In this document: in pieces, positions 1 through 64,000 of the stretch
How positions within the stretch are numbered: the stretch's first letter is position 1
Layout of the letters: each line of letters begins with the position of its first letter
NCBI GenBank assembly: GCA_964635675.1
Contig: CAZWPT010000043.1
Span: 14,963-78,962 of the forward strand
Source: an uncultured Nitrososphaerota archaeon
GTDB taxonomy: Archaea > Thermoproteota > EX4484-205 > JAAOZP01
Reading direction: 5' to 3'
Length of the DNA: 64,000 nt
Program-made: the position numbers and the translations under genes
Notes under the pieces: model-generated
Databases searched by the model: none
What the model saw: the letters and a program-made list of their open reading frames with translations, nothing else
What the model was told of the DNA's origin: nothing

Positions 1-79
1 AGAAAAATATCCTTATCCTCGTAAAGGGCAATATGTCCACAGCGCGTGCTAATAAAGACCGGGGTTCGAAATCAATTTT

Positions 80-322
80 TCAGTGATATTCCCTTACTGC
101 CTTCCTGAGCTTTCTATAAAATTCTACGACCTCTTTCTGTCCCTTCCCTTTTTTAGGAACCACGTCCATTATGTCGCACCAAGTGTTGCCCGTATCCCAG
201 TAAATGACATTCACCGTTTCCCCTTCAGCAATCCAAGCTCTTTCTCCGTATTCCGGTACATGCTTATGATACCCTTTGCACTTTATGATTTTAGAAATGA
301 CGCCGGATTCTACTTCAGGCAT
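80..322 (-). CDS. hypothetical protein (80 aa), possibly 3'-truncated
   Basis: ORF co-oriented downstream of the EVE-nuclease; no recognisable motif; ends about 30 nt before an AGCGCGTGCT site (41-50). Confidence 0.45.
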   Translation of the reverse strand: MPEVESGVISKIIKCKGYHKHVPEYGERAWIAEGETVNVIYWDTGNTWCDIMDVVPKKGKGQKEVVEFYRKLRKAVREYH

Positions 323-380
323 CTTCCTTCATCCCTAAGGATCCCCTATACGATTGGACGTTTAAAAACGTTTTTAGAAC

Positions 381-1361
381 CTAATAGAGATTCGTCGGTT
401 CCAACCGTAAGGAACCCAATAATTCCTCATAAGCATACTCTTTTTCCTCATCCAAGTTTTTAAAATAGTATTTAACCGGCAGAATCCTCTTGGATTTACA
501 ATCAGCCATTGTCCTCTTAGAAAAGCTTTTCGCTATCAAGACTCCTCCTTTACATTCGCTTCCAAGCTCATTTATGTATGACTCGAGTTGAGCCGCTTCC
601 TGAGGGCGTGCTCCACCTGTTTTAACTTCAATCACAAGGTACAAATTGCCCCCCTCCGGATGCTTCATTTTAATGAAAATGTCTACGAACCCCTCTGGCA
701 ACGCCTTTTCCCCCAGAACCTCGAACTCACCAGGCGGGTGGCTCACTTCAAAGCGTTCCAGAATCATGCTCAGCGCCCCGTCTCTAATCTTCTTTCTAAC
801 CAAGCTCTGTAAAACAAGTTCATGGAAGCGAAACCTCTCTGAATCCTCCTTCCCTTTTCTAAACACGATCTTGGGCTGAAAAACTTCCTTAACTAGATGA
901 AGTGGCTCGTTCTCACCTTCGAAGCGAGAACCCATGTTGGAAACATTATATAGGGTTACTGTATCCGCCTGGAAATGCGTCTTCCTATATCCTCCTCTTA
1001 AAAGCAGGTTTTCAGCAACATATGCGAATTCAGGCCTCACCATAGGCTCGTTTAAAACCCTCTCCTGCTCAAGATGTAGCCTGAAGGGAAAGTAATAGGT
1101 TTTGCCCGACATCTTGAACGTGACAGGAGGCCACGGGGGAAGCCTGTCCGCATTCTTGAAAGCCTCTTTCCTTAAGACCCTGTAAAGATTATACACTCTT
1201 GCGCCATAAAGGAAAGACATGAAATCCCCCTCATCGATGTCTAAGAATGTCCAGAGCCCGTTGATGCTGTTTGTGAAACCGGCTAAAGCATGCTTTTCGC
1301 ACAGTTCAAGGTTTTCGCGAGTGGACACGGAGACTAGAAAATACTCTGGTGTCTTATTCAT
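381..1361 (-). CDS. EVE/PUA-like domain fused to PD-(D/E)XK nuclease (putative modification-dependent endonuclease)
   Basis: N-term '[15 protein letters not shown]...[11 protein letters not shown]' is EVE-like; C-term '[10 protein letters not shown]...LVIEVK...QLESY' matches NucS/Mrr-like PD-(D/E)XK motifs. Confidence 0.65.
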
Positions 1362-1575
1362 CGGTTTGATAGGTTAGTAAAAGTATTCAGTATTCATAAA
1401 CTTATTGGACAGGTTGAAGGTAGCTCCCCCTAGTGCCTTAGCGCGTGCTAAGAGGCTTAAGAACAGCGCGCGATTGTCTTATGTCTCATGGGCGGTGCAT
1501 AACACGCGTATACTTAATTTTCATCGAGAAATCCATATAACTAGCGTACGCGCGCGTCGGGAAGCTTGCGATGCT

Positions 1576-1648
1576 TGATAAAGACTTTCTTTATCACCGA
1601 ACCTAATGACTTGTGTAACAATCAGAAAGATTTTTAAAGGTTGTTACA
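1576..1648 (+). promoter_or_regulatory. inverted repeats upstream of AbiEi-like gene (probable autoregulatory operators)
   Basis: TGATAAAGA-ctt-TCTTTATCA (1576-1596) and TGTAACAA...TTGTTACA (1614-1648) flanking a TTTTAAA TATA-like box. Confidence 0.55.
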
Positions 1649-1660
1649 TGAATAACTATC

Positions 1661-2290
1661 ATGAGAATTGTAACGAAGTTCCTTTTATCGAAGTTCGGAG
1701 GCAGCGTTATTACTAGAGAAGAGATGGAGAAAAACTGTAAAAGGTTCCGGGTGAACCATGTTAATACGATTAATTTTATGATATCCTATGGGTATTTCAT
1801 CAGGATCCTGAGAGGCCTATATTATGTGAAGACTATTGAGGAGTTCAAGCTCAAGAAATCCGTGGACCCTTACAGGGTTATCTCTCTAGGGTTGAACAGG
1901 CTTGGGCTTAACTGGTACTTCGGGCTCTACACTGCGCTCAGGCTTAATGGCCTTACTCACGAGTTTTTTAGGACGATCTTCGTAGTGAATAATGAAATCT
2001 ATCGGCCTAAGGAAATAGAGATAGCCGGTGAAAAGGTGAAGTTTCTCAAGCTTAAGAGCAGGCTTCTCAGCCTAGGGGTGGTAGATAGAGACGGCATTAG
2101 GTTCTCCGACGCGGAGAAGACTCTCCTGGATTTTGCTTACGTTTTTAGATACCGTGGTTTACCGGAGGAGAAAATAATTTCAACAATACGCCACTATGCG
2201 AGGAACCTGGATAGAAGGAAAATCGAAACGTATCTGAAACTGTATCCAAAGAGCGTTGAAAGGGTTATCAGGAATGCCCGGCTCATCTGA
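1661..2290 (+). CDS. AbiEi-like type IV toxin-antitoxin antitoxin / transcriptional regulator
   Basis: wHTH 'GYFIRILRGLYYV', 'WYFGLYTAL..NGLT' and 'SDAEKTLLD' motifs. Confidence 0.7.
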   Translation: MRIVTKFLLSKFGGSVITREEMEKNCKRFRVNHVNTINFMISYGYFIRILRGLYYVKTIEEFKLKKSVDPYRVISLGLNRLGLNWYFGLYTALRLNGLTHEFFRTIFVVNNEIYRPKEIEIAGEKVKFLKLKSRLLSLGVVDRDGIRFSDAEKTLLDFAYVFRYRGLPEEKIISTIRHYARNLDRRKIETYLKLYPKSVERVIRNARLI

Positions 2291-2395
2291 GTTTGTTTCA
2301 TTCATCGTTGAAAAATCAGGCTTCATTAAAGAGATTTTGAAGATTTCCTCAAAGTTGTTGGAGAAAAGCTAAGGGAAATAGCAAACAATGTTTGA
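2274..2395 (+). pseudogene. remnant of cognate AbiEii-like toxin (N- and C-termini joined, middle deleted)
   Basis: ATG overlaps the antitoxin end (MPGSSEFVSFIVEKSG); a different frame gives a C-terminus-like 'DFEDFLKVVGEKLREIANNV*'. Confidence 0.45.
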
Positions 2396-2589
2396 AGCAT
2401 GTTTTTCCTGGTTTTGTAGTGAGGATGATCATTCCTAGCAGTATTCTGAATGGCCCTTCAGCCAGCGAGATGCCAAGAACCATTTCTCCGTTATTCTGGG
2501 CTCGTTTCGAATGGCACCAGCCTTATTGCGCACACAAGCTTCTTGAGGCTCAAGCTTTTTATATCTTGGAAGCTAATGGAAATAGGCCT

Positions 2590-3009
2590 ATGAGCGTTTG
2601 GGTTGCAACCGGGTCTTCGCTTAACCTGAAGACTTCTCTCGAGAAAGGGAAGTGGGGTGTTAACAAGAGGCTTAAGAACACTTGGGAAAAGGTTGCTAAC
2701 AGAGACCTGCTTTTCTTCTACGTTACGAGCCCTGTCCGCGGCATTGTCGGTATCGCTAATGTCGAGGGCAAAGCCATAGAGGAGAGTATTCTCTGGCGCG
2801 ACGAGGCTGTTGTCGGCAGAGTCCTCTACCCTTACAGGATATTGTTCAAGCCACTGTTCGTGTTGAGCGAGGATAAGTGGGAGACAGGTAAGATCCCTGT
2901 CAAGGATCTTAACGTGAGCGTTAGAGCAGGCTTGAACAGTCTGAGGAACCAGGATACTGTGGAGAAGCTGCTGAACAGAGTTAGAAACTCGTGGGGCGTT
3001 AAGATTTAA
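2590..3009 (+). CDS. EVE domain-containing protein
   Basis: 'KWGVNKR...DLLFFYVTSPVRGIVGIA.V...LW...YPYRI' is typical EVE/UPF0310; ATG at 2590 follows a TATA-like tttatat. Confidence 0.8.
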   Translation: MSVWVATGSSLNLKTSLEKGKWGVNKRLKNTWEKVANRDLLFFYVTSPVRGIVGIANVEGKAIEESILWRDEAVVGRVLYPYRILFKPLFVLSEDKWETGKIPVKDLNVSVRAGLNSLRNQDTVEKLLNRVRNSWGVKI

Positions 3010-3214
3010 GAGAATATTGCGCTAAACGGCTTAGAACAGTATGCCTGTGTTCAGCGCGCGCTTAAGCTATGAGGCTAAACCATTCCTCAGGCTAGAGGCC
3101 GGTTGGGGTGACTCAGCGTGCGCTTTTCCCAAGGAGGGTTACGCATGAAGAGTTAAACTCATTAGTTGATAAGGCTGCTGCAGACTGCAAGTTCATCCTT
3201 GTCCTGCTCTTCCT

Positions 3215-3460
3215 TAAAAGTCTTGAAATTTTTCTTGAATGGTTATTTTTTGAATTAACCTGCTTAAACCCTGCAAGATTTCATTTGGCTGATGCAGCGC
3301 CCGGATTAAAAAGAGAGTTAGTATGTTCACTAAAAATGCCTCTTCCACCTTTTCTGAACAACGAGAAATCGCTGACATCCTTTCAGCCGTTGATGAAAAG
3401 CTCGAAATTGAAAGAGGTGGAAAAGCAAAATTGGAGAGAATCAAGCATGGCTTAATGGGT
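3215..3460 (+). pseudogene. hsdS: type I RM specificity subunit C-terminal fragment
   Basis: 'LKMPLPP(fs)SEQREIADILSAVDEKLEIERGGKAKLERIKHGLM' is the conserved HsdS helical region; truncated at GCGCGCG 3461-3467. Confidence 0.75.
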
Positions 3461-3534
3461 GCGCGCGTTGTTTTCATGAAGACGGAGGTTTGTTTGTTGC
3501 CGCATATCAATGGGTTTGATGCGATATTCTATCT

Positions 3535-4073
3535 AGAATAAAGTATCCTAAACTGTTTTTGCTCGCTTCGAGCTACGTGATAGCACACTTCTTATTTGGC
3601 GGCAGATCCTATGCTCCTCTACACAATACTTTGGTTTTGCTAGGATATTTTGGAACTTTTCTAGCAGGATTTTTTTATGCTTACGCATTTACTGCAGCAC
3701 CGGCCGCCGCTGTGCTACTAATACTTGCGAAGGAGCAAAACCTGTATTTGGCAGGATTTATTGCAGGTCTTGGCGCTTTGTTGGGCGATTTAGTTATCTT
3801 TCATTTTATAAGACATAGATTTAGTGACGAAGTGCAAAAACTCTCAGGGGAAAAATCTTTCTGTACGCTCAGAAAAAGATACCTGGTTCTCTTCGAAAAT
3901 ATCTGCTGGCGTCCTTATCAGGGTTTCTTATTGCTTCCCCTCTTCCCACTGAAATTGGTGTTGCATTGATGGCTTCACTGAAAAGCATATCGGCGAGAAG
4001 ATTTTCCGTTGTAGCATACTTCTTACACACCAGTGCAATTTTCATAATCCTTCTAATTGGCAGTATCATTTAA
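3535..4073 (+). pseudogene. multi-pass membrane protein, frameshifted near 3860 and lacking a clean start
   Basis: hydrophobic frame continues after a shift ('...GFLIASPLPTEIGVALM...IILLIGSII*'). Confidence 0.55.
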
Positions 4074-4792
4074 CACCATGCTTAGAACCTGCTTTTAGTG
4101 GCCCCAGAGGGCTTTGAAAGCTCTTCGTCAACCTATGGGAAACGCGGTGATGCTGAGTTTCTCGTTTCTACAAAAATTCCGAGAATTTAAACGAGTTTTA
4201 AACCTATTCCACAAGCCCCCAATAGAAACTACTTTTCCTCTGTTTTGCTTGTTTTAATGCTCTTCTCAGCAACATTTCTATACGAGGCCGATAGTTGGCT
4301 GCAAGTGTCACCTGTTTCCGCTTTCTAGCGCGCTAAAGCAAGAACGACGACACTCCAAGCTGTTCAAGTAGTTTCAGGTGAACAAAAAGAACTTTTCGGT
4401 TAAGTCGATTTGCCACATCATTTCTCTCGGATTTAAGAGAAAATCGCGCGCGCTAATTTCAGAAGCTTTGGAATTCTTTCGTATGGAAACATTATCGGAT
4501 TGTCTCCTATGAGGATGAAAGCTTTCTTCTGACTGAGATCGCTGGCGAAAACTTGCTCAATAAAATTACCGTGCTCCCTATCTATCCCCGAAGCCGCTAT
4601 GAGTCCAATATCGTTAAAGCCGTCCACTAGGAAATCGCGCGCTACCCTGATTCTGCCTATCTTTTCCTCAAAATCCGATTTCTGGTTTAAGAGTGGTCTT
4701 TTAACCATATTGCGGGCTTTCAGACGCTAATATCATATTTTCTCTATGACTGAGAAAATTTTATAAACAATTGTCTCAACAACTATTACATT

Positions 4793-6073
4793 ATGAAAGA
4801 AGCAAGGGTGAGAAGCTACATCGAAGACTGGTACACGAAAAATCTCCCACCCCTAGTGGAAAGAGAGCTCTCCGTAAAGCCGGTAAAAGACAAGGTTATT
4901 TCAATAGCAGGGCCTCGGAGGGCGGGTAAAACCTTCTATTTCTACCAGCTGATGAGGGGGAATAAGGAAAGCTGTCTCTACCTAGATTTTGAAGACTCCG
5001 CTTTGATAGACGTTAAGTTTGATGAGGTGCTGGATGTGATAAACCTCTTCACCGAAACAACTGGCAGGGTTCCAACGGATATCTTTCTAGACGAGGTTCA
5101 AAGGGTAGAGAAATGGGAAACCATAGTAAGAACCCTCTTGAATAGAGGGGGTTATAGAATTTTTGCTACGGGCTCCTCCTCCAAGCTCTTAAGCAGGGAA
5201 GTGGCTACTCAACTGAGGGGGAGGTCTTTAACCTATCTTCTGTTCGGCTTTTCGTTCAGAGAATTTCTAAAAGCCAAAGGAGTTGAGTTGGAGGAAGTCC
5301 TAAGCGGGCTGGAGAAAGCAAAAATAAGGAACTTGTTGAGAGAATTCCTTGAATTCGGCAGCTTTCCGGAAATCGTGTTGAAGGAGGATAAGGAGAAGAT
5401 TTTGAAGGAGTATCAGGACACGATTTTCTTTAAAGACTTTGTGGAAAGACATGAACTTAAAAGCCTTGAAGTGGCAAAGTTCGTTTTTTCTCAAGTACTT
5501 CAAAGTTTCTCGCACGAGTTTAGCGTAAATAGGCTTGTAAACCTGCTTAAGTCGAACAGTATAAGAATGGGGAAAAACACCGTCTACGATTACGTTGAAA
5601 AATTGCAGGATACGCTGGCCGTTTTCTTTGTTAAAAAATACTCGGAAAAAATCTCTCTGAGGGAATCTTGGCCCAAGAAGGTTTACATATGCGATACGGG
5701 GATTTCAAAGGCAGTCCGGTTTTCAGAGGATTTTGGAAGGCTGATGGAGAACATTGTATTTATAGAAGAGATGAGGAAGATAAATGATAATCCTTTGCTT
5801 GAAATCTTTTACTGGAAGGATCGTCAACAAAATGAGGTGGATTTCGTCTTGAAGGAGGGTCAAAAAATTAAACAACTCATCCAGGTTACTTATGCCAATG
5901 GTAGAGATGAAATCGAGAGACGCGAGATAAGGGCGTTGCTTAAGGCCGGTGTAGAACTCAGATGCAAAGATTTACTCGTAGTAACTTGGGGTTATGATGA
6001 TGAATTAGAAATTGAAAATGAAAAAATTAAATTCACTCCACTATGGAAGTGGTTGATTACGCGCAGAGAATAA
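4793..6073 (+). CDS. AAA+ ATPase (COG1373; AAA_14 + DUF4143)
   Basis: Walker A GPRRAGKT, Walker B FLDEVQ, ATGSS, 'PKKVYICDTG', 'EVDFV', C-term 'PLWKWL'. Confidence 0.9.
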   Translation: MKEARVRSYIEDWYTKNLPPLVERELSVKPVKDKVISIAGPRRAGKTFYFYQLMRGNKESCLYLDFEDSALIDVKFDEVLDVINLFTETTGRVPTDIFLDEVQRVEKWETIVRTLLNRGGYRIFATGSSSKLLSREVATQLRGRSLTYLLFGFSFREFLKAKGVELEEVLSGLEKAKIRNLLREFLEFGSFPEIVLKEDKEKILKEYQDTIFFKDFVERHELKSLEVAKFVFSQVLQSFSHEFSVNRLVNLLKSNSIRMGKNTVYDYVEKLQDTLAVFFVKKYSEKISLRESWPKKVYICDTGISKAVRFSEDFGRLMENIVFIEEMRKINDNPLLEIFYWKDRQQNEVDFVLKEGQKIKQLIQVTYANGRDEIERREIRALLKAGVELRCKDLLVVTWGYDDELEIENEKIKFTPLWKWLITRRE

Positions 6074-6212
6074 AAAGCACGCGCTTCATCGGAAGCTGGT
6101 TCAAATAGTATTCTATACTTGCCCACCCTTATCCGCTAATGTTTCATTCTCCCCCACAGTCTAATGTTAGCCTTTTCGAAAAACCTTCACCTTGAAGAAT
6201 AGCCGCAACATT

Positions 6213-7298
6213 TCAAGCTAAACCGTACTTCTCAGACATTTTTCCAAGGAGGATTTCAACTGTTTCAAGGCTTGATGTTGAAGTTTGAATGAAAACGCCT
6301 TTAGGCGATATTTGGCTTAAAACAGGTATTATTTTAGATATTGGGATCCCGGGTATTTGAAGAAGCTTCCCAGCCTCCTGTATTTTCCTATACAGTGGAA
6401 CCCAGCAGCTTTCACCCGGATCCGGGTTTCCGGCTCCAGGGACCCATTGTACACCGTTGAGCTCGCTTATGCTTAGAAGCCTGTCAAGGTGGGGGAGTTC
6501 AAGAGGCCCGTCTAAATGCCAGAAGCTCCTTTCGAAGAATCTGCATTCTTCCTCCACCAGTGGGAGTATGAATTCGTTGAATAGTTTAGGTGAAAGGTAT
6601 ACGCTGAAGTCGCATTGAAGTATGAATGACTTGCGTTTGCTCCATAGTGTAGCCCAATTCGAAAAACCGTAAACATCCGTAGCTATGATGTCTGAGATTC
6701 TTTCAAAACAGTGGAACCAGATTTGATGCAAACGGTTTAAAACCATCTTAATTTTAGACGGCTCGTAGAACATGTCTTTAACCAGTTTTAAGGCACCGCC
6801 TCTAAGGTGGGCTAGACTGGTGGCCACGTCTAAAAGGTCTGTGAAGGCGACTATTGCCTTGTCTCTGCACATGGTTGAAGCCTTCTCGGTGCATTCGATT
6901 ACGTAACGCCACCATTTATTCCCCGGGTTCAATTCGGCGTTTAAAAGGTCGTCTAGGGAGAATGAGCCTTTAAACCAGGAGGTTCCTGACTCGGGTTTGA
7001 AATCTACATCAGAGCCTAGGAAGGCCGATAGAGCACCAGGCCCGATGTTTACCCACACGTTCGGATAGGCTTCACACATGAATAATGTTTTGGAGAAGTA
7101 TTCGAACATAGCGGTTAAAGCCTCCTCTGGAGGAAACCTCATAAAAGCCCAGCTTAAGGTTAAATAGTAATCGTTAATATCTACATTAGGCGGTATGTAC
7201 GTTAAATATATTAATGGTCTACTTAGCTCACCCTCCCACCAAGCCTTGTATGTCTCAGAAACCCTTTCCCAATCCTCCTTATAGAGTAGAGTTTTCAA
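6213..7298 (-). CDS. uroporphyrinogen decarboxylase / cobalamin-methyltransferase-like (URO-D/CIMS-like) protein
   Basis: 'LQCDFSVYLSP..F.EFILP', 'WHLDGP', 'VQWVPGAG' motifs; TTG start inferred. Confidence 0.7.
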   Translation of the reverse strand: MKTLLYKEDWERVSETYKAWWEGELSRPLIYLTYIPPNVDINDYYLTLSWAFMRFPPEEALTAMFEYFSKTLFMCEAYPNVWVNIGPGALSAFLGSDVDFKPESGTSWFKGSFSLDDLLNAELNPGNKWWRYVIECTEKASTMCRDKAIVAFTDLLDVATSLAHLRGGALKLVKDMFYEPSKIKMVLNRLHQIWFHCFERISDIIATDVYGFSNWATLWSKRKSFILQCDFSVYLSPKLFNEFILPLVEEECRFFERSFWHLDGPLELPHLDRLLSISELNGVQWVPGAGNPDPGESCWVPLYRKIQEAGKLLQIPGIPISKIIPVLSQISPKGVFIQTSTSSLETVEILLGKMSEKYGLA

Positions 7299-7559
7299 AT
7301 TACTACCGCTTAGCGTGCACTGGTTATTTAAAAAGCTTAGCCGAGCGCGCGAGATTCTCCAAAATTTTCCCGGATAGATTACGCGCACGTATAAATATTA
7401 GCCTAACACCTTCATCAAGGGAAACATGCCGCCTCAAACCGAGCACCGTACATTCTACCTAGAATTAACTAATTCTAAACTATTGGGGCGCACCGCCAAC
7501 CTGTTTTAACCAGTTTAAAAAGTGAAACTATTTTCCGCACTACTTTGATGTAAAGACTG

Positions 7560-8873
7560 TTAGGATAGTAGCTGTTTAAGCTCTAGGATTTCTATGCCTT
7601 CTATTTCACCCATGTCTTTCTCGGGCACTATGAAGCATCTTTGGAAGTTTGTGAGGTTTAGTTTTTCCGCAAGGACGGATGTTTTCCCCTTGAACTTTAT
7701 TGCATCAGACCGATCTATTTTCCCCGTTTTACATTCGAAGAAAATCGTTTTTCCTTCACCGATAGCTATTGCGTCTACTTCATTCCCCTCTCTGTCCCAG
7801 TATGATCCGATTTTATATTCGTGAAGTTTCTTTGAAAGAACGGATAGACATATTTTTTCAAAAACCCTGCCTACGTATTGTTGTAACCCCTCAATTATGC
7901 GTTTCAAGACGTATTCTTCCTGCCTTAACTCTATAAACGGAACGTTTGGACGGATAAACCTCATGTAGAAATGGAGGAAGTTATCCCTGAACTTGTACCT
8001 CGGTATCCCCCTTCCTATTACGCTTGCTTCGCGCTCTATCAGGGTTAATTTCTCGAGGATGAGCAAATACTTCTTCAATTGATTCCTCTCTAAGCCGGTG
8101 TAATCCGATATCTCTTTTAGGGTTGTCTTCCCCATGCTTACCGCCTCGAGTATCTCAAGGTACCTCGAAGAATCCCTTAACTCAGTTGACAATAGCCTTT
8201 CAACCTCCTCGTATAGAGGCGCTCCCGGGCTCAGGAACATGTTCCTGATGTTTTCCTCCACCGCCTTGGTTCTTTCATACAACATTAGGTAGTGCGGAGT
8301 CCCTCCCCAAATGGAATATATCTTTATGATTTCTTCCTCCCCCTTCTCGCTGAACATTTCCCTCACGGTTTCATAGTCGAATCCGTTTAATCTGATTACC
8401 CTCGTCGCCCGCCCGTAGAGCGGGCCAGTGTAGCTGATGTCTCTCTCTATCATCCCGATCGTTGAACCGAGCAGCATGAGTTTAACCCGGCTTTTCCTCG
8501 CGCTCGCATCCCAATGATACTGTATTCTGGGCGAGAGCTTCTTCGAAATCCTTTGGTACTCATCTAAAACCAAAATTTTGTTCCCTCTACCAAATTCCAA
8601 GAAGACGTACTCCAAGAAATCGTCTAGGGAGGTGAAAGTCCTGCCCATGGCCCTTGAGGCGTTCGTCAGGAATTCCCTAATGCTTGAGCTCCCGACGTAG
8701 ATGTAGGCGCCGGGATGTTGCTCAAGGAGCTTTTTCGAGAGCACGGTCTTCCCTATCCTCCTCCGACCGTAAAGGATGATTAGCTCGGCCCTCCTCGAGG
8801 AAACTGCCTCCTCTAAGGCTGAGAGCTCTGCCTTCCTATCGTAAAATGGTATACTCACGGGTATTATACTCAT
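7560..8873 (-). CDS. archaeal ATPase (ATPase_2 + HTH + DUF234; COG1672)
   Basis: 'FYDRKAEL', GRRRIGKT, LDEYQ, 'WGGTPHYL', 'EVDAI...FECK'. Confidence 0.9.
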   Translation of the reverse strand: MSIIPVSIPFYDRKAELSALEEAVSSRRAELIILYGRRRIGKTVLSKKLLEQHPGAYIYVGSSSIREFLTNASRAMGRTFTSLDDFLEYVFLEFGRGNKILVLDEYQRISKKLSPRIQYHWDASARKSRVKLMLLGSTIGMIERDISYTGPLYGRATRVIRLNGFDYETVREMFSEKGEEEIIKIYSIWGGTPHYLMLYERTKAVEENIRNMFLSPGAPLYEEVERLLSTELRDSSRYLEILEAVSMGKTTLKEISDYTGLERNQLKKYLLILEKLTLIEREASVIGRGIPRYKFRDNFLHFYMRFIRPNVPFIELRQEEYVLKRIIEGLQQYVGRVFEKICLSVLSKKLHEYKIGSYWDREGNEVDAIAIGEGKTIFFECKTGKIDRSDAIKFKGKTSVLAEKLNLTNFQRCFIVPEKDMGEIEGIEILELKQLLS

Positions 8874-8880
8874 GAGTATA
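8851..8880. promoter_or_regulatory. tandem palindromic operator-like sites over the ATPase start codon
   Basis: TATACTCATGAGTATA (8865-8880, perfect) plus ATACTCACGGGTAT (8851-8864). Confidence 0.55.
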
Positions 8881-9122
8881 CTCTATATAAACTTTTAGAA
8901 AAACTGAAAGCAACGTAGACGCTGGTTCTTAAGCCTGAAACCTCCAATAATAATGGAGAATAGGCAGGAGGGCCTACTTGATCATGATGTACTTATCTCG
9001 GATGTGCCGGAAGCCTTCTCCGAGGATGAGGAAAAACGAATTAAGGCGGAGGTTGAAAAATACTCTTACAGCAGACCCTAGGGAGAAACATTTTCAGTAT
9101 TCGTTTACAATTCTTGCAGAGC

Positions 9123-9262
9123 GCTTCAGCCGGTTTCACGAACAGCATAAAAGGATTATGGAGTTTCCTAGATATCGATGTGGGCGACTTCATATCCTTC
9201 CTCTACGGTGCAATAGTCCACAATCTTTACAGGGTTGCTGGGAAGAGGCCTTAAAGGATGCA
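9123..9262 (+). pseudogene. fragment paralogous to the N-terminus of the 381-1361 EVE-nuclease
   Basis: translates '[37 protein letters not shown]' vs '[37 protein letters not shown]'; bounded by AGCGCT (9120) and GCGCGCT (9264). Confidence 0.85.
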
Positions 9263-9370
9263 TGCGCGCTACAAACTTTTTGTTTTATAGAAACGGTTTT
9301 CCCGGGGGAAAGTAGGAATGATAGAGTATGCTTAAACTTTTCTACGCCCGTTTAAAATATTTAATTTTAC

Positions 9371-9856
9371 TTAGGCATTTTTCTGATGCAGTGTTTTTGT
9401 CTTCCTGAGCTTTACTTGCAGTATCCCGTTAACATACTTCTCGTCTTCCAGTGTTAGGCCCCTTGGCACCCGTATCCGTTTTAAAAAGTTTCCCCCTCCC
9501 TTCACCTCCAACATGCCCCCGACAATTTTCACTTTCACCTCTTCAGCTGGACCGGGCACCTTCGCCGCAAAGGTTATTTTTTCATCCTCCTCGATAAGGT
9601 CGTAGAACCATTCGTATTCCTCTGAAGACTGGGCTTTATACCCCTCAAAAATCCTTTTGGCCTCAACCAACCAGAATATTAAAGCCACAGCCGCAATGGT
9701 TCCGATGATAACGCCCAATACTCCTCCTTTCAGTTTAAAGAGCACTATTAGGAGTATGACTGCAACAGCTATGCCTACAATCGTCAGCACGCTTCTCAGA
9801 AGCTCGTCCGGCTTTTCTCCTCCCTGCTTCAAGGCCACATCCCTATTCGAGCTCAA
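9371..9856 (-). CDS. membrane-anchored Hsp20/alpha-crystallin-like protein
   Basis: two N-terminal TM helices; C-term 'AKVPG...YVNGILQVKL' ACD motif; overlaps the UPF0182 gene. Confidence 0.7.
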   Translation of the reverse strand: MSSNRDVALKQGGEKPDELLRSVLTIVGIAVAVILLIVLFKLKGGVLGVIIGTIAAVALIFWLVEAKRIFEGYKAQSSEEYEWFYDLIEEDEKITFAAKVPGPAEEVKVKIVGGMLEVKGGGNFLKRIRVPRGLTLEDEKYVNGILQVKLRKTKTLHQKNA

Positions 9857-12653
9857 CCGTTATGAAATGGAGCTCAACCACTTCTTCGACACGCACCAAG
9901 ATCCCGATGTTCACCTCCCCATCTATATACCACACGAATACTCTTTTAACTTGATGAACACGGCATATCTCTAGAAGCTTGTTAAGAAACGGCTGGATTT
10001 CAACCCAGTCCTCTTCATAAACGTATCTAGTTTTCCCGTAATGGAAGGAGACGTCAGGGTTGACAGCTGTAGGCACGAGTACTGTTAAGCCTGCTTCCTC
10101 AAACACCTCCACCAGTCTAGCAATCCTTTCCTCCTCACTTTTTTCAGGCGTTGGCGGAGGTATTTCGACTCCGGCGATTTTCGCTAGGAACGCTCTGAAG
10201 CTTTCTTCAACCGTGGAGCCCAGACCTACGTAGTATTCGCCGGTGAAGTCAGCCCCCACGGTCGCAATGGTTCCGAGCTGGGTTACAACACCGCCTCCGG
10301 GAGCCGTGTAAACCGGTATGAAGAAAACATCGTAGTCGCCAATCCTGTAGAAGATCTGGTTTCCCACGCGGGGATTTCGTAGAAGAGTTTTCAACGCGGC
10401 GTAATCCGGGTTTCTTTCCAATGCTTCGTTTATAGCGGTTGGGCCTAAAAGCTTGGTCTCCGCCTCAAGAGGCACCTTGTAGAAAAACATCTCGCCGGTG
10501 TGCGGATAGTCGTTTCTAACCACCATATATCCGGCAAGGTTTTCCCCCAATGCTCCCCTTAGCTCAAGCGACAGTATTCCTATAAACTCCAGTTTTTCGA
10601 ACCCATGGGGCTGGGCCATGATGTAATAAGTGTCTAGACCACTGGGCACGACGAAGAACTCCTTGGCTGCGATGAAGACTGAGGGGTCGGTGACATGGTA
10701 GAAATTGTACATGGAGATCCTCCACTCGAAGAGTTCCTCAGGATACCTGATCTGAGTCTTAAGCCATTCAGGCACATTCGTGGAAACGTATTCGCTGTAA
10801 ACAAGTTTGAATAGTTGGCTGAAATAGTCTTCACCGGTAATTATCAGCCGGATATCCCCATGGTAGATATCAATTAAAGCATACCCCACAAGCCTTCCCA
10901 AGTAGTTTCCACGGCTCCACGGCACTTTCCCAGCGTCTAGAAACACCATGAGGGGCATTATCCAGAAGGTTTGTCTACCATCTGTAACCGGCCACATATC
11001 CACGCGTTGCCCCCCGATTTCATACTGGAAGTAGGGGAAGAGCAGCTGCATGCGTTCATAGACATCCCTGTACCTGAGAACCCTCATCGTTGTCGTAGGA
11101 TATGAAAGGAGAAAATTGGGCTCGAAGAACCAGCTTAGAGGCGGAGAGATGTCTACTCCGCCCTTACCATCGTAGAAGTAGCCCCCTACTTCATCGCTCA
11201 CTGTTCTTCCAACGGGGTATGCGACCCATGTTTTCTGAAACAGCCCTCCCTCTCCATAGTATATTCTCCTCTGTGGAAAGAACTTAGCGGCATCAATGAT
11301 TCTTCCCGTGTGAGCATCAAGCATGAGGAAGCCGTTAGGCACATGCGTGTAAACGAAATGGGTGGCGTACCATCGGTCTTCCTGCCGGACAGTCTGAGGC
11401 AAAATAAGATCCATTGAAGCACTCCAGTAGAGCGTCCCGTTGAAACGGAGGATGTCTGCATCCGCGAAATCTATATAGGGTATCAAACCTATCTCCGGTC
11501 TTAATTTGTCAAATGAGGCTTGCTGGTCCCAGAGGCGTACTTTTTCCAACATCCCCTTATTTTTCTTAACATAGTCATCGATCTGACTGGGATGAATGGA
11601 TGATAAGCCAAACTCATACGGCATCTCTATTATCTTGTCCAGCTCTGCAAGATGCCTGTTCACGGAAATGGCTTGAGAAATATACGGGCCAAGCATCTCA
11701 AGCTTCCTCACGTTCGCAATAGTGTTGTTAAACACGATTATGGAGCCGACGGCTAAAGCGATCATGACCAGAATAAGTGGGCGGAGGTATAGTTGTCGTC
11801 CTCGATACCACGGATACACCCCCATCGCGTCTTTCCTCTTATCCATGAGAGCAAAAACAGCTAGAGCAACACTAGCAATGGCAAGCCCCAAAACCAGGTA
11901 CTTGGTATTATAATCAATGAAGGAAGTGAAGAAGCCGGTAAACATAAACCATGAAAGAAAGACTGCGGCAAGGGCCTGTATAGTCAGCGTAACCCTTCTT
12001 GGGCTGGACATGCTTAAACCCCAGACATAAGTCGAGACTAAGGGCGAAACTATGCGGACAATGTGAGTCGCCGCCACGAGTAGTATTAAGCGCATCCAGA
12101 GGGCGCGGAGCAATGGCGGAGCCAGAAGCGTCAGCATCGGGATTAAAGGTATAACGTTTTCTTCAGCGTAGGCCATATTCATCGGGGGAGTATAGAAGGG
12201 AAGACTGAACAGCCTAGGGAATGCTTCGATATTCGGGTTCCAGCCCATCATGATGGCGTTAACGGCCATGCCGAACGTTATGTTCGCAAAGAAGACCATT
12301 CCGAGCAAAACTTTCGTAACCTGCCAGACTAGAAACTTCAGGGGCCGCATTTTGAAGCCTTCGAAGTCAGGCAATACTGGAGGAGCAGTTTCACCTACAC
12401 TTAACGAACGTATTAGCTTAATCGCAAGACTGATGAACCACCAGGTTATTGATCTTCTGTTTTTAAAATCAACCCTAAACAGGGCCAGTGAAGCAAGAAC
12501 AAGCCCGCTCAGCAGGCCGAAGTATAATGGTCTGAAGAATAGTTCTCCGAATTCCGAGAGATTAAGCCAAAAAACTATGATTTCACGCCCGAGAAAAACA
12601 ATTAGAACTGTAATAACAACTAGAATTAAGAGTAGCTGATACATTAAGCGCAT
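9843..12653 (-). CDS. UPF0182 family membrane protein
   Basis: N-terminal TM bundle, 'VRLWD', 'HFVYTH', 'RIYYGE', 'QIRYPEELF', 'YHVTDP..F' motifs. Confidence 0.85.
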   Translation of the reverse strand: MRLMYQLLLILVVITVLIVFLGREIIVFWLNLSEFGELFFRPLYFGLLSGLVLASLALFRVDFKNRRSITWWFISLAIKLIRSLSVGETAPPVLPDFEGFKMRPLKFLVWQVTKVLLGMVFFANITFGMAVNAIMMGWNPNIEAFPRLFSLPFYTPPMNMAYAEENVIPLIPMLTLLAPPLLRALWMRLILLVAATHIVRIVSPLVSTYVWGLSMSSPRRVTLTIQALAAVFLSWFMFTGFFTSFIDYNTKYLVLGLAIASVALAVFALMDKRKDAMGVYPWYRGRQLYLRPLILVMIALAVGSIIVFNNTIANVRKLEMLGPYISQAISVNRHLAELDKIIEMPYEFGLSSIHPSQIDDYVKKNKGMLEKVRLWDQQASFDKLRPEIGLIPYIDFADADILRFNGTLYWSASMDLILPQTVRQEDRWYATHFVYTHVPNGFLMLDAHTGRIIDAAKFFPQRRIYYGEGGLFQKTWVAYPVGRTVSDEVGGYFYDGKGGVDISPPLSWFFEPNFLLSYPTTTMRVLRYRDVYERMQLLFPYFQYEIGGQRVDMWPVTDGRQTFWIMPLMVFLDAGKVPWSRGNYLGRLVGYALIDIYHGDIRLIITGEDYFSQLFKLVYSEYVSTNVPEWLKTQIRYPEELFEWRISMYNFYHVTDPSVFIAAKEFFVVPSGLDTYYIMAQPHGFEKLEFIGILSLELRGALGENLAGYMVVRNDYPHTGEMFFYKVPLEAETKLLGPTAINEALERNPDYAALKTLLRNPRVGNQIFYRIGDYDVFFIPVYTAPGGGVVTQLGTIATVGADFTGEYYVGLGSTVEESFRAFLAKIAGVEIPPPTPEKSEEERIARLVEVFEEAGLTVLVPTAVNPDVSFHYGKTRYVYEEDWVEIQPFLNKLLEICRVHQVKRVFVWYIDGEVNIGILVRVEEVVELHFITVELE

Positions 12654-12798
12654 TTCATACCTTAGAAACGAAACCGGTATTTAAACTTTGGTAGCTAGAG
12701 AAAGGTTACGCGCGCTTCAAGATACTCGAGCTCCTTCTCGGAGGAGGATGCGCCCGGGCGCTCAATACTCTCATCTGCAAATCAGGCGGAATCTTTAT

Positions 12799-13627
12799 CT
12801 AAAACGGTGCGAATACTCCGATGAACACGAGCCAAGCGAGTAGTGTTTTAGCCACTAGGCTTAGAATAATGTAGACTCTTTCGCCGTATAAGTAGTCTTT
12901 CCATCGTCCAACGCCTTTGTATTGAAGAACCATGTTTAAAGCGAAGATGTTGAAAACAATGAAGCATACGAAGAAAATTGCGTAAACAAATGCAGGCGGA
13001 TTCGTGCCCGTAGAAGTGATTGCTGAAACAAAATACGCGAACATTACAATCCATGGGACTCCCGGAAATACACCCGAGAATAAACGGTGTCCAATTCGTT
13101 TTCTCCGTGCTCTGATTTATCAACTCCATTAGATATCCAAACATGATCATCATTGCATTTAGCACAAAGATCATTACAAGTGACCAGAAATCCCAAACTC
13201 CAACAAAGGTTGCAATGAGCACGATCATTATTGAGCTGGAGAAAGCATATTCATACCAGCGGTAGGGGTTCATTCCTTTTTTCAAATTCTCAACATAGTC
13301 TTTGTTTTTTGGATAAGCGATTAAGAAATGGGCTAATGCTGAAATAAGCGGAAAAGAAGCAACCATCGCGTCCAAGTAACTTGCCGTGAAAAGTATTTGA
13401 GGGTTTGGCAAAACCTTGAAGGGCATCTGGCTAATGTCGAACTTCAAGTAGAACGTGTATACGGGTTGATTCCACTCCAATAGAACACCGAGAGACAACA
13501 TTAAAATGCCAGTTATCAGATGCAAAATGCCTGCTGCTATGTTTATACGTTTCAAGTGGCTAAATGAAATTGGCGATTTAGCAATTATCTCCCGTCTCTC
13601 TTTATAGTTCGTAAATAACCTATTCAA
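12799..13627 (-). pseudogene. heliorhodopsin, frameshifted near 13060
   Basis: 'NPYRWYEYAFSSSIMI' and retinal-lysine motif 'GERVYIILSLVAKTLLAW'; the two halves lie in different frames. Confidence 0.9.
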
Positions 13628-13853
13628 GGAAGGGGTTGATATATTTTTTCCGAATTTCTACAAACTTTAGCGCGCGCTCTAGCTTAAACAGGTTTTTGAG
13701 CCGCCTACTCCTAATAGCAAGCTTTTAGTACCGCTTTATCTATGGCTGGTGGAGCTTGAGCGGTGAGACAGCAGCCTACGGCCTCAGCCGGTGTACTCCG
13801 GCATTGGGGCCTAGGAAGCAGAGCATGGTTGGCATATTCGGGTGGTGTTTCAG

Positions 13854-14669
13854 ATGGTGAAATGCGAGGTTTGCGGCGCGGAACTAATTCTGCCTTTCAC
13901 CTGCTCTTACTGTAAGGGTACTTTCTGCTCCTACCATAGGCTTCCTGAATCACACAATTGCCGAATGCTAAACCTGGTGAAGATGCAAAGACAAACATAC
14001 AGCGAGGCCCCCATTATATATAGTGAGACCCCTCCTCCGCCTAGGCGCAGGCTTAGAATATCGAGGATCACCAGTAGGACTGAGGTTACGCACCTGCTGG
14101 TCGCATGGGTTGTTTTAACGGTATGTTTCTCCATCACATATGTCCTCAACCCTAGTTCAATATTGCCGCTTATTCTTATCATCTACCTGATCGTTGTCGG
14201 AACAGGGTTCGTATCGCACGAGCTGGCGCACAAGTTTACTGCCCAGAGATACGGCTACTGGTCTGAATTCAGACTGTGGCCTATGGGGCTTGCCGTTGCT
14301 TTATTCTCATCCCTGCTTACAGCCGGATCTTTTATCTTCGCCGCCCCGGGCGCTACATACGTGGCGCCACGTATACACGCCTATGAATTGCCCCAGACTT
14401 CTGAAAGAAGGCGGATTGGGCTGATGTCTCTAGCAGGCCCTATGTCTAACGTTGCTTGGGCTATCCTGTTCCTCTTCCTAAGTGGACTAAGCGGTCTGCC
14501 GGGTCTAATAGGTACTGTGGGCTTCCAAGTGAACCTGTGGCTAGCAGCATTCAACATGATTCCGTTAGGAGGTTTAGACGGTAGAAAAATTCTGTCGTGG
14601 AGCATTACCGCTTGGGCTGCTGTGGCTGTTCCACTATGGGCTGCACAGGTTTTTCTAATGTTTTTCTGA
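13854..14669 (+). CDS. AN1-type zinc finger fused to M50 (site-2) metalloprotease
   Basis: CEVC..CSYC...CSYHRLPESHNC; HELAH; 'AFNMIPLGGLDG'. Confidence 0.85.
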   Translation: MVKCEVCGAELILPFTCSYCKGTFCSYHRLPESHNCRMLNLVKMQRQTYSEAPIIYSETPPPPRRRLRISRITSRTEVTHLLVAWVVLTVCFSITYVLNPSSILPLILIIYLIVVGTGFVSHELAHKFTAQRYGYWSEFRLWPMGLAVALFSSLLTAGSFIFAAPGATYVAPRIHAYELPQTSERRRIGLMSLAGPMSNVAWAILFLFLSGLSGLPGLIGTVGFQVNLWLAAFNMIPLGGLDGRKILSWSITAWAAVAVPLWAAQVFLMFF

Positions 14670-14801
14670 GCGATGGTAACGCTTTAGCGCGCTCAGCCAC
14701 ATGTTTTCAAGGCTTACACACGTTTCTTATCTAGGAAAATTGGGAACTTGATGTGTAAGATTTTTAACGCATAATGGTGGAGAAACGGGAGTGGCAGAAA
14801 G

Positions 14802-15748
14802 ATGAGTGGGAGGAAAACCATAAGTAGAAACGTTGTTTTCGCATTCCCCCCGCCGCCGCCTCCGGAGCATAAGACGGGAAGGGGGATTCTCATAGGCTTG
14901 GTTGTTTTCATCGTTTTGGAGAATATTCTCCTCGCTCTCTTTCTGATCAATTATTTCAAGCTCTCATCCTCTTACCAGAAGATGGAGGAGGGTTACCAGT
15001 CGCTTTACACAAGCTTCTCAAATCTCAGCTCGGCCTACATGTTCCTGATGGGGAATTACAGTGTTCTCAGGAGGGAACTCGATGTTGAGGCTGTTTTGAA
15101 GATTGGTAATAGCCTCCAATCGTATTATGATGTATTGAGGCAGATTAAGGGGTTGGACGGTACAAAGGAAAGTGCAAACCCGACCAAGGATCAGGTTATT
15201 TTCGCGGCGAGACTTGCGCAGCACGATCTTGGCAACCCATACTTGCCGGATGTGGAGGCCGAATTTGAAAGGATCACTGGGAGGCGGAGCTATGATATTG
15301 CGAGAAGTAAAATCAACGAGGTGCTTCTAATAATCGACTTGAGCGAGTCTGATCCGCCGGTTGTCAAGATTGGAAGGATACTGAACTTCACACGCAGGTA
15401 TATTCACTACGAGTACGAGGTTAACAATGTTTTCCGGGCTCCTGTTGAAACTCTGGGGTTGAGGTCTGGCGACTGCGATGATTATGCGATTCTTGTGCCT
15501 CGCTTTTCGAGGCGGTTGGAATCAACTCAGCCGTGGGATCGTTCAAGAATGCGACTGGAGCCTACCATTACATGGTGCTCGTCCATCTTGAGGAATTGCC
15601 GGGATACAGGTATTGGAGCTTCCCAGACCTGGCGAGATTCGGACTGACCAAGGGGAGATGGATAATAATCGAGCCTCAACTACCACTGGACCGCCAGGGA
15701 GATGAGCAGATTGGAAGGTGGACCCTATTAGCGGCGGCAGAGGTCTGA
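14802..15748 (+). pseudogene. membrane-anchored transglutaminase-like cysteine protease, 1-nt frameshift near 15497
   Basis: TM + coiled coil + 'PVETL..SGDCDDYAIL'; the H/E catalytic segment ('YHYMVLV', 'WIIIEPQ') is in the next frame. Confidence 0.75.
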
Positions 15749-15799
15749 CTCATCCCTGAAGAGAGTGGCACAGCTGACGCTTGCAGCATGTTAGACGTT

Positions 15800-15863
15800 A
15801 AAAAGTACGCTAAGGAATGAGGTGGACTGGCCGGAGGAGATAAGGCGTTTCCTAGAGGAGAAG
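15800..15863 (+). pseudogene. RHH/VapB-type antitoxin fragment
   Basis: 'EVDWPEEIRRFLEEK' resembles archaeal 'VNWSEEIRKFIEEK'; cut at AGCGCGCG. Confidence 0.55.
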
Positions 15864-15871
15864 CGCGCGTT

Positions 15872-15991
15872 TTGCGTTCAGATGCTAATATCTTATTTTT
15901 CTCTATGACTGAGAAAATTTATAAAAAATGTCTCAACAACTATTACATTATGAAGGAAGCGAGGGGAGAAGCTACATCGAAAATTGGTACA
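15872..15991 (+). repeat. diverged copy of the promoter and first ~14 codons of the AAA ATPase (4710-4835)
   Basis: near-identical 'tttctctatgactgagaaaattt...tgtctcaacaactattacattatgaa..agaagctacatcgaa..tggtaca'; both ends abut GCGCGC. Confidence 0.9.
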
Positions 15992-15997
15992 GCGCGC

Positions 15998-16290
15998 AGG
16001 GATCAATTGGTTTTCGATAATTTTCGAAAGACATGGCTCCGGGTGAGGCTAAGGGCCTGGTCGCAACTTTAACCAGGGTTTTCCTAATGGACGGCTTCAA
16101 TGTGATAGGCTGGAGAGATTTGAATCATCCGGCTGTACTCGATTTAGCTGTTGAAAACAATATTGCATTTCTACGATGCCTGCTACATCCTGCGAGCGCA
16201 ACCCTTAGGGTACCACTTTTAACTGAAGACGAGTAATTGAAACAGATCGCAGCTAAGTATACAAAAGTCTTGTCCTGGAAAGAATTCTGA
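15998..16290 (+). pseudogene. PIN/VapC toxin C-terminal fragment
   Basis: 'LDLAVENNIAF(fs)YDACYI...PLLTEDE*LKQIA'; begins at GCGCGC 15992-15997. Confidence 0.65.
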
Positions 16291-16372
16291 ACCGTATTAT
16301 GCCTTATAATTCTATTTCTTCATCCAGCGTTAAGAAAGCTTTTATTAGTGTGTTGGGAAAGGAAAACGCGTA

Positions 16373-17899
16373 ATGAAGCGTTTGGGGCTTGGCGTAGTGA
16401 ACATGCTGTTAACAGCATGTTCCGTTTTCCTTCTCCTCCTTATTCTATCTCCAGTAGAGATGTCTTTCGGAGAGCCTGATGGCGCTTCCACCCGTATCTA
16501 TGTGGATGTGCACGCGCTTCCGGCAGTCACATACGGCGATACTGTTCAGCTGACTGCCTACCTGTACGATTCGAAAAACAATCCTCTTCCACACCAGACA
16601 GTCAGGTTTCTCGTTAACGGAAGCCTGATGGGGACTGCGGTAACAGACTCCTTTGGAAGAGCCGTCTACACTATAGCCTCGATCCTTGACGCCGGAACTT
16701 ATCTTGTTCAAGCAGTCTTCCAGACTACTGAGAATTACAGCGGCTCCGTAGCCCAACCCACTGTTCTACTGGTTCAAAGGATGAAAACTATTGTCGACTT
16801 CACGTATACGTATGGGATGAAAACGGGTGCTGAGACGCTGATATGTGCTGTTCTAAGGGACGGTAGGCAGAACGCTCTGCCGGGCCAGACAATAAGCTTC
16901 TACCTTGACGATGCTCTAATAGGGACCTCTGTCACAGACCAGACTGGAACAGCCTGCATACGATACACTCCGAGAACCGGGGGCACGTATATGCTTAAAG
17001 CAGTGTTTTCAGGCTCTAGAAACTACGAGTGTTCTTCAAGCACCAGCGCTGTTGTAATAACCGGCTTCTCTTTAACGGTATTGACTCCATTCGCCAACGC
17101 GCCAATCGTCAGGATTAACCAGGACCAGTTTACGACCGACGAGTATGGCAGGGTGAAGACTTATGTTAACCCTGGAACATACAGCGTAACGGTTCAAGAA
17201 TACTATAACATGTCTCCCAGCGTTAGAGCACAGTTCATCCAGTGGACTGATGGAACTCAAAAGACATCCATGTCTGTTAATGTTTCATCAGATTTAACGC
17301 TTTCAGCCAAGTATAAGCAGCAATACTTGGTCAGCATTGTTTTTCGAGACGCAGCCGGCATGCGAAACATAGTCCCCGACTCCGTAACGCTAGTAGGCCC
17401 AGACGGTGTTTCCAGAACGCTAACCGGCTATTCGTCGCTGTGGCTGGATGAAGGACGGTGGATAGTGTCCAGCATCCTTTGGCGGGGCGTTTCAGTCGAA
17501 CTGGACGCTTACAGGACTTTCTGGGTTGACTCTCCCACGGAACATGCTTTTCGCTGCGCAATATATGATGTAAGCATAACCGTACAAGACATCCTGGGTT
17601 TTAAGACACCCTGGGCGCGCGTAAGGATGATGCTTCCTAACGGTGATGTTCTCGAGCAGAGCACGGATAGGACTGGTAAGACTATTTTCACCTCCGTCCC
17701 TAGGGGAAGATTCTACGTTTCAGTCACCAGCATGAATATCACAACTTCGTTGGATGGCGACGCCTCGATCAATAATGATTTAACAGTGGTTATTCTAGTG
17801 TCAAACGCCACGCTGATCGTAAGTATTCTGATCATCGTAACTCTAATATGCGTTGCCTACCTAAAAATGAGAAGGAGCAGGGGGCGCGCCAAGCCTTAA
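16373..17899 (+). CDS. surface protein with Ig-like / carboxypeptidase-regulatory-like repeats and C-terminal TM anchor
   Basis: signal peptide, repeated 'LP.QT..F..G...GT.VTD..G.A' units, C-terminal TM and basic tail. Confidence 0.75.
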   Translation: MKRLGLGVVNMLLTACSVFLLLLILSPVEMSFGEPDGASTRIYVDVHALPAVTYGDTVQLTAYLYDSKNNPLPHQTVRFLVNGSLMGTAVTDSFGRAVYTIASILDAGTYLVQAVFQTTENYSGSVAQPTVLLVQRMKTIVDFTYTYGMKTGAETLICAVLRDGRQNALPGQTISFYLDDALIGTSVTDQTGTACIRYTPRTGGTYMLKAVFSGSRNYECSSSTSAVVITGFSLTVLTPFANAPIVRINQDQFTTDEYGRVKTYVNPGTYSVTVQEYYNMSPSVRAQFIQWTDGTQKTSMSVNVSSDLTLSAKYKQQYLVSIVFRDAAGMRNIVPDSVTLVGPDGVSRTLTGYSSLWLDEGRWIVSSILWRGVSVELDAYRTFWVDSPTEHAFRCAIYDVSITVQDILGFKTPWARVRMMLPNGDVLEQSTDRTGKTIFTSVPRGRFYVSVTSMNITTSLDGDASINNDLTVVILVSNATLIVSILIIVTLICVAYLKMRRSRGRAKP

Positions 17900-17932
17900 G
17901 AGAATATGCTGCTTAACAGTTTAGATTATCAT

Positions 17933-17986
17933 CCTGTGTCCAAGTCGGGCCTGCCCGCCTGTGTCCAAGCCGGGCCTGCTCGCCTG
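17933..17986. repeat. 25-bp tandem direct repeat (2 copies + 4 nt)
   Basis: CCTGTGTCCAAGyCGGGCCTGCyCG x2. Confidence 0.8.
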
Positions 17987-17988
17987 CT

Positions 17989-18420
17989 TCATTTCTCCTT
18001 CCTAATTATCCTCCAGCCATCGCTTTCCCTCACTAAACCCATTTTCTTTTTAACCATGTTTCTTTTCACCATTACGCTTTCCAGAAAAGACTCGTCGTAG
18101 TGAACAATTATCCCGTCCTCAAGCACATCGTGCAGGAAAAAGTTAGGCTTTTCTAATTCCTCTAAGAACTCTTCTGGGAAATATCCGACGGCCCTCAGAT
18201 TGCCTACCCTGTAAAGCCCGGATAGGCTCCTCCTCTCGAAAATGTTCTCGGGAAGATTCTCCGCTACTATGCACACATCTATGTCGCTCTCCTCAGTGAA
18301 GTCTCCCCTAGCGTACGAGCCGAAAAGCACGACGAGCCTCGGCTTAAGCTTTTCGACTTGACGTAGAAACTCCCTAACCTTCTCGTAGGCGATGTTCTTA
18401 AGTTTCTCCTTCGGCAACAA
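17989..18420 (-). CDS. minimal nucleotidyltransferase (MNT) antitoxin
   Basis: 'LFGSYARGD...SDIDV'. Confidence 0.9.
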   Translation of the reverse strand: MLPKEKLKNIAYEKVREFLRQVEKLKPRLVVLFGSYARGDFTEESDIDVCIVAENLPENIFERRSLSGLYRVGNLRAVGYFPEEFLEELEKPNFFLHDVLEDGIIVHYDESFLESVMVKRNMVKKKMGLVRESDGWRIIRKEK

Positions 18421-18799
18421 TCTTCTTCGCCCCCTCGAAAATGGATTTCGCTAGGCTTATTGCCTGCTCAGCCTGTAGCCTTGTGAAATATCTCTTGGCG
18501 GGCCCGCTCGCAAAAGCATTGGCATACCTTGTCGGAATATAATACTGGTCCAGTATCTTAGCGTTTTCCTGAAAGGCTTTGAACCGCTCGTCTATCTTAA
18601 TCAGCTCTTCGACCAGGTCGACAAGTGAGTGCGTCCTCCTTTCGACGCCGTAGTGATTTAAAGCCGCCTTGAGAGAAAGCTCAGCCGCCTGTTGCGCGTT
18701 AAAGCATACCTTTGACCATCTTCCGGTTTTAAACAGGTCTAAAGCAGACCCTAGGAAGTCCTCAGCATCCTCGATTAAATCTCTCGCCCTAGTCACCAC
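18398..18799 (-). CDS. HEPN domain protein
   Basis: 'AQQAAELSLKA', 'THSL', 'YIPTRY'; GTG start inferred. Confidence 0.9.
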   Translation of the reverse strand: MVTRARDLIEDAEDFLGSALDLFKTGRWSKVCFNAQQAAELSLKAALNHYGVERRTHSLVDLVEELIKIDERFKAFQENAKILDQYYIPTRYANAFASGPAKRYFTRLQAEQAISLAKSIFEGAKKIVAEGET

Positions 18800-18948
18800 G
18801 ATCAGGAATAAGCCTGCTCTTCGATTTATCTGTTTCCTTCCCCCTTCCAAAAATCGGAGTTTCTTTAGACATTGCATTTTCGCGGATGAGGAAAAGCATG
18901 GAAAGATATTCGTGAACACGGGCCTACGGTGTTTTTAGCCTAGATGGT

Positions 18949-19755
18949 TTATTGCAACGCGGCGTGCTGCTCAGAGGTGGCTTTAATCGGCCATATTAAT
19001 AGAGCCGGGTTCGCCTCGTCAAGTATCTTGGTTACGCTCTTCCTCTCAAGGTCTATTCTGCTTCCTACGGGTCTGCAAGCAAGCATGGTGGAGGCGTTGA
19101 GAGAGTAGGGGACAGCTATAGCCCTCATCGGGTCTATTGAGAGCGTGAAGCGGGGCTCATCTAAACGCGTTTCGAGCATCCTGGAGAGGTGGAGGGTGTA
19201 GCGAAACCTAGCGGCCCTGTGGCTCTCAACCGGGTCATGCTCGTCGAAGAAAGCCCAGTCTCCAGCCTGAAAGTCGAGCACATGGATGTGGAAGCCCCTC
19301 GCGCCGCTGAAAACTATAATTATGTTGCTATAGTTCTCCTCGACGAGTTCGCAGATCCTGACTGTGTACTTCTTAACGATCTCTAGGCACTCGTAGCAGA
19401 CCCATGTCCTGGGGTGCTCGTGGCTATCTATCCCTCTAAACAGGGAGTTGTCAACGTCGACAACATACTCTCCGCCAATAGGGTAGGCATGTCTTGCTTC
19501 GCTCTTCAGCCCAACCCTCTCAGGGAAAAGGTAGTCTAGGACGCTCATGTAGACGCGCGTCGGAGCATACTCGGCGCAGAGCCTCCGCAAAGCCACCAGG
19601 TTTACCCTGTTTCTCAGCGTGTTCAGCTTTACAAGTCTTCCTTCACGAATAGCTATTCTAATGTGCTTCCGGCTCAGCTCCCACGGGAACAATGGGGGCG
19701 GGCTCAGGTTCTCATAGTATTGTTTAACCAGGTCCCGGCGCGTCTGCAATCCCAC
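18949..19755 (-). CDS. stand-alone PriS-like archaeo-eukaryotic primase (AEP) paralog
   Basis: motif I EYVVDVD, Zn knuckle HEH..CYEC, motif II SGARGFH, motif III LDEP..SIDPMR...PYSLN; 268 aa; no priL adjacent. Confidence 0.8.
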   Translation of the reverse strand: MGLQTRRDLVKQYYENLSPPPLFPWELSRKHIRIAIREGRLVKLNTLRNRVNLVALRRLCAEYAPTRVYMSVLDYLFPERVGLKSEARHAYPIGGEYVVDVDNSLFRGIDSHEHPRTWVCYECLEIVKKYTVRICELVEENYSNIIIVFSGARGFHIHVLDFQAGDWAFFDEHDPVESHRAARFRYTLHLSRMLETRLDEPRFTLSIDPMRAIAVPYSLNASTMLACRPVGSRIDLERKSVTKILDEANPALLIWPIKATSEQHAALQ

Positions 19756-20680
19756 CCTCCCCCAGGATGAAAGGCGCCTCCCCGTAGGGAAGGTGTGGAG
19801 CGTCGAAAAGGTATGCGACCCGGGTGTTCTCCTTCCCCTTCCTCAGGAATAGACGGTAGGTGCTTGCATGCGCGACGACGTTTCCCCCGGCCGGCTTGTT
19901 CGGGTCTCCGAAGAACTGGCCAGGATTAGTGACAACCTGGTTAGTAACAACGACGGCTAGGTTAAGGGCCTCGGCAAGCTTAAGCAGCTTGTGGACGTGA
20001 CTGTTAAGCCTCTGCTGCCTTAGGGCAAGGGCTTCCCTGCCCAGGTACTCGCCTCTAAACTGGCTGGTCAGGGAGTCTACTATGATCAGTCTTATTGGAC
20101 GCTGGCTGCATATCTCCCAGGCCTTGTCTACTAAGAGAACCTGGTGGTCGGAATTGTAGACCCTGGCGTAAATAATGTTCTTAAGACCCTTCTCGGCTTC
20201 CAGCCTGTGCTTCTTGGCTATCTGCACAATCCTCTCAGGCCTGAAGGTCCCCTCAGTATCTATGAATAACGCGCCGGCCTCCAACCCGCCCTTATCCTTG
20301 GGAAGCTGGACGGTAACGCACAGGGTGTGGCAGAGCTGGGTCTTCCCGGTTCCGAATTCTCCGACCAGCTCCGTCATAGCCTGGGTTTCAACTCCACCGC
20401 CAAGCAGGGAGTCTAGGCTCTTGCTTCCAGTCGTGATCTTCTGGGCGAGCTGCCTTCTCTTCAAAACCTCGTCGGCGGTGACAAGGCTTATCTTCACGAG
20501 CTCCCTAGCGGCCTGAGATATTTTCAGCGCGGTATCGTAGCCTATCCCAGTTGCCTCGGAGAGCTCGAAGGCTGTTGCAACAGCAAGAGACTCAACGGTC
20601 ACATACCCTGCTTCCCTGAGCTTCCTGGCTGTTGCAGGCCCAACACCCTCAATATCCTCAAGCGAACACTCGCTTAACAT
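19724..20680 (-). CDS. radA: DNA repair and recombination protein RadA
   Basis: N-terminal HhH domain 'IEGVGPATARKL', GEFGTGKT, IDTEGTFRPER, 'GGNVVAHAST'. Confidence 0.92.
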   Translation of the reverse strand: MLSECSLEDIEGVGPATARKLREAGYVTVESLAVATAFELSEATGIGYDTALKISQAARELVKISLVTADEVLKRRQLAQKITTGSKSLDSLLGGGVETQAMTELVGEFGTGKTQLCHTLCVTVQLPKDKGGLEAGALFIDTEGTFRPERIVQIAKKHRLEAEKGLKNIIYARVYNSDHQVLLVDKAWEICSQRPIRLIIVDSLTSQFRGEYLGREALALRQQRLNSHVHKLLKLAEALNLAVVVTNQVVTNPGQFFGDPNKPAGGNVVAHASTYRLFLRKGKENTRVAYLFDAPHLPYGEAPFILGEGGIADAPGPG

Positions 20681-20765
20681 TCCTGCGAAAAACCCTGTAA
20701 ACCCTTCTTTTAAAGATGGGGGGAGGCAAACGCTTGAGGGAGAGGGTTGAGTGAAAGTGATTAAA

Positions 20766-20951
20766 GCGCGCGCAGAAGATGCTAAAAATTAGAGCAAAAA
20801 TCGTAGTACCTGCTGCAAATCTCGCCTCGAGCCCAAATAACAACACTAGGGCTGGTACTATTATCGTGCCTCCAGCTAACCCCACAATGGACAAGATAGA
20901 AGGCGAAGCTGCAGCGAGCATAGCAAGCAGTATTGCGATGCTGATCTCCAT
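20766..20951 (-). pseudogene. TSUP/TauE-SafE family transporter N-terminal fragment
   Basis: 'SIVGLAGGTIIVPAL..FGL....AAGT'; truncated exactly at GCGCGCGC 20766-20773. Confidence 0.75.
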
Positions 20952-21189
20952 GCTCTTTGCGCTACAACCGACATAGTCTTATTAAAAGTTTTATTTCAAA
21001 ACGACATGCTTTTAAGAATATCTGGTAATGTAGTTGTGTGTGGCACGCGCGCTTATGTTGTCAACGCGCGATTAACAATTCTGATATCTGGTGGCATTTA
21101 TAACTAATAAATGTCATAAAAATTTATTTTATATTTTCAGGTTCCCATTTACGCCGTTCCGGTCTGCTGTGTCTCAGCTGAGGTTGGGG

Positions 21190-21597
21190 CTAAGTTTCTC
21201 CGGACTCGCTTATGGGTTTGGTCTCAGCCTTCTCCTGAACAGCCTTCGATGCCTTATATTCCTTCCAAGCCTTTATCGCCTCCGCAAAGCTCTTCCCAGA
21301 CCTTATCTGGTCTCTAACGAAGATATTCATCTCAGTTAGTTTGCGTGGTTTCCTGACTTGTCTTGGCGCTGCTGCTTTCATAGTTTTCATAGACGCGATA
21401 AGCTGCTTCTGCATCTCGATCATCTGCTTCTGCGCATCGATCATCTGTCCCATGTTCTTAGTGGTTGATTTGAGTTCGCTGCGGATCTCCTTAAGATAGC
21501 CCGACATCTGTGTCAGACTTCTCTCCAGTCGCTCGACCTCTCTCTTTAATGCGGACTCGGTTATTATCTTAACCGCCTTTTTCGCCAATTCTATCAC
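21190..21597 (-). CDS. coiled-coil protein with C-terminal HMG-box/YABBY-like basic helical domain
   Basis: heptad region followed by 'PRKLTEMNIFVRDQI..GKSFAEAIKAWKEYK'. Confidence 0.5.
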   Translation of the reverse strand: MIELAKKAVKIITESALKREVERLERSLTQMSGYLKEIRSELKSTTKNMGQMIDAQKQMIEMQKQLIASMKTMKAAAPRQVRKPRKLTEMNIFVRDQIRSGKSFAEAIKAWKEYKASKAVQEKAETKPISESGET

Positions 21598-21779
21598 GTT
21601 AAGTTGGGCAGGCTTATTATATAGCTTTTTGTGTTCGCTATTAACATTATTTTATAAATATTGAATACTTAAGCTCGATATTAAACAACTTTACGGTTAC
21701 AGAGGTTTTTCGATTCTCAATAAGGGTGGGTATTGCCAACTTTTTTAAGCCTGCGGCCCCTATACTAGTAAGTCGTTTT

Positions 21780-22763
21780 TCACCTGTGCCCGAAAACAGG
21801 CTTAGGCCTATATGGTTCTTCCAGATGTCTGATCTCGTCCTCCGAGAGCCTAACTTCCAAAGCCTCAACGGCTTCCTCAACGTGTTCAGGCCTCGTTGTT
21901 CCTATTATCGGGGATGTAACTCCCTTGTGATACAACCAGGCTAGAGCTATCTGAGCTGGCTTCAACCCTTTTTCATGCGCCATCTCCACAACTCTTCCCA
22001 CTATCTCAGCGTTTTCAGGCGGCTCTATGTACGTCTTGTAGTCAGGAGTGTTGGGCCTCAGCCTGTCGATATCGGACTCGGTTACGACCAGCCTACTCTC
22101 CTTCAAGTACTTTCCAGAGAGAACTCCCGCTGCAGTTGGGCTCCACGGTATCAAACCTATTCCCTCGCTCTTGCACAGGGGGATCATTTCCCTCTCCTCC
22201 TCTCTATACAGGAGGTTGTATACGTTCTGCATGCTTATGAACCTCTCATACCCGTGTTTATCGCTGACATGCAGCGATTTCGCGAACTGCCATGCCCACA
22301 TGCTTGATGCCCCTATGTACCTCACCCTGCCCTGCCTAACCAAATCCGTAAGCGTCGACAGGGTTTCCTCGATCGGCGTCTCGTAGTCCCACCTGTGTAT
22401 CTGGTAGAGGTCAATGTAGTCCGTGCCCAGCCTTCTCATCGACTCTCCAGCCTGATGCATGATGTGTTTTCTCGAGAGGCCTCTTTGGTTCGGCTTTTCC
22501 CCCATGGCTCCAAAAACCTTAGTTGCTATGACAACGTCTTCCCTAACGTCCTTCAAGACCTCCCCCAGTATCTCTTCGGACCTCCCGCGCGAGTAAACGT
22601 TAGCTGTGTCGAAGAAGTTTACGCCTAGGTCTAAAGCCTTGTTGATTACTTTCCTAGCGTCCTCTATCTCAACCATCCACCCCCTAGCGTTTCCAAAAGA
22701 CATACAGCCTAAACATACCCTTGAGACTTTCAACCCCGAGGATCCAAGCCTAACATATTCCAT
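21780..22763 (-). CDS. aldo/keto reductase
   Basis: 'LGSSGLKVS..CLGCM', 'FDTANVY', 'IDLYQIH'. Confidence 0.95.
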   Translation of the reverse strand: MEYVRLGSSGLKVSRVCLGCMSFGNARGWMVEIEDARKVINKALDLGVNFFDTANVYSRGRSEEILGEVLKDVREDVVIATKVFGAMGEKPNQRGLSRKHIMHQAGESMRRLGTDYIDLYQIHRWDYETPIEETLSTLTDLVRQGRVRYIGASSMWAWQFAKSLHVSDKHGYERFISMQNVYNLLYREEEREMIPLCKSEGIGLIPWSPTAAGVLSGKYLKESRLVVTESDIDRLRPNTPDYKTYIEPPENAEIVGRVVEMAHEKGLKPAQIALAWLYHKGVTSPIIGTTRPEHVEEAVEALEVRLSEDEIRHLEEPYRPKPVFGHR

Positions 22764-22849
22764 TTTAGCTCACCGGAAAAAAGCGGTAGCTGTCTTAAGC
22801 TTTTCCCGAAACAAGCGCGGCTAAGGCTTATTATAAACGCTGGGGAACA

Positions 22850-23163
22850 CCTGTGTAGACTACTTCATCCAATCCTCTGAAGTGTTCCTCTCTAGCAATT
22901 ATTTTAGCCTTCAGGATTCTTCCAGTGGCCAGCATGATTCCGTTTGTTAGAATAGGCTTTTTAAGCCCCCTGCCTTCGCGTTCTCAGAAAGCTCTCAGTA
23001 GGCTCCCGCCGCCAAGTTCAACTCCGTATCAATCTCCTTTACGGTACTGTTCATCTAAATGAAGCCTTTCAATAACCTCGTCGTAGCTTTTCAAGCCCAT
23101 ACGTTTCTTTAATGCTTCTAACGATCTTAGGTTGCAGCGCTTAACCTGTATGGTGCGCGTCAT
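22850..23163 (-). pseudogene. decayed, internally deleted paralog of the VapBC pair at 42401-42999
   Basis: reverse strand gives 'MTRTIQVKR.NLRSLEALKKRMGLKSYDEVIERL' followed by '..TVKEID...EHFRGLDEVVY'. Confidence 0.85.
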
Positions 23164-23330
23164 ACTACCATAAATTATAAGTTTTTTCGCTGGCACTGGT
23201 AATGAGCAGACTGTTTACGAGGGTGGAAAAGCTTACGCCCAAACTCGTGAAAAAGTGTGCTGGCGCGTGTGCTTAACTATGAGGACGCGTGCTGGCTGCT
23301 TATTGCACGCTATTGTTCTAATGTTTAAAT

Positions 23331-23347
23331 AGTAGTACTGTACTACT
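23331..23347. promoter_or_regulatory. operator palindrome of AbrB-PIN operon
   Basis: AGTAGTAC-t-GTACTACT between TTTAAAT box and ATG. Confidence 0.6.
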
Positions 23348-23353
23348 TTAATC

Positions 23354-23638
23354 ATGCAGCTTGTTTCGGTAACTAGAAAAGGACAGGTGACAATACCTGA
23401 AGAGGTTAGGAGAAAGGTTGGAATACGGTTAGGTACTAAACTGCTTGTCGACAGTATAGGGAAGGAGTATGTTTTGATGAAGAAGGTTGAAATGGCTCGG
23501 TCTATGGACGAGTTGCAGAGGATTGGAAGGAAACTTGCGAAGCAACAGGGGTTAACCCCCGGCGAGATCCGGAAAGAGATAGAGAAGATCAGGGCGGAAA
23601 TATGGAAGAAGAAATATGCCAGACGTTATGGTGGATAG
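23354..23638 (+). CDS. AbrB/MazE/SpoVT family antitoxin
   Basis: 'VTRKGQVTIPEEVRRKVGI'. Confidence 0.9.
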   Translation: MQLVSVTRKGQVTIPEEVRRKVGIRLGTKLLVDSIGKEYVLMKKVEMARSMDELQRIGRKLAKQQGLTPGEIRKEIEKIRAEIWKKKYARRYGG

Positions 23639-24035
23639 CAACGTTATTTACTCGGGTCTCGTTTTTAAAGGCAAGCCGGCCCGAGTGTTGAAAGCAGTTT
23701 TAGACGGAAAAATGCGGTTGATTATCCCCGAAGACCAGCTTGAAGAATTATACGTTTTATTCAGAAGAAAATCACCGAGTTCCCTATATTTGTTTGAAGC
23801 ATACCTTTCGCTACAGCATGTAAAAATAGTTTCAGCGGAGAAATATCTGAGGAAGATTAAAACCGCTTTAAAATTAACTAGGGATAAGAAGGATGCGCCA
23901 TACATAGCGTGTGCACTCCTGATTAAACCCAAGTATCTTGTCACTGGCGATAAGGATTTCCAAACCGAAACCATAAAGCGGAGACTAAACATTCTCACGC
24001 CCGGGGAGTTTTTAACAATCATTGAAAGAGGGTAG
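23616..24035 (+). CDS. PIN domain toxin (PIN_3 type)
   Basis: 'VDSNV', 'RDKKDAPYIACA', 'LVTGDKDF'. Confidence 0.9.
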   Translation: MPDVMVDSNVIYSGLVFKGKPARVLKAVLDGKMRLIIPEDQLEELYVLFRRKSPSSLYLFEAYLSLQHVKIVSAEKYLRKIKTALKLTRDKKDAPYIACALLIKPKYLVTGDKDFQTETIKRRLNILTPGEFLTIIERG

Positions 24036-24194
24036 GTTAGCGCGCGCTTTGAAGAAATAGAAGTATTTACACCTTAAAACACTAGTAAACTAACTTACGG
24101 GATGGCGATAGCGCGCGCTACGCTAAGGAATACTTTGAGCATTAGATACTTTTCATAGAAAGGTTTAATTATCATCGGTAGCGGCAACATACGC

Positions 24195-25433
24195 GTGGAG
24201 AAAACAAATCAGGGTTTTCACGGAGACCCGGGGAAACCCGGTTTTAGAAACGTTTACGCGATGGGGCTTGTAAGCTTCTTTACTGATGTTTCAACGGAAA
24301 TGGTCACGGGCTACTTGCCTGTCTTTATAGTTCGGGATTTAGGTGGGACGAAGACAATTCTTGGACTGATCGAGGGAGCCGGAGAGCTTGCTAACAATTT
24401 TTTTAGAATGGTAAGTGGTTTTCTCTCAGACAGGCTTGGAAAGAGAAAGCCTTTAGTATTCGCGGGCTATGCTTTTTCAACGGTTTCAAAGCCTCTTTTC
24501 GCGGTTTCAGCAACACCAGTGGACGCGCTTTCAGTCAGAGTTATGGATAGAACAGGCAAGGGGATAAGAACTTCTCCGCGTGACGCTCTTCTCAGCCAAT
24601 CCGTAGACGAGAAGACAACGGGGAAGGCTTTTGGACTTCACCGAACCCTTGACCAGCTGGGCGCTATTCTTGGACCTCTGCTCGCAACTATTCTTTTACC
24701 TTTAATCGGGCCAAGGCTTCTTTTCATAGCCTCTTTCATACCCGGCGTAATTGCCCTGCTTATTCTATGGTTTTTCGTAGTGGATGTGAAAACTGCTCCT
24801 AGAAGGTCGCAGCTTCTTAAAGGAGCGTCTAGAGTCATGAACAGCGACTTTCTCCTCCTCCTAGCAATACTAGCCGTATTCGGGGTCGGATGCTACGATT
24901 TTTCATTCATACTTGTTCGCTCCGCTGAACTGGGGTTTACTCCTGATCTAGTGCCTCTGGTCTACATGGCGATCAACCTGTTTCATACTGCCGTGGGGTA
25001 TCCTGCCGGGGTTCTTTCCGACAGGATTGGGAGAGAGCCTCTTCTCTCGACTTCTTTTCTGCTTTTCTCATTGACTTCTTTAGTCTTCGCCTATTCCAGC
25101 GGGCTTTATGCAATTGTTTTGCTTATTGTTTTCTACGGCCTTTATTTCGGAATATATGAAACAGTGTCGAGGGCACTAGTCCCAAAGTATGCTCCTTCAG
25201 AACTCAGAGGAACAGCCTATGGGCTATTCTATATCGTAGTGGGTTTGGCAAATTTAGCAGGTATGTCGCTAGTAGGGTTTATTTGGGATAACGCTGGTAG
25301 AACTCAAGCCTTTACCTACAGCATGCTCACTGGAATTATCGCAACGATTTTAGCTTGTTTCCTCGTCATCAGGTCAAGAAGAAACTTGGCAAAGAAAACC
25401 TTGCTCGCTAGGCCTGGAGAGAAGACTAGTTAA
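24195..25433 (+). CDS. MFS transporter
   Basis: 'GFLSDRLGKRK', 'DRTGKGIRTSPRDAL'; 12 TM pattern. Confidence 0.9.
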   Translation: MEKTNQGFHGDPGKPGFRNVYAMGLVSFFTDVSTEMVTGYLPVFIVRDLGGTKTILGLIEGAGELANNFFRMVSGFLSDRLGKRKPLVFAGYAFSTVSKPLFAVSATPVDALSVRVMDRTGKGIRTSPRDALLSQSVDEKTTGKAFGLHRTLDQLGAILGPLLATILLPLIGPRLLFIASFIPGVIALLILWFFVVDVKTAPRRSQLLKGASRVMNSDFLLLLAILAVFGVGCYDFSFILVRSAELGFTPDLVPLVYMAINLFHTAVGYPAGVLSDRIGREPLLSTSFLLFSLTSLVFAYSSGLYAIVLLIVFYGLYFGIYETVSRALVPKYAPSELRGTAYGLFYIVVGLANLAGMSLVGFIWDNAGRTQAFTYSMLTGIIATILACFLVIRSRRNLAKKTLLARPGEKTS

Positions 25434-25672
25434 AATCGTTTGCAATCTTGTAGCGCGCGCTATGATGCTCGAAAAAATAGAATTAAACAAATAACTTAAG
25501 ACTAGGAAGTGTACTTCTCGGGTCGGTTTAGGTAGAGGGGCTGGGTAGAAAGCTATTAGATGAAGCAAGGGTTTTCGCCTCTTTCTTGGAAAAGGAAGAG
25601 CGCGTCCATTGGCTGTATCTCAAGTTGGAGAAAGGTTTAAGTATTCCAACTAAGGTATAACTTTTGGAAACC

Positions 25673-25945
25673 ATGGTTGAACTCAGGGTGAAAGTTGGAG
25701 AAAAAGGGCAGATACTCATCCCGAAAGTGTTTAGAGACAGGTATGGGATAGTGGAGGGAGACAAGGTTTCGATTGAACCCACTTCCGAAGGCATCTTGAT
25801 AAGGGGAAAACCCTCTCCAGAGGAAATAATGAAAAGGCTTGAGGAGCATGTTGAAAAGATTAGAAGGATGGGGGTTTCCGGCCCGAAGCTGGGAGACCTA
25901 AGTAGGGTCTATTTGGAAATGGAGTTCGAGGAGAATACTAGTTGA
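25673..25945 (+). CDS. AbrB family antitoxin
   Basis: 'VKVGEKGQILIPKVFR'. Confidence 0.9.
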   Translation: MVELRVKVGEKGQILIPKVFRDRYGIVEGDKVSIEPTSEGILIRGKPSPEEIMKRLEEHVEKIRRMGVSGPKLGDLSRVYLEMEFEENTS

Positions 25946-26355
25946 AAGCCTTTCTAGATTCTTGCTTCCTCATATACTTGAACGCTATGGTGGATGATGA
26001 AAGAAGGCTAGTAGAAGAGCTGTTCAGAAGACTTCTTGAGGAACAGCTGTTTACGAACATGCTTGTGGTAGATGAGGTGCTTTACGTATCGAGAAAGTAC
26101 CGAGTGTCTTATGAGACAACTTTAGATTTCTTGAAAAACATGGTGCTGCCCTACGCTGAAGTCCTGCCCGTTGAAGAGGAGGATTTTAAGCCTGCTGAAA
26201 AATACTTGTTAAAGTACGGTTTGAAACCCTCTGACGCTATACACTTGGCAACGATGGAGAAAGCCGGAGTAAGAAATATAGTTTCTGAAGACAGGGAGCT
26301 CGACAAGGTTAAGGAGATTAAAAGAATCTGGGTTACTTCCAATGTTGAAAAATAG
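25942..26355 (+). CDS. vapC: VapC family PIN toxin
   Basis: 'FLDS', 'PSDAIHLAT', 'VSED'. Confidence 0.9.
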   Translation: MKAFLDSCFLIYLNAMVDDERRLVEELFRRLLEEQLFTNMLVVDEVLYVSRKYRVSYETTLDFLKNMVLPYAEVLPVEEEDFKPAEKYLLKYGLKPSDAIHLATMEKAGVRNIVSEDRELDKVKEIKRIWVTSNVEK

Positions 26356-26474
26356 TGATTATTCTTCAGGAAGCCAGTGTTTCCACGCATACTTTTCCGG
26401 TAATATTGGTGAAGGCGTGGAACATGCAGGAGTCTAGAAGAAAGGCTCTGAAGAGGATTGGGCGCGTCGTTGAA

Positions 26475-27467
26475 CTACTTCAGCACATTCTCCCGCTTTT
26501 TCCCACGTTTGGAGACTAGGGACGCTACTCCTGCAACCATCATGGTGAACAGGCCTATGAGCGCTACGATGCCGCCCACCACCCATCCTCCAAGGATTGA
26601 TGGAACAGTTGTCTTCTCCCGCCATTCTAAGACTGCGTTTACGCTTACGCTCTCATCAACGTCTTTCAAAGGGTTTTCGGCGACGAAGTAAAGTATTGAC
26701 TTCGCTTGGCTCTCCGTGAGCGGGACGTCGAAACCCACCGTTTCAACGTTCTTCCGCTCAAATATGGCGGTGTAGTTTTCATCGGCAAGCCAATTCCAGT
26801 AGTTAGAGTAATCCATCACGTATAAGTTGAACCTTTTTCCACTAGTCTCCGTCGCGTTGCCCCTTATCCTGAAATCCCTAGCCTCCTCGATTAGAAACGG
26901 CGGGGAGGAACTCACGTACTCCGAGCACTCGGTCTTCAGGGTTTTTTCAGTCCAGCTGATCGTCGAGTCGACGAGTACAATCGGCCTCAACCCGGCGCCC
27001 GACTCCTCAACCACGAAGTAGAACGAGTTGGGGAGGGCTTCCTTCGAAGCTATTGAGAAGCTGAAGCTGGTTGAATTCTTCTCCTTATCCTCGTAGAAAG
27101 CCTTGTAGGCTATGCCCGCCTGCCACAGGCCGTAGTTAGCGTCGTCGAAAACGTAGAAGTTGAACGGTCTCGGCGGGGATGATTGCTCCACGGCGCTTCC
27201 AGCCACCACGAAGTCCTTCCCGCCTCCGGGGAAGAATGCAGCCCCCAGGCCTACAGCGTGTTTTAAAGGGGGTTCAACGCTTAGAACCTGCTTAACGAGC
27301 AGCCTGCTGTTCGACTTCCACCCGGCTGAAACGTTCAGGGTCTCACCGTCAACCAGCACCCGGCTTCTCAGCTCCCAGCTGGTTTTCGCAGGCGGCGTTA
27401 CTGCGATAACGATCCCCGCCGCGAGAAGAATTAAGCCTGCTGTGAAAGCCGTTTTCGGCAGACTCAT
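26475..27467 (-). CDS. membrane-anchored protein with two internal beta-rich repeats
   Basis: N- and C-terminal TM; repeated 'FN.YV.D..NY..W....Y.A.(Y/F)E...YFV.E'. Confidence 0.65.
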   Translation of the reverse strand: MSLPKTAFTAGLILLAAGIVIAVTPPAKTSWELRSRVLVDGETLNVSAGWKSNSRLLVKQVLSVEPPLKHAVGLGAAFFPGGGKDFVVAGSAVEQSSPPRPFNFYVFDDANYGLWQAGIAYKAFYEDKEKNSTSFSFSIASKEALPNSFYFVVEESGAGLRPIVLVDSTISWTEKTLKTECSEYVSSSPPFLIEEARDFRIRGNATETSGKRFNLYVMDYSNYWNWLADENYTAIFERKNVETVGFDVPLTESQAKSILYFVAENPLKDVDESVSVNAVLEWREKTTVPSILGGWVVGGIVALIGLFTMMVAGVASLVSKRGKKRENVLK

Positions 27468-27816
27468 TCAATCACACCCCTGTTAATATGGGATTTAAAC
27501 ATGTTCTTAAGTTTTCTCCTTCATATCAAAGTATTCAATACTTTAGATAAGCGTGTCGCGCCGCCGATTAGCCTCGCTTCTAATTAAGCTTTCAACCATC
27601 CCTAGTGTGACTTGAGGCTCCAGCAGGGGTTAGCGGCCTGCCGCTGTCTTTCCATCTCCCCGCGTCTCTCTGTTAGAAGCCACGCGGCTAACCCTGTAAT
27701 GATTACTGCCACTCGAGGATGACGAACACGATGAGAAAGGGTTCTTCGGTGGAGTACGTCCCGCGCGCAGGCTTAAGAAAGAGTTGGGCTTCCGCCCGGT
27801 TAAGCCGTCTGGGAAG

Positions 27817-28851
27817 CTAGTCTATTCCCCGGTAGACCTCCGGGTTCAAAAGATGCAGCGGCTTCTCCCCGTCGAGGAATCTGAACAAGTCTTCAACAAT
27901 CATTTTTGACTGTCTTTCAACAGTCTCCTCAGTGTTTCCGCCGATGTGAGGCGTCACGACGACGTTTTCAAGCCGCAGGAAGGGGTTTGAAGAGTCGACG
28001 GGCTCGTTCTCCTGCACGTCTAGCGCTGCGCCGGCTATTCTACCCTGTTTAAGGGCTTCAAGCAGGGCTGAGTCGTCAACCGTCCCGGGCGACGAGGTGT
28101 TAACCAGTATTGCTGAGGGCTTCATCATAGATATCTCCCTCTCCCCGATAATGTGGTATGTTTCACCCGTGAGCCTCACGTGGAGTGTTACGATATCAGC
28201 CTGGCTTAACAGCTGCTCCAGGCTGACCCTGCTCCCGTTGACCGAGGCTATCTTCTCCTCAGGCACGTACGGGTCGTAGACCAGTATTGACGCGCCGAAG
28301 GCCAGCAGGATTCTCGCAACCCTGGTCCCTATGTCCCCCAGCCCTATTACCCCAACTTTTTTACCACATATCTCCCTCCCCTGTAAAGCGTTGTAAAGCT
28401 CCTGGAAATCCCTATCCGTCTCGTAGGCCACGCCCATGGCCAGCCTCCGCTGAGCGTGGACGATTCTTCTTAGAAGCGTGAGCATCAGGCCTATCGTGAG
28501 CTCAGCCACTGCCTGCGAGTTCCTCCCAGGCGCGTGCACCACGGGTATTCCTTTCGCCGTGGCGGCTGCCACGTCAACCGCGTACGGGGTTCCTCTGCAC
28601 GCTGCGATGAGCCTCAGGCTCGTCCTGTTCACGATGTCGGCTGTCACCTGGTCCGCCTCAACCACGAGTATTTCAACCATGTTCCTGTTGATCTTCTCTA
28701 TAAGCTCGTCTCCGAGGTAGATGCGCCCAGTCTTCCTCCAGTCCTCGTAGATTACTTCAACTCTCTGCGAAAGCTTTTCAAGAGCCTCCTTCGTGAAGGA
28801 TGCTGTTATCAAGCATTTCGGCTTCCCCATAGCGTGCCGCACCCCGTTCAC
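27817..28851 (-). CDS. D-isomer-specific 2-hydroxyacid dehydrogenase (SerA-like)
   Basis: GVIGLGDIG, 'AALDV..EP', 'TPHIGG'. Confidence 0.9.
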   Translation of the reverse strand: MNGVRHAMGKPKCLITASFTKEALEKLSQRVEVIYEDWRKTGRIYLGDELIEKINRNMVEILVVEADQVTADIVNRTSLRLIAACRGTPYAVDVAAATAKGIPVVHAPGRNSQAVAELTIGLMLTLLRRIVHAQRRLAMGVAYETDRDFQELYNALQGREICGKKVGVIGLGDIGTRVARILLAFGASILVYDPYVPEEKIASVNGSRVSLEQLLSQADIVTLHVRLTGETYHIIGEREISMMKPSAILVNTSSPGTVDDSALLEALKQGRIAGAALDVQENEPVDSSNPFLRLENVVVTPHIGGNTEETVERQSKMIVEDLFRFLDGEKPLHLLNPEVYRGID

Positions 28852-30335
28852 GGGCTTCCCTTAGCGTAGGGGAGCCACCACATTCTCGTCTTCTCCCTTA
28901 TCTTGTTCACGCATATTTGCCTAATGTTAACCATCTCTAGAAGCCCGTATCTGGACGAGTGTCTCCCAAGCCCGCTTTGCTTTACTCCGCCCCAGGGCGC
29001 GTGTGGAAAAGTTACTGCGACATCGTTGATCCAGACTATTCCCGACTCAATCTCCCTCGAAAGCCTGACAGCCTTCTCCTCGTCCCTCGTCCAGACGGAG
29101 GCTCCTAAGCCGTATTTCGTGGAGTTGGCGATTTCAACCGCCTGCTTCTCGTCTCGGAAAGACGCCACGGGCGCGACTGGCCCGAAAACCTCCTCAGTCA
29201 TCACTCTCATGCGGAGGTTAACGTTCGTGACCACCGTGGGACTGTAGAAGAAGCCTTTCTTCAACTCTTTCGGCGGCGACCCGCCGCACAGGACTCGGGC
29301 TCCCGCGGAAACAGCCTGCTTCACTGCGCGCGACACGTGTGAACGCTGCTCCCTGCTTATCAGTGGCCCAATGTCGGTAGACGGATCGAAGCCGTTTCCA
29401 ACCCTGAGCGATGAAGCCTTTTCAACGAACTTTTCCACGAAGCCGTTGAAAACGCTTTCCTGCACAAGTATCCTTTTAGCGGAGACGCATATTTGACCTG
29501 CTCCGAAAAACCTGCCGTACACGGCTCCGTTAACCGCCTCCTCAATGTCAGCGTCCTCGAAAACTATGAATGGGTCGCTGCCCCCGAGCTCCAGCACAGT
29601 CCTCTTCAACCCTTTAGCGCAGTTTAAAGCGACTTTAAGCCCAGCCTCGTTTCCACCTGTGAAAACGACGGCTTTCACGCCTGAGCCCGCCAGCAGCTCG
29701 CCGACCCTCCCGCTGCCCTGCACAAGGTTAAGCACGCCCCGCGGCAGCCCCGCTTCCTCGAAAAGCCTAACTATTTTCTCGCCGACCATAGCTGTTAGGG
29801 AGGAGGGTTTGAAGACCACGGAGTTTCCCGCGGCTATCGCCGGCATGATTGTCTGAATCGGGATTAGGAAGGGCCAGTTCCAAGGCGATATTACTGCAAC
29901 GACGCCGAGCGGCTCGAACACGATTCTGAACTCATAGTTCCCCGGTTGCGGGAAGTCTACAACCCGGGTCTCGTCCTTCAGCATCTGCACCGTCTCCGCC
30001 GCGTAGTAGTCGGCGTACATCTGAGCCCCCATAACCTCCATGTTGGATTCAACAAGGGGTTTACCGTTCTCCAGTGTTATCACGCTCGAAATCTCGTCAA
30101 CATTATCCATCATTGCTTGCCCCACTCTCTTCAGAAGCTCAGCCCTCTGCTCCACCGGTGTGCGGCTCCACTGGCGGAAGCCTTTCTTCGCCGACTCGAG
30201 GGCAGCTTTCAAATCGGATGCTCTGACGCTCGCCACCTTATGCGTCACCTCCTCCGTGGCGGGGTTTATCTTCAGGATTCTCTCCCCGCTGGGCGTCAGC
30301 CATTTGCCGTCGATGAACGAGCGGACTATGTTCAA
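28848..30335 (-). CDS. NAD(P)-dependent aldehyde dehydrogenase
   Basis: PWNWP, LELGG, GQICVS, EEVFGP. Confidence 0.93.
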   Translation of the reverse strand: MNIVRSFIDGKWLTPSGERILKINPATEEVTHKVASVRASDLKAALESAKKGFRQWSRTPVEQRAELLKRVGQAMMDNVDEISSVITLENGKPLVESNMEVMGAQMYADYYAAETVQMLKDETRVVDFPQPGNYEFRIVFEPLGVVAVISPWNWPFLIPIQTIMPAIAAGNSVVFKPSSLTAMVGEKIVRLFEEAGLPRGVLNLVQGSGRVGELLAGSGVKAVVFTGGNEAGLKVALNCAKGLKRTVLELGGSDPFIVFEDADIEEAVNGAVYGRFFGAGQICVSAKRILVQESVFNGFVEKFVEKASSLRVGNGFDPSTDIGPLISREQRSHVSRAVKQAVSAGARVLCGGSPPKELKKGFFYSPTVVTNVNLRMRVMTEEVFGPVAPVASFRDEKQAVEIANSTKYGLGASVWTRDEEKAVRLSREIESGIVWINDVAVTFPHAPWGGVKQSGLGRHSSRYGLLEMVNIRQICVNKIREKTRMWWLPYAKGSP

Positions 30336-30434
30336 CGCGTGAAAGAAACGCTTCCACGTTATTTAAGTTTTAAAAGGATGTTGGTTGCGAACCGAATAAA
30401 AGTTAAATATTGGAAAAACAGAATGTAGAAAAGT

Positions 30435-30770
30435 ATGCCTACTAAGGAGCAGGTGTTCAATTCGCTCGACGAGGTTAGGAGGAAGTTTGAAGACCCCGGC
30501 GTCAAGGAGAAGTTTAAGGGTTTCAAGAGGGATATTCAGTTCAAGTTTCCCGACCTGAATGCCGAATACGTTCTCAGCATTAGTGAAGACGCTACAGCAA
30601 CCCTTAAAGAGGGTTCTGTCGAAAAGCCGAGCGTAGTGGTGGAGACGGATAGTGCGACTTTCCTCGGTATAAGGAATAGGACGATAAGCGCGATGCAGGC
30701 CTATACTTCTGGAAGGTTGAAAGTGAAGGGCGTTATGCCCGACTTGTTGAAGCTTCAAAAACTCCTGTGA
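30435..30770 (+). CDS. SCP2 sterol/lipid-binding domain protein
   Basis: 'AMQAYTSGRLKVKG..DLLKL'. Confidence 0.85.
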   Translation: MPTKEQVFNSLDEVRRKFEDPGVKEKFKGFKRDIQFKFPDLNAEYVLSISEDATATLKEGSVEKPSVVVETDSATFLGIRNRTISAMQAYTSGRLKVKGVMPDLLKLQKLL

Positions 30771-30773
30771 GCT

Positions 30774-31418
30774 TCACAGCATCATCGTCCTGAATAATTC
30801 CCGCCCTACTTCGACAGCGGATTCCGGAAGGCTTTTAGGCAGCCCCGTGGCCTTCGCGAGCAAGTATATTGTTGAAGCCTTCTCAAGGAGCAGAGCCTTA
30901 TGGAGAGCGTCCTGGAGATTCTTGCCGCATACAACGGCACCGTGGTTCGCGAGCAGAACAGCGTTTCTCTGAAGCAAGCCGTTTGCAACATTCGAAGCCA
31001 GCTCCTCTGTCCCAGCCATCGCGTACTCGACAGTCGGAACATTCTCCCCGAGAAAAGGGATCAGCTCCTCGAGGAAAGGCGGTATAGTCTCGTGCAGCGA
31101 GGCAAGCGCCGTCGCATGCACCGAGTGGAAATGGATTACGGCACCTACGTCAGGCCTTTTCAAGTATATTGAGAGATGCATCCCTGTTTCAACCGACGGG
31201 TTTCTCCTACCCTGAACCACCTCTCCAGCCCCGTTTACAACCAGCGTGTCGCTAGCCTTTATCTGGTAACGCGGAACCTGGCTGGGTGTGACGACATACC
31301 TGTCGGCGAGCCGCGTCCTAGCGCTGACGTTCCCCTCATGATCCAGCACGTACCCAATCCTGTAAAGAGTCCTAATAGTTCTCGCAACCTTTTCCCTCGC
31401 CGACTTTAAAGAATCCAT
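30774..31418 (-). CDS. class II aldolase (FucA-like)
   Basis: 'EGNVS', 'PSVE..MH', 'HFHS', 'LLANHG'. Confidence 0.9.
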   Translation of the reverse strand: MDSLKSAREKVARTIRTLYRIGYVLDHEGNVSARTRLADRYVVTPSQVPRYQIKASDTLVVNGAGEVVQGRRNPSVETGMHLSIYLKRPDVGAVIHFHSVHATALASLHETIPPFLEELIPFLGENVPTVEYAMAGTEELASNVANGLLQRNAVLLANHGAVVCGKNLQDALHKALLLEKASTIYLLAKATGLPKSLPESAVEVGRELFRTMML

Positions 31419-31422
31419 TTTT

Positions 31423-32916
31423 TCACGTAAGGCTTCGCAGCCTCCCGTATATAAGTCTCCACCTCCTGTAGTCAGCCTGATAATCTTCAGAGCCTGGAGA
31501 CGGGTTGACAGTCCTCAGCTCAACCATTCTTTCAACAATGCTCCTCGGGCTTTCAGACTCTAGAAAGGACCAGCATGCGACAGACGCCCCGATAGCGCTC
31601 GCCCTCCGCTCCAAGGGTGTTGAGACGGGCGTCGCCAAAACGTCAGCCAGCATCTGGATGAGGATACTGCTTTTCGACAGGCCGCCTGAGGCGAACACGG
31701 GTGTTCCAACCCGGGGGTAAACCTGCTTCATCTGGTCCAGGTTGTCCCTGCACGCGAAAACAATGTTCTCGTAGCATGCTCTCGCTATATCCCCTGCTCC
31801 AGGCTTTTCCCCAATCATCAGCGAGGGCAGGATTATCGCTGCTGGAAGCACCTCCGTAAGCCTCTTAGCATCCATTATCGACGGTCCCAGGAAGGCTAGG
31901 ACGCTCCGGCTTCCCCTCGGGGCTTTCCCCGCCAGCTCGTCGAAACGCTCATAGTCAACACCGTCTTCCCTCGTAAGCATAAGCACGGAGGATGCGAGCC
32001 AGTCTAAGACTATTCCGCAAACTCCGGCGTTACTCTCCAGCACCCAGAGGCCGTCGAGCGGGAAGCATCCGGTCCACATTCGTTTCTCCTCGTCTACACG
32101 CGGCTCCGGCATCACGATTTGCAGCGGGCAGGTTGAACCCAGCGAGACGTATGCCTGGCCTTCTGAGAGCGCTGTTGACCCGATGCCGGCGCACTGCGTG
32201 TCACCCGCACTCATGACTACGGGAGTCCCCAGGGGTATTCCGGTGGCTTTACTGAACTTCTCAGTCGGATAGCCGGCTAGCTGGCCGAAGCCAGTGACCT
32301 CCGGCAGTTTTTCAAGCCCCACGCCGGCGGCTCTACACATTTCCTCGCTCCATCTCCTCCCGCGTACGTCGAACAGGAAGGTTCCCGAAGCCTGCGACGG
32401 TTCTTCAGCAGGCTTGCCAGTCAGCATGAAATACAGCCAGCCGTTTATCGTCGTGAAAAACTCTGCAGCGTTGAAAACCCCCGGGTCATTCTCAACAAAC
32501 CATCTTATCCTGCTTCCCGAGAAGAGGAATGAAGGATATAGGCCTGTGATACGGTACGCGTCCTCACCGATCGAGCCCGCGAAAAAATCGCCTACTTCAA
32601 AACCCCTTGCATCCATATTGGGGCAAAGCGCCAGCGTCCTCGCTCCACGTCCTATGACGGCCGTCGTAAACCTTTGTCCAGTCGTCGTAATCGCGGAAAC
32701 CCCGGGTTCAGCATGCTTCGCGCAGTCAGCCGCCGTGCTGCAGACGGAGAACCATAGTTTATCAGGGTCCAGCTCAACTATATACGGGCGATCCGGGAAA
32801 GGCAGCCTGGTTTCCAACGGGTGGGTGGAGGAGTATGTTACGCGTCCTGATTCAGATATTAGCCTGGAGTGGACTGCGCGCGTAGTCAGCTCTATGACTA
32901 GAACGCATTCCTCCAT
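31423..32916 (-). CDS. FGGY family carbohydrate kinase
   Basis: 'SQASGT.LFD', 'AGDTQCA', 'SGGLSKS'. Confidence 0.85.
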   Translation of the reverse strand: MEECVLVIELTTRAVHSRLISESGRVTYSSTHPLETRLPFPDRPYIVELDPDKLWFSVCSTAADCAKHAEPGVSAITTTGQRFTTAVIGRGARTLALCPNMDARGFEVGDFFAGSIGEDAYRITGLYPSFLFSGSRIRWFVENDPGVFNAAEFFTTINGWLYFMLTGKPAEEPSQASGTFLFDVRGRRWSEEMCRAAGVGLEKLPEVTGFGQLAGYPTEKFSKATGIPLGTPVVMSAGDTQCAGIGSTALSEGQAYVSLGSTCPLQIVMPEPRVDEEKRMWTGCFPLDGLWVLESNAGVCGIVLDWLASSVLMLTREDGVDYERFDELAGKAPRGSRSVLAFLGPSIMDAKRLTEVLPAAIILPSLMIGEKPGAGDIARACYENIVFACRDNLDQMKQVYPRVGTPVFASGGLSKSSILIQMLADVLATPVSTPLERRASAIGASVACWSFLESESPRSIVERMVELRTVNPSPGSEDYQADYRRWRLIYGRLRSLT

Positions 32917-33015
32917 AAGGCTCCTTAAGACAAGCCTCTATAAAATCTTTTAGCATGACGAGTGCGCTAAGGGTTTCAACACTACGGTTAAACAGATAAG
33001 GAATGTAGAGCTGTT

Positions 33016-33330
33016 TTAACCTCTTCCTCCCCGCCTGCTTCTCCTCCTGCTGCTGGAGCACAGTTCCTCCGCGAGCCTCTCCCCCTCTCTCGTCAACACG
33101 TATTGAGAAGTCTGCCTGCTCCTCCTCTCATACTTGGCCCTGACTATCCCGGCTGCTTTCAGAACAGCCAGATGGTATGCCAGCAGCCCCCTTTCAACCC
33201 CTGTTTCCCTGGCGAGCCTGTTGAACGAGACTCCCGGCTGCCTGCGGATGGCTAGGAAAGCGTTCAGCCTTATCTCATTATCTAGTGCCCTGTAGAGCCT
33301 GAGCCGCCGCCTTGCCTCTTGGATGCTCAT
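33016..33330 (-). CDS. ArsR-type winged-helix regulator
   Basis: 'ALDNEIRL', 'LAYHLAVLKAAGIV', 'YVLTREG'. Confidence 0.85.
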   Translation of the reverse strand: MSIQEARRRLRLYRALDNEIRLNAFLAIRRQPGVSFNRLARETGVERGLLAYHLAVLKAAGIVRAKYERRSRQTSQYVLTREGERLAEELCSSSRRRSRRGGRG

Positions 33331-33367
33331 ACCCCGTGTCTCAACGGGCTTTCAGGTATAAAAATCT

Positions 33368-33919
33368 TTACCTGATAAAACCCAGCGCCTTGCAAACCCT
33401 GTATCTTTCAGCCAGCTTAACCACGACGTCGCGCACCGTTGGGAAGACGTTTCCACTCGAACCACCCACGGCGTAAACATGCCCGAAGACGGCGAGGTGA
33501 GTCATGTAAACGTCAGTCAGGTAGCTTGCGGAGCCACCGTACAACGGGTGGTGCACGTGCTCCACCAGGACCCTTAGCTTAGGCGCGATCCTCCTGTTGC
33601 CGTGGAACTGTGTGAACTCCGTGGCAGTGCCCCATGATTCAACGTTGATGAAGACAAGCTCCACATCCCCCTTGGAGAGCAGCGCCTCCTCAACCAGAGA
33701 GGGCGCTACTTCGCCGGGGAAATCGTCCTCAGGTATCAGCGCAACCATGCCCATTGATGCCAGCCTGCTTTTCAAAACCCTCCTCTGCCTCAGCCCCCTG
33801 CCGGCGGCGCCTAAAAGCACAATAATAATGCTTGTCTCCCTAATCTTTTTCTCAACCCTCCTCCTCGCGGAGCGTATTTCAGCCAGAATCCTGCTCGGCC
33901 TACTCATAGCCTTACTCAT
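33368..33919 (-). CDS. hypothetical protein, NDT/TIR-like fold (retron-effector-like)
   Basis: 'IVLLGA...R..L...PED...E...VELVFINVESWGTATEF' resembles the NDT-type 'ESPGS.AELG' motif. Confidence 0.45.
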   Translation of the reverse strand: MSKAMSRPSRILAEIRSARRRVEKKIRETSIIIVLLGAAGRGLRQRRVLKSRLASMGMVALIPEDDFPGEVAPSLVEEALLSKGDVELVFINVESWGTATEFTQFHGNRRIAPKLRVLVEHVHHPLYGGSASYLTDVYMTHLAVFGHVYAVGGSSGNVFPTVRDVVVKLAERYRVCKALGFIR

Positions 33920-34060
33920 AATTCCTCAAGCATTTTTAAGGAGCAACGTGTTTCCAGCGCGCGGGCCGTTTTAAAGAGTTGCTTTACTCTCCACGTCCCT
34001 GGTTAAACCGGCATGCTTATCTGAAAGCAGGAGTATTAATGTTCTGCGTGAAGCAGGAGT

Positions 34061-34765
34061 ATGGATGCCAGCCGGCTGTCCCTGTTGAAGAAGATTGTCG
34101 ACAGCTACATGGGGAAGGTCCCGGGCCTCAGGCAGCATTGCGACAAGTGTCTCAGAACGGAGAGGTGGGGTGGAAGCGTTGTCCTGATGGTTGTCGACGC
34201 AGCCTTCACCTCCATAGGCTTAAACTATTTCACCGCCGTAGTCCCGAGGGTTGAAGAGTTCAACAGGCGTTTCGTGGAGACGGGGAGAATGAGAAGCCTG
34301 AGGCAGCTTTCCAGAGCTAATCTCAGCGAGCTGAGGAAAGTGTGGAGGAACAGGCGGTCCTGGGCTATTGCCAAGAGCATCGCCTCCCACCTGTCTACCA
34401 TAAGCATGGATGATAAAACTGCTTTAAGATCCTGGGCTGGCAACGCTAGTCTAGAGAATTGGAGGAAAGACCCTGTGGGCAGGATAAGGGGCGTCGGCCT
34501 AGTTACGTTTCAATACTTGAGGATGATGGGCGGGATAGACACGGTTATGCCCGACAAGATTGTTAAGAGGGTTGTGAACAGTATTTTGACGGAGGCTGGC
34601 TGCGAGCCCGTGGAGGATGATTTCAAATTCATAAATACGGCTGAGCAGGTTGCGCTGAGCTGCGGGTACAGGCCGATAGAGCTCTGCTGGATGACCTGGC
34701 TGGTTCAGAGGGAGGGGAGCCTTATGAGGATGGAGAAGTATTCTGGGCTGCTCTCAAGGATTTAG
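34061..34765 (+). CDS. HhH-GPD superfamily (DNA glycosylase-like) protein
   Basis: HhH hairpin 'IRGVGLVTFQYLRM' followed by 'VMPD'. Confidence 0.6.
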   Translation: MDASRLSLLKKIVDSYMGKVPGLRQHCDKCLRTERWGGSVVLMVVDAAFTSIGLNYFTAVVPRVEEFNRRFVETGRMRSLRQLSRANLSELRKVWRNRRSWAIAKSIASHLSTISMDDKTALRSWAGNASLENWRKDPVGRIRGVGLVTFQYLRMMGGIDTVMPDKIVKRVVNSILTEAGCEPVEDDFKFINTAEQVALSCGYRPIELCWMTWLVQREGSLMRMEKYSGLLSRI

Positions 34766-34822
34766 CGGTTTGAAAAAGACGTGCGAACAGCTTATATTTA
34801 GGGCTGGCGGCTATTCTCCAGC

Positions 34823-35185
34823 TTGAAAAACAGGAAGACGGATTCCGAGGCGACGCTTCAAGATTTGAAAAACCGTGTTAAAGCCTTCGTCTCCAGAAGA
34901 GGCTGGGAGAAGTATCACAACCCTAAGGATCTTGCTGAAGCAGTATGCGTCGAGGCAGCGGAGCTGCTCGAGGTCTTCCAGTGGTCCACGGTCGAGGAGG
35001 CTTCAGCCTGGAGGAATGATGCTTCGAAGATGGAGAGCATTAGAGAAGAGTTGGCGGATGTTTTAATCTACTGTTTAAGCATGGCTAATGCTCTAAGCAT
35101 AGACGTGTCTGAAGCCGTGTTCAGAAAGCTTGAGAAGAACGAGGAGAAATACCCGGCGGAGAAGTATTTCGGACGCGCCCGGTGA
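34823..35185 (+). CDS. MazG-like nucleotide pyrophosphohydrolase (dCTPase family)
   Basis: 'W..YHNPKDLA...EAAELLE', 'EELADV', 'N..KYP'. Confidence 0.9.
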   Translation: MKNRKTDSEATLQDLKNRVKAFVSRRGWEKYHNPKDLAEAVCVEAAELLEVFQWSTVEEASAWRNDASKMESIREELADVLIYCLSMANALSIDVSEAVFRKLEKNEEKYPAEKYFGRAR

Positions 35186-35254
35186 AAAAAGCGTGCGCCA
35201 CCTTAATAAGAGCGGAATGAGACTGTTGTGTGGAGGACAAGGGGCGGGGACAGA

Positions 35255-35752
35255 ATGAGTTGCAGGAGGAAGTCGTGGCGGGAGAAGCTTGCTGACAAGA
35301 ATGGTCTGCCGAAAATCCTGAGGCTTGAGAAGAACTTCCCCTGTTATAATGCTGTGCGTAAAATGGGTGCTGAAGCCGGCGACAGGATTGTTCTCGCCAA
35401 CCCGAGCGAGGTTGTCGAGGTTATGAGGAATATTCCAGAGGGCAGGCTAGTCACGATCGTCGAGATATGTAGGAAGATAGCTGGGAAGCACAGGGTTAAG
35501 GCTTGCTGCACCCTTACGACAGGCATCTTCATAACGATAGCTGCGAACGCTGCTGAGGAGGCTGTGAGAGAAGGGGGGAACCTGGGTATTCCCTACTGGC
35601 GTACGCTGAAGGCAGGCGGCTTCCTGAACGAGAAACACCCCGGCGGCGCTGAGAACCATAGGAGACTCTTGGAGAAGGAGGGCTTCACGGTTGTTCGAAA
35701 AGGCAGTAAGCTGGTTGTTAAAGACTATGAGAAACACTTGGCTGAATTATAG
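35255..35752 (+). CDS. alkyltransferase-like (ATL/MGMT family) DNA-binding protein
   Basis: 'IPEG.LVT', PYWR in place of the catalytic PCHR, 'LLEKEG'. Confidence 0.8.
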   Translation: MSCRRKSWREKLADKNGLPKILRLEKNFPCYNAVRKMGAEAGDRIVLANPSEVVEVMRNIPEGRLVTIVEICRKIAGKHRVKACCTLTTGIFITIAANAAEEAVREGGNLGIPYWRTLKAGGFLNEKHPGGAENHRRLLEKEGFTVVRKGSKLVVKDYEKHLAEL

Positions 35753-35820
35753 CGTGCGCTTAAGCGTAGACGGTCGGTTTCCCAAGGACCCTATGTTTAT
35801 ATTAATCCGGCTCGCGATAA

Positions 35821-36516
35821 ATGTTTATGAGCCAGACTCCGCAGGTGTTTGAAGAGGAGGTTGTGAAGAAGGTTTCCATCAAATACTTGCTTTATCTTCC
35901 TAGAGACTATGACAGGAAGCCTGGTGTCAAGTGGCCCGCGATCCTTTTCCTGCATGGAATGGGTGAGAGGGGTGATAATCTTGAGCTCGTCAAGAAGCAC
36001 GGGATCCCGAAGATCGTTGAGAAGAAGAGAAGCTTCCCTTTCATCGCTATTTCGCCGCAGTGCCCGTCGTACTCCATGTGGCCGATGATGGTGGATGAGC
36101 TCCGCGACCTGCTGCTGGACGCTTTGAAACGCTACCGTATTGACGAGACGCGCGTCTACCTGACTGGGCTGAGCATGGGTGGTTTCGGAGCCTGGCACCT
36201 GGCCTCCACCTATCCTGAGCTCTTCGCCGCCGTTGTCCCGATTTGCGGAGGCATGTTTCCCGACGAGAAGTTTCAAGAAAGGATCAGGGCTTTGAAAGAC
36301 ATTCCCATCTGGATTTTCCACGGGGCTAAGGATGAGCTTGTGCCCGTTGACAACTCGAAACAGCTTTACGAGACTCTTAAGAAGAACGGTGGGAAAGTGA
36401 AGCTCACGATTTACCCTGACCTAGGTCACGACTCTTGGACAGTCACCTACGATAACCCTAGGCTCTACGAGTGGCTGCTTAAACAGAGGAAACGCCGGCC
36501 TGGGAAAACCCGTTAA
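35821..36516 (+). CDS. alpha/beta hydrolase (COG4099 predicted peptidase/esterase)
   Basis: 'FLHGMGERG', GLSMGG, 'FHGAKD', 'GHDSW'. Confidence 0.9.
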   Translation: MFMSQTPQVFEEEVVKKVSIKYLLYLPRDYDRKPGVKWPAILFLHGMGERGDNLELVKKHGIPKIVEKKRSFPFIAISPQCPSYSMWPMMVDELRDLLLDALKRYRIDETRVYLTGLSMGGFGAWHLASTYPELFAAVVPICGGMFPDEKFQERIRALKDIPIWIFHGAKDELVPVDNSKQLYETLKKNGGKVKLTIYPDLGHDSWTVTYDNPRLYEWLLKQRKRRPGKTR

Positions 36517-36647
36517 ACCGGTGAAGCCGGGGAGTCCAGCCGCCTTCCCCGTTCAGCCTCCTGGCAACCCTGTTTTTCCAGTTCTCTGAAGAGGGAAACT
36601 TTTTAAAATAGTTTCCCCGTATTGAGCACGATAATAACAGGGGAGAC

Positions 36648-36935
36648 GTGGATAAGAATCAAAGGGATTTTCAGGATTTTGAGCCTCCCAGGCTTGTTGA
36701 AAGAGACCTCAGGGTTGAGCCCGTTCTTCCAGTGAGGAGAACCATATCGATAATTGGACCTAGGAGAGCCGGTAAGGCTTTCCTCATGTTTCAAACCATA
36801 AGGGGTCTGCTGGAGGGCAACGTGGGTAAGAGCAGGATGCTTTATGTTAATCTTGAAAGCGATCTTTTAATCGGCGCGCGCTGCGCTGAAACAATCAGGT
36901 TCACACCATTATGGAAATGGTTGCTCGAGCAATAA
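36648..36935 (+). pseudogene. COG1373 AAA ATPase remnant: N-terminus fused to extreme C-terminus
   Basis: GPRRAGK...'LYVNLESDLLIG' | GCGCGCTGCGCTG | 'TIRFTPLWKWL'; about 330 aa missing relative to 4793-6073. Confidence 0.85.
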
Positions 36936-37104
36936 TTCATACTCACGCCGTGTTTTGCTCTGAAAAAGGCTGTTAACAGCATCCGTCTAACGGTGAAAAG
37001 GGTGTCCGTTCCATGGGAAAAGTCTTTCCCCGGAAGAACAGGGGGTAATAGCGCGCTAATGCTTAAATGCTTCGCCCATTGTTTTCCATCACGGGTTTCC
37101 AAGT

Positions 37105-38115
37105 ATGGCTGAGACCAGGGTTCGCGTCTGCTTCATTGGCTGCGGCCACCATTCTATGGAGAGTCTTCAGCCCGCTGTCTCCCTCATACCGTTGTTCGAC
37201 TACGCTGCTGCCTGCGACCTCGCCGGGGAGAAGGCTAGGGAGGCTACTAGACGGTTCGGCGCCAGGAAATGGTATACTGACTACGTTGAAATGGTTGACG
37301 AGGAGTCTCCGGACGCTGTCGTAATCGTTGGGCCTCCTCAGCTGCATGAGGAAGCCGGCGTCTACTGTTTGAAGAAGGGTCTGCACGTTTTCGTCGAGAA
37401 GCCTCCCTCCCTAACTCTGGAGGGTGCTGGAAGGCTCTGTGAAGCCATGAAGGCTTCCGGAAGAATCTGCATGGTTGGGACTCACTGGCGCCACATGCCT
37501 GTTCACAGGGCTCTTAAGAAACTCTGTGAAGAAGAGGTTTTCGGCGGGGTTTTCCGTCTTGAAGCAACATATCTTGCTCCCGATTCTCGCGGCGCCTGGG
37601 GCCTCTCCTTCGAATGGGGCTTCATGCTTAACCAGGCTATCCACCCTATGGACTGCCTCCAGTTCCTCGGCGGCAGGGTTGTTGAGGCTGAGGCAGCCGG
37701 CCTGGTTGAGGAGGGCAGGAGGCTCGCCTTCTCCGCTGCTCTAAGGTTCTCCTCAGGAGCCTTAGGGTCCTTCACGCTCGCCGGCTGTTCTCCAGTCTTC
37801 TACGAGCGTGTCGGTGTCCAAGGAACCGGGGGCTGGGCTGAGGCTGAGCAGTTTAAGAGATTGAGGTACGCTGGTAGAAAGAGGTGGATTGAGCAGACTG
37901 ATCCTTCTGCGGTTCAGACGCTGGTTTACGAGCATGGGAGCCACTACCGGGGTGTCTCCCGCCCCGGCTATGTTGAGGAGCTCGAGGTCTTTGCTCAAGG
38001 CGTTGCCTCTGGGGACAGGCCGCATGCTGACGCTGAGGATGCTTACTACGCTTTGAAGACTCTCGACGCTATTGTTAGAAGCGTTGAGAAAGGCGGGAGG
38101 ATTCTAATAGGCTAG
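37105..38115 (+). CDS. Gfo/Idh/MocA oxidoreductase
   Basis: 'FIGCG', 'HVFVEKP', 'NQAIHPMD'. Confidence 0.9.
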   Translation: MAETRVRVCFIGCGHHSMESLQPAVSLIPLFDYAAACDLAGEKAREATRRFGARKWYTDYVEMVDEESPDAVVIVGPPQLHEEAGVYCLKKGLHVFVEKPPSLTLEGAGRLCEAMKASGRICMVGTHWRHMPVHRALKKLCEEEVFGGVFRLEATYLAPDSRGAWGLSFEWGFMLNQAIHPMDCLQFLGGRVVEAEAAGLVEEGRRLAFSAALRFSSGALGSFTLAGCSPVFYERVGVQGTGGWAEAEQFKRLRYAGRKRWIEQTDPSAVQTLVYEHGSHYRGVSRPGYVEELEVFAQGVASGDRPHADAEDAYYALKTLDAIVRSVEKGGRILIG

Positions 38116-38157
38116 CGTCTCCAATATTCCCTCCGGCTTACAAAAGTTTTTAAGAGT

Positions 38158-39036
38158 ATGAACGCTTTCAGAAGCATGTTTAGGAATCTTAGCCCCGGCG
38201 CCATAGGTGTTCACAAGCCTCTTCCGGAGGCAATCAGGCTGGCTGAGGCAGGCGGCTTCCAGGGTGTTGAAATAGATGTTAACGAGGCCTATAGGCTGGT
38301 TGAGGAGAAGTCGCTGGGCTACGTGAAGGGCTTGTTCGACGAGGCTGGGATAAGGCCCGGAGGCTGGGGTATTCCTTTCGACTGGCGTGGCGACGAGAAT
38401 ACTTACGAGAAGGGTTTAACCAGGCTCAGCCGCCTGGCCCAGCTTGCTGCTGAAATAGGCTGCCCCAGGGCCTTCACCTTCATCATGCCTTTCTCCGACG
38501 AGAAGCCTTTCGACGAGAATTTCAAGTGGCACGTTTCCAGGCTTAAGCCAGTGGCTAGAGTATTGTCTGAAAACGGCTGCATGCTTGGGCTGGAGTTCAT
38601 CGGCACCGAGTCGCTCCGCGTGAACCGTAAGCATGTTTTCATCCATGATTTAAACGGTATGCTGAGCCTCTGCAGAGCATTGGAGTCTGAGAGCGTCGGC
38701 CTCCTGCTGGACAGCTGGCACTGGTACGCCGCCCGGGGGACGCTGGTGGATATTCTGGCTCTTCAGGCTAGGGATGTTGTCTACGTGCATGTTAACGACG
38801 CTCCCGTCAACGTTCCTCTAGACAGGCTGCTGGACAACGTGAGGCACCTGCCCGGTGAGACTGGTGTGATCAACCTGCCAGGCTTCCTCAGGGCTTTGAG
38901 AAGCATTGGCTACGACGGCCCTGTTACACCCGAGCCTTTCAGCGAGAAGGTAAGCAGGATGAGTCCTGAGGAGGCTGTTAAAACCACGAGTGAAGCCTTG
39001 ATGAAAGTCTGGGTTGAAGCAGGCCTACCCGTCTGA
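38158..39036 (+). CDS. sugar phosphate isomerase/epimerase (xylose isomerase-like TIM barrel)
   Basis: 'LGLEF', 'LLDSWHW', 'VHVND', 'PEPF'. Confidence 0.88.
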   Translation: MNAFRSMFRNLSPGAIGVHKPLPEAIRLAEAGGFQGVEIDVNEAYRLVEEKSLGYVKGLFDEAGIRPGGWGIPFDWRGDENTYEKGLTRLSRLAQLAAEIGCPRAFTFIMPFSDEKPFDENFKWHVSRLKPVARVLSENGCMLGLEFIGTESLRVNRKHVFIHDLNGMLSLCRALESESVGLLLDSWHWYAARGTLVDILALQARDVVYVHVNDAPVNVPLDRLLDNVRHLPGETGVINLPGFLRALRSIGYDGPVTPEPFSEKVSRMSPEEAVKTTSEALMKVWVEAGLPV

Positions 39037-39123
39037 AACACTCTTCGGGAAAAGAATCGTGGCGCAAGCGGTGTAGCCGTTGAGCTCTGCTTTCCACCCG
39101 TGTTTCCTTAAACCCGTTTCCCT

Positions 39124-39563
39124 CTAGCGTGCCCACTCCGGTGTCCGCGCCCTCTCAACGGAATCTGTCTTCGGAACATAGGTTTTATGTCGATCACCGG
39201 GGATTTTTCAAAAGCATCCAGCCCCCTGACCGTCAGGGTGTTCTCTCCCCTCTCCAGGAGTTCGACGACGCACAGCCCCACCGGGTTTGGGCGGGCTGGG
39301 CTCCTGCAGGCGAAGACTCCGGTTAACACGTTAACCGTACGCTTCTTCGGGTAGACAAGCAGGGTTCGCCTCTCCTCCTCGCCGCACAGGTGGAGCCAGT
39401 AGAGCACTATCAGGTGTGAAAACTCCTCTATGCCTCTAAGCCCGCTGCAAAACTCAGGGTAGATCCTTATCTTCGCCCAATCCTCTTCAACGCTCTCGAC
39501 GAAGCCTATGAAGCGGACCTGGGCGCGTCCATCCGCAGTATGCTCCACACTCTCTTCTCTCAT
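39124..39563 (-). pseudogene. tsaA: TsaA/TrmO tRNA m6t6A37 methyltransferase, 1-nt frameshift near 39181
   Basis: 'GVFACRSPARPNPVGL', 'IDIKP' then 'YVPKTDSV...PEW' in another frame. Confidence 0.85.
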
Positions 39564-39990
39564 TCCTGGAAGCCTTGAGAAACCGGTTAACGGCTGGATT
39601 AATATTTTTTCACACCGGCTTGCAGGCTTACGCTTACCGAGCGAACAGCTCGCGCTAAACGTAGCCGGAGCCGTCTACAAGCATATGTAGCGCGCCGACC
39701 CCCTCTTTAAACCCCTGCATGCCGCGTTACTTTAAAAGCTGGAGAGCACGTTTCAAGAGTGAGCGCCCGGGTTGAAAACTTGCCACTTGATTATTTAAGC
39801 TTTCGCAACTCCTCTCTTAATAGTGCGTCTTCCTAGCCATCCACGCCGTGTTTCGCGAAGCTCTCATCAATCCTCCAAGAATCTCTATTTTTAAAAAAAC
39901 GGTGAAAAAGCTTTAACCACTTGGAGCGTGCGCAAGCATGCGCCTCCTAAGCAGGTAAAAGTTTAAGTTTAGAGTAATGACGCTAGTTCT

Positions 39991-41961
39991 ATGGAGTGCG
40001 AAAACCCTGATCTGAACAGCGGGACTCAGATATATGTTGTTGGGGAAAACCCTGTCGTCGGTTTTGCAGCGGAAGAGCTGTCCCGGTATCTGGAAAAAAT
40101 GACTGGGCTGAAGCATCACGTTAAAAATATAGATGTTTACAGGGGTGAAGAGGGTATTTGCTTGGGTCTGCCTGGAGACCTTATGCTTGCCGGCGTCAAC
40201 CTCGACGTCAGCGGAGACGAGGAAAGGGACACGATAATCCTGAAGACGGTTGGGCGATGCTTATTTATCTCCGGATCCAACCCTAGGAGCGTTCTATTCG
40301 CCTCATACTACTATTTGAAACAGCACGGGGCGGAATGGTTATGGCCGGGTGAGGATGGAGAGTTTTTGCCGAGCATTAAGAAGGCGAGGACAGATGGCTT
40401 CGACGTTGAGGAACCCGCTTCATACGTTCACCGGGGCGTATGTATTGAAGGGGCGGTAACACCCGAGATGGCTATAGATTTCGTAGACTGGATGGCTAAG
40501 CAAAGGCTCAACGAGTTTTTCCTACAGTTTAAAACGTCGCGCTATTTCTACAACAGGTGTTACGCTAGAAAATACAACCCGATGGCAGAGCCCTCTCCAG
40601 AGATTTCTGTGGAAGAGTCTCTGAAACAGGATTCTAGAATAATAATGGAGTTGAAGAAAAGAGGCATGATTGTCGAACGCGTGGGACACGGTTGGACCTG
40701 TGAGTCAATCGGTATTCAAGGCCTCGGATGGGATCCTGAGGAAGGCGTGGTTAAGGATGAGCAAAGGCAGCTTCTAGCCCTGGTAAACGGGAAGAGGGAG
40801 CTGTTTGGCGGGATTGCTGTTAACACGGAGCTCTGCTACTCGAACCCTAAAGCGTTTCAGATGATTGTCGACCATTTTGTTCAATACGCGTTGGAACACC
40901 CTGAGGTGGACATACTCCACTTCTGGCTCTCAGACGGGATGAACAATCACTGTGAATGCCCGGAATGCCGGAAAATGTCTCCGTCCGACTGGTATTCGAA
41001 GCTTGTAAACGCTGTGTCACACAGACTCGGAGAATTGAATTGCAAGACGAGAATCGTCTTCCTGTGCTACGCAAACACTCTCTGGGCTCCAACCGAGGAA
41101 TTTGTCGACAACAAGTATGGAAACACTATCTTCATGTTCGCGCCGATAAGCCGTTGCTATCTTCACCCTCTCTACGATGAGAAGTGTTCAGAATCGGCCC
41201 CTCTTACAGCGCCCTCGAGGAACAGAATAGTTCCACCTAGGACAAACCATGAGTTCATCCAGTTGCTTAGGGCCTGGCAGAAAACTTTGAGTTCAGACAG
41301 CTTTCTGTTCGATTACCACCTCTGGTTCGCATTCGGCTTCGACTTCCTGAAAGGGGATATTGGGAAAATCCTGTGGCGAGACCTGCATGATCTGGATGAA
41401 ATTGGATTAAACGGCCTACTATCCTGCCAAACCCTCCGCGCCTTCTATCCGACGGGGATCAGCATGAAGATACTTGCTGAAACACTCTGGAATAAAAACG
41501 CCAGTCTAGAAGAAATTAGGAGGCGTTATCTTCAGGCAGCGTTCGGCAGCTCAGCAGGGTTTGTTTCAGAATACTTGGAGAAGGTCTACTCGTTTATCGA
41601 TGCAAGCAGCTACGAGCATAGGGAGTACTTGCCGAAGCCAGAAAACCCGGCAAAACTGCTTGAATTCGTCAAGGAGAGTAGAAAACAGATTGAGAAAATC
41701 GCGCAGAACAGTGAAGAGCCTGTTCAAAAAAGGTCCGCTATCATTCTCCTCCACCACAATACTTTCATCACGCTTGTTCTCGAGGCTATTGAACAGTATA
41801 TTCAGGAAAACTATGAGAAGGCGCTTGAATCAATGAGGAAAGCGCTGAACCATTTCCTGTCAACCGAGGACGAGCTTGTTAAAATCGTCGACGTCTTTAT
41901 AGTAAGCCTCGCAATAAACCGGCTTTCCTCAGCAATTCAATCCAGGAAATTGTTTGCATAG
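39991..41961 (+). CDS. DUF4838 domain protein (glycoside hydrolase-like)
   Basis: N-term 'FAAEEL.RYL', GH67-like 'ISGSNPRSVLFA.Y', 'ELCYSN', 'CECPEC'. Confidence 0.75.
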   Translation: MECENPDLNSGTQIYVVGENPVVGFAAEELSRYLEKMTGLKHHVKNIDVYRGEEGICLGLPGDLMLAGVNLDVSGDEERDTIILKTVGRCLFISGSNPRSVLFASYYYLKQHGAEWLWPGEDGEFLPSIKKARTDGFDVEEPASYVHRGVCIEGAVTPEMAIDFVDWMAKQRLNEFFLQFKTSRYFYNRCYARKYNPMAEPSPEISVEESLKQDSRIIMELKKRGMIVERVGHGWTCESIGIQGLGWDPEEGVVKDEQRQLLALVNGKRELFGGIAVNTELCYSNPKAFQMIVDHFVQYALEHPEVDILHFWLSDGMNNHCECPECRKMSPSDWYSKLVNAVSHRLGELNCKTRIVFLCYANTLWAPTEEFVDNKYGNTIFMFAPISRCYLHPLYDEKCSESAPLTAPSRNRIVPPRTNHEFIQLLRAWQKTLSSDSFLFDYHLWFAFGFDFLKGDIGKILWRDLHDLDEIGLNGLLSCQTLRAFYPTGISMKILAETLWNKNASLEEIRRRYLQAAFGSSAGFVSEYLEKVYSFIDASSYEHREYLPKPENPAKLLEFVKESRKQIEKIAQNSEEPVQKRSAIILLHHNTFITLVLEAIEQYIQENYEKALESMRKALNHFLSTEDELVKIVDVFIVSLAINRLSSAIQSRKLFA

Positions 41962-42285
41962 GATCTGTTTCCCGAGCCGCCCACCTGTACATATTTTCTC
42001 AGCAGCCTCCGCCTTTTTTCTAAACAAGAGTGGGAACCCGGCTAGGATTCTTTTGAGGATGCGGCTGCATGGTTGCTTGCTTCCCTGCTTATTTTCACAC
42101 CCGCAGCTTTAGCACGCGCGCTAGCATGCTGCAACTAAACATTTAAAAATTCGCAACGTTCGTGGAGAGCGCGGGAGAGGGGCGGGTCTCAAGCGTGCAT
42201 TCTGCACGCTGAAACAGGGCTGTCGGAGGAAGGAGTAACCCGATGAGGATGGCCCTAGCTCTGCCATCATAGCGCGCTGTCCTCA

Positions 42286-42349
42286 TCACGTTTTTAAGTA
42301 TGCTTTGCCCTCTTCAATAACAACCTCGTATTTCTTCAAGGGCTTTACT
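42286..42349 (-). pseudogene. C-terminal fragment resembling a Rieske-type ferredoxin
   Basis: 'VKPLKKYEVVIEEGKAYLKT*' starting at AGCGCGCGCT 42350. Confidence 0.45.
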
Positions 42350-42368
42350 AGCGCGCGCTCAGAAAAAA

Positions 42369-42396
42369 CTTATAAGCTATAGCTTATAAGCTATAG
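42369..42396. promoter_or_regulatory. TATA/operator palindrome of VapBC
   Basis: perfect 22-bp palindrome CTTATAAGCTATAGCTTATAAG, also a 14-bp tandem repeat. Confidence 0.65.
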
Positions 42397-42400
42397 CGAT

Positions 42401-42601
42401 ATGACGAGCACCATACAGGTGAAACGCCGCAACCTAAGATTGTTAGAAGCGTTAAAGAAACGCATGGGTTTGAAAAGCTACGACGAGGTTATTGAAAGGC
42501 TTCTCGAAGAGAAAGCCGGCATACCGGCCGACATGTTTGGAGTAGACAAGGGGAGGGTTTCAAGGTTTACTGAGAAGGATAGGATGGAGGACAGGGATTG
42601 A
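42401..42601 (+). CDS. vapB: VapB-type antitoxin
   Basis: 'TIQV...L..LKK..G.KSYDEVIERL'; overlaps the PIN gene. Confidence 0.85.
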   Translation: MTSTIQVKRRNLRLLEALKKRMGLKSYDEVIERLLEEKAGIPADMFGVDKGRVSRFTEKDRMEDRD

Positions 42602-42999
42602 TCGTCGCAGACAGTTACGCGTGGATCGAGTACTTTCTGGGCAGTGACTCCGGAAAGATCCTGAAGGACCATATGGATTCGGAGGAGCTGGTTACTCCAT
42701 CAATCGTGCTGGCTGAGGTTGCGAGAAAATACCTGCGTGAAGGCATTGGGGAAGAAGATGTTGTTAAAAGGCTCAGCTTTATCGTGGCAAGCAGCACCGT
42801 GAAGGAGATCGATCCTGAGCTGAGTATGGCGGCGGCGAAGGCTTATCTGGAGCTTTCTGAAAAAGCGAAAGCGAAGGGGCTTAGAAAACCCAGTCTGACA
42901 GATGGAATCGTGTTGGCTTCAGGAAGAACTCTTAAAGCCAAAATAGTCACTGGAGACGAACATTTCAAAGGATTAGATGAAGTAGTATACATAGGTTGA
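42598..42999 (+). CDS. vapC: VapC PIN toxin
   Basis: 'DSYAWIEY', 'SLTDGI', 'VTGDEHF'. Confidence 0.92.
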   Translation: MIVADSYAWIEYFLGSDSGKILKDHMDSEELVTPSIVLAEVARKYLREGIGEEDVVKRLSFIVASSTVKEIDPELSMAAAKAYLELSEKAKAKGLRKPSLTDGIVLASGRTLKAKIVTGDEHFKGLDEVVYIG

Positions 43000-43176
43000 C
43001 AGTGCAGCGCACAAAGCCATCCGTCACGTTGCTTTGGCTTCCACATAAGATAAAGCCGCCTGATGCTTAAGCACAAGGTTTTAATAAAGCCGGCTTATTA
43101 ACCGTGCCTGAAGGTTGCACGAGGAGAATCTGACTAACGGGAAACGGTTTTCAAGCGCGCCACTAAAAACCAGGGG

Positions 43177-43998
43177 GTGTTAGTCTTTTCAGACAAGTTC
43201 ATCGTTTATTATTTCAGTCTGGTTCTGTTAATCGACGGTCTAGCATACGCTCCGTGGGTTTTGGCTTCATACGGCATGTTTCCGTCTGATCTGATTTCTG
43301 TTTCCGTGATCCTTGGCGGCGTCTCTCCAACTATTGCCGCACTCGTAGCAGCCAGACTTGAATTTGGGAGAGGCGGAGCGGAATATTTATTCAGCCAGTT
43401 CGCCCGCAAGGGTTTTTCAAAACTGTGGTTTTTGATGCCTGTCCTCCTCCCCTTGGTTCTTGCGGTCTGTTCGGTCTTGCTGTGGACTATAGCTGGGGGA
43501 AAATATACTCTGGACTTGACGAAGCTGCACGAGTTTCCGCCGATCCTGATTACGAGTTTCTTAATGAACATGTGGGAGGAAATAGGGTGGAGAGGCTACT
43601 CTTTACCCGCGCTGCAAAAGAAATACAGTGCGCTTGCTTCGAGCCTAATTGTCGGAGTGTTTTGGGCATTGTGGCACTGGCCACATTTTGCAGTCAAAGA
43701 CAGCATTATGGCAGTCAATTACCATAATTTTCTCTGGTTTGCCATTTTCACACTCTTCTACTCCGTCTCTTATACGTGGCTCTACAACTCCACTAAAGGA
43801 AGCTTATTCATAGTGTCGCTGTACCATGCATCCACAAACGCAGCAAACACCATACTATTTGTTGAAGCCAGTATCGCCAGTTCCATCTTCCCATTCTATT
43901 TTCTGACAGTTATCATTCTCGTCCTCGTCCTAGTTTTTGTATTCAAGCCAAATTCTTTATACAGTAAAAAGGAGAAGATCCGACGTGCGCGCGGTTAG
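43177..43998 (+). CDS. CPBP/Abi (CAAX) intramembrane metalloprotease
   Basis: 'EEIGWRG', 'WALWH', 'H...N'. Confidence 0.9.
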   Translation: MLVFSDKFIVYYFSLVLLIDGLAYAPWVLASYGMFPSDLISVSVILGGVSPTIAALVAARLEFGRGGAEYLFSQFARKGFSKLWFLMPVLLPLVLAVCSVLLWTIAGGKYTLDLTKLHEFPPILITSFLMNMWEEIGWRGYSLPALQKKYSALASSLIVGVFWALWHWPHFAVKDSIMAVNYHNFLWFAIFTLFYSVSYTWLYNSTKGSLFIVSLYHASTNAANTILFVEASIASSIFPFYFLTVIILVLVLVFVFKPNSLYSKKEKIRRARG

Positions 43999-44387
43999 CA
44001 GACAACTTATTAATTATCTTAAAGACCCCATTTTTTAACGAATAGCGCGCGCTAAAACAGCGTTACTCAAGTGCAAGCAGTATCTCTTTCTACGTCAGCC
44101 AGGCGGCGTAAAGCAAGGCAGCCTAAATATCCTCCGAGGAAAGGCTCAGCATTCTTCAACCGAATCCTTAGCGCGCGCTCCATAGATGTTTAAATACTAT
44201 TTTCATAATATACTGACTATTAGGAATTGACTGCCCTGATTAAAGAACTTGTCTACGATTATCTTCTGCTGGTTAACATCGCGCGCTATCGCTGACTTTA
44301 TGGCTTCTATGCTTACCATATTTATCAACGCAAACTTTCTCTTAGGGGCTTTTTCATTCAAGAAGAACGGTCTTTCGACTAAATTAA

Positions 44388-44540
44388 CTAGTCAAGAAAC
44401 GTTTTTGGACGATTAGCAAGCAGCCTAACCGCATCGTAAACCATCTTCTCGTTAACAGCACCAGTGCAAACAAGTTTCCCAGAAGCAAATAATAATATAA
44501 CTACATCAGGATCATGCATACGATATATTAAGACTATCTT
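44388..44540 (-). pseudogene. tbp: TATA-binding protein C-terminal fragment
   Basis: 'LIYRMHDPDVVILLFASGKLVCTGA' is the TBP signature; starts at AGCGCT 44543-44548. Confidence 0.85.
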
Positions 44541-44546
44541 TAAGCG

Positions 44547-44774
44547 CTATTGGAGAAGTTTGGCAAATTCTTCTACTGTTAAGCCGGCTTGACGGATTAT
44601 TGCTCTTAATGTTCCTTTAGCGATCTCTCTGTGGAGTGGTACGGTTATCCTTCTATACGGGTATTCTTTATGTCTGAGTATGATGTGGCCACCAGTCTGA
44701 TGATCCACCTCATAGCCGATCTTAGACAAGGCCTTTACAACTTCTAGGCCAGAAACAACGGGAAGCTTAGACAT
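44547..44774 (-). CDS. hicA: HicA toxin
   Basis: 'G.H.IL', 'TVPLH.EI.KGTLR.I'. Confidence 0.92.
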   Translation of the reverse strand: MSKLPVVSGLEVVKALSKIGYEVDHQTGGHIILRHKEYPYRRITVPLHREIAKGTLRAIIRQAGLTVEEFAKLLQ

Positions 44775-44979
44775 GAATCTCTACAAGCTCTTCCTCTATT
44801 GATGGAGGTATAGGCTCACCGTGTTTCTTCAGGCTTTCCAAGTAGCCTCGAATAGCATCCTTTATGTTTTCAATGGCTTCTTCCCTAGTCTTCCCCTGAG
44901 AAATACAGCCAGGCAACACGGGAACCTTAGCCACGTAGAAACCATCTTCATCTCGCTCCAGCAGTACTCTAAACTTCAT
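44767..44979 (-). CDS. hicB: HicB antitoxin
   Basis: 'VP.LPGC.SQG.T.EEA..N..DAI'. Confidence 0.92.
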   Translation of the reverse strand: MKFRVLLERDEDGFYVAKVPVLPGCISQGKTREEAIENIKDAIRGYLESLKKHGEPIPPSIEEELVEIHV

Positions 44980-45260
44980 GAAATAGGGTCTAGGGAACAA
45001 AATATTTAAGCATTACCAAAGGCTCCGGTAGAAAGGCTTCTAAGAGTGCAAGTAGTATCTATTTCTCCGTCAGCCTAAGTGCGTAGAGAATAGTGGTCTT
45101 ACGCGCGCTAAGCAGTAGCACTCTGGGTTTTGTCATTATAAGGCAGGGTAGCTGACTTTCTTCTTAGTTTCCCAATCCTCTCAGCCATTTAGAATGGTTC
45201 TGAAGATTTTTTTAACCATCAGCAAGGCTTAAAAGAATCAGATGTTGATTTTGTTAAGGC

Positions 45261-45455
45261 ATGGGCGAGCGTTACATCGTTGATGAAAAAGGAGAGAAGA
45301 AAGAGGTAGTTATTCCTATTGAAGAATACGAGGAGCTTCTTGAAGACCTGCACGACCTTGCCGTAATAGCTGAGCGCAGGGATGAGCCGACGGTCCCCCT
45401 AGAGGAAATAATAGAGAAATTGAAGAAGAATGGTATACTACCGTGTTCTACTTAA
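45261..45455 (+). CDS. RelB-like antitoxin
   Basis: 'VVIPIEEYEELLEDL.D'; overlaps relE. Confidence 0.8.
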   Translation: MGERYIVDEKGEKKEVVIPIEEYEELLEDLHDLAVIAERRDEPTVPLEEIIEKLKKNGILPCST

Positions 45456-45696
45456 GAAGCCTGTCGATAAAGATCTGAGAAGAATAAACCCAACTCAGGT
45501 TCTAAGAATAATCGAGGCCATAAGGGAACTGGCTGTAAACCCATTTCCAGCGAGCTCACGGAAACTCAGGGGCTCGGAGAATCTTTACAGAGTGAGGATA
45601 GGAGACTATAGGATAGTTTATCAAGTAAATGATAAAAGTAAGACTGTTACCGTACACTATGTAAGGCACAGAAGAACTGCTTACAAGCCTCTCTAA
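45430..45696 (+). CDS. relE: RelE/ParE family toxin
   Basis: 'KLRG...YRVRIGDYRIVY', 'VRHR'. Confidence 0.92.
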   Translation: MVYYRVLLKKPVDKDLRRINPTQVLRIIEAIRELAVNPFPASSRKLRGSENLYRVRIGDYRIVYQVNDKSKTVTVHYVRHRRTAYKPL

Positions 45697-45763
45697 CTTA
45701 AATTTAGGGAGGCGGGTGGTCTAGTTGAGCGGTTCAACCGCCGGTGGGCAAATCCTTACGGCC

Positions 45764-45998
45764 ATGGTTGAGAGGGGTCATAGGCCGGAGTATAGGCAGC
45801 TCTACTTCAAGGCGAGCGAGATAAGGAGCATACTGGGGGATGGAGAGTGTTTCTTCGAAGTCATGGTTAGGGGTAAAGCCGTCGTGAAGAAGTAGAATCC
45901 TGAGCGTCAACGCCACCAGTACATGGTTTCAAGCTGGGTCGGGGAGCCGGGGATGGAGGTGGAGGTAGAGTTGAAGAGGCTCAGCGATAAGGAGGTTA
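45764..45998 (+). pseudogene. unidentified gene fragment with internal stop, truncated at the palindrome
   Basis: coding-like frame 'MVERGHRPEYRQLYF...VVKK*NP...ELKRLSDKEV' running into AGCGCGCGCT. Confidence 0.4.
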
Positions 45999-46019
45999 GC
46001 GCGCGCTAACCTCCTTATC
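45986..46019. repeat. perfect 34-bp palindrome centred on AGCGCGCGCT
   Basis: GATAAGGAGGTTAGCGC|GCGCTAACCTCCTTATC. Confidence 0.95.
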
Positions 46020-46101
46020 CGTATTTAATGCAGCATGCTATTCGAACTCAGTATGAGCAACTTATTTCATGTCCCCATCATGGTAAAAATATTTATTTAA
46101 A

Positions 46102-46195
46102 TGCCCCGAGCGGGATTTGAACCCGCGACCCCCAGCTTTCTTCAATCATAAATGTTCGAAAGGCTGGTATGCTTGCCGGGCTACACTATCGGGGC
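46102..46195 (-). tRNA. tRNA-Glu(TTC) with 19-nt intron at canonical 37/38 position (46138-46156)
   Basis: GCCCCGA acceptor stem, CCAGC/GCTGG anticodon stem with CTTTCG|A loop, GGTTCAAATCC T-arm. Confidence 0.92.
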
Positions 46196-46302
46196 ATGGG
46201 GAAGGCTTCTTCAAAGGGGGAAATAAATCTTTTTCAAACAGTTATTCTTATTCCTCCCCGGGGGATTCACGGAATTTTGCGGTATGCGTCTACGCTCTTC
46301 CC

Positions 46303-49300
46303 TCACTTAACTATTCTAATGTATATCTTTTCCCCCTCTATGTCATACTCCTTTAATGTGCTCTTGTCGCTCGGGGGCTCTTTCTCAACCTCTACTTTCT
46401 CCGCTCTAACCAGGCTTGAAAGCTCTGTCAACAGTGGCTTCAGCCTCGCGTAGCCTTCTTCGCCAACCCCGTAGACGGTGACGCTTCTCAGAATATCCGT
46501 CGGGTTTAATCCAAGCTCCTTCCTGTACGCCTGTATTCTTCTCGCAACATCCCTCATGTATCCTTCTGAGACGAGCTCGGGTGTTCTCTCAGTGTCGAGT
46601 ATCACGTAGCCTGGTTTACCCTGTGTCATCACGTGGTTTTCAGGCGGCTCATGCTCGAAAACAAGGTCTCCGGGCGTAAGCTCGAATGCTTCTCCGTCTG
46701 CTTCAACCACGTATCTTCCTTCTTTCTCGATGCTTCTCCTGGCTTCAACGGGCCTTGCTGCGACGATGCTCGCTATCTTCCCGATTTTCTCCTTGAATCT
46801 CGGCCCAGCCGTGGAGTAGTTTACTCTGGCTCTTGTCCCCACTCCTGCTTCCTCAAGGCTTTTCTCCACCACGACCTCCTTAACGTTAAGCATCTCCCGC
46901 AGCAGGCTCATGTTTCTCTCAACGCTCCCCGAGTATTCTTCGCTGAGCACCAGTATTGCTTTCCTCAGGGGCCATCTTCTCTTCACCCCGGCCTTCATCC
47001 TGGCCCAGTTCACCATGCTTACCACCTCGTCGATCCTTTCGAAATCCTTCTCAAGCTGCTCGTCAACGAGGCTTTTGTCCGGGACTGGCCACTGCTCTAG
47101 GTTTACTGATTCAGCAGTCTTGCCGCTGAACTTTTTAACAACACCCTGGTGCACGGCTTCAGCCAGGAAGGGTGTCAACGGGTTCATCAGCCTGTTGACG
47201 GTGTTCAGCGCGTGGAAGAGCGTGGCGTATATCGTCATTCTCCGCTCAAGGTCCTCCGGCGCGTCGCTCCAGAGATCCTTTCTAACCATCGGCACGTACT
47301 GTCTGCTCAGTGTTTCAACTATGAATTTCTCAAGCGCCCTAGCGGACTCGTGTATCCTCATGGTTTCAAAACCCTGCGTGACTGTCTCCACAAGCCTCTG
47401 GAGGCTTGAGAGCAGCCATTTCTCCGAGTCTTTGACGATGCCTTTCTCCATGGCCCATTCAATGCTGTACGCGTCGTAGCTGAACCCGTCGTACTCCGCG
47501 TTCTGCTTAAGCAGCTTCCCCAGGTTGAAGAACGTGTTTAAAACCTGGAATGGCCTCTCCATCATCTCTTTAAAACTGAAGTTAATGTTCTCCAGCGGGT
47601 TCGTCTTCCAAAGAAGATAGAACCTGCAGAGGTCGGCTGAATACCTTGTTATAACGTCCTCAGTGTTTATAACGTTTCCCAGGCTCTTGCTCATCTTGTT
47701 CCCCTTCTCGTCTAGAACCTGCCCATAGAACAGGAAGGCCTTGTACGGTGCTTCAGCCCTGTTCCTCAATATGACGTTTTCAACGAGCAGTGTGAACGCC
47801 CATCCCCTCGTCTGGTCTATTGATTCAACGAGGAACTCGACAGGCACGTATTGTTCAAACTCCTCGTCGCTCATGCTCGCGTACGGCGCGGCCCCGCTGT
47901 TATGCCAGGTGTCGAGCACGTAGGGAACCCTGTGCATTACTCCCCCGCACGCGCACCTGACCTTAACCCTGTCTATCCACGGCTTGTGGAGCTCGAAGCC
48001 CTCTCCGTCGGGCAGGCTTACGGCTCTTTCAACAATCTTCCTCCTGGAGGCGAGGAGCTCCTCCCTGCCGCATTTCTCGCAGACGAATATTGGCAGCGGC
48101 GTCCCCCAGACTCTCTCCCTGGATATGCACCAGGGCTTCCCCTCTTTTATGAACGCTAGGAACCTGTTTCTCGGCGGGTTATAAAAATATTCTACTCTGG
48201 ACGCTGCCTCGACAAGCCTGTCCACAATCCTGTCCAGCCAGTAGAAGTACTCCGTCCTAGCCAGCCATATGAGCCTGTGCTTAGACCTCCAGCACAATGG
48301 GTATTCGTGGATAATCTTCTCCGCCTTAACCAGGAGTCCCTTCCTGTTTAAAACGTCTAGGACAACCTGGTCCGCATCCCTCGCGAAAAACCCTTTGAAG
48401 AAGCCTGCTTCCTCGGTGAACCTGGCCTCGTCGTCGAAAGGCGAGAAAACAGGTATCTTCATCCTCTGCGCAACGTCGAAGTCCTCCTCACCGTTCGCGG
48501 GCGCCAGGTGGACGACCCCCGTCCCAGTAGTGACGTCTACGAAGTCCGCGGCAACTATCCTGTGTATCCTGCTGTCCTCCTCCTCAAGCCTCCTCTGGTG
48601 TGGAACCTCCTCCAGCAGCGGGTAGAAATACTTCCTGCCCTCGAGCTCAGCCCCGGGGAATGTTTCCTCAACCGTGTAGCCGGATGCTCCAAGCCTATCC
48701 ATCAGGTTTTCAACAAGGTTTCTAACCATTATCCATTTCTCCCCGCCGACCCTGACCCTCGCGTACTCCGCCTCAGGGTTTACTGCTAGAAGCTCGTCGG
48801 TAACTATTGTGAAAGGCATCGTCGTCCAAACTAGAACATAGTCTCCCGTTTCAATCCTAACCTTGAAGTATACGGAGGGGTCTTCAACCATACTGTACTC
48901 CTGACCGACTTCAGCGTTGCTGAGCGACGTCTGGCAGCTTGGACAGTATGCTACAACCCTGTAGCCCTTCCCCAGAAGCCCCTGCTCATACGCCTTCTCA
49001 AGATACTTCCACTCTCTCTCAATATACTCGTCCCTATACGTCAGATACTCCTTCTCATAGTCCATGAACATGCCGAACCTTCTGTCAACCCTCCTCCAGT
49101 CCTCGTGATACTTGCCCAGAATCTTCTTAATCTCAGCAACGAATCTTTCCTCGCCCAGCTTCTCAAGCGCCTCCTTCTTGTTGGAGAAGCCGAGCTCCTT
49201 CTCAGCCTCGATCTCAACCGGAAGCCCCTGAGTGTCCCAGCCTGCTCTGAAGAGAACGTAGTAGCCCTGCATCGACCTCCACCTGTACCAAAGATCCTTC

Positions 49301-49512
49301 ATAGCCCTGCCCCACGTATGCCCCACGTGGCAGCGACCGTTTAGAGTCGGGGGTCCCTCAACGTATCCCATTCTCCCAATGTTTTTCTCAAGCCTTAGTC
49401 TCCGCAGCTTCTCAGGGATCTTGCTGTCCTCCCAGAACCCTACGACCGTGTTTTCAAGCTGCTGCGGGCTGTACTCGCCGTCGAACATTCTCGTAAACTC
49501 GTCCCCGGGCAT
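46303..49512 (-). CDS. ileS: isoleucyl-tRNA synthetase
   Basis: GPPTLNG..HVGH, GWDTQGLPVE, WCISRER.WG, KMSKS. Confidence 0.97.
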   Translation of the reverse strand: MPGDEFTRMFDGEYSPQQLENTVVGFWEDSKIPEKLRRLRLEKNIGRMGYVEGPPTLNGRCHVGHTWGRAMKDLWYRWRSMQGYYVLFRAGWDTQGLPVEIEAEKELGFSNKKEALEKLGEERFVAEIKKILGKYHEDWRRVDRRFGMFMDYEKEYLTYRDEYIEREWKYLEKAYEQGLLGKGYRVVAYCPSCQTSLSNAEVGQEYSMVEDPSVYFKVRIETGDYVLVWTTMPFTIVTDELLAVNPEAEYARVRVGGEKWIMVRNLVENLMDRLGASGYTVEETFPGAELEGRKYFYPLLEEVPHQRRLEEEDSRIHRIVAADFVDVTTGTGVVHLAPANGEEDFDVAQRMKIPVFSPFDDEARFTEEAGFFKGFFARDADQVVLDVLNRKGLLVKAEKIIHEYPLCWRSKHRLIWLARTEYFYWLDRIVDRLVEAASRVEYFYNPPRNRFLAFIKEGKPWCISRERVWGTPLPIFVCEKCGREELLASRRKIVERAVSLPDGEGFELHKPWIDRVKVRCACGGVMHRVPYVLDTWHNSGAAPYASMSDEEFEQYVPVEFLVESIDQTRGWAFTLLVENVILRNRAEAPYKAFLFYGQVLDEKGNKMSKSLGNVINTEDVITRYSADLCRFYLLWKTNPLENINFSFKEMMERPFQVLNTFFNLGKLLKQNAEYDGFSYDAYSIEWAMEKGIVKDSEKWLLSSLQRLVETVTQGFETMRIHESARALEKFIVETLSRQYVPMVRKDLWSDAPEDLERRMTIYATLFHALNTVNRLMNPLTPFLAEAVHQGVVKKFSGKTAESVNLEQWPVPDKSLVDEQLEKDFERIDEVVSMVNWARMKAGVKRRWPLRKAILVLSEEYSGSVERNMSLLREMLNVKEVVVEKSLEEAGVGTRARVNYSTAGPRFKEKIGKIASIVAARPVEARRSIEKEGRYVVEADGEAFELTPGDLVFEHEPPENHVMTQGKPGYVILDTERTPELVSEGYMRDVARRIQAYRKELGLNPTDILRSVTVYGVGEEGYARLKPLLTELSSLVRAEKVEVEKEPPSDKSTLKEYDIEGEKIYIRIVK

Positions 49513-49702
49513 TTTCCACTACCCTTCGTAAACGGTGTTCACCCTTTTCTCCCTTAAAAAAGTATTCTCCCCGAGTAAGGGTCGTGGCGCCAAGCCTTGG
49601 GAAACATTGTTTTCCCCACCCGTTGAAACTGTCTAAACGCCGCCGGGCGGTGGCTGTGAACACCCCGCGGATGCCTCTATGAGGGCGCTGCCCTAAGGGA
49701 TT

Positions 49703-50490
49703 CTAGGTTCCCTCCTCATAGGTGGAGAAGGGTATCCACATGCCTTTCTCAATGGTTATGAGCGTGCTGTAGTTATGCAGCATCCCGTAGTTGTGGCAGT
49801 TTACAGCGTACCATTTGATCTTCCTGTTTCTCGCAAGAGCCTCCTTAATCTGGTCTACGACCGTCACGCTATACTTGTACTCGGAGTGAATCTTCTTAAT
49901 AATGTGAAGCTGGTCTCTCTCCGTTAGGAAAGAGTAGATCGGCGCCAGCGCGTACTCGTCCACTGTTTCAGCCAGGTCCTCCGGGTAGATGGGCTCGTCA
50001 GACTCTATCTCTACGCTGACTATGCTCAGCTGGCCGAAAAGGCCTCCGGGCTCCTCCGGCACGGAAGCCGGGTACGTCGTTATTATCGGGGCGTCAATCT
50101 TGAAAACGATTCTCGGCTTCTCCTTCACGACTGAGGCTCTTCCCGTTAGCGAGCACATGTATCTCACGAGGCATTTCTCCCTGTCGACAGGAGTCAGCTT
50201 CTCGATGAAAAACGGGTAGTCGAACCTTTCAACCGAGCTCGCGTTCGTCTCCCTCATCACGTCCTCAAGAATCCCCATTATGTTTACTGAGCCAAGCTCC
50301 TCCCGGTGTCTATGCAGAACCTGGATGAACCTGTCTCTATCCAGCGGGCTTCAAACTCCTGTTTTACCCGTGCGTGCGCAGTGATGTTCGCCACAGTCGG
50401 CTGCCCCTGTGGGTAGGCTCTGGAGAACGCTCTTATCGGGAAAGGCGGGTTCGTAACGCCGGCGTCAACGATGAACGCTTTCTCCTTTGA
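49703..50490 (-). pseudogene. GTP cyclohydrolase FolE2/MptA-like, frameshifted near 50335 with start unclear
   Basis: upstream frame 'FIVDAGV..PFPI...GQPTVANI...FEARWI(fs)DRFIQVLH' joins ORF 49703-50278 ('YPFFIEK.TPV'). Confidence 0.6.
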
Positions 50491-50558
50491 CGTTTGCCTG
50501 TGCCCCCGCCCCCTAATGCTGAGGGTATGTTATATTTCTTTCGCCGCTTCCCAAGCCT

Positions 50559-51254
50559 TTACACTGCCCTGGGTACGCTTGGAGACTGGACGAATGCTTC
50601 CGCGTAAGGCCTGTCTATAAGGTAGCCTCGAACCTGGGCTAGTGCCCTAAGGTATTTCAGAATATTCGGGAAGACTCTTATCTGCGACCGATAGAGGCTC
50701 ATGGCTTTAATCTTCATGTTGAACGTCGGCGTTACGTCGACTATCATGCTCGGATTAGGAAAGAGGTCGAAGACCTCGAAAAAGTAGACGGTTCCCACTC
50801 TCCAGGGCTCGCCCAGGTCCCCGTATGCCCTCGTCATCGAGCGCCAGCAGGCCTCTGTCGAGCACTCTGAAACAGCCCGGTGTAGATGATGCTTGTCGTT
50901 CGGCGAATGGGTGAAAACCATGTCAGGCTTAAAGTCCCTTACCTCCGCCACAAGCCTTCTCACGACGCTTCTCCGGTCTATGACTTCAGGGATTTCAAGA
51001 ATCCTGTGTTCAACCCCGAGGTATGCCGCCACCTTCTCAGCCTCGCGGGTCCGAACCTCTTCAATCATGTTTTCCTCATACTGGGCTCTTCCACTGGCCG
51101 CAAGCCCTCCTCCCCCTCTTGAGAAAAGCACGACTCTGACTGCACAGTCCTCCCTGTGCAGCCTGCATATCGTGCCTCCTGCCCCTATCAGCTCGTCATC
51201 CGGGTGCGCTGCGAACACTAATACTCTTTCAGGAGTCTTAAACAAGCCAGCCAT
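50559..51254 (-). CDS. PIG-L/LmbE family deacetylase
   Basis: 'AAHPDDE..GAGG', 'FTH...D.H..H', 'SQ', 'AEAF'. Confidence 0.9.
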   Translation of the reverse strand: MAGLFKTPERVLVFAAHPDDELIGAGGTICRLHREDCAVRVVLFSRGGGGLAASGRAQYEENMIEEVRTREAEKVAAYLGVEHRILEIPEVIDRRSVVRRLVAEVRDFKPDMVFTHSPNDKHHLHRAVSECSTEACWRSMTRAYGDLGEPWRVGTVYFFEVFDLFPNPSMIVDVTPTFNMKIKAMSLYRSQIRVFPNILKYLRALAQVRGYLIDRPYAEAFVQSPSVPRAV

Positions 51255-51671
51255 CTTCAAACATGCGTGCGACGGCTTAACATAAATCTTTGCCACGTGC
51301 TTGTTAAGCACGGTTTCAGCAGCCTTTTTCACGCTGCTGGAGAACGTTTAACCCGTGAGCATCCGGTGCTGAACACGGTGGAGCCTGGTCAGTCGAGGGG
51401 TGGTTGTCAAACCTGCGGGAAGACCCCCTGTTTCAAGCCGTTTAAGCCTGCTTAAACTGGGTTTTTAAAAACGGGAAGATTTTGAGCCTCGTGAAGCCTC
51501 CTAACCGAATGTTTTACGCTTTGAAAAATCGTCTAAACCATTTAAAACCCAATTTACAAACGTGATATTATCTGATTTCAAGACTTTAGCGATTTTAGTC
51601 AAAATTTTCCACCCTTTCCATGCGAAAAGACTTATTAATGCGTCCGTTTAACCCAAAGAAGGGTAAAATAA

Positions 51672-51902
51672 ATGTCGGAGGAACTGTCGTTAGCGGCTAT
51701 GTACAGGATTCTCCGGAAGTCCGGAGGAGAAAGAGTGAGCGAGGAGGCTGCGGAGGAACTGTCAAGAATACTGGAGGACATAGGTGTGAGGATCGCCAGG
51801 GATGCTGCACAGCTAGCGGTATTCGCAAGGAGGAAGACGATTCGCGCAGAGGACGTTAGGATGGCTGCTAAACGCTACATGTCCCAGATCCCGGGTGCTT
51901 GA
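51672..51902 (+). CDS. archaeal histone (HMf family variant)
   Basis: 'RILRKSGGERVS', 'RKTIRAEDV'. Confidence 0.93.
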   Translation: MSEELSLAAMYRILRKSGGERVSEEAAEELSRILEDIGVRIARDAAQLAVFARRKTIRAEDVRMAAKRYMSQIPGA

Positions 51903-52074
51903 GCCGAGCAGATTCAGCAGACGCGTGAATCCGCATAGATGAGGACTCAGTGAGAATCATGTGTTTTCAAGAGGTGGACACAGTACTAGGATAATTGTCT
52001 ACACACATGATTATCACCGGCTAGAATTGTACCTGGTAAAAAGGGTTCCTGCTATGCTTTAGCGCGTGCTCAAG

Positions 52075-52512
52075 CTATATGTCTAAAAGAACCTTAATCC
52101 TCGCTTTTCCAGGATACTCTTCTATCTCCATGTCGTGGAGGGTTACCGCCTTCACTTGCGTCCCACTGGTGTGCCATCCGGGCTTGAACTTTTCACCCCT
52201 CATCACGGCTTTGAGAACATACTTGCAGCTCTCCCCCTCTATCTTCACGTTGAAGACTGAGAAAACCATTTGCTCAGCGTCAAGCCTGACAAGTATTGCT
52301 TCCAGCCACTTGTAGAGGAGCATCTGGAGATCCTCGGCTTCAACGGTTTCCTCAACAGTCTGCTCAGGCCTTATTCTGGAAACGTCTGTTACGACTCCCG
52401 TTAATCCTAGGGCAGCGTTCTCGAAAGCCTCCTCCAGGCTTCTCCCGTATGCTTGAACATACACGTCGGAAGTGTGCTCAGGATAGTCATACTTCCCGGG
52501 GCAGGGCTTCAC
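52075..52512 (-). CDS. archease (SHS2 domain)
   Basis: 'EHTSDV...AYG.SLEEAFENAA', 'VKAVT.H', 'LLDI*'. Confidence 0.92.
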   Translation of the reverse strand: MKPCPGKYDYPEHTSDVYVQAYGRSLEEAFENAALGLTGVVTDVSRIRPEQTVEETVEAEDLQMLLYKWLEAILVRLDAEQMVFSVFNVKIEGESCKYVLKAVMRGEKFKPGWHTSGTQVKAVTLHDMEIEEYPGKARIKVLLDI

Positions 52513-52604
52513 GCTTAAGAAGCAGGCGGGGGAGGGGATAAATATTTTCCCCTCCGCGTAGCTAGGAGAATGCGCGACAAGCCCTCCTGCTCCATGCTTT
52601 CCTC

Positions 52605-54548
52605 CTACCTTAATCCTGCGAGCATCAGTATTCTCAGGGCGAGCCCGCCTAGGACGAGGGCGAGGAAAACCTCTGAAACAGTTATGACTAGGGCTTTCCT
52701 CCAGCCGAACTCCATCACCAGGGTTGCGATCGTCGCCACGCAGGGAATGTAGAACATGCTGACGATCGTGAAAACCGTCATTTGAACCTGTGTCAATGCT
52801 TGAGACAGGTCGGCGGTGCCAAGCAGGGTGGTGAGCATTATGAGCGCAAGCTCTTTTCTCAAAACCCCGAACAAGAGTGTTACGCCTGTTTCCACGGGTA
52901 GGCCGAGCCAATCCACTGTGACGGGGGCCAGCAGGCTTGTGAAAACGCTCAGCACGCCAAGCACCTCTAGAAGCTTAACTGTGAGTGTTGACGCGATTAT
53001 CAGCGGGAAGGCTATTTTAAGGAATTCGAGAAGCCTGAACCACGTCTGGCTTAGAACAGTCCTGGGGTGTGGCAGCCTGTAGTCAGGCATCTCCATTATA
53101 AGCCCCGTTGGCTCGCCAGGCAGTATTTTGAAGGCGAGCCTCCCGAGGAGGAAGACTACCAGCAGGTTGAGCGCGTAGAGCACCAGGGCCCACTGTATTC
53201 CTATGAATCTCCCAACTAGGCCGAGTATTATGACTGTTCTGGCGGCGCAGGGCACCAGGGTTGTGACGAACGCTGCGATAAGCCTCTCCCTCTGGGTCTC
53301 CATTATTCTGCACCCTAGGCATGCTGGAACGTTGCAGCCGTATCCCAGTAGCAGGGGTATGAAGGCTTTCCCGTGAAGCCCCATCTTGTGCATTACGCTG
53401 TCCATGAGGAATGCTATCCGGCTCAGGTAGCCGGAGTCCTCCAGGAAGTACAGGGCCAGGTAGAACGGGATTACGTAGGGCAGCGCTATCGTTGCCCCAG
53501 CTATCAGTCCTTCGACAACGCCTCCCCAGAGGAGCCGCCCGATAAACCCTGTTCCGAAAAACCCTTCGAAAAACGGTTTAAAACCGTAGAGAAGGCTGCT
53601 TAAAAGCTCTGAGAAAAAGTTTCCCACGGTGAAGACGAAGAGGAACATTGAGAGCAGTGTCGCAGCCATTACAAGGTATCCGGCGACCCTGTGCGTGGTT
53701 ACGCTGTGAAGCCTCTCGCCCAGGGTTGGTTTCAACGGTGGGACGAGCCTCTGCACTTCTCTAGCTATGTTGTTAGCAGCCTGGTAGCGTTCAGAAGTTA
53801 TCAGGGTCGGGCAGGAGTGGCCGTGGAGCCTTTCAAGCTCCTCGCCGAGGCTTCTCGCAAGAGCCGCCGCCTGAGGCTTCGTTTTTTCAACCTCCTCCCG
53901 AATCTCCCTGTCGCCCTCAAGGAGTTTTATCGCTACGTATCTCGCCGGGTACGGGAGGCCGCTGTCTCTAACTGCTTCAGCAAGCCTCTCTATTCTCTGC
54001 TCAACCTCCTCCCCGTATTTAACCGGCTTCGGCTTTGCTCTAAGCCTTCCCTCGAATATTTCAACAGCCTTCTCCAAGAGTTTGAATATTCCTACTCCCT
54101 TAACCGCGATCGTCGGGACAACCGGCACGTCCAGAATCTCCTCAAGCTTCTCAACATCTATCCGGATGCCTTTCCTGCCCGCAACATCCACCTGGTTTAG
54201 GGCGATGACCATCGGCGTCTCCAGCTCCATGAGCTGCAGGGTGAAGAACAGGTTTCTTTCAAGAACAGAGGCGTCGACAACGTTCACCACCACGTCAGGC
54301 TTATCGACGGCGATGAACCTTCTCGAGATAGACTCCTCTATGGAGTATGTGGAGAGCGAGTATATGCCGGGGAGGTCGACAACGTCAACCGTGTACCCTT
54401 TAAAGTGGAGCGTTCCCTCGGCTTTCTCAACAGTCTTCCCCGGCCAGTTGCCGATATGCTGGTGCAGCCTGGTTAAGTGGTTGAATATTACTGATTTGCC
54501 GACGTTCGCGTTTCCCGCGAGGGCTATAACCAGCTTCCTCCCGCTCAA
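52605..54548 (-). CDS. feoB: ferrous iron transport protein B
   Basis: GNANVGKS, GNWPGKTVE, DLPGIYSL, 'GYGCNVPA'. Confidence 0.96.
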   Translation of the reverse strand: MSGRKLVIALAGNANVGKSVIFNHLTRLHQHIGNWPGKTVEKAEGTLHFKGYTVDVVDLPGIYSLSTYSIEESISRRFIAVDKPDVVVNVVDASVLERNLFFTLQLMELETPMVIALNQVDVAGRKGIRIDVEKLEEILDVPVVPTIAVKGVGIFKLLEKAVEIFEGRLRAKPKPVKYGEEVEQRIERLAEAVRDSGLPYPARYVAIKLLEGDREIREEVEKTKPQAAALARSLGEELERLHGHSCPTLITSERYQAANNIAREVQRLVPPLKPTLGERLHSVTTHRVAGYLVMAATLLSMFLFVFTVGNFFSELLSSLLYGFKPFFEGFFGTGFIGRLLWGGVVEGLIAGATIALPYVIPFYLALYFLEDSGYLSRIAFLMDSVMHKMGLHGKAFIPLLLGYGCNVPACLGCRIMETQRERLIAAFVTTLVPCAARTVIILGLVGRFIGIQWALVLYALNLLVVFLLGRLAFKILPGEPTGLIMEMPDYRLPHPRTVLSQTWFRLLEFLKIAFPLIIASTLTVKLLEVLGVLSVFTSLLAPVTVDWLGLPVETGVTLLFGVLRKELALIMLTTLLGTADLSQALTQVQMTVFTIVSMFYIPCVATIATLVMEFGWRKALVITVSEVFLALVLGGLALRILMLAGLR

Positions 54549-54562
54549 CCCTGTTTCCCCAG

Positions 54563-54859
54563 CTAAGTCTCGCTGCAGCCGGCCTGCGTCTCCTCCACTC
54601 TCACGAAGACTCTTTCAGCCATCCCCCTGCCTATGGCGAGCCTGTACCCCCTTACGAGGATCTCCATCGGCCCGTGGAACGGGGCTGACTTGACAACCGT
54701 GATCCTTGTTCCCGGCGTAATGCCCATGTCCATAAGCCTCTTCTTAAGCCCCCAAGCCCTCCCGTATCCTGACTTCACTGAGACGACAATCCCCGTCTCC
54801 CCGTCTCTCAGCGTCGCCAAGGGTACTTCGCGTCCCCCAGTGTCGGCGGCGGTGCTCAT
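54563..54859 (-). CDS. feoA: ferrous iron transport protein A
   Basis: 'RLMDMGITPG...APFHGP...VRG'. Confidence 0.93.
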   Translation of the reverse strand: MSTAADTGGREVPLATLRDGETGIVVSVKSGYGRAWGLKKRLMDMGITPGTRITVVKSAPFHGPMEILVRGYRLAIGRGMAERVFVRVEETQAGCSET

Positions 54860-55539
54860 TGCCCAACCCCTTTCACGCGTATCAGTGAGGCTAGGCTGAG
54901 GCTCAGCACCCTCTTCTCCCCGTCTACCTCAACCCCGACCTGCTTGTCCGACGCCGGCTTCTCAACAATCCTAACCACGGCTCCCGGAACCATTCTAAGC
55001 CTCTTCAGGTGGAGAAGGAGCTCAGGCTTCTCCTCAACAACTTTAACGATCACCCCCTGCTCGCCCTCAGTGAGCTCCGACAATGGCTGTGTTTCCTCCT
55101 CGGAAAACTTTCCCTGCTCGTTTGGAATAGGGTTTCCATGCGGGCATGTCCTCGGGTAGTTCAGCGCCTTCTCCAAGTGTTTAACCACTTCCTCGGTTAG
55201 GCTGTGCTCCAGCCTGCACGCCGTCTCGTGAACAATGTCCCAGTCCATTTTCAGAAGATCCACTAGAAGCCTCTCCGACAGCCTGTGTCTCCTGACCACT
55301 TGAAGAGCTATTCTGCGGCCCTTCTCAGTTAGCCTAACGCCCCTGTAGGAGGAGTGTTTCACGAAGCCTTCTTCCTCAAGCCGCTCCACCGTGTTCGTAA
55401 CCGTGCCGGGGGCTACTCGCAGGGTTTTGACAATGCTGCTGGTTCTGGCTACTCCCTCCTTCTCCTGAAGCCTGTATATGCATTCCAAGTATTCTTCGAC
55501 GGCCGGGGTTACTTCTTGGCTTACTGTTCTGTCGGGCAA
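54856..55539 (-). CDS. DtxR/MntR family metal-dependent regulator with FeoA-like C-domain
   Basis: 'EEYLE.IY', 'RRHRLSE', 'LEH', 'CPHGNPIP'. Confidence 0.93.
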   Translation of the reverse strand: MPDRTVSQEVTPAVEEYLECIYRLQEKEGVARTSSIVKTLRVAPGTVTNTVERLEEEGFVKHSSYRGVRLTEKGRRIALQVVRRHRLSERLLVDLLKMDWDIVHETACRLEHSLTEEVVKHLEKALNYPRTCPHGNPIPNEQGKFSEEETQPLSELTEGEQGVIVKVVEEKPELLLHLKRLRMVPGAVVRIVEKPASDKQVGVEVDGEKRVLSLSLASLIRVKGVGQ

Positions 55540-55549
55540 CTCTTTTCCG

Positions 55550-55571
55550 AAAGTACGACTTCTCGTACTTT
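55550..55571. promoter_or_regulatory. probable DtxR operator
   Basis: AAAGTACGA-cttc-TCGTACTTT between the TATA box and the dtxR start. Confidence 0.65.
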
Positions 55572-55947
55572 TTAAACCTTTTTCCCTCCCCGAATACTTC
55601 CTCCTTTAAAAATAGTTTTAAACAGGTTTAAAGCCGGGTTGCGCGACGTGGCGCGCGATGCTTAGCCGAATCCTTGCCGGCGATTTTGAGGCCCGTCGGC
55701 GTGATGGCTCAACGTTTAACGCGGCTGGTTCTCTCCGCGTCGGGGAGGATGCTGCAGCCTAAGGAGACGCATAACTCCAAATCGGGACCCGGCTAGACTA
55801 TGCTCCATAAAGCCTGTTGAATTGAAACAAACCATGGTAGCGCGCGCTACAGTATGTTGCACACGGTTGCCGGCGTGACTTCAACTCGCGGCAAAGCTTT
55901 ATATAGGTATTACTGAAACAGGGAAAAGTAATACCGGGTGATTCGGG

Positions 55948-56496
55948 ATGGCTTACTTCACTGTCCGCGACGTAGCCGCCGTAGCGCTTTTCGCAGCGCT
56001 CTGGGGCGTGTTGAACGCCACGGTTTCCCCGATAATATTCACAATGTTCGGCATTCCTGTTTTCTGCGACATGATTGGTTTCGCGTCCCTGATTCTGGCA
56101 GTCTGGTGGGTGAGGAAGCCGGGGGCGGCGAGCGCAGTGGGCTTCGTGGCAACGATCTTGAATTTCGTTTTCAGACCAGGTGCGACGCACTTCCTGGGCT
56201 TCACAGCGGCCAGCGTGGTTTTCGACTTTTTAACCTGGGTTTTCCGCTACGGGAACTGTTTCGGGAGGAAGCGCGTCGGAGCCGTGCTTCTACTGGCTGC
56301 TTCAGCCGCTTCAGCCGCGGTAGCCGGCTTCATAATAGGAGTGTTCTTCATGGCTGCTCCGCAGCTAGTCAGGTGGGGTGGGGTTGTCGGCTGGGTTTTG
56401 CTGCACGTGGCTGGCGGCGTAGTCGGCTGGGCAATAGGCGTGGCGCTGGTTTTAAGCCTGGAGGCCAGGGGCATGCTTAAGCAGGGGGGCATGTAG
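55948..56496 (+). CDS. ECF transporter S-component-like membrane protein
   Basis: 6 TM helices; 'VRKPGAA..VG'. Confidence 0.65.
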   Translation: MAYFTVRDVAAVALFAALWGVLNATVSPIIFTMFGIPVFCDMIGFASLILAVWWVRKPGAASAVGFVATILNFVFRPGATHFLGFTAASVVFDFLTWVFRYGNCFGRKRVGAVLLLAASAASAAVAGFIIGVFFMAAPQLVRWGGVVGWVLLHVAGGVVGWAIGVALVLSLEARGMLKQGGM

Positions 56497-56916
56497 ATGC
56501 TGACTCGTGTTCCCCGTGATCTTTTAGAGAGGGCTGTTAGCCTGCATGGCCATTTAGGCCCGTTTCTTGTTCTAGGTTTGAAAATGGGTTTGAAGGCTGA
56601 GAGCACTATTGGCAAGCCTGTTGCCTGCGAAGTAGCCACCCCGGGGAGGAAGCCCTTCCTGTGCGTCGTCGACGGCTTGAAGACTGTTGTCGGCTGCAGT
56701 GTTGCTTTAAGAGAGGGGGAGGGCTTATCCGCCCGGTTCGGCAACACTGAGGAGGATGAGCTTGTCCTAAGGGTTAGGGCGAGCGTTGTGGAGAAGTATG
56801 CTGATAAGTACGTGGGGGAGCCGTGGGAGGGCTGTGAGAAGGACGCGTATGAAGTCTTGGAGAGCAGTGACGAGGAGCTTTTCGAACCCTGGGCTTCCCG
56901 AGGGCCCGCTGGCTGA
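56497..56916 (+). CDS. FmdE family protein
   Basis: 'LHGHLGPFLVLG.KMG', 'C.VDG'. Confidence 0.85.
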   Translation: MLTRVPRDLLERAVSLHGHLGPFLVLGLKMGLKAESTIGKPVACEVATPGRKPFLCVVDGLKTVVGCSVALREGEGLSARFGNTEEDELVLRVRASVVEKYADKYVGEPWEGCEKDAYEVLESSDEELFEPWASRGPAG

Positions 56917-56926
56917 CGGTTTATTT

Positions 56927-58291
56927 TTAAATGCTTCTAACTATTAGAACCGCTTCCTCCATGAACGGGGCTTTGAAGACCCTTGTATCCCCGCCTTCAA
57001 CCTTCTCCTCGCCGACTGTTTCCCCCGTAACCGGGTTGAGCCATTCAGCCCTGAGGCTCCCCCTCGCCCCCGAAAAGTCTACCCATATGGTTGAAGGGTA
57101 TTCCCTCGGAATGTAAACCACGTATTCTTCTCCCGGGCTCGCTAGGCAATAGCCTGTTTGAGAGAGCCCCGGGCGGGGGGTGAGCCCTGCGAGGTTCAAT
57201 TTTTCCGCAAGCATGCGGGTGCAGCCCATTGCTCTCCGGACGGGCTCCCATCTTTGGTCAATCCTTCCAGTGTCTTTCAACCCTAGGCCTGTGAGCCCGC
57301 CCGCGGTGTAGCCGCTGTCATAAGGATCCATGAATACAGGGTTATAGCCTCTGGTGAAGGCTTTCCAAACCCAGGTTGAGTCGCCGCCTATTCCCCAAAG
57401 GTGGTCTGTGTCCAGGAGAACAATCTTCCCGCCGTCAGCCGGAGGCGGGTCATACTTGTAGCTGTAGCCGTTTCGGGCAGCAGGGTTTGGAGAAACCCAT
57501 TCCGCCGGGCTTCTGAAAAGGTCTTCATTGTCGCCAGGCCTCCCCGGAGCCCAGGGGACAGTCATTCCAACAGGGTGCTGCCTCCCCATGGTTTTCTCAA
57601 GCCTGTGGATGAAGCTAATCATATGGTACTGCCACTCGACTGATTCGCTGCCGCTTTCATTCGATACCTCGTAAAGCACGTTATCCAGGTCGTTAACTGT
57701 TTCAACAACCCTCGTGACGTAAGCCTCCTGCAGCATGGTGATCTCCGGAAACCTGAGCGTGTGTACTAGGCGTCCATCCCCAAGCCCATAAGGGTCTCCG
57801 TCTACACCGTTCACATTATTATTCCTGTTGAACGGGTGCTGGTTAAACGGGTTTATCCTCCTCCCCTTGCTTTCAACATCCCATCCTTGGAAAAGCATTA
57901 TTGAAACATAGATTCCTTGTCTACCGGCTGCGATAACCCTGTTGCGCAGCCTCTCGAAATACTCCTCGTTAAACTCCGCTAGGTTAAACCTTCCGGAGGA
58001 TGTACGCCTGTAGGGAAGAGGGTGGACCACCAGCTTGTCCTCGCTCCATCCGCGAAGCCATTCTCCTCCAGTGCCGCATTCCCAGGTCCACATCCGCATG
58101 AAGTTATGGTTGTGCTTCCTCATGAAGTCAAGGTAGGCTTCATAGTTGAAAGGCGAGTCGTCTTCAAACTCCTGAAGGTTGCTCCAAGTATGGGATCCGG
58201 TTAGATAAACTGCTCTACCCGTTGAGTCGCAGAAATAACGCGGGTTAGCCGGATGGGTCTTTAAAGGGCCAGGCAAGCTGGGTGAAGCCAT
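56927..58291 (-). CDS. putative glycoside hydrolase (DUF6298/DUF4038-like TIM barrel + collagen-binding-like C-domain)
   Basis: 'HPANPRYF', 'LTGSHTW', 'NVLYEVSNE', 'DTDHLWG', 'EWLNP.TG'. Confidence 0.75.
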   Translation of the reverse strand: MASPSLPGPLKTHPANPRYFCDSTGRAVYLTGSHTWSNLQEFEDDSPFNYEAYLDFMRKHNHNFMRMWTWECGTGGEWLRGWSEDKLVVHPLPYRRTSSGRFNLAEFNEEYFERLRNRVIAAGRQGIYVSIMLFQGWDVESKGRRINPFNQHPFNRNNNVNGVDGDPYGLGDGRLVHTLRFPEITMLQEAYVTRVVETVNDLDNVLYEVSNESGSESVEWQYHMISFIHRLEKTMGRQHPVGMTVPWAPGRPGDNEDLFRSPAEWVSPNPAARNGYSYKYDPPPADGGKIVLLDTDHLWGIGGDSTWVWKAFTRGYNPVFMDPYDSGYTAGGLTGLGLKDTGRIDQRWEPVRRAMGCTRMLAEKLNLAGLTPRPGLSQTGYCLASPGEEYVVYIPREYPSTIWVDFSGARGSLRAEWLNPVTGETVGEEKVEGGDTRVFKAPFMEEAVLIVRSI

Positions 58292-58373
58292 TCCCTGCAG
58301 TAGGAGCCCAGTTAATATTTAAAAATTTAAGACGGCGTCGACTGATAAATGAGGCCGGGTTTGAAGCGCGTGA

Positions 58374-58631
58374 TCAGTATGAAACAGTTATGGCTTTCTG
58401 CGGGCAGGCTTTAACGCATTTGCCGCAGCGGGTGCAGAGCGAGAGCCATACTGGCGTTATCTGCCAGTACTGCGGGTCGTAGGGATTATCCTCCTTCACG
58501 TTGAAAGCCATGTGTCGCACGAAGACCGCTGGGTCACAGACCAGCAGGCACTTGCTGCACTGCCTAGGGTCTATTCCCCCCGTCGCGTTCCCGCATTTAG
58601 AGTAGTCGATTACTATCTTCGTCTTCCCCAC
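58374..58631 (-). CDS. small ferredoxin-like protein
   Basis: C..C..C...CP motifs. Confidence 0.75.
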   Translation of the reverse strand: MGKTKIVIDYSKCGNATGGIDPRQCSKCLLVCDPAVFVRHMAFNVKEDNPYDPQYWQITPVWLSLCTRCGKCVKACPQKAITVSY

Positions 58632-58649
58632 CCGTGTTCACCCCGGGGG

Positions 58650-59519
58650 CTAATACTTTCCGCGTAGGAGAGGGTTCTCATCCCTTGGCACCAGCCTTAT
58701 CGCGTCGTGTGGACACCTGTCCCTGCAGAGCCCGCATCCGAAGCACTTAGTCGGGTCTATCAGTACTCTTTTAAGAGTTGGGCTGAACCTTATTGCGCCG
58801 AACTGGCAGCTTGCAACACACGTCTTGCAGCCCTGGCAAAGATCCGGGTTTACTTCCGCGTAGTACTCCGCCTTGTAAACAGTATGGAGGCCGAAGTCCA
58901 TTCTTAAACGCAGGCCGCCGCACTGCGGTGTTTCGCACGAGCATATTGCGCATATGTAGGGCACTGGCTGGAACCAGACTGTGGCCACCCGCCCCTTCCT
59001 GTTCTGCTCCTCCAGAGCCGCTGCCGCTTCATCCCGGCCTAAACGCACCTTAGTGTTCTCAGGGATGAACCTGGGTAGTTTCTCTATCACTGTCGAGAGG
59101 ACTCCGAAGTTGATGCAGCACACGTCTTTAATGCCTTTCTGCATCATGCGGCACATGCAGTAGTTCTGAATAATGGGTTCAGCGGCGAGGTTGAGCATTA
59201 TCAGCTTCGCCTCCTCTATGGGTATTACTTGGCCGAAGTGCCCATCTGCCCTAACAGGGTTCCTGTTCCTGCTTTCAGAGTGAATCATCCCCTCGACTGT
59301 CCGCCGGATCACCCGGCCTATGATGGGCATTCTAAGCTTGTAGCCCAGTCCTATTGACGACATACCCATTATCTTCCTTATGTAGACCTGCTCGAAGTTT
59401 CTCCACTGCTCCTCCAAGTATGCTTGAAGATTCATGGCTTCAGCCAGCTCGTAAGAATAGTTCCTGGCGTTCAAATACCATTTTCCACCGGCGCCATGCT
59501 TCATGCACCAGTCGCACAT
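58650..59519 (-). CDS. 4Fe-4S dicluster protein
   Basis: N-term 'MCDWC..HG', CxCR, 'ICSC', two CxxCxxCxxxC. Confidence 0.85.
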   Translation of the reverse strand: MCDWCMKHGAGGKWYLNARNYSYELAEAMNLQAYLEEQWRNFEQVYIRKIMGMSSIGLGYKLRMPIIGRVIRRTVEGMIHSESRNRNPVRADGHFGQVIPIEEAKLIMLNLAAEPIIQNYCMCRMMQKGIKDVCCINFGVLSTVIEKLPRFIPENTKVRLGRDEAAAALEEQNRKGRVATVWFQPVPYICAICSCETPQCGGLRLRMDFGLHTVYKAEYYAEVNPDLCQGCKTCVASCQFGAIRFSPTLKRVLIDPTKCFGCGLCRDRCPHDAIRLVPRDENPLLRGKY

Positions 59520-59594
59520 GGTTAAACCATTTTAAAAAACCATGCTTGTTAATATTTAAGTCTTCTCAGCCCACGCTGTTAATATTTAAATCGT

Positions 59595-62330
59595 TTGAGT
59601 CGTGTTGAAAACAGGCCCGCATTGTCTTCGAAGAGCTACATTCTGGATTTGAGGAGCGTCAGCAGGAGAGACTGGGAGAAGGCAGGCGGCAAGGCTGCTA
59701 ACCTCGGCGAGCTTAAGCGCCTCGGCTTCCCTGTTCCCGACGGCTTCGTAGTGACCACTGACGCCTATGATGATTTTATATTGTTCAACGGTCTTGAGGA
59801 GATAATCGAGTCTTCACTCGCCGGGGCTGACCCTTCCGACCCTGCTTCGATGGAGGAGTGCTCGAGGAGAATAAGAGAGGCGTTTGAGCTTTCCAGCCTG
59901 CCTCCGGGGCTGGCTGAGGATTTGAGAAGAGCCTATGGGGAACTGTCTGCTAAGAGTGTTGCAGTACGCTCGTCAGCCACCGTGGAGGATTTGCCCCAGG
60001 AGTCTTTCGCAGGCCAGTTGGAAACCTTTCTCAACGTTAAGGGTTTCGAGAATGTTGCGAAGAGCATTGTCCAATGCTACGCCTCCCTCTGGGGGAGAAG
60101 GGCCGTCGCGTACAGGGAGAGAAACAGGGTCCCGCACCGCGGGCTCAAGATGGCTGTGATTGTTCAGACAATGGTTCCGGCTAAGAGCGCCGGTGTGCTT
60201 TTCACGGTTGACCCTGTCTCCCCAGAGGGCTCGCACATGGTGGTTGAGTCCAACTTCGGCCTCGGGGAGTCGGTTGTTTCAGGCCGGGCTATGCCCGACA
60301 GGTTCGTCATCCTCAGGCCCCCGGGGGAAGGAGGGGGATCGTTGAAAATAGTGAGCAGGGAGATCGGGACTAAAAACTATGTTTCCAAGCCTGTCTCCGG
60401 GGAGACGGGTGTTGAGCACGTTGAGGTCCCCCCGGAGGAGTGTCTCCAGCCCTCGCTCAGCGAGGAGCATGTTCTCAGGCTTGCTGAAATCGGCCTCGCC
60501 GTCGAGAAGGTTTTCGAGCGCCCGCAGGACGTGGAGTGGGCTGTCGACGCGGATAACAGTGTTCTGATACTCCAGTCTAGGCCGGTGACCTCGCTCCCCA
60601 GGCAGGCTCCTGAGGACGAGGTTGTCTGGAGCAGGGGGTACTCAGACGACTACTGGAACGACCCGGTTACACCCTTGTTCTTCGAGCTCCTGGGCGACCA
60701 GCTTACGAACATTGTGAACATCGAGCTTAACAAGATAATGGGCTACTCTCAACCCGGCTCCAGCAAGACTGACCAGCTGCTGAAGCTTCATCACGCGCAC
60801 GCCTATTTCAACCTTGAGGTTTTGAAGCGGAAGGTTGAGTACGAGATTCCCCAGTTTCTACGGAACGAGGATATTTTGAACTATTTCCCTGATGGAAGCG
60901 GGCCTTACGGTAAGGAGACGATTAGGAGGCTGCCTTTCAGGCTTAGGAAGCGAGTAATGGCTGAGCTCCGCGTAATGCTTCACGACCCCAACGGCTCCGT
61001 GACTAAGACAGCATCAGCCTACGAGGAGTGGACCCGGAGGTTTTTCAACCCTTTCTGGGAGCAGTTTGAGCAGAGGATGAGCAGCGTGGTGGGGGTCGGC
61101 GACTACGTTAAGCTGGCGGAGGAGCTTGACGAGCTGATGACCAGCCACTTCCGCCTGGTTAGGTACGGTATTCCGGTTCACAACATCGGCATGAATCTTC
61201 TCGCCCAATACTTGCTGAAGCGCTTCATAGGCGAGGAGGAGGCTTTGAAAACCTATCCTGTTCTAATATCCGGCTTGAAGCATAAGACGAGTGAGATGAA
61301 CGAGAGGATAAGCCTCCTCGCCTCCCTCGCGTGCTCCGCGCCCGATCTTAGGAAGACGATTCTGGAAACTCCTTCAGACAGGATCCTGGGGAAAATAGGC
61401 TTGCTTAACACTCCTGAAGCCCAAGGGTTTCTCAGGGAGTTCAACAGTTTCCTAAGGGATTTCGGATCCCGGGGCTTCACCAGGGAGCCGTACTACCCTA
61501 GATGGGGCGAGGCTCCCCAGTATGTTTTCGACATTCTCAAGCCGCTTGTAGAGCAGGGTGTGAGCGCGACATTGGAGCCTGAAGGCTTGAAGCAGGAGGA
61601 GGCTATTAGGATGGTTGAGCACAGGATCAGGCGTCTCCGGTTCGGCTGGTTTAAATGGAAGCTTTTCTCAACGATCCTGGGTTTCGCCCGCAGATACATT
61701 GTTTTCCGGGAGAACCAGCGTTTCAACCTTGACCGCTGGATCACGATGAACCGGAGGATCTTCCTGGAGATCGGGAGGATTCTTCAGCACCAGGGGGTTC
61801 TGAACGACCCGCAGGAAGTATTCTTCCTCACCAAGAGCAAGGTTAAGAGGCTTGCCTCAGAGCAGGCGTCTCCGGGCGAGATTGAGGAAATACGCTTGCT
61901 CGTTAAAAACCGTAGGCAGGACTTCCTGAAGTATGAGAACACTACTCCAGCTAAGTTCCTACAGGGCTCCAGGGAGTTCAACGATCCTCCGCCTGAGCCC
62001 GGGCTGGTTTTCAAAGGGATCCCCGCGAGCCAGGGTGTTCTCACAGCCCCGGTGAGGGTTTTGAAGAGCGTTGAGGATGTTTGGCAGGTGCGCGCGGGAG
62101 AAATCCTGGTCGTGCCTCGCACAGACCCAGGCTGGACTCCGGTTTTCTGCAGGATCGGCGGCCTTATCACGGAGACAGGCGGGATGCTTTCCCACGGCGC
62201 CGTAGTATCCAGGGAGTACGGGATTCCGGCTGTCACGAACATTCCGAACGCCTGCATGGTTTTTAAGACGGGTCAGACGGTGACCATAGACGGGAACAGT
62301 GGCGTGGTCAGGATCGAGGGGGTGGCGTGA
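59595..62330 (+). CDS. PEP-utilising phosphotransferase, RPH/PigC-like architecture (ATP-grasp - substrate domain - His swivel)
   Basis: 'GGKAANL', 'AVRSSA..ED...SFAGQ', 'ILQSRPVT', C-term 'GGMLSHGAVVSREYGIPAV'. Confidence 0.85.
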   Translation: MSRVENRPALSSKSYILDLRSVSRRDWEKAGGKAANLGELKRLGFPVPDGFVVTTDAYDDFILFNGLEEIIESSLAGADPSDPASMEECSRRIREAFELSSLPPGLAEDLRRAYGELSAKSVAVRSSATVEDLPQESFAGQLETFLNVKGFENVAKSIVQCYASLWGRRAVAYRERNRVPHRGLKMAVIVQTMVPAKSAGVLFTVDPVSPEGSHMVVESNFGLGESVVSGRAMPDRFVILRPPGEGGGSLKIVSREIGTKNYVSKPVSGETGVEHVEVPPEECLQPSLSEEHVLRLAEIGLAVEKVFERPQDVEWAVDADNSVLILQSRPVTSLPRQAPEDEVVWSRGYSDDYWNDPVTPLFFELLGDQLTNIVNIELNKIMGYSQPGSSKTDQLLKLHHAHAYFNLEVLKRKVEYEIPQFLRNEDILNYFPDGSGPYGKETIRRLPFRLRKRVMAELRVMLHDPNGSVTKTASAYEEWTRRFFNPFWEQFEQRMSSVVGVGDYVKLAEELDELMTSHFRLVRYGIPVHNIGMNLLAQYLLKRFIGEEEALKTYPVLISGLKHKTSEMNERISLLASLACSAPDLRKTILETPSDRILGKIGLLNTPEAQGFLREFNSFLRDFGSRGFTREPYYPRWGEAPQYVFDILKPLVEQGVSATLEPEGLKQEEAIRMVEHRIRRLRFGWFKWKLFSTILGFARRYIVFRENQRFNLDRWITMNRRIFLEIGRILQHQGVLNDPQEVFFLTKSKVKRLASEQASPGEIEEIRLLVKNRRQDFLKYENTTPAKFLQGSREFNDPPPEPGLVFKGIPASQGVLTAPVRVLKSVEDVWQVRAGEILVVPRTDPGWTPVFCRIGGLITETGGMLSHGAVVSREYGIPAVTNIPNACMVFKTGQTVTIDGNSGVVRIEGVA

Positions 62331-63296
62331 ATGGAGCCGTTGAAGCATAGGCCGAAGAACCATGTTGAGTGGAACGAGTCATACTATTTTGTCTTCTACG
62401 ATTTGAAGCATAGGCTCGGCGGAATGACTAGGCTGGGTTTCAAACCGAACAAGAGGGAGGCCATGACTTTCCTATTCCTCTTTCTGCCGGACGGCTCCGC
62501 AGCGGGCTACCAGGCTGTGGAGGAGACTGTTGACTACGGACTTCAGGATCTGCGCGTCGGCAGGGTTGTTCACAAGCCTCTCCCCGGGGGTGTTTGGAAA
62601 TACTGTTTCGAGGGGAGCATGGTTGCGGCGAGGAACCCTGCGGACCTGCCTAGGGTAAGGGGAAACCCTTCTCTGGCTTCAGGCGTTTTACCCGTCAGGG
62701 TTGAGCTTTCCTTCACGCCGATTAGCGAGGTCTACGAGTATAGTGCGCACATGACTCCCGAGTCCCGGATGCTTGGGGAAAAGTCTGGGGACGAGCACTG
62801 GGAGCAGGTTGGCGTTGTAAACGGGGAGGTTCGCGTAGGCGAGGAGACTTACATTGTTGAGCAGTCGATGAGCCAGCGTGACCATACTCACGGGGTGCGT
62901 GAGTGGACCAGCATAGACTACTGGCTCTACTATGTCGTCTGGTTTTCGAGAGAGCTTGCAGTCAACCCTGCTGCAATAATAATGGATGACGGCAGGGTTT
63001 CCACAGGAGGCTTCCTTTTCGAGAAAGGAAGGAATATTCCGGTTGAGAGAATCCGTGTTCTCGAGCAGGAGTTTCGCGACGGGGTTCTGCCCGTGTACTC
63101 CAGGCTTGAACTGGTCGACGGCCTCGGCAGGAGGCACGTGCTGGAGGCTAGAGCAGGCCCAGTGATCCCGGTGCCCTTCACTGACAGCGAGGGTAATGTT
63201 TCAATACTTGCACAGTCTTTCGGCAGCTTTAAGCTGGACGGTGTCGAGGGCGGCTACGGTAGTTTCGAAACACTTAGGAGGAAGCCGAGGAAATAA
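62331..63296 (+). CDS. AttH/tocopherol-cyclase-like beta-barrel protein
   Basis: 'WNESYYF', 'HWEQ', 'RDHTHGVR.W'. Confidence 0.65.
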   Translation: MEPLKHRPKNHVEWNESYYFVFYDLKHRLGGMTRLGFKPNKREAMTFLFLFLPDGSAAGYQAVEETVDYGLQDLRVGRVVHKPLPGGVWKYCFEGSMVAARNPADLPRVRGNPSLASGVLPVRVELSFTPISEVYEYSAHMTPESRMLGEKSGDEHWEQVGVVNGEVRVGEETYIVEQSMSQRDHTHGVREWTSIDYWLYYVVWFSRELAVNPAAIIMDDGRVSTGGFLFEKGRNIPVERIRVLEQEFRDGVLPVYSRLELVDGLGRRHVLEARAGPVIPVPFTDSEGNVSILAQSFGSFKLDGVEGGYGSFETLRRKPRK

Positions 63297-63312
63297 GGAA
63301 AGCAGGCTGTTT

Positions 63313-64000
63313 TCACGAGAATCTTGTGAACAGCCATTCCAGGAGCCCGGTTCCTGTTTCCCCGTTCTCCTCAAGACGGTGGAGAGCCATGGCTTCAACA
63401 AGCTCTGTCACGCCCCCTTGGAACCGGCGGGTGAACTTGACGAAGCTCGACGGGGATAATGGTTTCGAGCGGACAACGTACTCTTTTCCGTCTAGGCAGG
63501 TTATTCTGGTTGCTGCCCCGCTGGGCGTACCCTGGTCTCCGCTGTACTCGGTTTCAACCTCCACGTTTGAAACAGGGATGCTTCCCCCGGCTGTTGAAAC
63601 TCCTCCTGAGACTGTTTTAACACCCTTGACACTGTCCATTCTAAGCCCTATTGAGAAGCCTCTGAACTGGGCGTGGAAAGCATACCAGTGATCTATGTGC
63701 CAGTGCCTCGGGCCCCAGCTCTTATCCCTCTGCCCGTAGCCCTGAATATTCTTCTCAACCCCTCTGATTCTTATTACCCCTGACACTCTGCCGGATTGTT
63801 CGAAGTGCCCCTCCCAAGATGTTCCGCTCCCCCGGCCGAAGCTGAACGCGGGGAACCTTCCCGCCCAGAGGATCTCCGCCTCAAGCCCGGGGCCTGAGAA
63901 AACTATGCGCCAGCTTTTCAAGGCTTCAACCAGCTGGAAGCGTAGACGCCCGTCGTCTAGACACTCGAGGGTTTCAAGGCTGAAAGGCGAGTCATGCTCC
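63313..64000 (-). CDS. second AttH-like beta-barrel protein (5' part outside window)
   Basis: 'HFEQSG.V.G', 'GQRDKSWGPR.W'; frame open toward the window edge. Confidence 0.65.
   Translation of the reverse strand, partial: EHDSPFSLETLECLDDGRLRFQLVEALKSWRIVFSGPGLEAEILWAGRFPAFSFGRGSGTSWEGHFEQSGRVSGVIRIRGVEKNIQGYGQRDKSWGPRHWHIDHWYAFHAQFRGFSIGLRMDSVKGVKTVSGGVSTAGGSIPVSNVEVETEYSGDQGTPSGAATRITCLDGKEYVVRSKPLSPSSFVKFTRRFQGGVTELVEAMALHRLEENGETGTGLLEWLFTRFS

Follow-up and report, generated by a model that had tools for sequence, protein, structure and literature searches.

A constant ten-nucleotide palindrome at rearrangement junctions in a subclade of hot-spring Brockarchaeota

Why does one stretch of archaeal DNA carry ten exact copies of the same short palindrome, and what do the places where they lie have in common? 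The stretch, called the window here, is 64,000 nucleotides long and comes from a Candidatus Brockarchaeota MAG, a member of a lineage of hot-spring archaea. The ten positions of AGCGCGCGCT reported in an initial annotation of the window are all correct (3053, 13669, 24039, 24110, 25452, 42350, 44044, 44170, 45998 and 55839). Its estimate of less than one copy per window by chance also holds, the mean of 100 dinucleotide shuffles being 0.08 copies with a maximum of 1, and 0/100 shuffles reached 10. In the 2.16-Mb genome to which the window belongs (G000) the palindrome occurs 70 times, spread over 31 contigs. It is the top-enriched 10-mer of that genome and the top 12-mer is likewise the motif. 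The related form AGCGCGCT is found where it had been placed, at 4327, 14686, 37050 and 42271; these four copies compare with 1.12 expected, and since 2/100 shuffles reached 4 the excess is not significant alone.

The copies belong to a family, A(GC)nT, in which AGCGCGCGCT (n=4) is the usual form and n=3 or n=5 is less frequent. In 743 kb of the related genome G016 there are 37 copies with n=4, 19 with n=3 and 13 with n=5. One-mismatch neighbours of AGCGCGCGCT are enriched, not depleted, and they show a pattern of decay, with 14-18 copies per variant for internal transitions and 1-8 for internal transversions. In the window, copies with one mismatch were confirmed at 41, 1440, 3115, 4445, 4634, 6076, 15862, 20765, 35751, 36873, 44278 and 52061, and those at 21043, 42111 (AGCACGCGCGCT) and 45102 by direct reading of the sequence; a near copy claimed at 12708 did not turn up when up to one mismatch was allowed. 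The palindromic GCT..AGC filler that had been described around the motif survives only as a bias at the adjacent position, A after or T before the motif in 85/140 half-sites. It is not general, and no conservation was found beyond that one flanking position in the 140 half-sites.

All ten exact copies in the window lie outside crude gene calls. Genome-wide, 58/70 copies are fully outside crude ORFs, which make up 89% of the genome (binomial P ~8e-45), in agreement with the avoidance of coding sequence noted earlier. Eleven copies are fully inside ORFs, six of them in the outer 8% of the ORF and five in ORFs of 75-132 aa. The motif is almost confined to harmless places, namely between genes, in pseudogene fragments and at the edges of accessory genes, toxin-antitoxin modules among them. 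The four types of intergenic region hold 15, 15, 15 and 9 copies, in proportion to the length of each type, and the distances from copies to gene ends range from 0 to >1000 nt with no preferred distance or intergenic type. The neighbouring genes point in all orientations. A regulator binding site or terminator was rejected, as the motif has no fixed position or orientation relative to gene starts or ends. The window sites on which the comparisons below draw are as follows; no strand is assigned to any of them.

3053..3062, exact AGCGCGCGCT between the short ORFs 2392-3009 (weak EVE match) and 3108-3455
13669..13678, exact motif; homology to the sister species G007 starts 3 nt after it, at 13682
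15862..15871, one-mismatch copy AGCGCGCGTT, 39 nt beyond 15823
20765..20774, copy AGCGCGCGCA with one mismatch, inside a TauE/TSUP fragment
24039..24048, exact motif; a PIN (VapC-like) gene stops 3 nt before it
24110..24119, exact motif where an MFS-transporter segment has its left edge
25452..25461, exact motif bordering a MazE/PIN toxin-antitoxin segment (~25461-26400) on its left
36873..36882, one-mismatch copy GGCGCGCGCT where an AAA_14 ATPase fragment ceases to match its family
39647..39656, degenerate copy AGCTCGCGCT that borders, on the left, a 2466-bp segment with a DUF4838 gene (39991-41961)
42111..42122, degenerate 12-nt copy AGCACGCGCGCT, right border of the 2466-bp DUF4838 segment
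42346..46101, strain-variable stretch from the 42350 motif to the 3' end of a tRNA gene
42350..42359, exact motif, left border of this strain-variable 3.76-kb stretch
44044..44053, exact motif, 45 nt past a CAAX-protease-like gene and paired with 44170 at a distance of 126 nt
44170..44179, exact motif, paired with 44044
45102..45109, half-decayed copy CGCGCGCT, directly beside an 11-bp indel
45986..46019, perfect palindrome of 34 bp, made up of the exact motif 45998-46007 and a 12-nt arm to either side of it
55839..55848, exact motif inside the 380-bp stretch 55515-55893

Accessory genes and toxin-antitoxin pairs are often bounded by motif copies.

The window was compared with the genomes of sister species and with assembled contigs from other hot-spring runs (X2, X4 and X6). 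In both kinds of comparison homology stops at the motif edge. Left of the 13669 motif G007 carries different DNA in place of the heliorhodopsin gene. At the 24110 motif, which together with 24039 encloses 61 nt, homology to G007 runs from 24107 and homology to G016 from 24137, and G007 has a decayed copy, GCGCGCT, at this place. At window position 15823 G007 passes straight from an exact motif into the homolog of the sequence that starts at window 21119. The MazE/PIN segment is missing at the corresponding place in G016 and is found at two other places in G007, each beside a motif copy. Contigs of runs X2, X4 and X6 stop matching the window at 42345/42346, where the strain-variable stretch begins. 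Its genes in the window are those for PIN, CAAX-protease-like, HicA/HicB and ParE proteins, and it also contains a pseudogene fragment and four exact motifs; X2 and X4 have less than ~450 nt in its place, and in X2 a motif is joined to position 44708 inside hicA, which is intact in the window. The window also differs from the X4 and X6 contigs by the 11-bp indel at 45091-45101, and the stretch 55515-55893 is skipped or replaced in the X6 and X2 contigs. An X6 contig joins 39648 to 42115 with one perfect AGCGCGCGCT, and represents the empty site of the 2466-bp segment.

Alignments elsewhere in these genomes show what the motif replaces. In G016 a coding stretch of 284 bp, retained by both G000 and G010, has been exchanged for exactly the 10-mer. 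At other junctions the 10-mer takes the place of ~690 bp that hold a VapC-like gene, and of 182 bp, 15 nt replace 772 bp, 12 nt replace 6 bp and 11 nt replace 19 bp. A 4.8-kb two-gene block is replaced by 76 nt, a motif, 63 nt and a (GC)5 motif that abuts a truncated gene, and there is one clean +10-bp motif insertion. Homology ends within 2 nt of the motif in 18/37 homologous flanks, compared with 50/240 random intergenic sites (P 7e-4), and blocks of homology to G007 and G016 change their arrangement at motifs. At several junctions a native T precedes the motif, and this might point to a sequence-specific cutting or joining enzyme.

The initial annotation had placed the motif at the cut ends of gene fragments, and this stands for some of them. 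The 36873 variant marks the end of the AAA_14 fragment (36648-36935, profile positions 2-43 of 129), and the TauE/TSUP fragment (20658-20951, profile 3-63 of 237) contains the copy at 20765. A decayed fragment with an internal stop, equivalent to residues 4-89 of a 213-aa paralog, has its final base directly before the 45998 motif; its last 12 nt are the left arm of the 34-bp palindrome and the right arm is their reverse complement. Outside the window the genome has truncated genes directly beside the motif at C39:1648, C5:14746, C42:8948, C44:1910/2046 and C52:24017. The last base of truncated genes immediately precedes the motif, where their intact paralogs show unrelated sequence that is not GC-rich, and a search of the genome did not recover the missing halves. 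At C44:1910-2046 two motifs enclose a gene fragment of 126 nt.

The motif is extra sequence at junctions of deletion, replacement, insertion and gene truncation, and it arises at sites that had no similar sequence beforehand. Its proposed siting at rearrangement or rejoining junctions is borne out at single-base resolution by alignment to relatives, the motif being present at indel breakpoints and absent from the uninterrupted alleles and paralogs examined. The same alignments refute the suggestion that the motif grew from AGCGCT or other GCGC sites by cut-and-fill. Neither AGCGCT nor GCGC occurs in the reference alleles at the breakpoints examined, and AGCGCT is not enriched genome-wide (400 copies against ~527 expected by our own arithmetic for a 6-mer). 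Since the intact paralogs, orthologs and alleles have no GCGC-like sequence at the breakpoint, the whole 10-mer must be extra.

The distribution of the motif is narrow. It is restricted to genomes with an IleRS identity of 87% or more to the window's genome, and enrichment is seen only in genomes close to it, with 16-118 copies in independent assemblies of related species; more distant members of the genus lack the motif. These assemblies come from different species, projects and regions. G016, which is 94% complete, has the most copies (118). G010 has only 3 despite an IleRS that is 89% identical and a completeness of 92%, three genus members that are 91-93% complete have 0 copies, and for the other 24 genomes searched from the same order and phylum the counts are zero or no different from controls. 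Among the genomes that carry the motif its places are not conserved. None of 34 motif places in G016 is conserved in G000, compared with 98/300 random intergenic places (P 4.6e-6), and 0/66 places in G000 are conserved in G010, compared with 52/400 (P 4e-4). The turnover of the motif between species is fast. The excess of G000 motifs in DNA with no or one-sided G010 homology is only modest (48/66 vs 224/400 random intergenic places; P 0.011), which weighs against the filler reading set out below.

What leaves the same ten nucleotides at these junctions? The best explanation, held tentatively and at somewhat short of an even chance, is that A(GC)nT is a constant self-complementary filler, added de novo when breaks are rejoined in this Brockarchaeota subclade. 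Both ends of a break, or of a captured fragment, would gain the same GC-rich palindromic 3' tail, either by copying of an existing copy in trans or through a dedicated tailing or adaptor activity. The two tails would pair, and ten G+C-rich base pairs would be stable at the temperature of a hot spring. Once the gaps had been filled and the joint sealed, one palindrome would remain. Tails that paired out of register would give n=3 or n=5, and a tail that folds back and primes synthesis could give the 34-bp palindrome at 45986-46019. Existing copies may be preferred sites of new breaks; segments would then be gained or lost beside them and the motif would come to resemble a cassette border. The self-complementary GC tails that anneal, put forward in the initial annotation, fit more of the observations than the other two mechanisms offered there and are kept here as a proposal, not as a demonstrated mechanism. 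Fold-back signatures are rare (1 to 3/128 sites) and overall not above a re-paired control. Against a general repair route stands G010, a nearly complete close relative with hardly any copies. The DUF4838 segment of 2.47 kb has motif copies at both borders and one perfect motif at its empty site, and this case reads more simply as a site-specific insertion.

Alternative end joining, in other organisms, has an established record of templated and snap-back insertions, as the cited reports describe (PMC2943611, PMC5728401, PMC4912351). The likeness to alternative end joining (e.g. Pol theta-type) is at the level of outcomes only: nucleotides are added where DNA was deleted, the target is not duplicated, the flank is now and then copied back in inverted form (snap-back), and short fragments are captured. 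Its fillers, however, vary from junction to junction and are copied from nearby, whereas here the same A(GC)nT is used throughout, ~70-118 times per genome. Reverse transcriptase and Ku (PF02735), the mark of Ku/LigD non-homologous end joining, have no match in 5 genomes (0/5 for each; G000, G016, G007, G010 and G002 for Ku), the PolX palm has no match above the cut-off in 17 genomes, and Prim-Pol is found only in G000. In all, 13 enzyme families were tested by search and none was singled out as the motif enzyme. We know of no described repair or mobile-DNA system that rejoins ends through a fixed adaptor, in end joining or otherwise, and of no precedent for a constant 10-mer as end-joining filler.

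Could the 10-mer itself be mobile? It may be a minimal non-autonomous unit made of two 5-bp inverted ends with nothing between them, a reading that we consider unlikely. An enzyme would cut at the outer edges of the motif and join it to arbitrary targets with no target duplication, two copies could mobilise the DNA between them like a composite transposon, and intramolecular events would leave the motif beside deletions. The clean +10-bp insertion, the full motif beside arbitrary breakpoints, one toxin-antitoxin segment beside motif copies in three contexts (G000 and G007), a gene segment with a motif copy at each border and the lineage-restricted and very uneven copy numbers (3 to 118) all agree with this. 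However, no recombinase or transposase family among those searched follows the motif distribution. Y1_Tnp (PF01797) is found in 0/17 genomes, with a control that matched 6/14 known genomes, and DDE_3 in 0/5. DDE_Tnp_1 is found only in G016 and G010 and is absent from G000 and G007, the TnpB-type is absent from G000 and has 6 matches in the motif-poor G010, and the only resolvase is one broken copy in G016. Tyrosine recombinases have no match in G016, the genome richest in motifs. A self-comparison of G000 revealed no multi-copy element, and the exact replacement of 182-772 bp would need deletion and insertion in one step. To our knowledge 10-12 bp is far below the length of any transposase end. 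REP/BIME sequences with RAYT (Y1) transposases are likewise intergenic, lineage-restricted palindromic repeats. REPs exceed the motif in length, are imperfect as palindromes and need a RAYT gene; in place of ~20-40 nt with a flanking tetranucleotide only the 10-mer and one position are conserved here, in a 10-12 bp unit at deletion junctions. The PeSL cassettes (mobile promoter/stem-loop) of T4-type phages and the GC clusters of yeast mitochondria also resemble the motif, the former as short motifs that border shuffled ORFs in hypervariable regions and the latter as mobile GC-rich non-coding palindromes. They are longer, have regulatory functions or target duplications, belong to phages or organelles and are not known to provide a fixed 10-mer that replaces deleted DNA.

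A further reading, which we hold to be improbable, is that site-specific recombination, with the motif as the core of its site, inserts, excises or exchanges segments in the manner of integron attC sites or segments bounded by Xer sites. The recombinase core site proposed earlier explains the X6 contig, with one perfect motif where the window has the 2466-bp segment bordered by copies, and it agrees with the motif-bounded accessory genes and toxin-antitoxin pairs and with the blocks of G007 and G016 reshuffled at motifs. It does not explain the full motifs at arbitrary breakpoints within genes, as conservative exchange between a motif and a non-motif site would give half-sites, nor the internal gene deletions replaced by one motif where the ancestral sequence has none. 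A palindromic site also predicts inversions as often as deletions, but 4/4 non-collinear cases on the same contig in G016 and G000 keep the strand, in what is a small sample. The conserved flank is one position only, and the recombinases do not track the motif, with 0 matches to the tyrosine recombinase family (PF00589) in G016 (118 motifs), 5 in G010 (3 motifs) and no intact serine recombinase. The attC sites are ~60-140 bp, structured and used by an IntI encoded next to them, and the length of pdif sites is 28 bp. Like these modules, the motif bounds accessory genes, often toxin-antitoxin, and has one single-copy empty site; unlike them it is conserved over only 10-12 bp, and its copies form no integron array, being spread over many contigs among genes in all orientations.

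Quite improbable, in our judgement, is an excision footprint of an unassembled cut-and-paste element, virus or plasmid with AGCGC...GCGCT termini, whose imprecise insertion or excision would account for nearby deletions. The palindrome could then be two inverted termini joined head to head, and copy numbers would be restricted to a lineage and uneven, as they are. Tc1/mariner-type footprints are palindromic, and multi-copy elements are often lost from metagenome bins. The motif resembles the small residual palindrome of Tc1/mariner/IS630-type elements, and TAGCGCGCGCTA parses as TA+GCGC|GCGC+TA, but there is no TA in the reference alleles at the insertion points examined, DDE_3 is lacking in the 5 genomes searched and no element was seen at any site. 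No element-carrying 'filled' allele was seen in 23 collinear comparisons (8 + 15) or in contigs of other runs, and in G000 neither a repeated element nor a half-motif followed by shared sequence was found. Of 57 loci returned by IMG/VR, 0 align to G000. The repeat number varies from n=3 to n=5, and no target-site duplication is present in 128 sites, where direct repeats equal those of the re-paired control, or at the clean +10-bp insertion. Because bins can lose repeats, the absence of a full-length element is unproven.

We give very little credence to a palindrome of the HIP1 kind, kept by a cognate methyltransferase and biased repair, or to a site bound by a regulator, terminator or chromosome-organising protein. 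HIP1 (GCGATCGC) of cyanobacteria is likewise a perfect palindrome, short and rich in G+C, with very high copy numbers in a single lineage; there can be more than one copy per gene, and orphan methyltransferases are associated with it (PMC4390886, PMC5861425). Another report calls it evolutionarily conserved (PMC13756078). The motif shares the form and the abundance, and the excess of C>T-type variants could reflect cytosine methylation. Unlike HIP1, however, it is nearly absent from genes, is not conserved in place between species (0/34 and 0/66) and marks indel breakpoints. The C5-methylase (PF00145) is found in 2/17 genomes, the motif-free G001 and G003. One-mismatch neighbours are enriched where this reading has them depleted, and there is no preferred intergenic type or distance to gene ends. 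A library or assembly artefact, such as a linker or chimeric joins, is scarcely credible: a ligated linker would look like a constant palindrome joining unrelated DNA, but the motif recurs in assemblies of different species, projects and regions, independently assembled contigs of other runs carry it with new junctions of their own, the other 24 searched genomes of the order and phylum have it at control level or not at all, and its mutational decay, which the initial annotation rightly took as a sign of age, together with its intergenic restriction indicates a history in vivo.

The constant self-complementary filler is the preferred reading of A(GC)nT. Its strongest form, which is possible but doubtful, is a new way of end joining in which a dedicated activity adds a fixed GC adaptor, AGCGCGCGCT, to any two ends and seals them. 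If this is true, the subclade would possess a natural form of linker ligation that heals breaks at high temperature. Joining through the adaptor would delete genes such as toxins, and it would stitch captured fragments and foreign genes into the chromosome.

The palindrome AGCGCGCGCT (the motif), of the form A(GC)nT with n=4, occurs ten times in the window, exactly where the initial annotation had placed it, whereas the average over 100 dinucleotide-preserving shuffles was 0.08 and the maximum 1. The four copies of AGCGCGCT that it had also claimed are present, but in the window alone they are not significant (4 vs 1.12; 2 of 100 shuffles reach 4). Its one-mismatch copies were recovered within a base or two, except that at 12708. 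A genome-wide word count, which it had proposed, bore out the enrichment: in the window's own genome (G000; 2.16 Mb in 65 contigs, 49% G+C, the window being C43:14963-78962) the motif is the top enriched 10-mer and its 12-nt extension the top enriched 12-mer against a mononucleotide expectation.

Copies of the motif and related words in the whole G000 genome
AGCGCGCGCT: 70 copies
TAGCGCGCGCTA: 26 copies
AGCGCGCT: 63 copies
AGCGCGCGCGCT: 9 copies
AGCGCT: 400 copies, no enrichment

The flanks of the 70 copies are mutually unrelated. The adjacent base is biased, with T before or A after the motif at 85 of 140 half-sites, and nothing is conserved past this one flanking base among the G000 copies. 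The number of GC units varies; 743 kb of G016, the closest species and the one with most motifs, holds 37 copies with n=4, 19 with n=3 and 13 with n=5. Among one-mismatch variants in G000 the commonest internal changes are transitions (14, 16 and 18 copies), internal transversions numbering 1-8 copies except for G>T at position 2 with 13. Exact copies arise and then decay, since internal transitions lead among the variants and most variants in G000 are intergenic. Other words strongly enriched in G000 are unrelated to the motif, namely AGCCTCCTCC and the GAGGAGG type, likely a coding bias, and AGGCTGTTGAAA and GCTGTTGAAAAC with 31 and 19 copies.

By crude gene calls (longest ORFs, covering 89% of G000), 58 of the 70 copies lie wholly outside ORFs (P about 8e-45), in agreement with the intergenic placement first reported. 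Of the eleven copies wholly within ORFs, six fall in the outer 8% of the frame and the other five in frames of 75-132 aa. The intergenic copies are divided among divergent (15), tandem (15+15) and convergent (9) spacers in proportion to spacer length, and the nearest gene end is from 0 to over 1000 nt away. This spread over spacer types and distances argues against a promoter, operator or terminator, and such a role is ruled out by the lack of positional bias relative to genes. The initial annotation had named a fixed distance from TATA boxes or terminators as the mark of a regulator site; relative to gene ends, the copies keep no fixed distance.

Loci found with the window's isoleucyl-tRNA synthetase (IleRS), our yardstick of relatedness, belong to Candidatus Brockarchaeota/Thermoproteota MAGs from hot springs. 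The motif was counted in 41 genomes, 17 of the genus and 24 others of the order and phylum.

Copies of the motif in genomes of the genus
Enriched: G016 118, G007 88, G000 70, G008 33, G006 32, G005 18, G009 16
At or near control level: G012 6, G010 3, G013 3

No copy is present in the seven remaining members of the genus, of which three are 91-93% complete, and the 24 genomes from the order and phylum stay at the control level. IleRS identity to the window is 87% or more in all genomes that bear the motif; genomes at 76-81% have no motif. The in-clade exception is G010, with an IleRS 89% identical, 92% completeness and 3 copies. GCGCGCGC does not rise above background in 399 kb of G010, and no substitute intergenic palindrome was found there. 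In the same 399 kb the palindrome AAGCATGCTT shows an enrichment of about 24-fold; it has 32 copies in G000, 5 of them intergenic, and this is probably a coding effect because it lies mostly within ORFs. A library artefact is all but ruled out by independent assemblies, by species specificity and by the decay of copies, which uphold the earlier view that the decayed copies reflect age in vivo.

Comparison of alleles places the motif at indel and rearrangement junctions and not in the intact alleles (e.g. L066:9687, C7:6932), as had been predicted. In the list below, C sites are in G000 and L sites in G016.

Junctions at which the motif stands
L049:11517: clean +10-bp insertion, duplication-free
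L078:5220: 12 bp in place of 6 bp
L043:13563: 11 bp in place of 19 bp
C7:6932: the 10-mer exactly in place of 182 bp
L066:9687: the 10-mer exactly in place of 284 bp of coding sequence
L079:4898: the 10-mer in place of about 690 bp holding a VapC-like gene
C38:2723: 15 nt in place of 772 bp
L054:4623: 76 nt, a motif, 63 nt and a (GC)5 motif in place of a 4.8-kb two-gene block, directly beside the truncated second gene

An outgroup polarises the change at one junction, L066:9687, where the G016 state is derived because the segment is retained in both G000 and G010; for truncated genes the direction is inferred from intact coding sequence. The T before or A after the motif is native in several junctions and extra or absent in others. 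The initial annotation had suggested cut-and-fill of GCGC sites, and this is ruled out for AGCGCT, as no reference allele carries the site at any of the breakpoints examined. A repair-driven palindrome of the HIP1 type is likewise ruled out by the data, and the accessible portions of the HIP1 papers describe behaviour unlike that of the motif.

Truncated genes in G000 end one base before the motif at C43:60960 (window 45998), C39:1648 and C5:14746, and start just past it at C42:8948 and C44:1910. Between the motifs at C44:1910 and 2046 sit 126 nt that encode part of a 141-aa protein, and the gene fragment left of 45998 contains an internal stop. At the truncation points the intact paralogs have unrelated sequence in which no motif-like stretch was noted, and tblastn with six intact paralogs found none of the missing halves in G000. 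Two of the gene fragments reported at motif copies were confirmed in the window: one of AAA_14 stops at the variant at 36873, and one of TauE/TSUP lies at that at 20765. The AAA_14/DUF4143 ATPase family appears to be a frequent passenger of variable DNA.

Features of the window
4793-6073 and 7560-8873: two full AAA_14/DUF4143 (and ATPase_2/DUF234) genes
12848-13627, - strand: heliorhodopsin gene (Pfam E 1.7e-53), adjoining the motif at 13669 on its left side
23354-26355 and 42598-45696: toxin-antitoxin genes at high density (a MazE/PIN_3 and a MazE/PIN pair, solitary PIN, HicA/HicB, ParE)
36648-36935: one N-terminal AAA_14/DUF4143 fragment
46102-46195, - strand: tRNA gene (Rfam, 54 bits, full model, 94 nt)

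Between species, blastn of window 12500-27500 against the genus showed homology blocks breaking at motifs. The G007 homolog of 13682-15823 starts 3 nt past the motif at 13669 and runs through a single exact motif into the homolog of 21119-21832; after the latter comes the MFS segment that starts at window 24107. In G016 the MFS segment (to 25419) runs almost directly into 26404 onwards, and the MazE/PIN pair that comes after the motif at 25452 in the window is lacking. This pair is found at two other places in G007, one beside an exact motif and the other beside an 8-mer copy. At the place of the heliorhodopsin gene G007 has different DNA, homologous to window 33031-33859.

Sites were also compared in bulk between relatives that are represented by one genome per species and are not independent of one another. 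Searched against G000 with 300-nt flanks, the 34 sites in 743 kb (35%) of G016 comprise 10 with no flank homolog, 11 with one, 5 with both but non-collinear and 8 collinear. The motif's place is kept in G000 for 0 of the 34, compared with 98 of 300 random intergenic places (Fisher P 4.6e-6), and of 37 homologous flanks 18 lose homology no more than 2 nt from the motif, compared with 50 of 240 controls (P 7e-4). Of 100 sites from G000 and G016 compared with 1.66 Mb (83%) of G010, 39 lack a homolog of either flank, 37 match with one flank only, 9 are non-collinear and 15 collinear, and at none of the 15 does G010 have the motif. For the G000 sites the place is kept in G010 in 0 of 66 vs 52 of 400 random intergenic places (P 4e-4), and absent or one-sided homology shows a modest excess (48/66 vs 224/400; P 0.011).

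Variation between strains was followed over window 36500-56400 with contigs of four other hot-spring sequencing runs. A contig of run X6 joins 39648 to 42115 and reads ...GCGAAC AGCGCGCGCT AGCATG..., a single perfect motif; in the window this place is taken by a 2466-bp segment that holds a DUF4838 gene and lies between the degenerate copies AGCTCGCGCT and AGCACGCGCGCT. Site-specific recombination at the motif explains part of the data; it accounts for this empty site and for the cassette-like appearance, but not for full motifs at arbitrary points within genes or for internal deletions replaced by a motif absent beforehand. One such point is 44708, inside hicA (intact in the window), up to which an X2 contig matches before continuing with T, AGCGCGCGCT and other DNA that has no match in G000 or in the other loci compared. 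Contigs of X2 and X4 match to 42345, 5 nt short of the motif at 42350, and again from 46102, the intervening 3.76 kb being replaced by less than about 450 nt. The right border of this variable stretch is the 3' end of the tRNA gene, which was missed by ARAGORN and probably contains an intron because it is 94 nt long. An 11-bp indel adjoins the half-decayed copy at 45102. A contig of X2 also carries 1516 other letters in place of 47 nt at 39704-39752, which lie some 50 nt to the right of the degenerate copy at 39647 and beside the partial copy TAGCGCGCC (about 39688). Most toxin-antitoxin genes of the window adjoin motif copies, and one of the segments replaced by the motif in G016 holds a VapC-like gene.

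A tiny mobile unit, or a transposon footprint, would fit and is compatible with many junctions, but no element, or half-site plus element, stands at any allele seen, no multi-copy DNA was found in the G000 bin, and no transposase or recombinase family tracks the motif. Self-megablast of G000 gave 38 rows, mostly contig-end pairs, and no IS-like family. Across 128 sites no target-site duplication and no general inverted duplication was found, both distributions being equal to those of re-paired-flank controls. An inverted flank copy is present at three of the 128 sites; the clearest case, at 45986-46019, is a perfect palindrome of 34 bp in which the end of a truncated gene forms the left arm. 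None of 57 IMG/VR loci, most of them high-GC contigs, aligns to G000.

The initial annotation had also proposed that enrichment be correlated with gene presence, and none of the 13 families tested follows the motif. Y1_Tnp, Phage_integrase, C5 DNA_methylase, Prim-Pol, PolX palm and protein-primed PolB were searched in 17 genomes, and Ku, Resolvase, a TnpB-type domain, RVT_1, DDE_Tnp_1 and DDE_3 in a 5-genome panel. Recognisable transposases are nearly absent; Y1 was not found in the 17 genomes nor DDE_3 and RVT_1 in the five, and DDE_Tnp_1 is present in 2 of the 5. C5 DNA methylase occurs, among the 17, only in the motif-free G001 and G003. The sole Prim-Pol match of the genus is in G000, within an open frame of 966 aa, and a tyrosine recombinase gene lies some 4 kb away (C63:3908-4321 and C63:8115-8582). 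The pair does not track the motif, and the region may be an integrated plasmid or virus. A contrast of partial genomes gave 102 crude G000 proteins with a match in G016 (35% covered) and none in G010 (83% covered); the 10 inspected by eye seemed metabolic or membrane-bound, and the contrast gave no lead.

The most likely reading, which we hold tentatively, is that the motif is a self-complementary filler of break rejoining. Such a filler would predict that deletions of any size are replaced by one palindrome, that captured fragments lie between two palindromes, that the register varies (n=3-5), that duplications are absent and that fold-back synthesis occurs now and then. The filler reading has three weaknesses: among Ku, PolX, Prim-Pol, RT and protein-primed PolB, searched in the 17 genomes or the 5-genome panel, none tracks the motif; G010 is without the motif; and we know of no precedent for a constant filler. 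In outcome there is a likeness to alternative end joining with templated, snap-back insertions, as far as the accessible parts of its literature describe it (PMC2943611, PMC5728401, PMC4912351).

Among the matches listed in the searchable literature, the exact motif string appears in primers and constructs only. The matches listed for Brockarchaeota and palindromes, in their accessible portions, hold nothing on the motif, and those for archaeal palindromic deletion junctions or filler are, to the same extent, CRISPR papers only. A fixed 10-bp palindrome at indel and rearrangement junctions without target duplication fits no family tested. If a tiny mobile element or recombinase were responsible, the unit would be just 10-12 bp, and we know of no mobile unit or recombination site as short as that. 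For hyperthermophilic archaea that must rejoin broken DNA without Ku, where short microhomologies are unstable at high temperature, a fixed self-complementary adaptor of 10 G+C-rich bp would offer a simple solution, and an enzyme able to add or ligate it would be of practical interest too. If the filler reading is true, the motif would make illegitimate DNA joining in an uncultured archaeal phylum visible as a sequence tag. Each copy would record one break-and-rejoin event, and how often and where deletion, gene capture and gene loss occur would be legible from genomes.

Follow-up and report, generated by a model that had tools for sequence, protein, structure and literature searches.

What places a short run of alternating G and C exactly where fragments of different genes meet? 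The question arises at positions 15750-16294 of a 64,000-nt stretch of archaeal DNA (the window), where a first-pass annotation had described three unrelated fragments stitched together by GCGCGC and had taken the motif to be foreign to the parental sequence. The window is C43:14963-78962 of G000, a metagenome bin of 2.16 Mb in 65 contigs with 49% G+C. Its archaeal genes include RadA, a primase small-subunit-like protein and heliorhodopsin, it is rich in toxin-antitoxin pairs of the VapBC, HicAB, RelB/ParE and MNT/HEPN types, and a tRNA at 46102-46195 is its sole match in an Rfam scan. The closest homologues of its RadA, at 84-92% amino-acid identity, carry the labels Candidatus Brockarchaeota, Thermoproteota, Crenarchaeota and 'Thaumarchaeota'. 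Set beside its relatives, the window is a mosaic.

Anatomy of the composite locus

Read from left to right, the locus consists of a VapB-like remnant ending in GAGGAGAA, a first run A-GCGCGCG-T (15862-15870; AGCGCGCGCT minus one base), a copied piece of an AAA gene, a second run A-GCGCGC-A (15991-15998), 27 nt (15999-16025) that align loosely to a PIN gene in MAFFT, and a PIN-like remnant. The VapB-like, AAA and VapC-like pieces are as had been claimed, and the two joints coincide exactly with A-GCGCGC(G). The VapB-like piece (15750-15861, plus strand; RHH/CcdA-like antitoxin) is decayed; its last 53 nt (15810-15862) match C15:11857-11805 at 90.6% over 53 nt. The matching C15 stretch forms the middle part of an intact VapB-like gene, which overlaps a PIN-like gene downstream. 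The central piece (15874-15991, plus strand) is a captured copy, 118 nt long, that spans the promoter and the initial 13 codons of an AAA_14/DUF4143 ATPase gene. Its parent-like stretch (4716-4835, plus strand) comprises the promoter and 5' end of an intact gene at 4793-6073, and the two agree at 90% over 121 BLASTN columns; the ~120-bp copy that had been reported is thus real and, as had been cautioned, a diverged paralog instead of an identical duplicate. The same piece is 89% identical to the AAA locus of G007 and 87% identical to that of G013. A BLASTN search of 15650-16400 against the whole of G000 returned two matches only, the AAA parent and the C15 gene.

The third piece (16026-16294, plus strand) is the 3' part of a PIN-like (VapC-like) toxin gene without a paralogue in G000. 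It is 87% identical to G013, where BLAST homology begins at 16026, and 79% identical to G002; its translation shares 65% identity with residues 57-119 of a G002 protein of 137 aa. The label 'VapC fragment' hangs on the end-to-end Pfam PIN match of that G002 protein, which is sub-threshold (E 0.0011, 20 bits, cut-off 23.6). Because it carries two compensating frameshifts, with the FYDA motif region removed, and a premature stop, the remnant is a pseudogene. In G002 the full-length pair, an RHH/CcdA-like protein (PF07362, E 1.7e-5) followed by the 137-aa protein, is linked by an ATGA overlap; the window holds only broken remnants of both genes. Since G002 and C15 have such gene pairs, the simplest account takes the flanking remnants as opposite ends of one VapBC-type cassette in decay, and the locus as a single cassette, downstream of a transglutaminase-like gene, with an AAA piece captured inside. 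To call the three pieces unrelated was therefore an overstatement.

Chimeric contigs, joined at a GC-rich palindrome during assembly or library preparation, could produce such a structure, and the material invites the suspicion: all genomes compared are metagenome bins, the relatives are not mutually independent, and the mosaic state of the window is itself what chimerism would give. Against this, runs of 8-10 bases are far below assembly word length, the motif is an intergenic one peculiar to the lineage and recurs in relatives that were assembled independently, and the first joint together with the transition from AAA copy to GCGCGC is reproduced in Logan contigs from four runs and four studies. 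Run X1, probably from the source sample itself and hence not independent, has contigs that bridge both joints. Contigs of X2-X4, from other studies and ~96% identical to the window, contain joint 1, the AAA copy and then GCGCGC; their joint 1 is a decayed form, with C>T at 15868 and one extra T. Beyond joint 2, other populations carry different DNA at the same joint; the X2-X4 contigs do not cover window positions 16052-16286, which is no evidence of absence there. We regard an artefact as extremely improbable.

Origin of the runs at the joints

If the runs had been native to the pieces, full-length homologues should carry them. All four full-length VapB homologues (G010, G005, G016 and the C15 gene of G000) continue past the break with GAGG(A/C)GAAAGT and have no run, and all three AAA homologues (the window parent, G007 and G013) are free of GCGCGC at either end of the copied stretch. 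In the MAFFT alignment, homology stops at GGTACA, after which the parent reads CGAAAA and the copy GCGCGC, as the first-pass annotation had noted. We looked for a closer full-length homologue flanked by GCGCGC on both sides and found none. The claim that the motif is not parental accordingly holds for the VapB and AAA pieces and is uncertain for the PIN piece: the closest PIN homologue, in G013, reads AACGCGCTTTGG at about the aligned break, where the alignment is weak, so that on the right side of joint 2 part of the run may be native. The chance that two given breakpoints would each fall within 2 nt of a run is ~4.5e-5 (39 runs in 64 kb).

A palindrome family confined to part of one genus

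Runs of this kind are found throughout the genome and the lineage; the locus is no isolated oddity. The window contains GCGCGC 54 times, a count that none of 100 shuffles reached (14.6 expected), and the whole of G000 has 429 runs, 245 of them in the 13% of the genome outside long ORFs. The intergenic logo reads T-A-(GC)3-4-T-A, with nothing conserved beyond two positions on either side; A...T flanks accompany 8-nt runs in 86% and 80% of cases and are not universal at joints. With 70 copies, AGCGCGCGCT is the most frequent 10-mer of G000. Its density is 40-fold higher between genes than in ORFs, and that of AGCGCGCT 12-fold higher; AGCGCT and the control palindromes TGCGCGCA, GGCGCGCC, ACGCGCGT and TCGCGCGA have no comparable intergenic enrichment in G000. 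The motif is thus a lineage-specific palindrome family, [T]A(GC)3-4T[A]. The 10-mer is abundant in seven genus members (118 copies in G016, 88 in G007, 70 in G000, 33 in G008, 32 in G006, 18 in G005 and 16 in G009). Among the other ten, three have 6, 3 and 3 copies (G010 has 3) and seven, including G002, have none. In 44 genomes outside the genus it occurs at the level of a reversed-pattern control. Viral contigs also contain TTAGCGCGCGCTAA (36 loci); those with multiple copies are bacterial proviruses of 56-71% GC without similarity to G000, and we therefore treat them as unrelated.

Such a distribution could reflect a functional signal, an operator, insulator or terminator element placed at the ends of gene cassettes, with homology blocks ending there because the cassettes do. 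The strong intergenic bias fits, as does the occurrence of runs in all intergenic types, often 0-40 nt past a gene's 3' end and seldom within 40 nt upstream of a start codon. The motif also has the size of a typical binding site for a protein dimer, a palindrome of 8-12 bp. It sits less well with such a signal that only part of one genus has the motif, that its flanks are not conserved, and that an extended hairpin is missing: 243 of 429 runs have no paired flank base, and only 5 of 429 have at least five extra pairs. The sites of G000 are scattered over 45 contigs, and runs cluster in islands, at 0.8-1.3 per kb on C43, C15 and C2.

Homology breaks at palindromes

Ends of homology and palindromes coincide well beyond the composite locus. 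When loci of G007 and G016 were compared with G000, alignments spanned 3 of 30 A(GC)nT sites with at least three GC units, against 109 of 252 random intergenic positions of the same loci (Fisher p 2.7e-4), and an alignment ended within 8 nt of 9 of the 30 sites against 14 of the 252 controls (Fisher p 1.5e-4). Within the window, 14 of 92 alignment ends lay no more than 8 nt from a run (BLASTN against 20 relative loci). Self-BLAST of G000 put 17 of 572 paralogous-segment ends within 3 nt of one, compared with 1.2% of intergenic positions. The run at a break is often present in one genome only.

The VapB remnant itself was cut more than once. Its G007 orthologue ends 39 nt earlier, at the equivalent of window position 15823, abutting AGCGCGCGCTA; the palindrome there is AGCGCGCGCT, and beyond AGCGCGCGCTA G007 continues with the block found at window position 21119. 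The window has no palindrome at the position of the G007 cut and none where the adjoining G007 block starts. The cuts differ, and we therefore conclude that there were two separate truncations, each with its own palindrome. Other truncated genes in the window meet the motif in the same manner. A second 5' fragment of an AAA_14 gene (36648-36881, plus strand) is cut exactly at GCGCGCGC (36874-36881). The 5' fragment of a TauE-like gene (20766-20951, minus strand) ends at GCGCGCGC (20766-20773), and the RadA block of two relatives ends 6-8 nt to the left of that run. Direct contact with truncated genes is not what a regulatory signal would lead one to expect.

Whole cassettes have palindromic edges too. 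At 25453-25460, GCGCGCGC forms the left edge of a VapBC cassette (25461-26403); G016 lacks this cassette and has a lone GCGCGC where the window has 33 nt, GCGCGCGC and the whole cassette. A further GCGCGCGC (42351-42358) sits at the exact boundary between a block that G016 also has and a VapBC cassette common to G002 and G005, and in this region G016 has (GC)8 in place of ~1.1 kb of the window. The distance from the palindrome to the cassette at 25461 varies among its copies (0, 26 and ~90 nt), which again is awkward for a signal of fixed function. G002, with zero 10-mers, has its cassette edges at the same places as G000, so cassette exchange does not need the palindrome.

These edges bring in the main rival to the reading that we favour, namely a pre-existing target that is duplicated on insertion. 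A recombinase, integrase or nuclease would cut A(GC)nT, insertions would duplicate the site or deletions would run from one site to another, and gene fragments would adjoin sites only because cassettes and fragments land there. The lone GCGCGC of G016 opposite site plus cassette is what a target predicts, as are the clustering of sites in islands and the modules and fragments flanked by a site on both sides. A target leaves the origin of new sites unexplained, however, and it accords poorly with the same VapB remnant having been cut at different points in G007 and G000, each with its own site. Weighing this with the evidence of the following sections, we judge a pre-existing target somewhat unlikely as the explanation.

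Fragments between paired palindromes

Spacing between runs in G000 is irregular apart from an excess of gaps of 100-139 nt (21 against 2.5 expected). Of the segments of 30-400 nt between runs, 14 of 75 have a copy elsewhere in G000, against 44 of 750 intergenic, length-matched controls (p 3e-4), and the parents of 12 of those 14 have no run within 40 nt of the ends of homology. Four copies extend from run to run: window 4334-4445 (112 nt, a copy of C43:6273-6379), the AAA piece at 15874-15991, C44:1919-2046 (an internal piece of a C20 gene) and C52:13152-13242 (the 3' end of a C43 gene). All four parents lack a run within 70 nt. A tRNA gene copy at C38:2517-2723 is flanked by runs as well. Parents without a site speak against a pre-existing target as the source of captured fragments. 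Identity between the bracketed copies and their parents is 77-90%, roughly what separates species of the genus, so that relatives may have been the donors. A ~100-nt 'repeat' at 44427-44530 was considered as an attC-like site; it is in fact a small protein-coding gene family with third-codon variation.

The same architecture recurs near the AAA parent (4328-4642), where GCGCGC (4328-4333), the copy (4334-4445), GCGCGCGC (4446-4453), 183 nt and GCGCGC (4637-4642) follow one another. Opposite the run, 183 nt and run at 4446/4637, G007 has one run, and the locus shows a 13/14 direct repeat, AGRAAATCGCGCGC. We note that this one-site/two-site polymorphism favours a duplicated target: a site-duplicating insertion or a deletion between repeats fits it at least as well as the marking of a joint does.

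Indels and decay in colinear DNA

Palindromes also differ between relatives where the surrounding DNA is colinear. The copy of AGCGCGCGCT at 44170-44179 is a clean 10-nt indel relative to G016 (CCTT^CC), and at 55839-55848 AGCGCGCGCT takes the place of TTCG in G016, the flanks being conserved. The window has GCGC at 55651 in place of ~48 nt of G016, and at C27:83218 AGCGCGCGCT stands opposite TG in G007. Each of these four differences may be a gain or a loss; the empty sites read CCTT^CC, GGT-TTCG-ACAG and AAAT-TG-TAGAC. Clean 10-nt indels in colinear DNA are expected neither of a target for cassette insertion nor of a functional signal. By a rough tally of ~13 spanning comparisons, about one third of sites are intact, one third carry point changes and one third are absent. 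The decay looks neutral, with no sign of constraint. Since the motif comes and goes within the genus, lies at variable distance from the same cassette, touches truncated genes and decays in this neutral-looking way, a regulatory role is clearly unlikely.

Search for an enzyme or element

No enzyme or template able to add or cut such a sequence emerged among the families searched in the genus, whose bins are 57-94% complete; gene-family negatives here mean 'not found', not 'absent'. Ku (PF02735) was found in none of the 17 genus genomes. The two genomes with a C5 methyltransferase (PF00145), G001 and G003, are free of 10-mers, and the enzyme was found in none of the 7 motif-rich genomes. Cas1 (PF01867) was rejected as a candidate: it turned up in 5 of the 7 motif-rich and 2 of the 10 motif-poor genomes (7 of 17 in all) but not in G000, a link that is too weak and that genome size confounds. 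A multi-copy Zn-ribbon tyrosine recombinase (with PF00589) was rejected as well; it was not found in G007 or G016 and had 6 matches in G010, which has 3 motifs. That this recombinase does not track the motif weakens the case for a pre-existing target, as does the scarcity of element ends abutting sites, with 3 trivial paralogue pairs among 857 flanks in G000 and no pair among 315 flanks in 263 kb of G007, G016 and G006.

The form TA-(GC)n-TA, with its head-to-head symmetry and variable n, would also suit the excision footprint of a cut-and-paste transposon with (A)GCGC...GCGC(T) termini, TA being a target duplication of the Tc1/IS630-like type. Deletions and fusions mediated by the element, followed by its excision, would leave a footprint at joints, and eukaryotic cut-and-paste elements do leave footprints with flanking deletions and filler DNA. 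The element itself did not appear, however. Inverted ends starting with GCGC were not found within 6 kb of each other in G000, and under relaxed rules 2.8 Mb of DNA, relatives included, gave six candidates that were all the motif itself. Neither DDE_3 (PF13358, IS630/Tc1-like) nor the Y1 transposase (Y1_Tnp PF01797; RAYT type) was found in any of the 17 genus genomes, and a control search for the latter was positive in 6 of 14 references. Nor do the empty sites listed above show the single TA that such a transposon should leave behind. We therefore consider excision footprints a very improbable origin.

Discussion

We propose that the palindromes are the joint marks of a lineage-specific process of DNA breakage and rejoining, a reading to which we give slightly less than even confidence. 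Any joining event, be it the sealing of a break, the closure of a deletion, the capture of a loose fragment or the swap of a cassette, would yield a joint that carries the palindrome. Both DNA ends would receive or keep the same short GC-rich end, approximately 5'-AGCGC, and two like ends would then be joined head to head, with (GC)n varying according to their overlap. The symmetry of the palindrome suggests this shared end and this orientation. We infer that the palindrome is made at the joining step and did not exist beforehand; a tail on each end is the putative form of this making, and a single enzyme system would be responsible. Creation at the joining step is the most economical way to account at once for solitary indels, sealed deletions, bracketed fragments and cassette edges. 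A stronger version, that a Brockarchaeota-type hot-spring subclade possesses an undescribed end-joining and fragment-capture system which writes an A(GC)3-4T linker into every joint, we consider doubtful.

To our knowledge, little is established about DNA end joining in such archaea. Were the palindrome written at joining, it would be a natural barcode of double-strand-break repair and cassette exchange in uncultured archaea in which Ku was not found. Rates and partners of rearrangement could then be read straight from metagenomes, and a new enzyme activity would be implied, which might add tails of defined sequence to DNA ends or might cut and ligate at a site of 8-10 bp. If a capture system is at work, these genomes would record past breaks, deletions, cassette swaps and captured pieces of ~100-130 bp of own or foreign DNA, much as in a loose, repeat-bracketed capture of fragments without CRISPR machinery. 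Even if it served solely as a hot spot of recombination, the motif would be shorter than any other cassette-boundary element known to us. The palindrome also accounts for the mosaic toxin-antitoxin islands of these genomes.

Comparison with known systems

We found no description of the motif in archaea in open-access papers and bioRxiv, and the description of the Brockarchaeota has no mention of palindrom-, repeat, transpos- or GCGC. Among known motifs, HIP1 (GCGATCGC) of cyanobacteria is an 8-bp, GC-rich perfect palindrome, and no other word is as over-represented in its genomes. It is dispersed in coding DNA and has a link to methyltransferases, whereas the archaeal motif is 12-40-fold intergenic and a C5 methyltransferase was not found in the motif-rich genomes. 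A CRISPR array has repeats of 24-48 nt, regular spacers and a leader; the archaeal units are 8-10 bp, irregularly spaced with a broad mode at 100-139 nt, and dispersed over 45 contigs. Cutting and ligation of the BssHII type (GCGCGC) would require the site at the joined ends of the parents, which do not have it (VapB 4/4, AAA 3/3).

The likeness to integrons, archaeal ones included, lies in arrays of small cassettes, many of them toxin-antitoxin modules, with a repeated boundary site and shuffling between relatives. In integrons, IntI acts on folded attC sites of ~60-140 nt with paired R/L boxes, and most cassettes lack a promoter and point the same way. The archaeal site has 8-10 bp and no conserved or paired flanks, its cassettes have their own promoters and both orientations, random gene fragments are bracketed too, and the tyrosine recombinase family that was found does not follow the motif. 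Eukaryotic repair joints offer another parallel: filler DNA and telomere-repeat insertions consist of a fixed repeat or a copied fragment and are clean against empty sites. Like them, the archaeal joints carry a short repeat or a copied piece exactly where the ends meet; unlike them, they occur in a genus in which Ku was not found (0/17), whereas the eukaryotic insertions depend on telomerase or on NHEJ/SDSA.

The nearest analogues appear to be the invasive, recombinogenic GC-rich palindromes of fungal mitochondria, with REP/BIME elements also close. REP/BIME elements are likewise abundant, intergenic, lineage-specific palindromes and hot spots of insertion and rearrangement. REPs, however, are imperfect hairpins of ~20-40 nt with a conserved head, served by RAYT transposases and targeted by insertion sequences; the archaeal motif has no extended pairing, no Y1 transposase was found (0/17 genomes), and in G000 and the 263 kb of relatives examined element ends do not abut it. 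For the mitochondrial palindromes, passages of PMC4478555 present the GC clusters of yeast mitochondrial DNA (GC42, for example) as short GC-rich palindromic, recombinogenic units and cite work titled 'Preferential recombination between GC clusters', and a passage of PMC7218506 names GC clusters, the PstI palindromes of Neurospora and MUSE1, an ultra-short 11-bp element of Podospora mitochondria. As far as these passages go, the archaeal palindromes resemble the fungal ones in being multi-copy, intergenic, optional between close relatives and productive of length mutations (PMC4478555, PMC7218506). GC clusters are organellar hairpins of 30-50 nt with a dinucleotide target duplication, whereas the archaeal units are chromosomal, 8-10 bp long and without hairpin arms. 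Compared with the fungal mitochondrial elements as those passages describe them, the archaeal palindromes stand out in that their pairs bracket copied fragments of other genes.

Structural alleles of the 15300-16700 locus

Comparison of window positions 15300-16700 with contigs from sequencing runs of other studies (X2-X4) revealed two departures from the arrangement in the window. X3, representing one other population, carries ~2.4 kb of differing DNA between the captured AAA-gene copy and position 16301, an interval occupied in the window by a 0.3-kb PIN remnant. X4 also has a contig whose match ends at 15823, the position at which the VapB remnant is cut in the orthologous locus of the congeneric bin G007. 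Multiple structural alleles of this locus therefore coexist in hot springs.

A further displaced cassette fragment probably lies elsewhere in the window, where positions 23061-23181 and 42383-42503 form an inverted repeat of 121 nt (88%). One arm is the beginning of the VapB gene at 42401, and it is the other that we read as displaced. Separately, this hot-spring archaeal bin carries a heliorhodopsin gene (12848-13627, - strand; PF18761, E 1.7e-53).

Repeats, palindromes and small genes around cassettes

Repeats of ~33 nt (agtgcaag.agtatct.tttct.cgtcagcc; 44068-44100 and 45047-45080) adjoin GC palindromes on either side of a HicAB cassette. The multi-copy stretch of ~100 nt at 44427-44545 (- strand) resembled a cassette-boundary repeat at first, a reading that was rejected: it belongs to a small ORF family whose copies differ at third codon positions. 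Its product of ~45-60 aa carries a TBP-fold-like 'LFASGKLVCTGA' motif; seven copies occur in L023 (a locus of the relative G002, contig C26) and one in locus L097 near 11240-11392, and toxin-antitoxin cassettes flank copies genus-wide.

At 45985-46018 lies a perfect 34-nt palindrome with TTAGCGCGCGCTAA in its centre, the only motif copy in the source genome (G000) with long paired arms. An intron-sized tRNA gene lies ~85 nt away, on the - strand at 46102-46195. A tRNA gene at C38:2517-2723 of G000, flanked by a GC palindrome on each side, has a 99% identical counterpart at C13:9162-9254.

Recombinases and proviral sequences

G000 encodes at least four paralogous tyrosine recombinases with an InsA-like zinc ribbon at the N-terminus (C63:7371-8720, C25:429-1829, C5:11641-12792, C29:46366-47372). 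Searches for this family gave six matches in the relative G010 and none in G007 or G016.

We also examined five bacterial, high-GC (62-71% GC) IMG/VR proviruses (L084, L088, L089, L068, L085), in which the box caTTAGCGCGCGCTAAtccc occurs 3-4 times per 36 kb, some copies directly after terminator-like hairpins. Kinship with the archaeal motif was rejected, the two being unrelated; the proviral box has the appearance of an operator or promoter element of phages.

Follow-up and report, generated by a model that had tools for sequence, protein, structure and literature searches.

Homologous recombination and primase-mediated repair in archaea have usually been studied with a single housekeeping RadA recombinase and the PriSL primase, in which PriS works with PriL and the two genes are usually linked. 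The RadA relatives RadB and aRadC are truncated paralogues, and in phage T4 a UvsX-type recombinase works with phage replication and priming proteins in recombination-dependent replication. AEP enzymes also occur as small single-subunit proteins outside the replisome, in accessory or mobile contexts (LigD-Pol/Prim-PolC, the archaeal NHEJ polymerase 5dmu, PolpTN2 and the pAgo-associated AgaPP), and one account credits such stand-alone enzymes with gap filling, terminal transfer and MMEJ (PMC11724360), which is chemistry of the kind proposed below. The stretch of DNA analysed here, 64,000 nucleotides from an uncultured hot-spring Nitrososphaerota archaeon (the window), carries the gene for a second RadA (radA2), full-length and in this unlike RadB or aRadC, which overlaps the gene for a stand-alone AEP protein (mini-PriS). 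The partnership with a RadA recombinase sets mini-PriS apart from the other stand-alone AEPs, and literature searches found no description of this combination or of a radA-AEP operon. The features of the locus are as follows.

17989..18919, minus strand: HEPN-MNT toxin-antitoxin-like pair, directly downstream of the radA2-AEP pair (PF05168, 95 bits; PF01909, 49 bits)
18949..19755, minus strand: mini-PriS AEP, a 268-aa stand-alone AEP primase-polymerase-like protein (open reading frame list, profile scores, family alignment)
19724..19755, minus strand: 32 nt shared by the 3' end of radA2 and the 5' end of the AEP gene (sequence read-out)
19724..20680, minus strand: radA2, a 318-aa full-length second RadA recombinase (open reading frame list and profile scores)
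20658..20951, minus strand: TauE/TSUP permease remnant, a 97-aa open reading frame upstream of the pair (PF01925, 28 bits)
20707..20714, minus strand: TATA-like TTTAAAAG, located some 27-34 nt before the ATG of radA2
20728..20759, minus strand: conserved 32-nt box upstream of radA2 (comparison of radA2 upstream regions)
20765..20774, no strand assigned: TGCGCGCGCT palindrome, a junction marker that stands exactly between the upstream box of the cassette and the TauE remnant

Arrangement of the locus and the core genes elsewhere

Both open reading frames were confirmed, together with the overlap read in the initial annotation, which amounts to 32 nt for an AEP start at GTG 19755 and to 26 nt for one at TTG 19749. 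A GGAGG lies just upstream of these two starts, directly before the GTG, and the overlap and the GGAGG together indicate that radA2 and the AEP gene are probably translationally coupled. The presumed radA2 promoter is TTTAAAAG, and the similar TTTAAAA stands at the same offset in other radA2 upstream regions. The 32-nt box precedes every radA2 examined, and it is also dispersed in the genomes of the subclade, with or without 5' remnants of radA2 (extra copies at G000:C4:61518-61555 and in G005, G006, G007 and G010).

The surroundings had been described as accessory, and Pfam profiles bear this out, with HEPN-MNT downstream and the TauE/TSUP remnant upstream. The remnant is an N-terminal piece of which only the first 63-72 or so residues are matched, residues 10-72 aligning with positions 3-63 of the 237 in PF01925 at a score below the 32.6-bit cut-off. 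Profile annotation of the window places the pair among HEPN-MNT, two VapBC pairs and other toxin-antitoxin (TA) or defence genes. Homology between G000 and G007 stops at 20760, the common block being 17816-20760 of the window; at the same position the contigs from runs X1, X3 and X4 also diverge, and those of X3 and X4 have a GC-unit insertion at 20765.

Separate canonical radA and priS/priL genes were found in the same genome. The second radA (radA1) lies on contig C39, and on contig C24 a canonical PriS (67.8 bits) adjoins the sole PriL match (73.2 bits), the two genes forming an overlapping priL-priS operon (342 and 376 aa). The initial remark that no PriL lies near the AEP holds: PF04104 (PriL) has no match in the genome outside C24, and the flanks of the six paired genome loci showed no PriL either. 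Since a canonical priL-priS operon and a vertical radA1 are present, the radA2-AEP pair is accessory.

The two proteins and their ancestry

RadA2 scores above both RadA equivalog cut-offs (NF003301, 455.7 bits against 259; TIGR02236, 441.6 bits against 361.15), matches PF08423 with 302 bits, and carries an N-terminal HhH domain (PF14520, 50.4 bits, residues 7-60). It is full-length, as had been proposed, and like other archaeal RadAs it shows Walker A (GEFGTGKT), Walker B (LIIVDS) and the L1/L2-loop regions in alignment. It differs from them in the polymerisation motif, which we take to be the RadA linker motif named FxxA: this reads LVTA in all six radA2 sequences, Leu standing for the Phe that is present in 15 of 15 other aligned RadAs. 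Nor is it the vertical copy of its lineage. RadA2 is 51% identical to the radA1 product of the same genome, and in the tree the radA2 sequences form a separate clade (SH-aLRT 100) on a long stem; their sister group (support 90) contains a Bathyarchaeota RadA, while radA1 is monophyletic and nested in the clade of the order. On this tree radA2 is a xenologue, acquired horizontally, and radA1 the vertically inherited copy. The RadA of G015, from the sister clade, has no AEP coupled to it; it stands beside genes for a NurA-domain protein and a Top6A/Spo11 Toprim fragment.

Both genes are under purifying selection, dN/dS being 0.04-0.09 for radA2 and 0.11-0.29 for the AEP. RadA2 is faster-evolving than RadA1 (dN 0.05-0.12 against at most 0.01), and in the same genome pairs its synonymous divergence is also the greater of the two (1.76 against 0.59 between G000 and G005), an excess that fits lateral exchange rather than a stable host function. 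RadA2 is a complete recombinase of foreign ancestry and looks catalytically competent.

The AEP passes Pfam PF01896 marginally (28.0 bits, cut-off 26.8) and falls far below all three NCBIfam PriS equivalogs (39.3, 36.4 and 27.8 bits; cut-offs 143.5, 326 and 577). It is 19% identical to the PriS of its own genome. Its best structural matches are to PriS: among PDB chains the family profile matched PriS alone (9f26, E 2.5e-11), and Foldseek with an AF2 model of the AEP (pLDDT 78.1, pTM 0.80) put archaeal PriS at the top (1g71, 9f28 and 5of3; E 2.5e-9). Matches to the stand-alone AEPs are weaker (E 1e-5 against 1e-9), LigD-Pol and Prim-PolC chains ranking 40 or below with E from 8e-6 to 7e-5, and no ligase, helicase or PriCT domain was found beside the pair among the neighbours annotated in the window and at the loci of relatives.

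The likeness to archaeal PriS (Pyrococcus 1g71/9f26; Sulfolobus 1zt2/5of3) extends over the AEP fold, DxD, the third Asp, sGxxGfH and a Zn-knuckle-like H..CxxC. A 23-sequence family alignment locates these motifs at D100-x-D102, H112/H114...C120-x-x-C123, S150-G-x-x-G-F-H156-x-H158 and D208; D100, D102, S150, G154-F155-H156, H158 and D208 are invariant in all 23 members and G151 nearly so. The catalytic and Zn-knuckle motifs listed in the initial annotation are both present and conserved in the family. Mini-PriS is shorter, with 268 aa against about 345-376 aa for PriS (344-346 aa for the chains in the structure comparison), and is reduced between motifs II and III, a region that forms a separate subdomain in solved PriS structures. 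There some 115 PriS residues correspond to only about 34 family-profile positions, the profile alignment moving from PriS residue 157 to 273 while the AEP advances from 158 to 192; the AEP is, on this alignment, without the helical subdomain that PriS has inserted at this point. Unlike PriS, it has no PriL partner gene, and it is accessory, multi-copy and often degraded. By its motifs and modelled fold it is a minimal PriS-type primase-polymerase in which the catalytic core and a zinc-knuckle-like motif are retained.

A further difference concerns motif IV and the archaeal 'HRH'. The IAVP of the AEP stands where Pyrococcus PriS has LRLP, and the PriS R-L-P-x-x-x-H aligns with A214-V-P-x-x-x-N220, in which N220 is invariant and position 214 is Ala, Ser or Thr across the family. 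According to PMC5862659, human PriS and PolpTN2 cannot synthesise primers without the motif-IV basic residue, and HRH is an archaeal PriS signature covering that residue and the following His. Because the residue is replaced here and is reported to be essential elsewhere, the primase activity of the AEP is uncertain.

Distribution of the pair

The pair occurs in six of the 17 genomes of the genus, in two further genome records and on six metagenome contigs, always as radA then AEP, and always overlapping. radA2 lies directly upstream of the AEP, and overlaps it, in all five relatives with a full-length AEP; the same holds for all six genome_contigs loci at 65% AEP identity or more and all six metagenome loci (72-96%) containing a whole AEP, and tblastn places the end of radA2 over the AEP start in L031-L036, L016 and L145-L150. 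Within the genus, radA2 (85-92% identity) is found only in the same six genomes that have a full-length AEP, while radA1 is found in 15 of the 17; among these 17, no genome has a complete radA2 without the AEP or the AEP without radA2. The paired AEPs are only 59-81% identical (tblastn) between genomes whose RadA1 proteins are at least 99% identical. Farther afield, radA is absent from the flanks examined at all nine near-full-length Bathyarchaeia genome loci and at all 73 metagenome loci of 54% identity or less. The AEP is thus solitary in its wider distribution and does not need a RadA. The proposal of a conserved pairing accordingly stands, in order and overlap, for one genus-level clade, but fails for the distant AEPs (54% identity or less).

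The flanks of the pair differ among species, except that HEPN-MNT is kept beside it in the closest relative, G007 (L031), and not at L032-L036. In G007 the gene directly upstream, in the same orientation, encodes a Y-family polymerase; elsewhere the loci of relatives hold PIN, AbiEii and HEPN genes, and the copy on contig C63 abuts a BrxL-like ATPase. Degraded copies are scattered over G000 (C5, C63 and C4), G005, G006, G007, G008, G010 and G016, and many AEP family members in a representative library are likewise short pieces. One degraded copy in G007 is a radA fragment fused to an AEP fragment, from which it follows that the pair was duplicated as one unit. In G008, G009 and G010 the pair has been lost or degraded although these are close relatives, and the module is therefore dispensable. 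On this evidence radA2-AEP behaves as a mobile cassette, and the variable island in which it lies is rich in toxin-antitoxin genes.

Function of the pair and the junction palindromes

The best reading of the pair, advanced here tentatively from its genes and their distribution, is a mobile cassette that couples a recombinase with a primase-polymerase and would serve recombination-dependent DNA synthesis. RadA2 would coat single-stranded DNA and invade a homologous duplex, and the co-produced AEP would prime on, or extend from, the resulting D-loop or gap; the outcome would be a self-contained function in repair, restart or integration that depends neither on the PriSL replisome primase nor on the housekeeping RadA1. 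The two proteins would have to cooperate, physically or functionally, on such substrates, and the benefit might fall to the host or to the cassette. According to PMC7407445, DNA polymerases extend the D-loops of archaeal RadA in vitro, and terminal transfer and MMEJ repair are attributed to archaeal PriSL and to an MGE-derived PrimPol in PMC12019639 and PMC11724360. In concept the proposal resembles phage recombination-dependent replication, where a recombinase D-loop starts synthesis by a dedicated, element-encoded enzyme, and RadA2 matches a UvsX-like PHROG; it differs in that no viral context was found, only two genes are involved, and the synthesis enzyme would be an AEP. The initial annotation had proposed a dedicated recombinase-primase repair module. 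In its favour are the separation from the core genes, the conserved overlap, the purifying selection and the Y-family polymerase gene upstream in one relative, but the pair is clade-limited. Because it is also horizontally acquired and patchy, and multi-copy with degraded copies, a dedicated host repair module is one reading among several.

Another reading is that the pair is the replication/recombination module of a virus, plasmid or integrative element that uses recombination-dependent replication, the chromosomal copies being integrated remnants and serving no host repair. Patchiness (six of 17 genus genomes), a xenologous radA2, scattered degraded copies, differing flanks and AEP relatives that are often short pieces all point that way, as do the match of RadA2 to UvsX-like phage recombinases (phrog_97, 81.5 bits), an integrase fragment near one Bathyarchaeia AEP locus and runs of small unknown open reading frames near several. 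Yet no AEP relative was found among 2.9 million viral contigs, the AEP has no PHROG match, and the flanks of the six radA2-AEP genome loci, over about 1-4 kb, showed no integrase, capsid, helicase or other hallmark, nor was any element hallmark seen within about 14 kb on either side in the window; both genes are, moreover, under purifying selection in a chromosomal context, and we consider this origin unlikely. A role in defence or conflict, for example by sensing or destroying invading DNA through aberrant recombination or synthesis, would group the pair functionally with the neighbouring toxin-antitoxin genes; in its favour are the HEPN-MNT and two VapBC pairs nearby, the PIN, AbiEii and HEPN genes at the loci of relatives and the BrxL-like ATPase at C63. 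The fast evolution of the AEP (59-81% identity where RadA1 is at least 99%) could be so explained, and PMC11724360 and PMC5862659 associate AEPs with Argonaute and CRISPR systems. But PADLOC gives the AEP no match and RadA2 only a weak, partial one (mad8, 27.4 bits), and RadA2 appears to retain all the features of a working recombinase; since TA-rich islands gather unrelated accessory genes, the neighbourhood is weak evidence for such a role, which seems very unlikely. There is only a slim chance that the genes are adjacent without any functional reason, having been captured side by side as unrelated accessory genes and co-inherited by linkage: the AEP family is solitary outside this clade, as that would have it, but overlap and order persist despite AEP identities of 59-81% and differing flanks, selection is purifying on both genes, and neither gene is found complete without the other in the 17 genus genomes.

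A separate question is whether the pair makes the GC palindromes of these genomes, as the initial annotation suggested. AGCGCGCGCT is present in 70 copies in the genome against 0.8 (order-3) or 8.6 (order-5) expected, and is located at cassette and deletion junctions, including the edge of the radA2-AEP cassette. RadA2-AEP, or the AEP alone, might produce such palindromes, for instance by template-independent or hairpin-primed GC synthesis that seals breaks. Apart from this over-representation, the suggestion draws on the genus, where enrichment is limited to the subclade with the pair or its remnants, and on the five Bathyarchaeia genomes reached through a near-full-length AEP, in all of which AGCGCGCGCT outnumbers its reversed control (106/5, 40/1, 74/1, 11/4 and 53/8). 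In contigs from other hot-spring runs, window positions that lie kilobases apart are joined with exactly AGCGCGCGCT between them, two such joints beginning at the 3' end of the AEP gene; at L046 a distance of 7 nt separates the motif from a truncated copy of radA, and (GC)n palindromes edge AEP fragments in four Bathyarchaeia loci. Motif and pair nevertheless share one subclade and a single origin, so that within the genus their association is fully confounded. In a sample of 151 Bathyarchaeia genomes the association of motif and AEP has a Fisher p of 0.03 with no phylogenetic correction, but in 12 of the 15 motif-rich genomes no AEP match reaches E 1e-15, while G137 and G179 have long AEP matches free of internal stops and yet 0 and 1 motif. 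Within the genus, too, G008, with AEP fragments only, has 33 motifs, and G009, in which no pair was found, has 16. Unrelated cassettes, VapBC and MFS among them, are bounded by the motif as well, and four other radA2 remnants lack a palindrome at the break; an association would also be expected if the AEP were a frequent cargo of palindrome-bounded cassettes. Authorship by the pair is not supported and is, in our view, highly doubtful; the pair looks like one cargo among many palindrome-bounded cassettes.

Other sources of the palindrome were also considered. A HIP1-like product of a C5-methyltransferase and Vsr repair was rejected on the methyltransferase profile PF00145, which was found in two of the 17 genus genomes, both motif-free; none was found in the motif-rich genomes of the genus. 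Clustering of the 108 open reading frames flanking the 70 motifs revealed no recurrent gene, giving only two clusters, of two members each. The reference positions corresponding to the variant joints showed no half-palindromes, and among the literature matches listed for the motif string none concerned archaeal genomics. One identical GC palindrome marks cassette and deletion junctions in two archaeal classes, and a much bolder idea is that mini-PriS, here with RadA2, is the engine of an undescribed process of genome rearrangement or cassette mobility in hot-spring Thermoproteota that leaves a fixed 10-12 bp (T)AGCGCGCGCT(A) at every junction. This is very improbable; if true, the hundred-odd palindromes per genome would be the scars of AEP-mediated break sealing or cassette insertion. 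The radA2-AEP cassette in any case offers concrete, datable examples for the separate puzzle of these junctions.

In this locus nature has brought a complete extra recombinase and a minimal single-subunit AEP together in a compact, conserved, overlapping operon that moves between genomes. If the two proteins cooperate, they would constitute a two-protein system for recombination-dependent DNA synthesis that is easily reconstituted in vitro, and it would inform both the recruitment of AEPs to recombination intermediates and the smallest PriS core that can function without PriL.

The radA2-AEP pair and its canonical counterparts

The initial annotation placed a full-length radA overlapping a stand-alone PriS-like gene in an accessory context, and both reading frames were recovered where it had put them, together with HEPN and MNT genes downstream and the N-terminal remnant of a TauE/TSUP gene upstream:

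17989-18919, minus strand: HEPN-MNT pair, directly downstream of radA2-AEP
18949-19755, minus strand: PriS-like primase-polymerase gene (AEP, 268 aa)
19724-20680, minus strand: radA2 (318 aa)
20714-20707, minus strand: TTTAAAAG, a TATA-like element that follows the 32-nt box and precedes radA2 in every copy examined
20759-20728, minus strand: 32-nt box, preceding radA2 in every copy examined
20774-20765: TGCGCGCGCT, 5 nt upstream of the box, at the point where the TauE-like sequence ends

The two genes overlap by 32 nt with GTG (19755) as the AEP start codon and by 26 nt with TTG (19749), and GGAGG lies directly 5' of these starts. The radA2 product is a complete RadA (NF003301, 455.7 bits against a cut-off of 259; TIGR02236, 441.6 bits; PF08423, 302 bits) with an N-terminal HhH domain in profile searches, and with the Walker A and B motifs and loop regions retained. 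The phenylalanine of the polymerisation motif is replaced by leucine (LVTA) in all six radA2 sequences, and is present in all 15 other aligned RadAs.

Family-profile searches of the source assembly (G000; 2.16 Mb, 92.8% complete) located a canonical PriS (67.8 bits) adjoining the only PriL of the genome (73.2 bits) on contig C24, where priL (342 aa) and priS (376 aa) form an overlapping operon, and a second full RadA, radA1 (282.5 bits, 51% identical to radA2), on contig C39. The pair therefore does not supply the only priS and radA of the organism. The AEP gene is also present elsewhere in the genome as two degraded copies:

G000:C5:15323-15869, at the contig end: locus L003, frameshifted, aa 82-265
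G000:C63:1-1408, at the contig start: locus L002, aa 82-166, then a BrxL-like Lon/ATPase gene (PF13337, 345.6 bits)

Their first 141 nt are identical before they diverge, and this common start looks like a branch point in the assembly graph.

The AEP is a very divergent protein of PriS type, scoring 28.0 bits with PF01896 (cut-off 26.8) and 39.3, 36.4 and 27.8 bits with the NCBIfam PriS equivalogs, all far below their cut-offs of 143.5, 326 and 577; it shares 19% identity with the genome's own PriS. A word-index search returned 85 relatives; HMMER, run exhaustively against 1.84 billion representatives, found only 184 at E <=0.001 (19 at E <=1e-30), many of them short pieces. Where a source is named, it is Brockarchaeota, Bathyarchaeota/Bathyarchaeia or Thermoproteota. 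Across 23 aligned sequences D100, D102, S150, G154, F155, H156, H158, D208 and N220 are invariant, and H112, C120 and C123 nearly so. An AlphaFold2 model (pLDDT 78.1, pTM 0.80) is matched best by archaeal PriS structures (1g71, 9f28, 9f26, 5of3 and 1zt2; E 2.5e-9 to 6e-8) and less well by LigD-Pol and Prim-PolC (E ~1e-5), and the PDB matches of the family profile are PriS chains only (9f26, E 2.5e-11). In the profile alignment PriS residues ~157-273 have no counterpart in the AEP, which is thus a PriS catalytic core minus the inserted subdomain.

The motif noted initially as divergent (IAVP for IRLP) was borne out, R-L-P-x-x-x-H of PriS pairing with A-V-P-x-x-x-N. According to one report, the basic residue and histidine at these positions are the archaeal 'HRH' signature, and primer synthesis by human PriS and PolpTN2 requires the basic residue (PMC5862659). 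Since both are replaced here, priming by the AEP is only putative. R211, near-invariant in the family and three residues before the replaced basic residue, might stand in for it.

Conservation and history of the pair

At E <=1e-30 the AEP query found matches in eight of 41 genomes (the source genome and 40 relatives), namely the source genome, six of the 16 other genomes of the genus and one genome of another family (35% identity); weaker matches were canonical PriS. The survey of neighbourhoods bears out conservation of the pairing: in all five relatives with a full-length copy (G005, G006, G007, G012 and G016) radA2 lies directly upstream of the AEP gene and overlaps it. Of 28 AEP loci obtained from 185,579 species genomes, the six with at least 65% identity all have radA2 overlapping the AEP gene, though in one low-coverage record radA2 is broken across two frames. 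The same overlap, with radA2 at 91-97%, occurs in six of six metagenome loci bearing a whole AEP at 72-96% identity, among 80 of 186 loci kept for analysis; radA was absent from the flanks examined of a 76%-identical AEP fragment and of 73 loci with <=54% identity. Similarly, no radA was found within the flank examined (up to 4 kb) of nine near-full-length Bathyarchaeia AEP loci (42-47% identity), and beside the fragment locus L050 a radA lies ~3 kb off on the opposite strand. Locus L046 of G007 is a radA fragment (aa 109-156) fused to an AEP fragment (aa 110-263).

Genes of radA1 type (50-53% identical to radA2) are present in 15 of the 17 genus genomes, and those of radA2 type (85-92%) only in the six with a full-length AEP. 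Maximum-likelihood analysis of 67 RadA sequences (LG+G4, quick search, supports by SH-aLRT) puts radA1 in a single clade (100) nested within that of the order (98). The radA2 sequences make up a clade of their own (100), which sits on a long stem inside another starred group; its sister (90) is a group of three, among them a Bathyarchaeota RadA. The closest database RadAs beyond the radA2 clade, from Nezhaarchaeota, Bathyarchaeia, Verstraetearchaeota and Thermoprotei, are ~60% identical. G015 has an extra RadA distinct from radA2 (L067, G015:C6:13375-17304); it shares 54% identity with radA2, belongs to the sister group of the radA2 clade, and has a NurA-domain gene on one side and a Top6A/Spo11 Toprim fragment on the other.

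By Nei-Gojobori estimates, which are rough because dS approaches saturation in some pairs, dN/dS is 0.00-0.04 for radA1, 0.04-0.09 for radA2 and 0.11-0.29 for the AEP, so that both accessory genes are kept by selection. In ten genome pairs with both measured, radA2 exceeds radA1 in dS by a factor of ~1.2 to 3, and the history of the pair is therefore not simply that of its host genomes.

Only radA2 and the AEP gene are common to the loci of different species. Their flanks vary, except that the closest relative, G007, keeps HEPN-MNT downstream. Among 24 Pfam-annotated ORFs neighbouring the pair in these loci were PIN, RHH, AbiEii, HEPN and metabolic genes, with neither an integrase nor PriL. 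In G007 the pair is immediately preceded, on its own strand, by a gene for a Y-family (DinB/Dpo4-type) DNA polymerase (L031:1652-2794), giving a three-gene cluster of damage-tolerance type; a TFIIB (TFB) homologue precedes the polymerase gene on the other strand. The window of this hot-spring archaeon also contains a heliorhodopsin-family ORF (12848-13627, minus strand; PF18761, 181.9 bits). At 14802-15748 (plus strand) a 281-aa ORF runs on, in a different frame, into a 71-aa ORF that overlaps it; sequencing run X1, which is probably the source, and run X4 both have an inserted C after 15496, pointing to a frameshift or an error of assembly.

The 32-nt box recurs at other sites in the subclade, several copies per genome (loci L119-L134). 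Some copies carry 5' radA2 remnants (G000:C4, 61518-61555, with the radA2 promoter region and first codons; G010:C37; G005:C6 and C21; G006:C2), and others stand alone (G007:C5 and C20; G005:C110 and C23; G010:C10). The box and the TATA-like element together may either form a promoter or regulatory module in shared use or mark where a mobile unit ends.

The GC palindrome and its relation to the pair

The source genome has 70 copies of the palindrome AGCGCGCGCT where 0.8 (order-3 Markov) or 8.6 (order-5) would be expected, an over-representation of ~8- to 80-fold. Ten copies lie in the window (starts 3053, 13669, 24039, 24110, 25452, 42350, 44044, 44170, 45998 and 55839). The consensus spans 10-12 bp, T-AGCGCGCGCT-A, with otherwise unrelated flanks, and 60 of the 70 copies fall outside ORFs, although ORFs make up 88.5% of the genome. 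No recurrent neighbour gene or preference in gene orientation was found at the 70 copies, and a C5-methyltransferase origin found no support.

Copies of AGCGCGCGCT in genomes of the genus (reversed-motif control, 0-3 in every genome)
G016: 118
G007: 88
G000: 70
G008: 33
G006: 32
G005: 18
G009: 16
G012 (70% complete): 6
G010: 3
G013: 3
Seven others: 0

The palindrome marks junctions of synteny blocks and cassettes between close relatives. G007 joins its matches to window 13682-15823 and 21119-21832 through exactly one copy (G007:C5:28690-28699), and at this syntenic site lacks the intervening 5.3 kb (15824-21118), which holds an Ig-like domain (Big) protein gene, MNT-HEPN, the AEP gene, radA2 and the TauE remnant; the window itself offers no more than degenerate GC runs, 40-70 nt inward of both boundaries. 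Two MazE/AbrB-PIN (VapBC-like) pairs, at 23354-24035 and 25664-26355 (plus strand), fall with HEPN-MNT (17989-18919, minus strand) within 9 kb; such VapBC blocks are variably present in relatives, where they are placed elsewhere and palindrome-flanked. In G007 motif copies stand at both ends of one VapBC block, and a second copy of the block begins right after a motif. Contigs of other hot-spring runs, compared with the window at >=90% likeness, contain further joints:

18953 to 22425: run X3, AGCGCGCGC between, depth 9.65
18974 to 25673: run X3, CGCGCGCGCT between, depth 10.5
23314 to 25981: run X4, AGCGCGCGCT between, depth 75 (shorter side 81 letters)

Both X3 joints start at the 3' end of the AEP gene. 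Several joints fall inside reference genes, and no half-palindromes were found at their reference positions. Joints at <95% likeness may stem from related organisms, and all are therefore taken as alternative arrangements in relatives or strains, rather than proven deletions within a single population. Palindromes of (GC)n type are dense in Bathyarchaeia AEP loci and touch the edges of AEP fragments in four (L049, L051, L054 and L057; rough chance expectation ~1); none was found at the break of the radA2 remnants G006:C11, G010:C37, G005:C21 and G006:C2.

The pair had been proposed initially as the author of these palindromes. Five Bathyarchaeia genomes with near-full-length AEP loci do carry 106, 40, 74, 11 and 53 copies (controls 5, 1, 1, 4 and 8), and the enriched genomes of the genus form a subclade with RadA1 proteins at least 99% identical; as motif enrichment and pair share this one subclade of the genus, their co-occurrence there counts as one evolutionary event. 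Within it G008 (AEP fragments only) and G009 (89% complete, no pair found) are motif-rich without the pair. In some Bathyarchaeia genomes, though not in most, the motif is likewise over-represented, reaching 131 copies, and an even sample of 151 genomes of this class speaks against the proposal. AEP matches (E <=1e-15) were found in eight and motif-richness (>=10 copies, control <=2) in 15, of which only three were AEP-positive and 12 had no match, though incompleteness of metagenome-assembled genomes could hide some AEPs. G137 and G179 have long, stop-free AEP matches yet 0 and 1 motif, and G126, G162 and G191 have 94, 65 and 63 motifs without a match. The association (Fisher's exact p 0.03) is uncorrected for relatedness. 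On the simplest reading, palindrome-bounded cassettes frequently carry the AEP gene, here as the radA2-AEP pair, as cargo; that it also contributes to their mobility is conceivable.

Proposed role of the locus

We read the locus as a putative mobile accessory operon of a recombinase and a primase-polymerase. The most probable activity of the pair would be recombination-dependent DNA synthesis, every functional step of which we infer. It is proposed on the strength of reports that DNA polymerases use RadA D-loops as substrates (PMC7407445), that an archaeal primase carries out MMEJ-type repair (PMC12019639), and that a PrimPol derived from a mobile genetic element performs TLS, terminal transfer and MMEJ (PMC11724360). 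A full-text literature search returned no description of a radA-AEP operon, although supplements may hold neighbourhood tables. RadA paralogy and stand-alone AEPs are already known, and the radA-AEP pairing is a variant of both. The palindrome at the junctions is a stranger phenomenon than the pair, and merits separate study.
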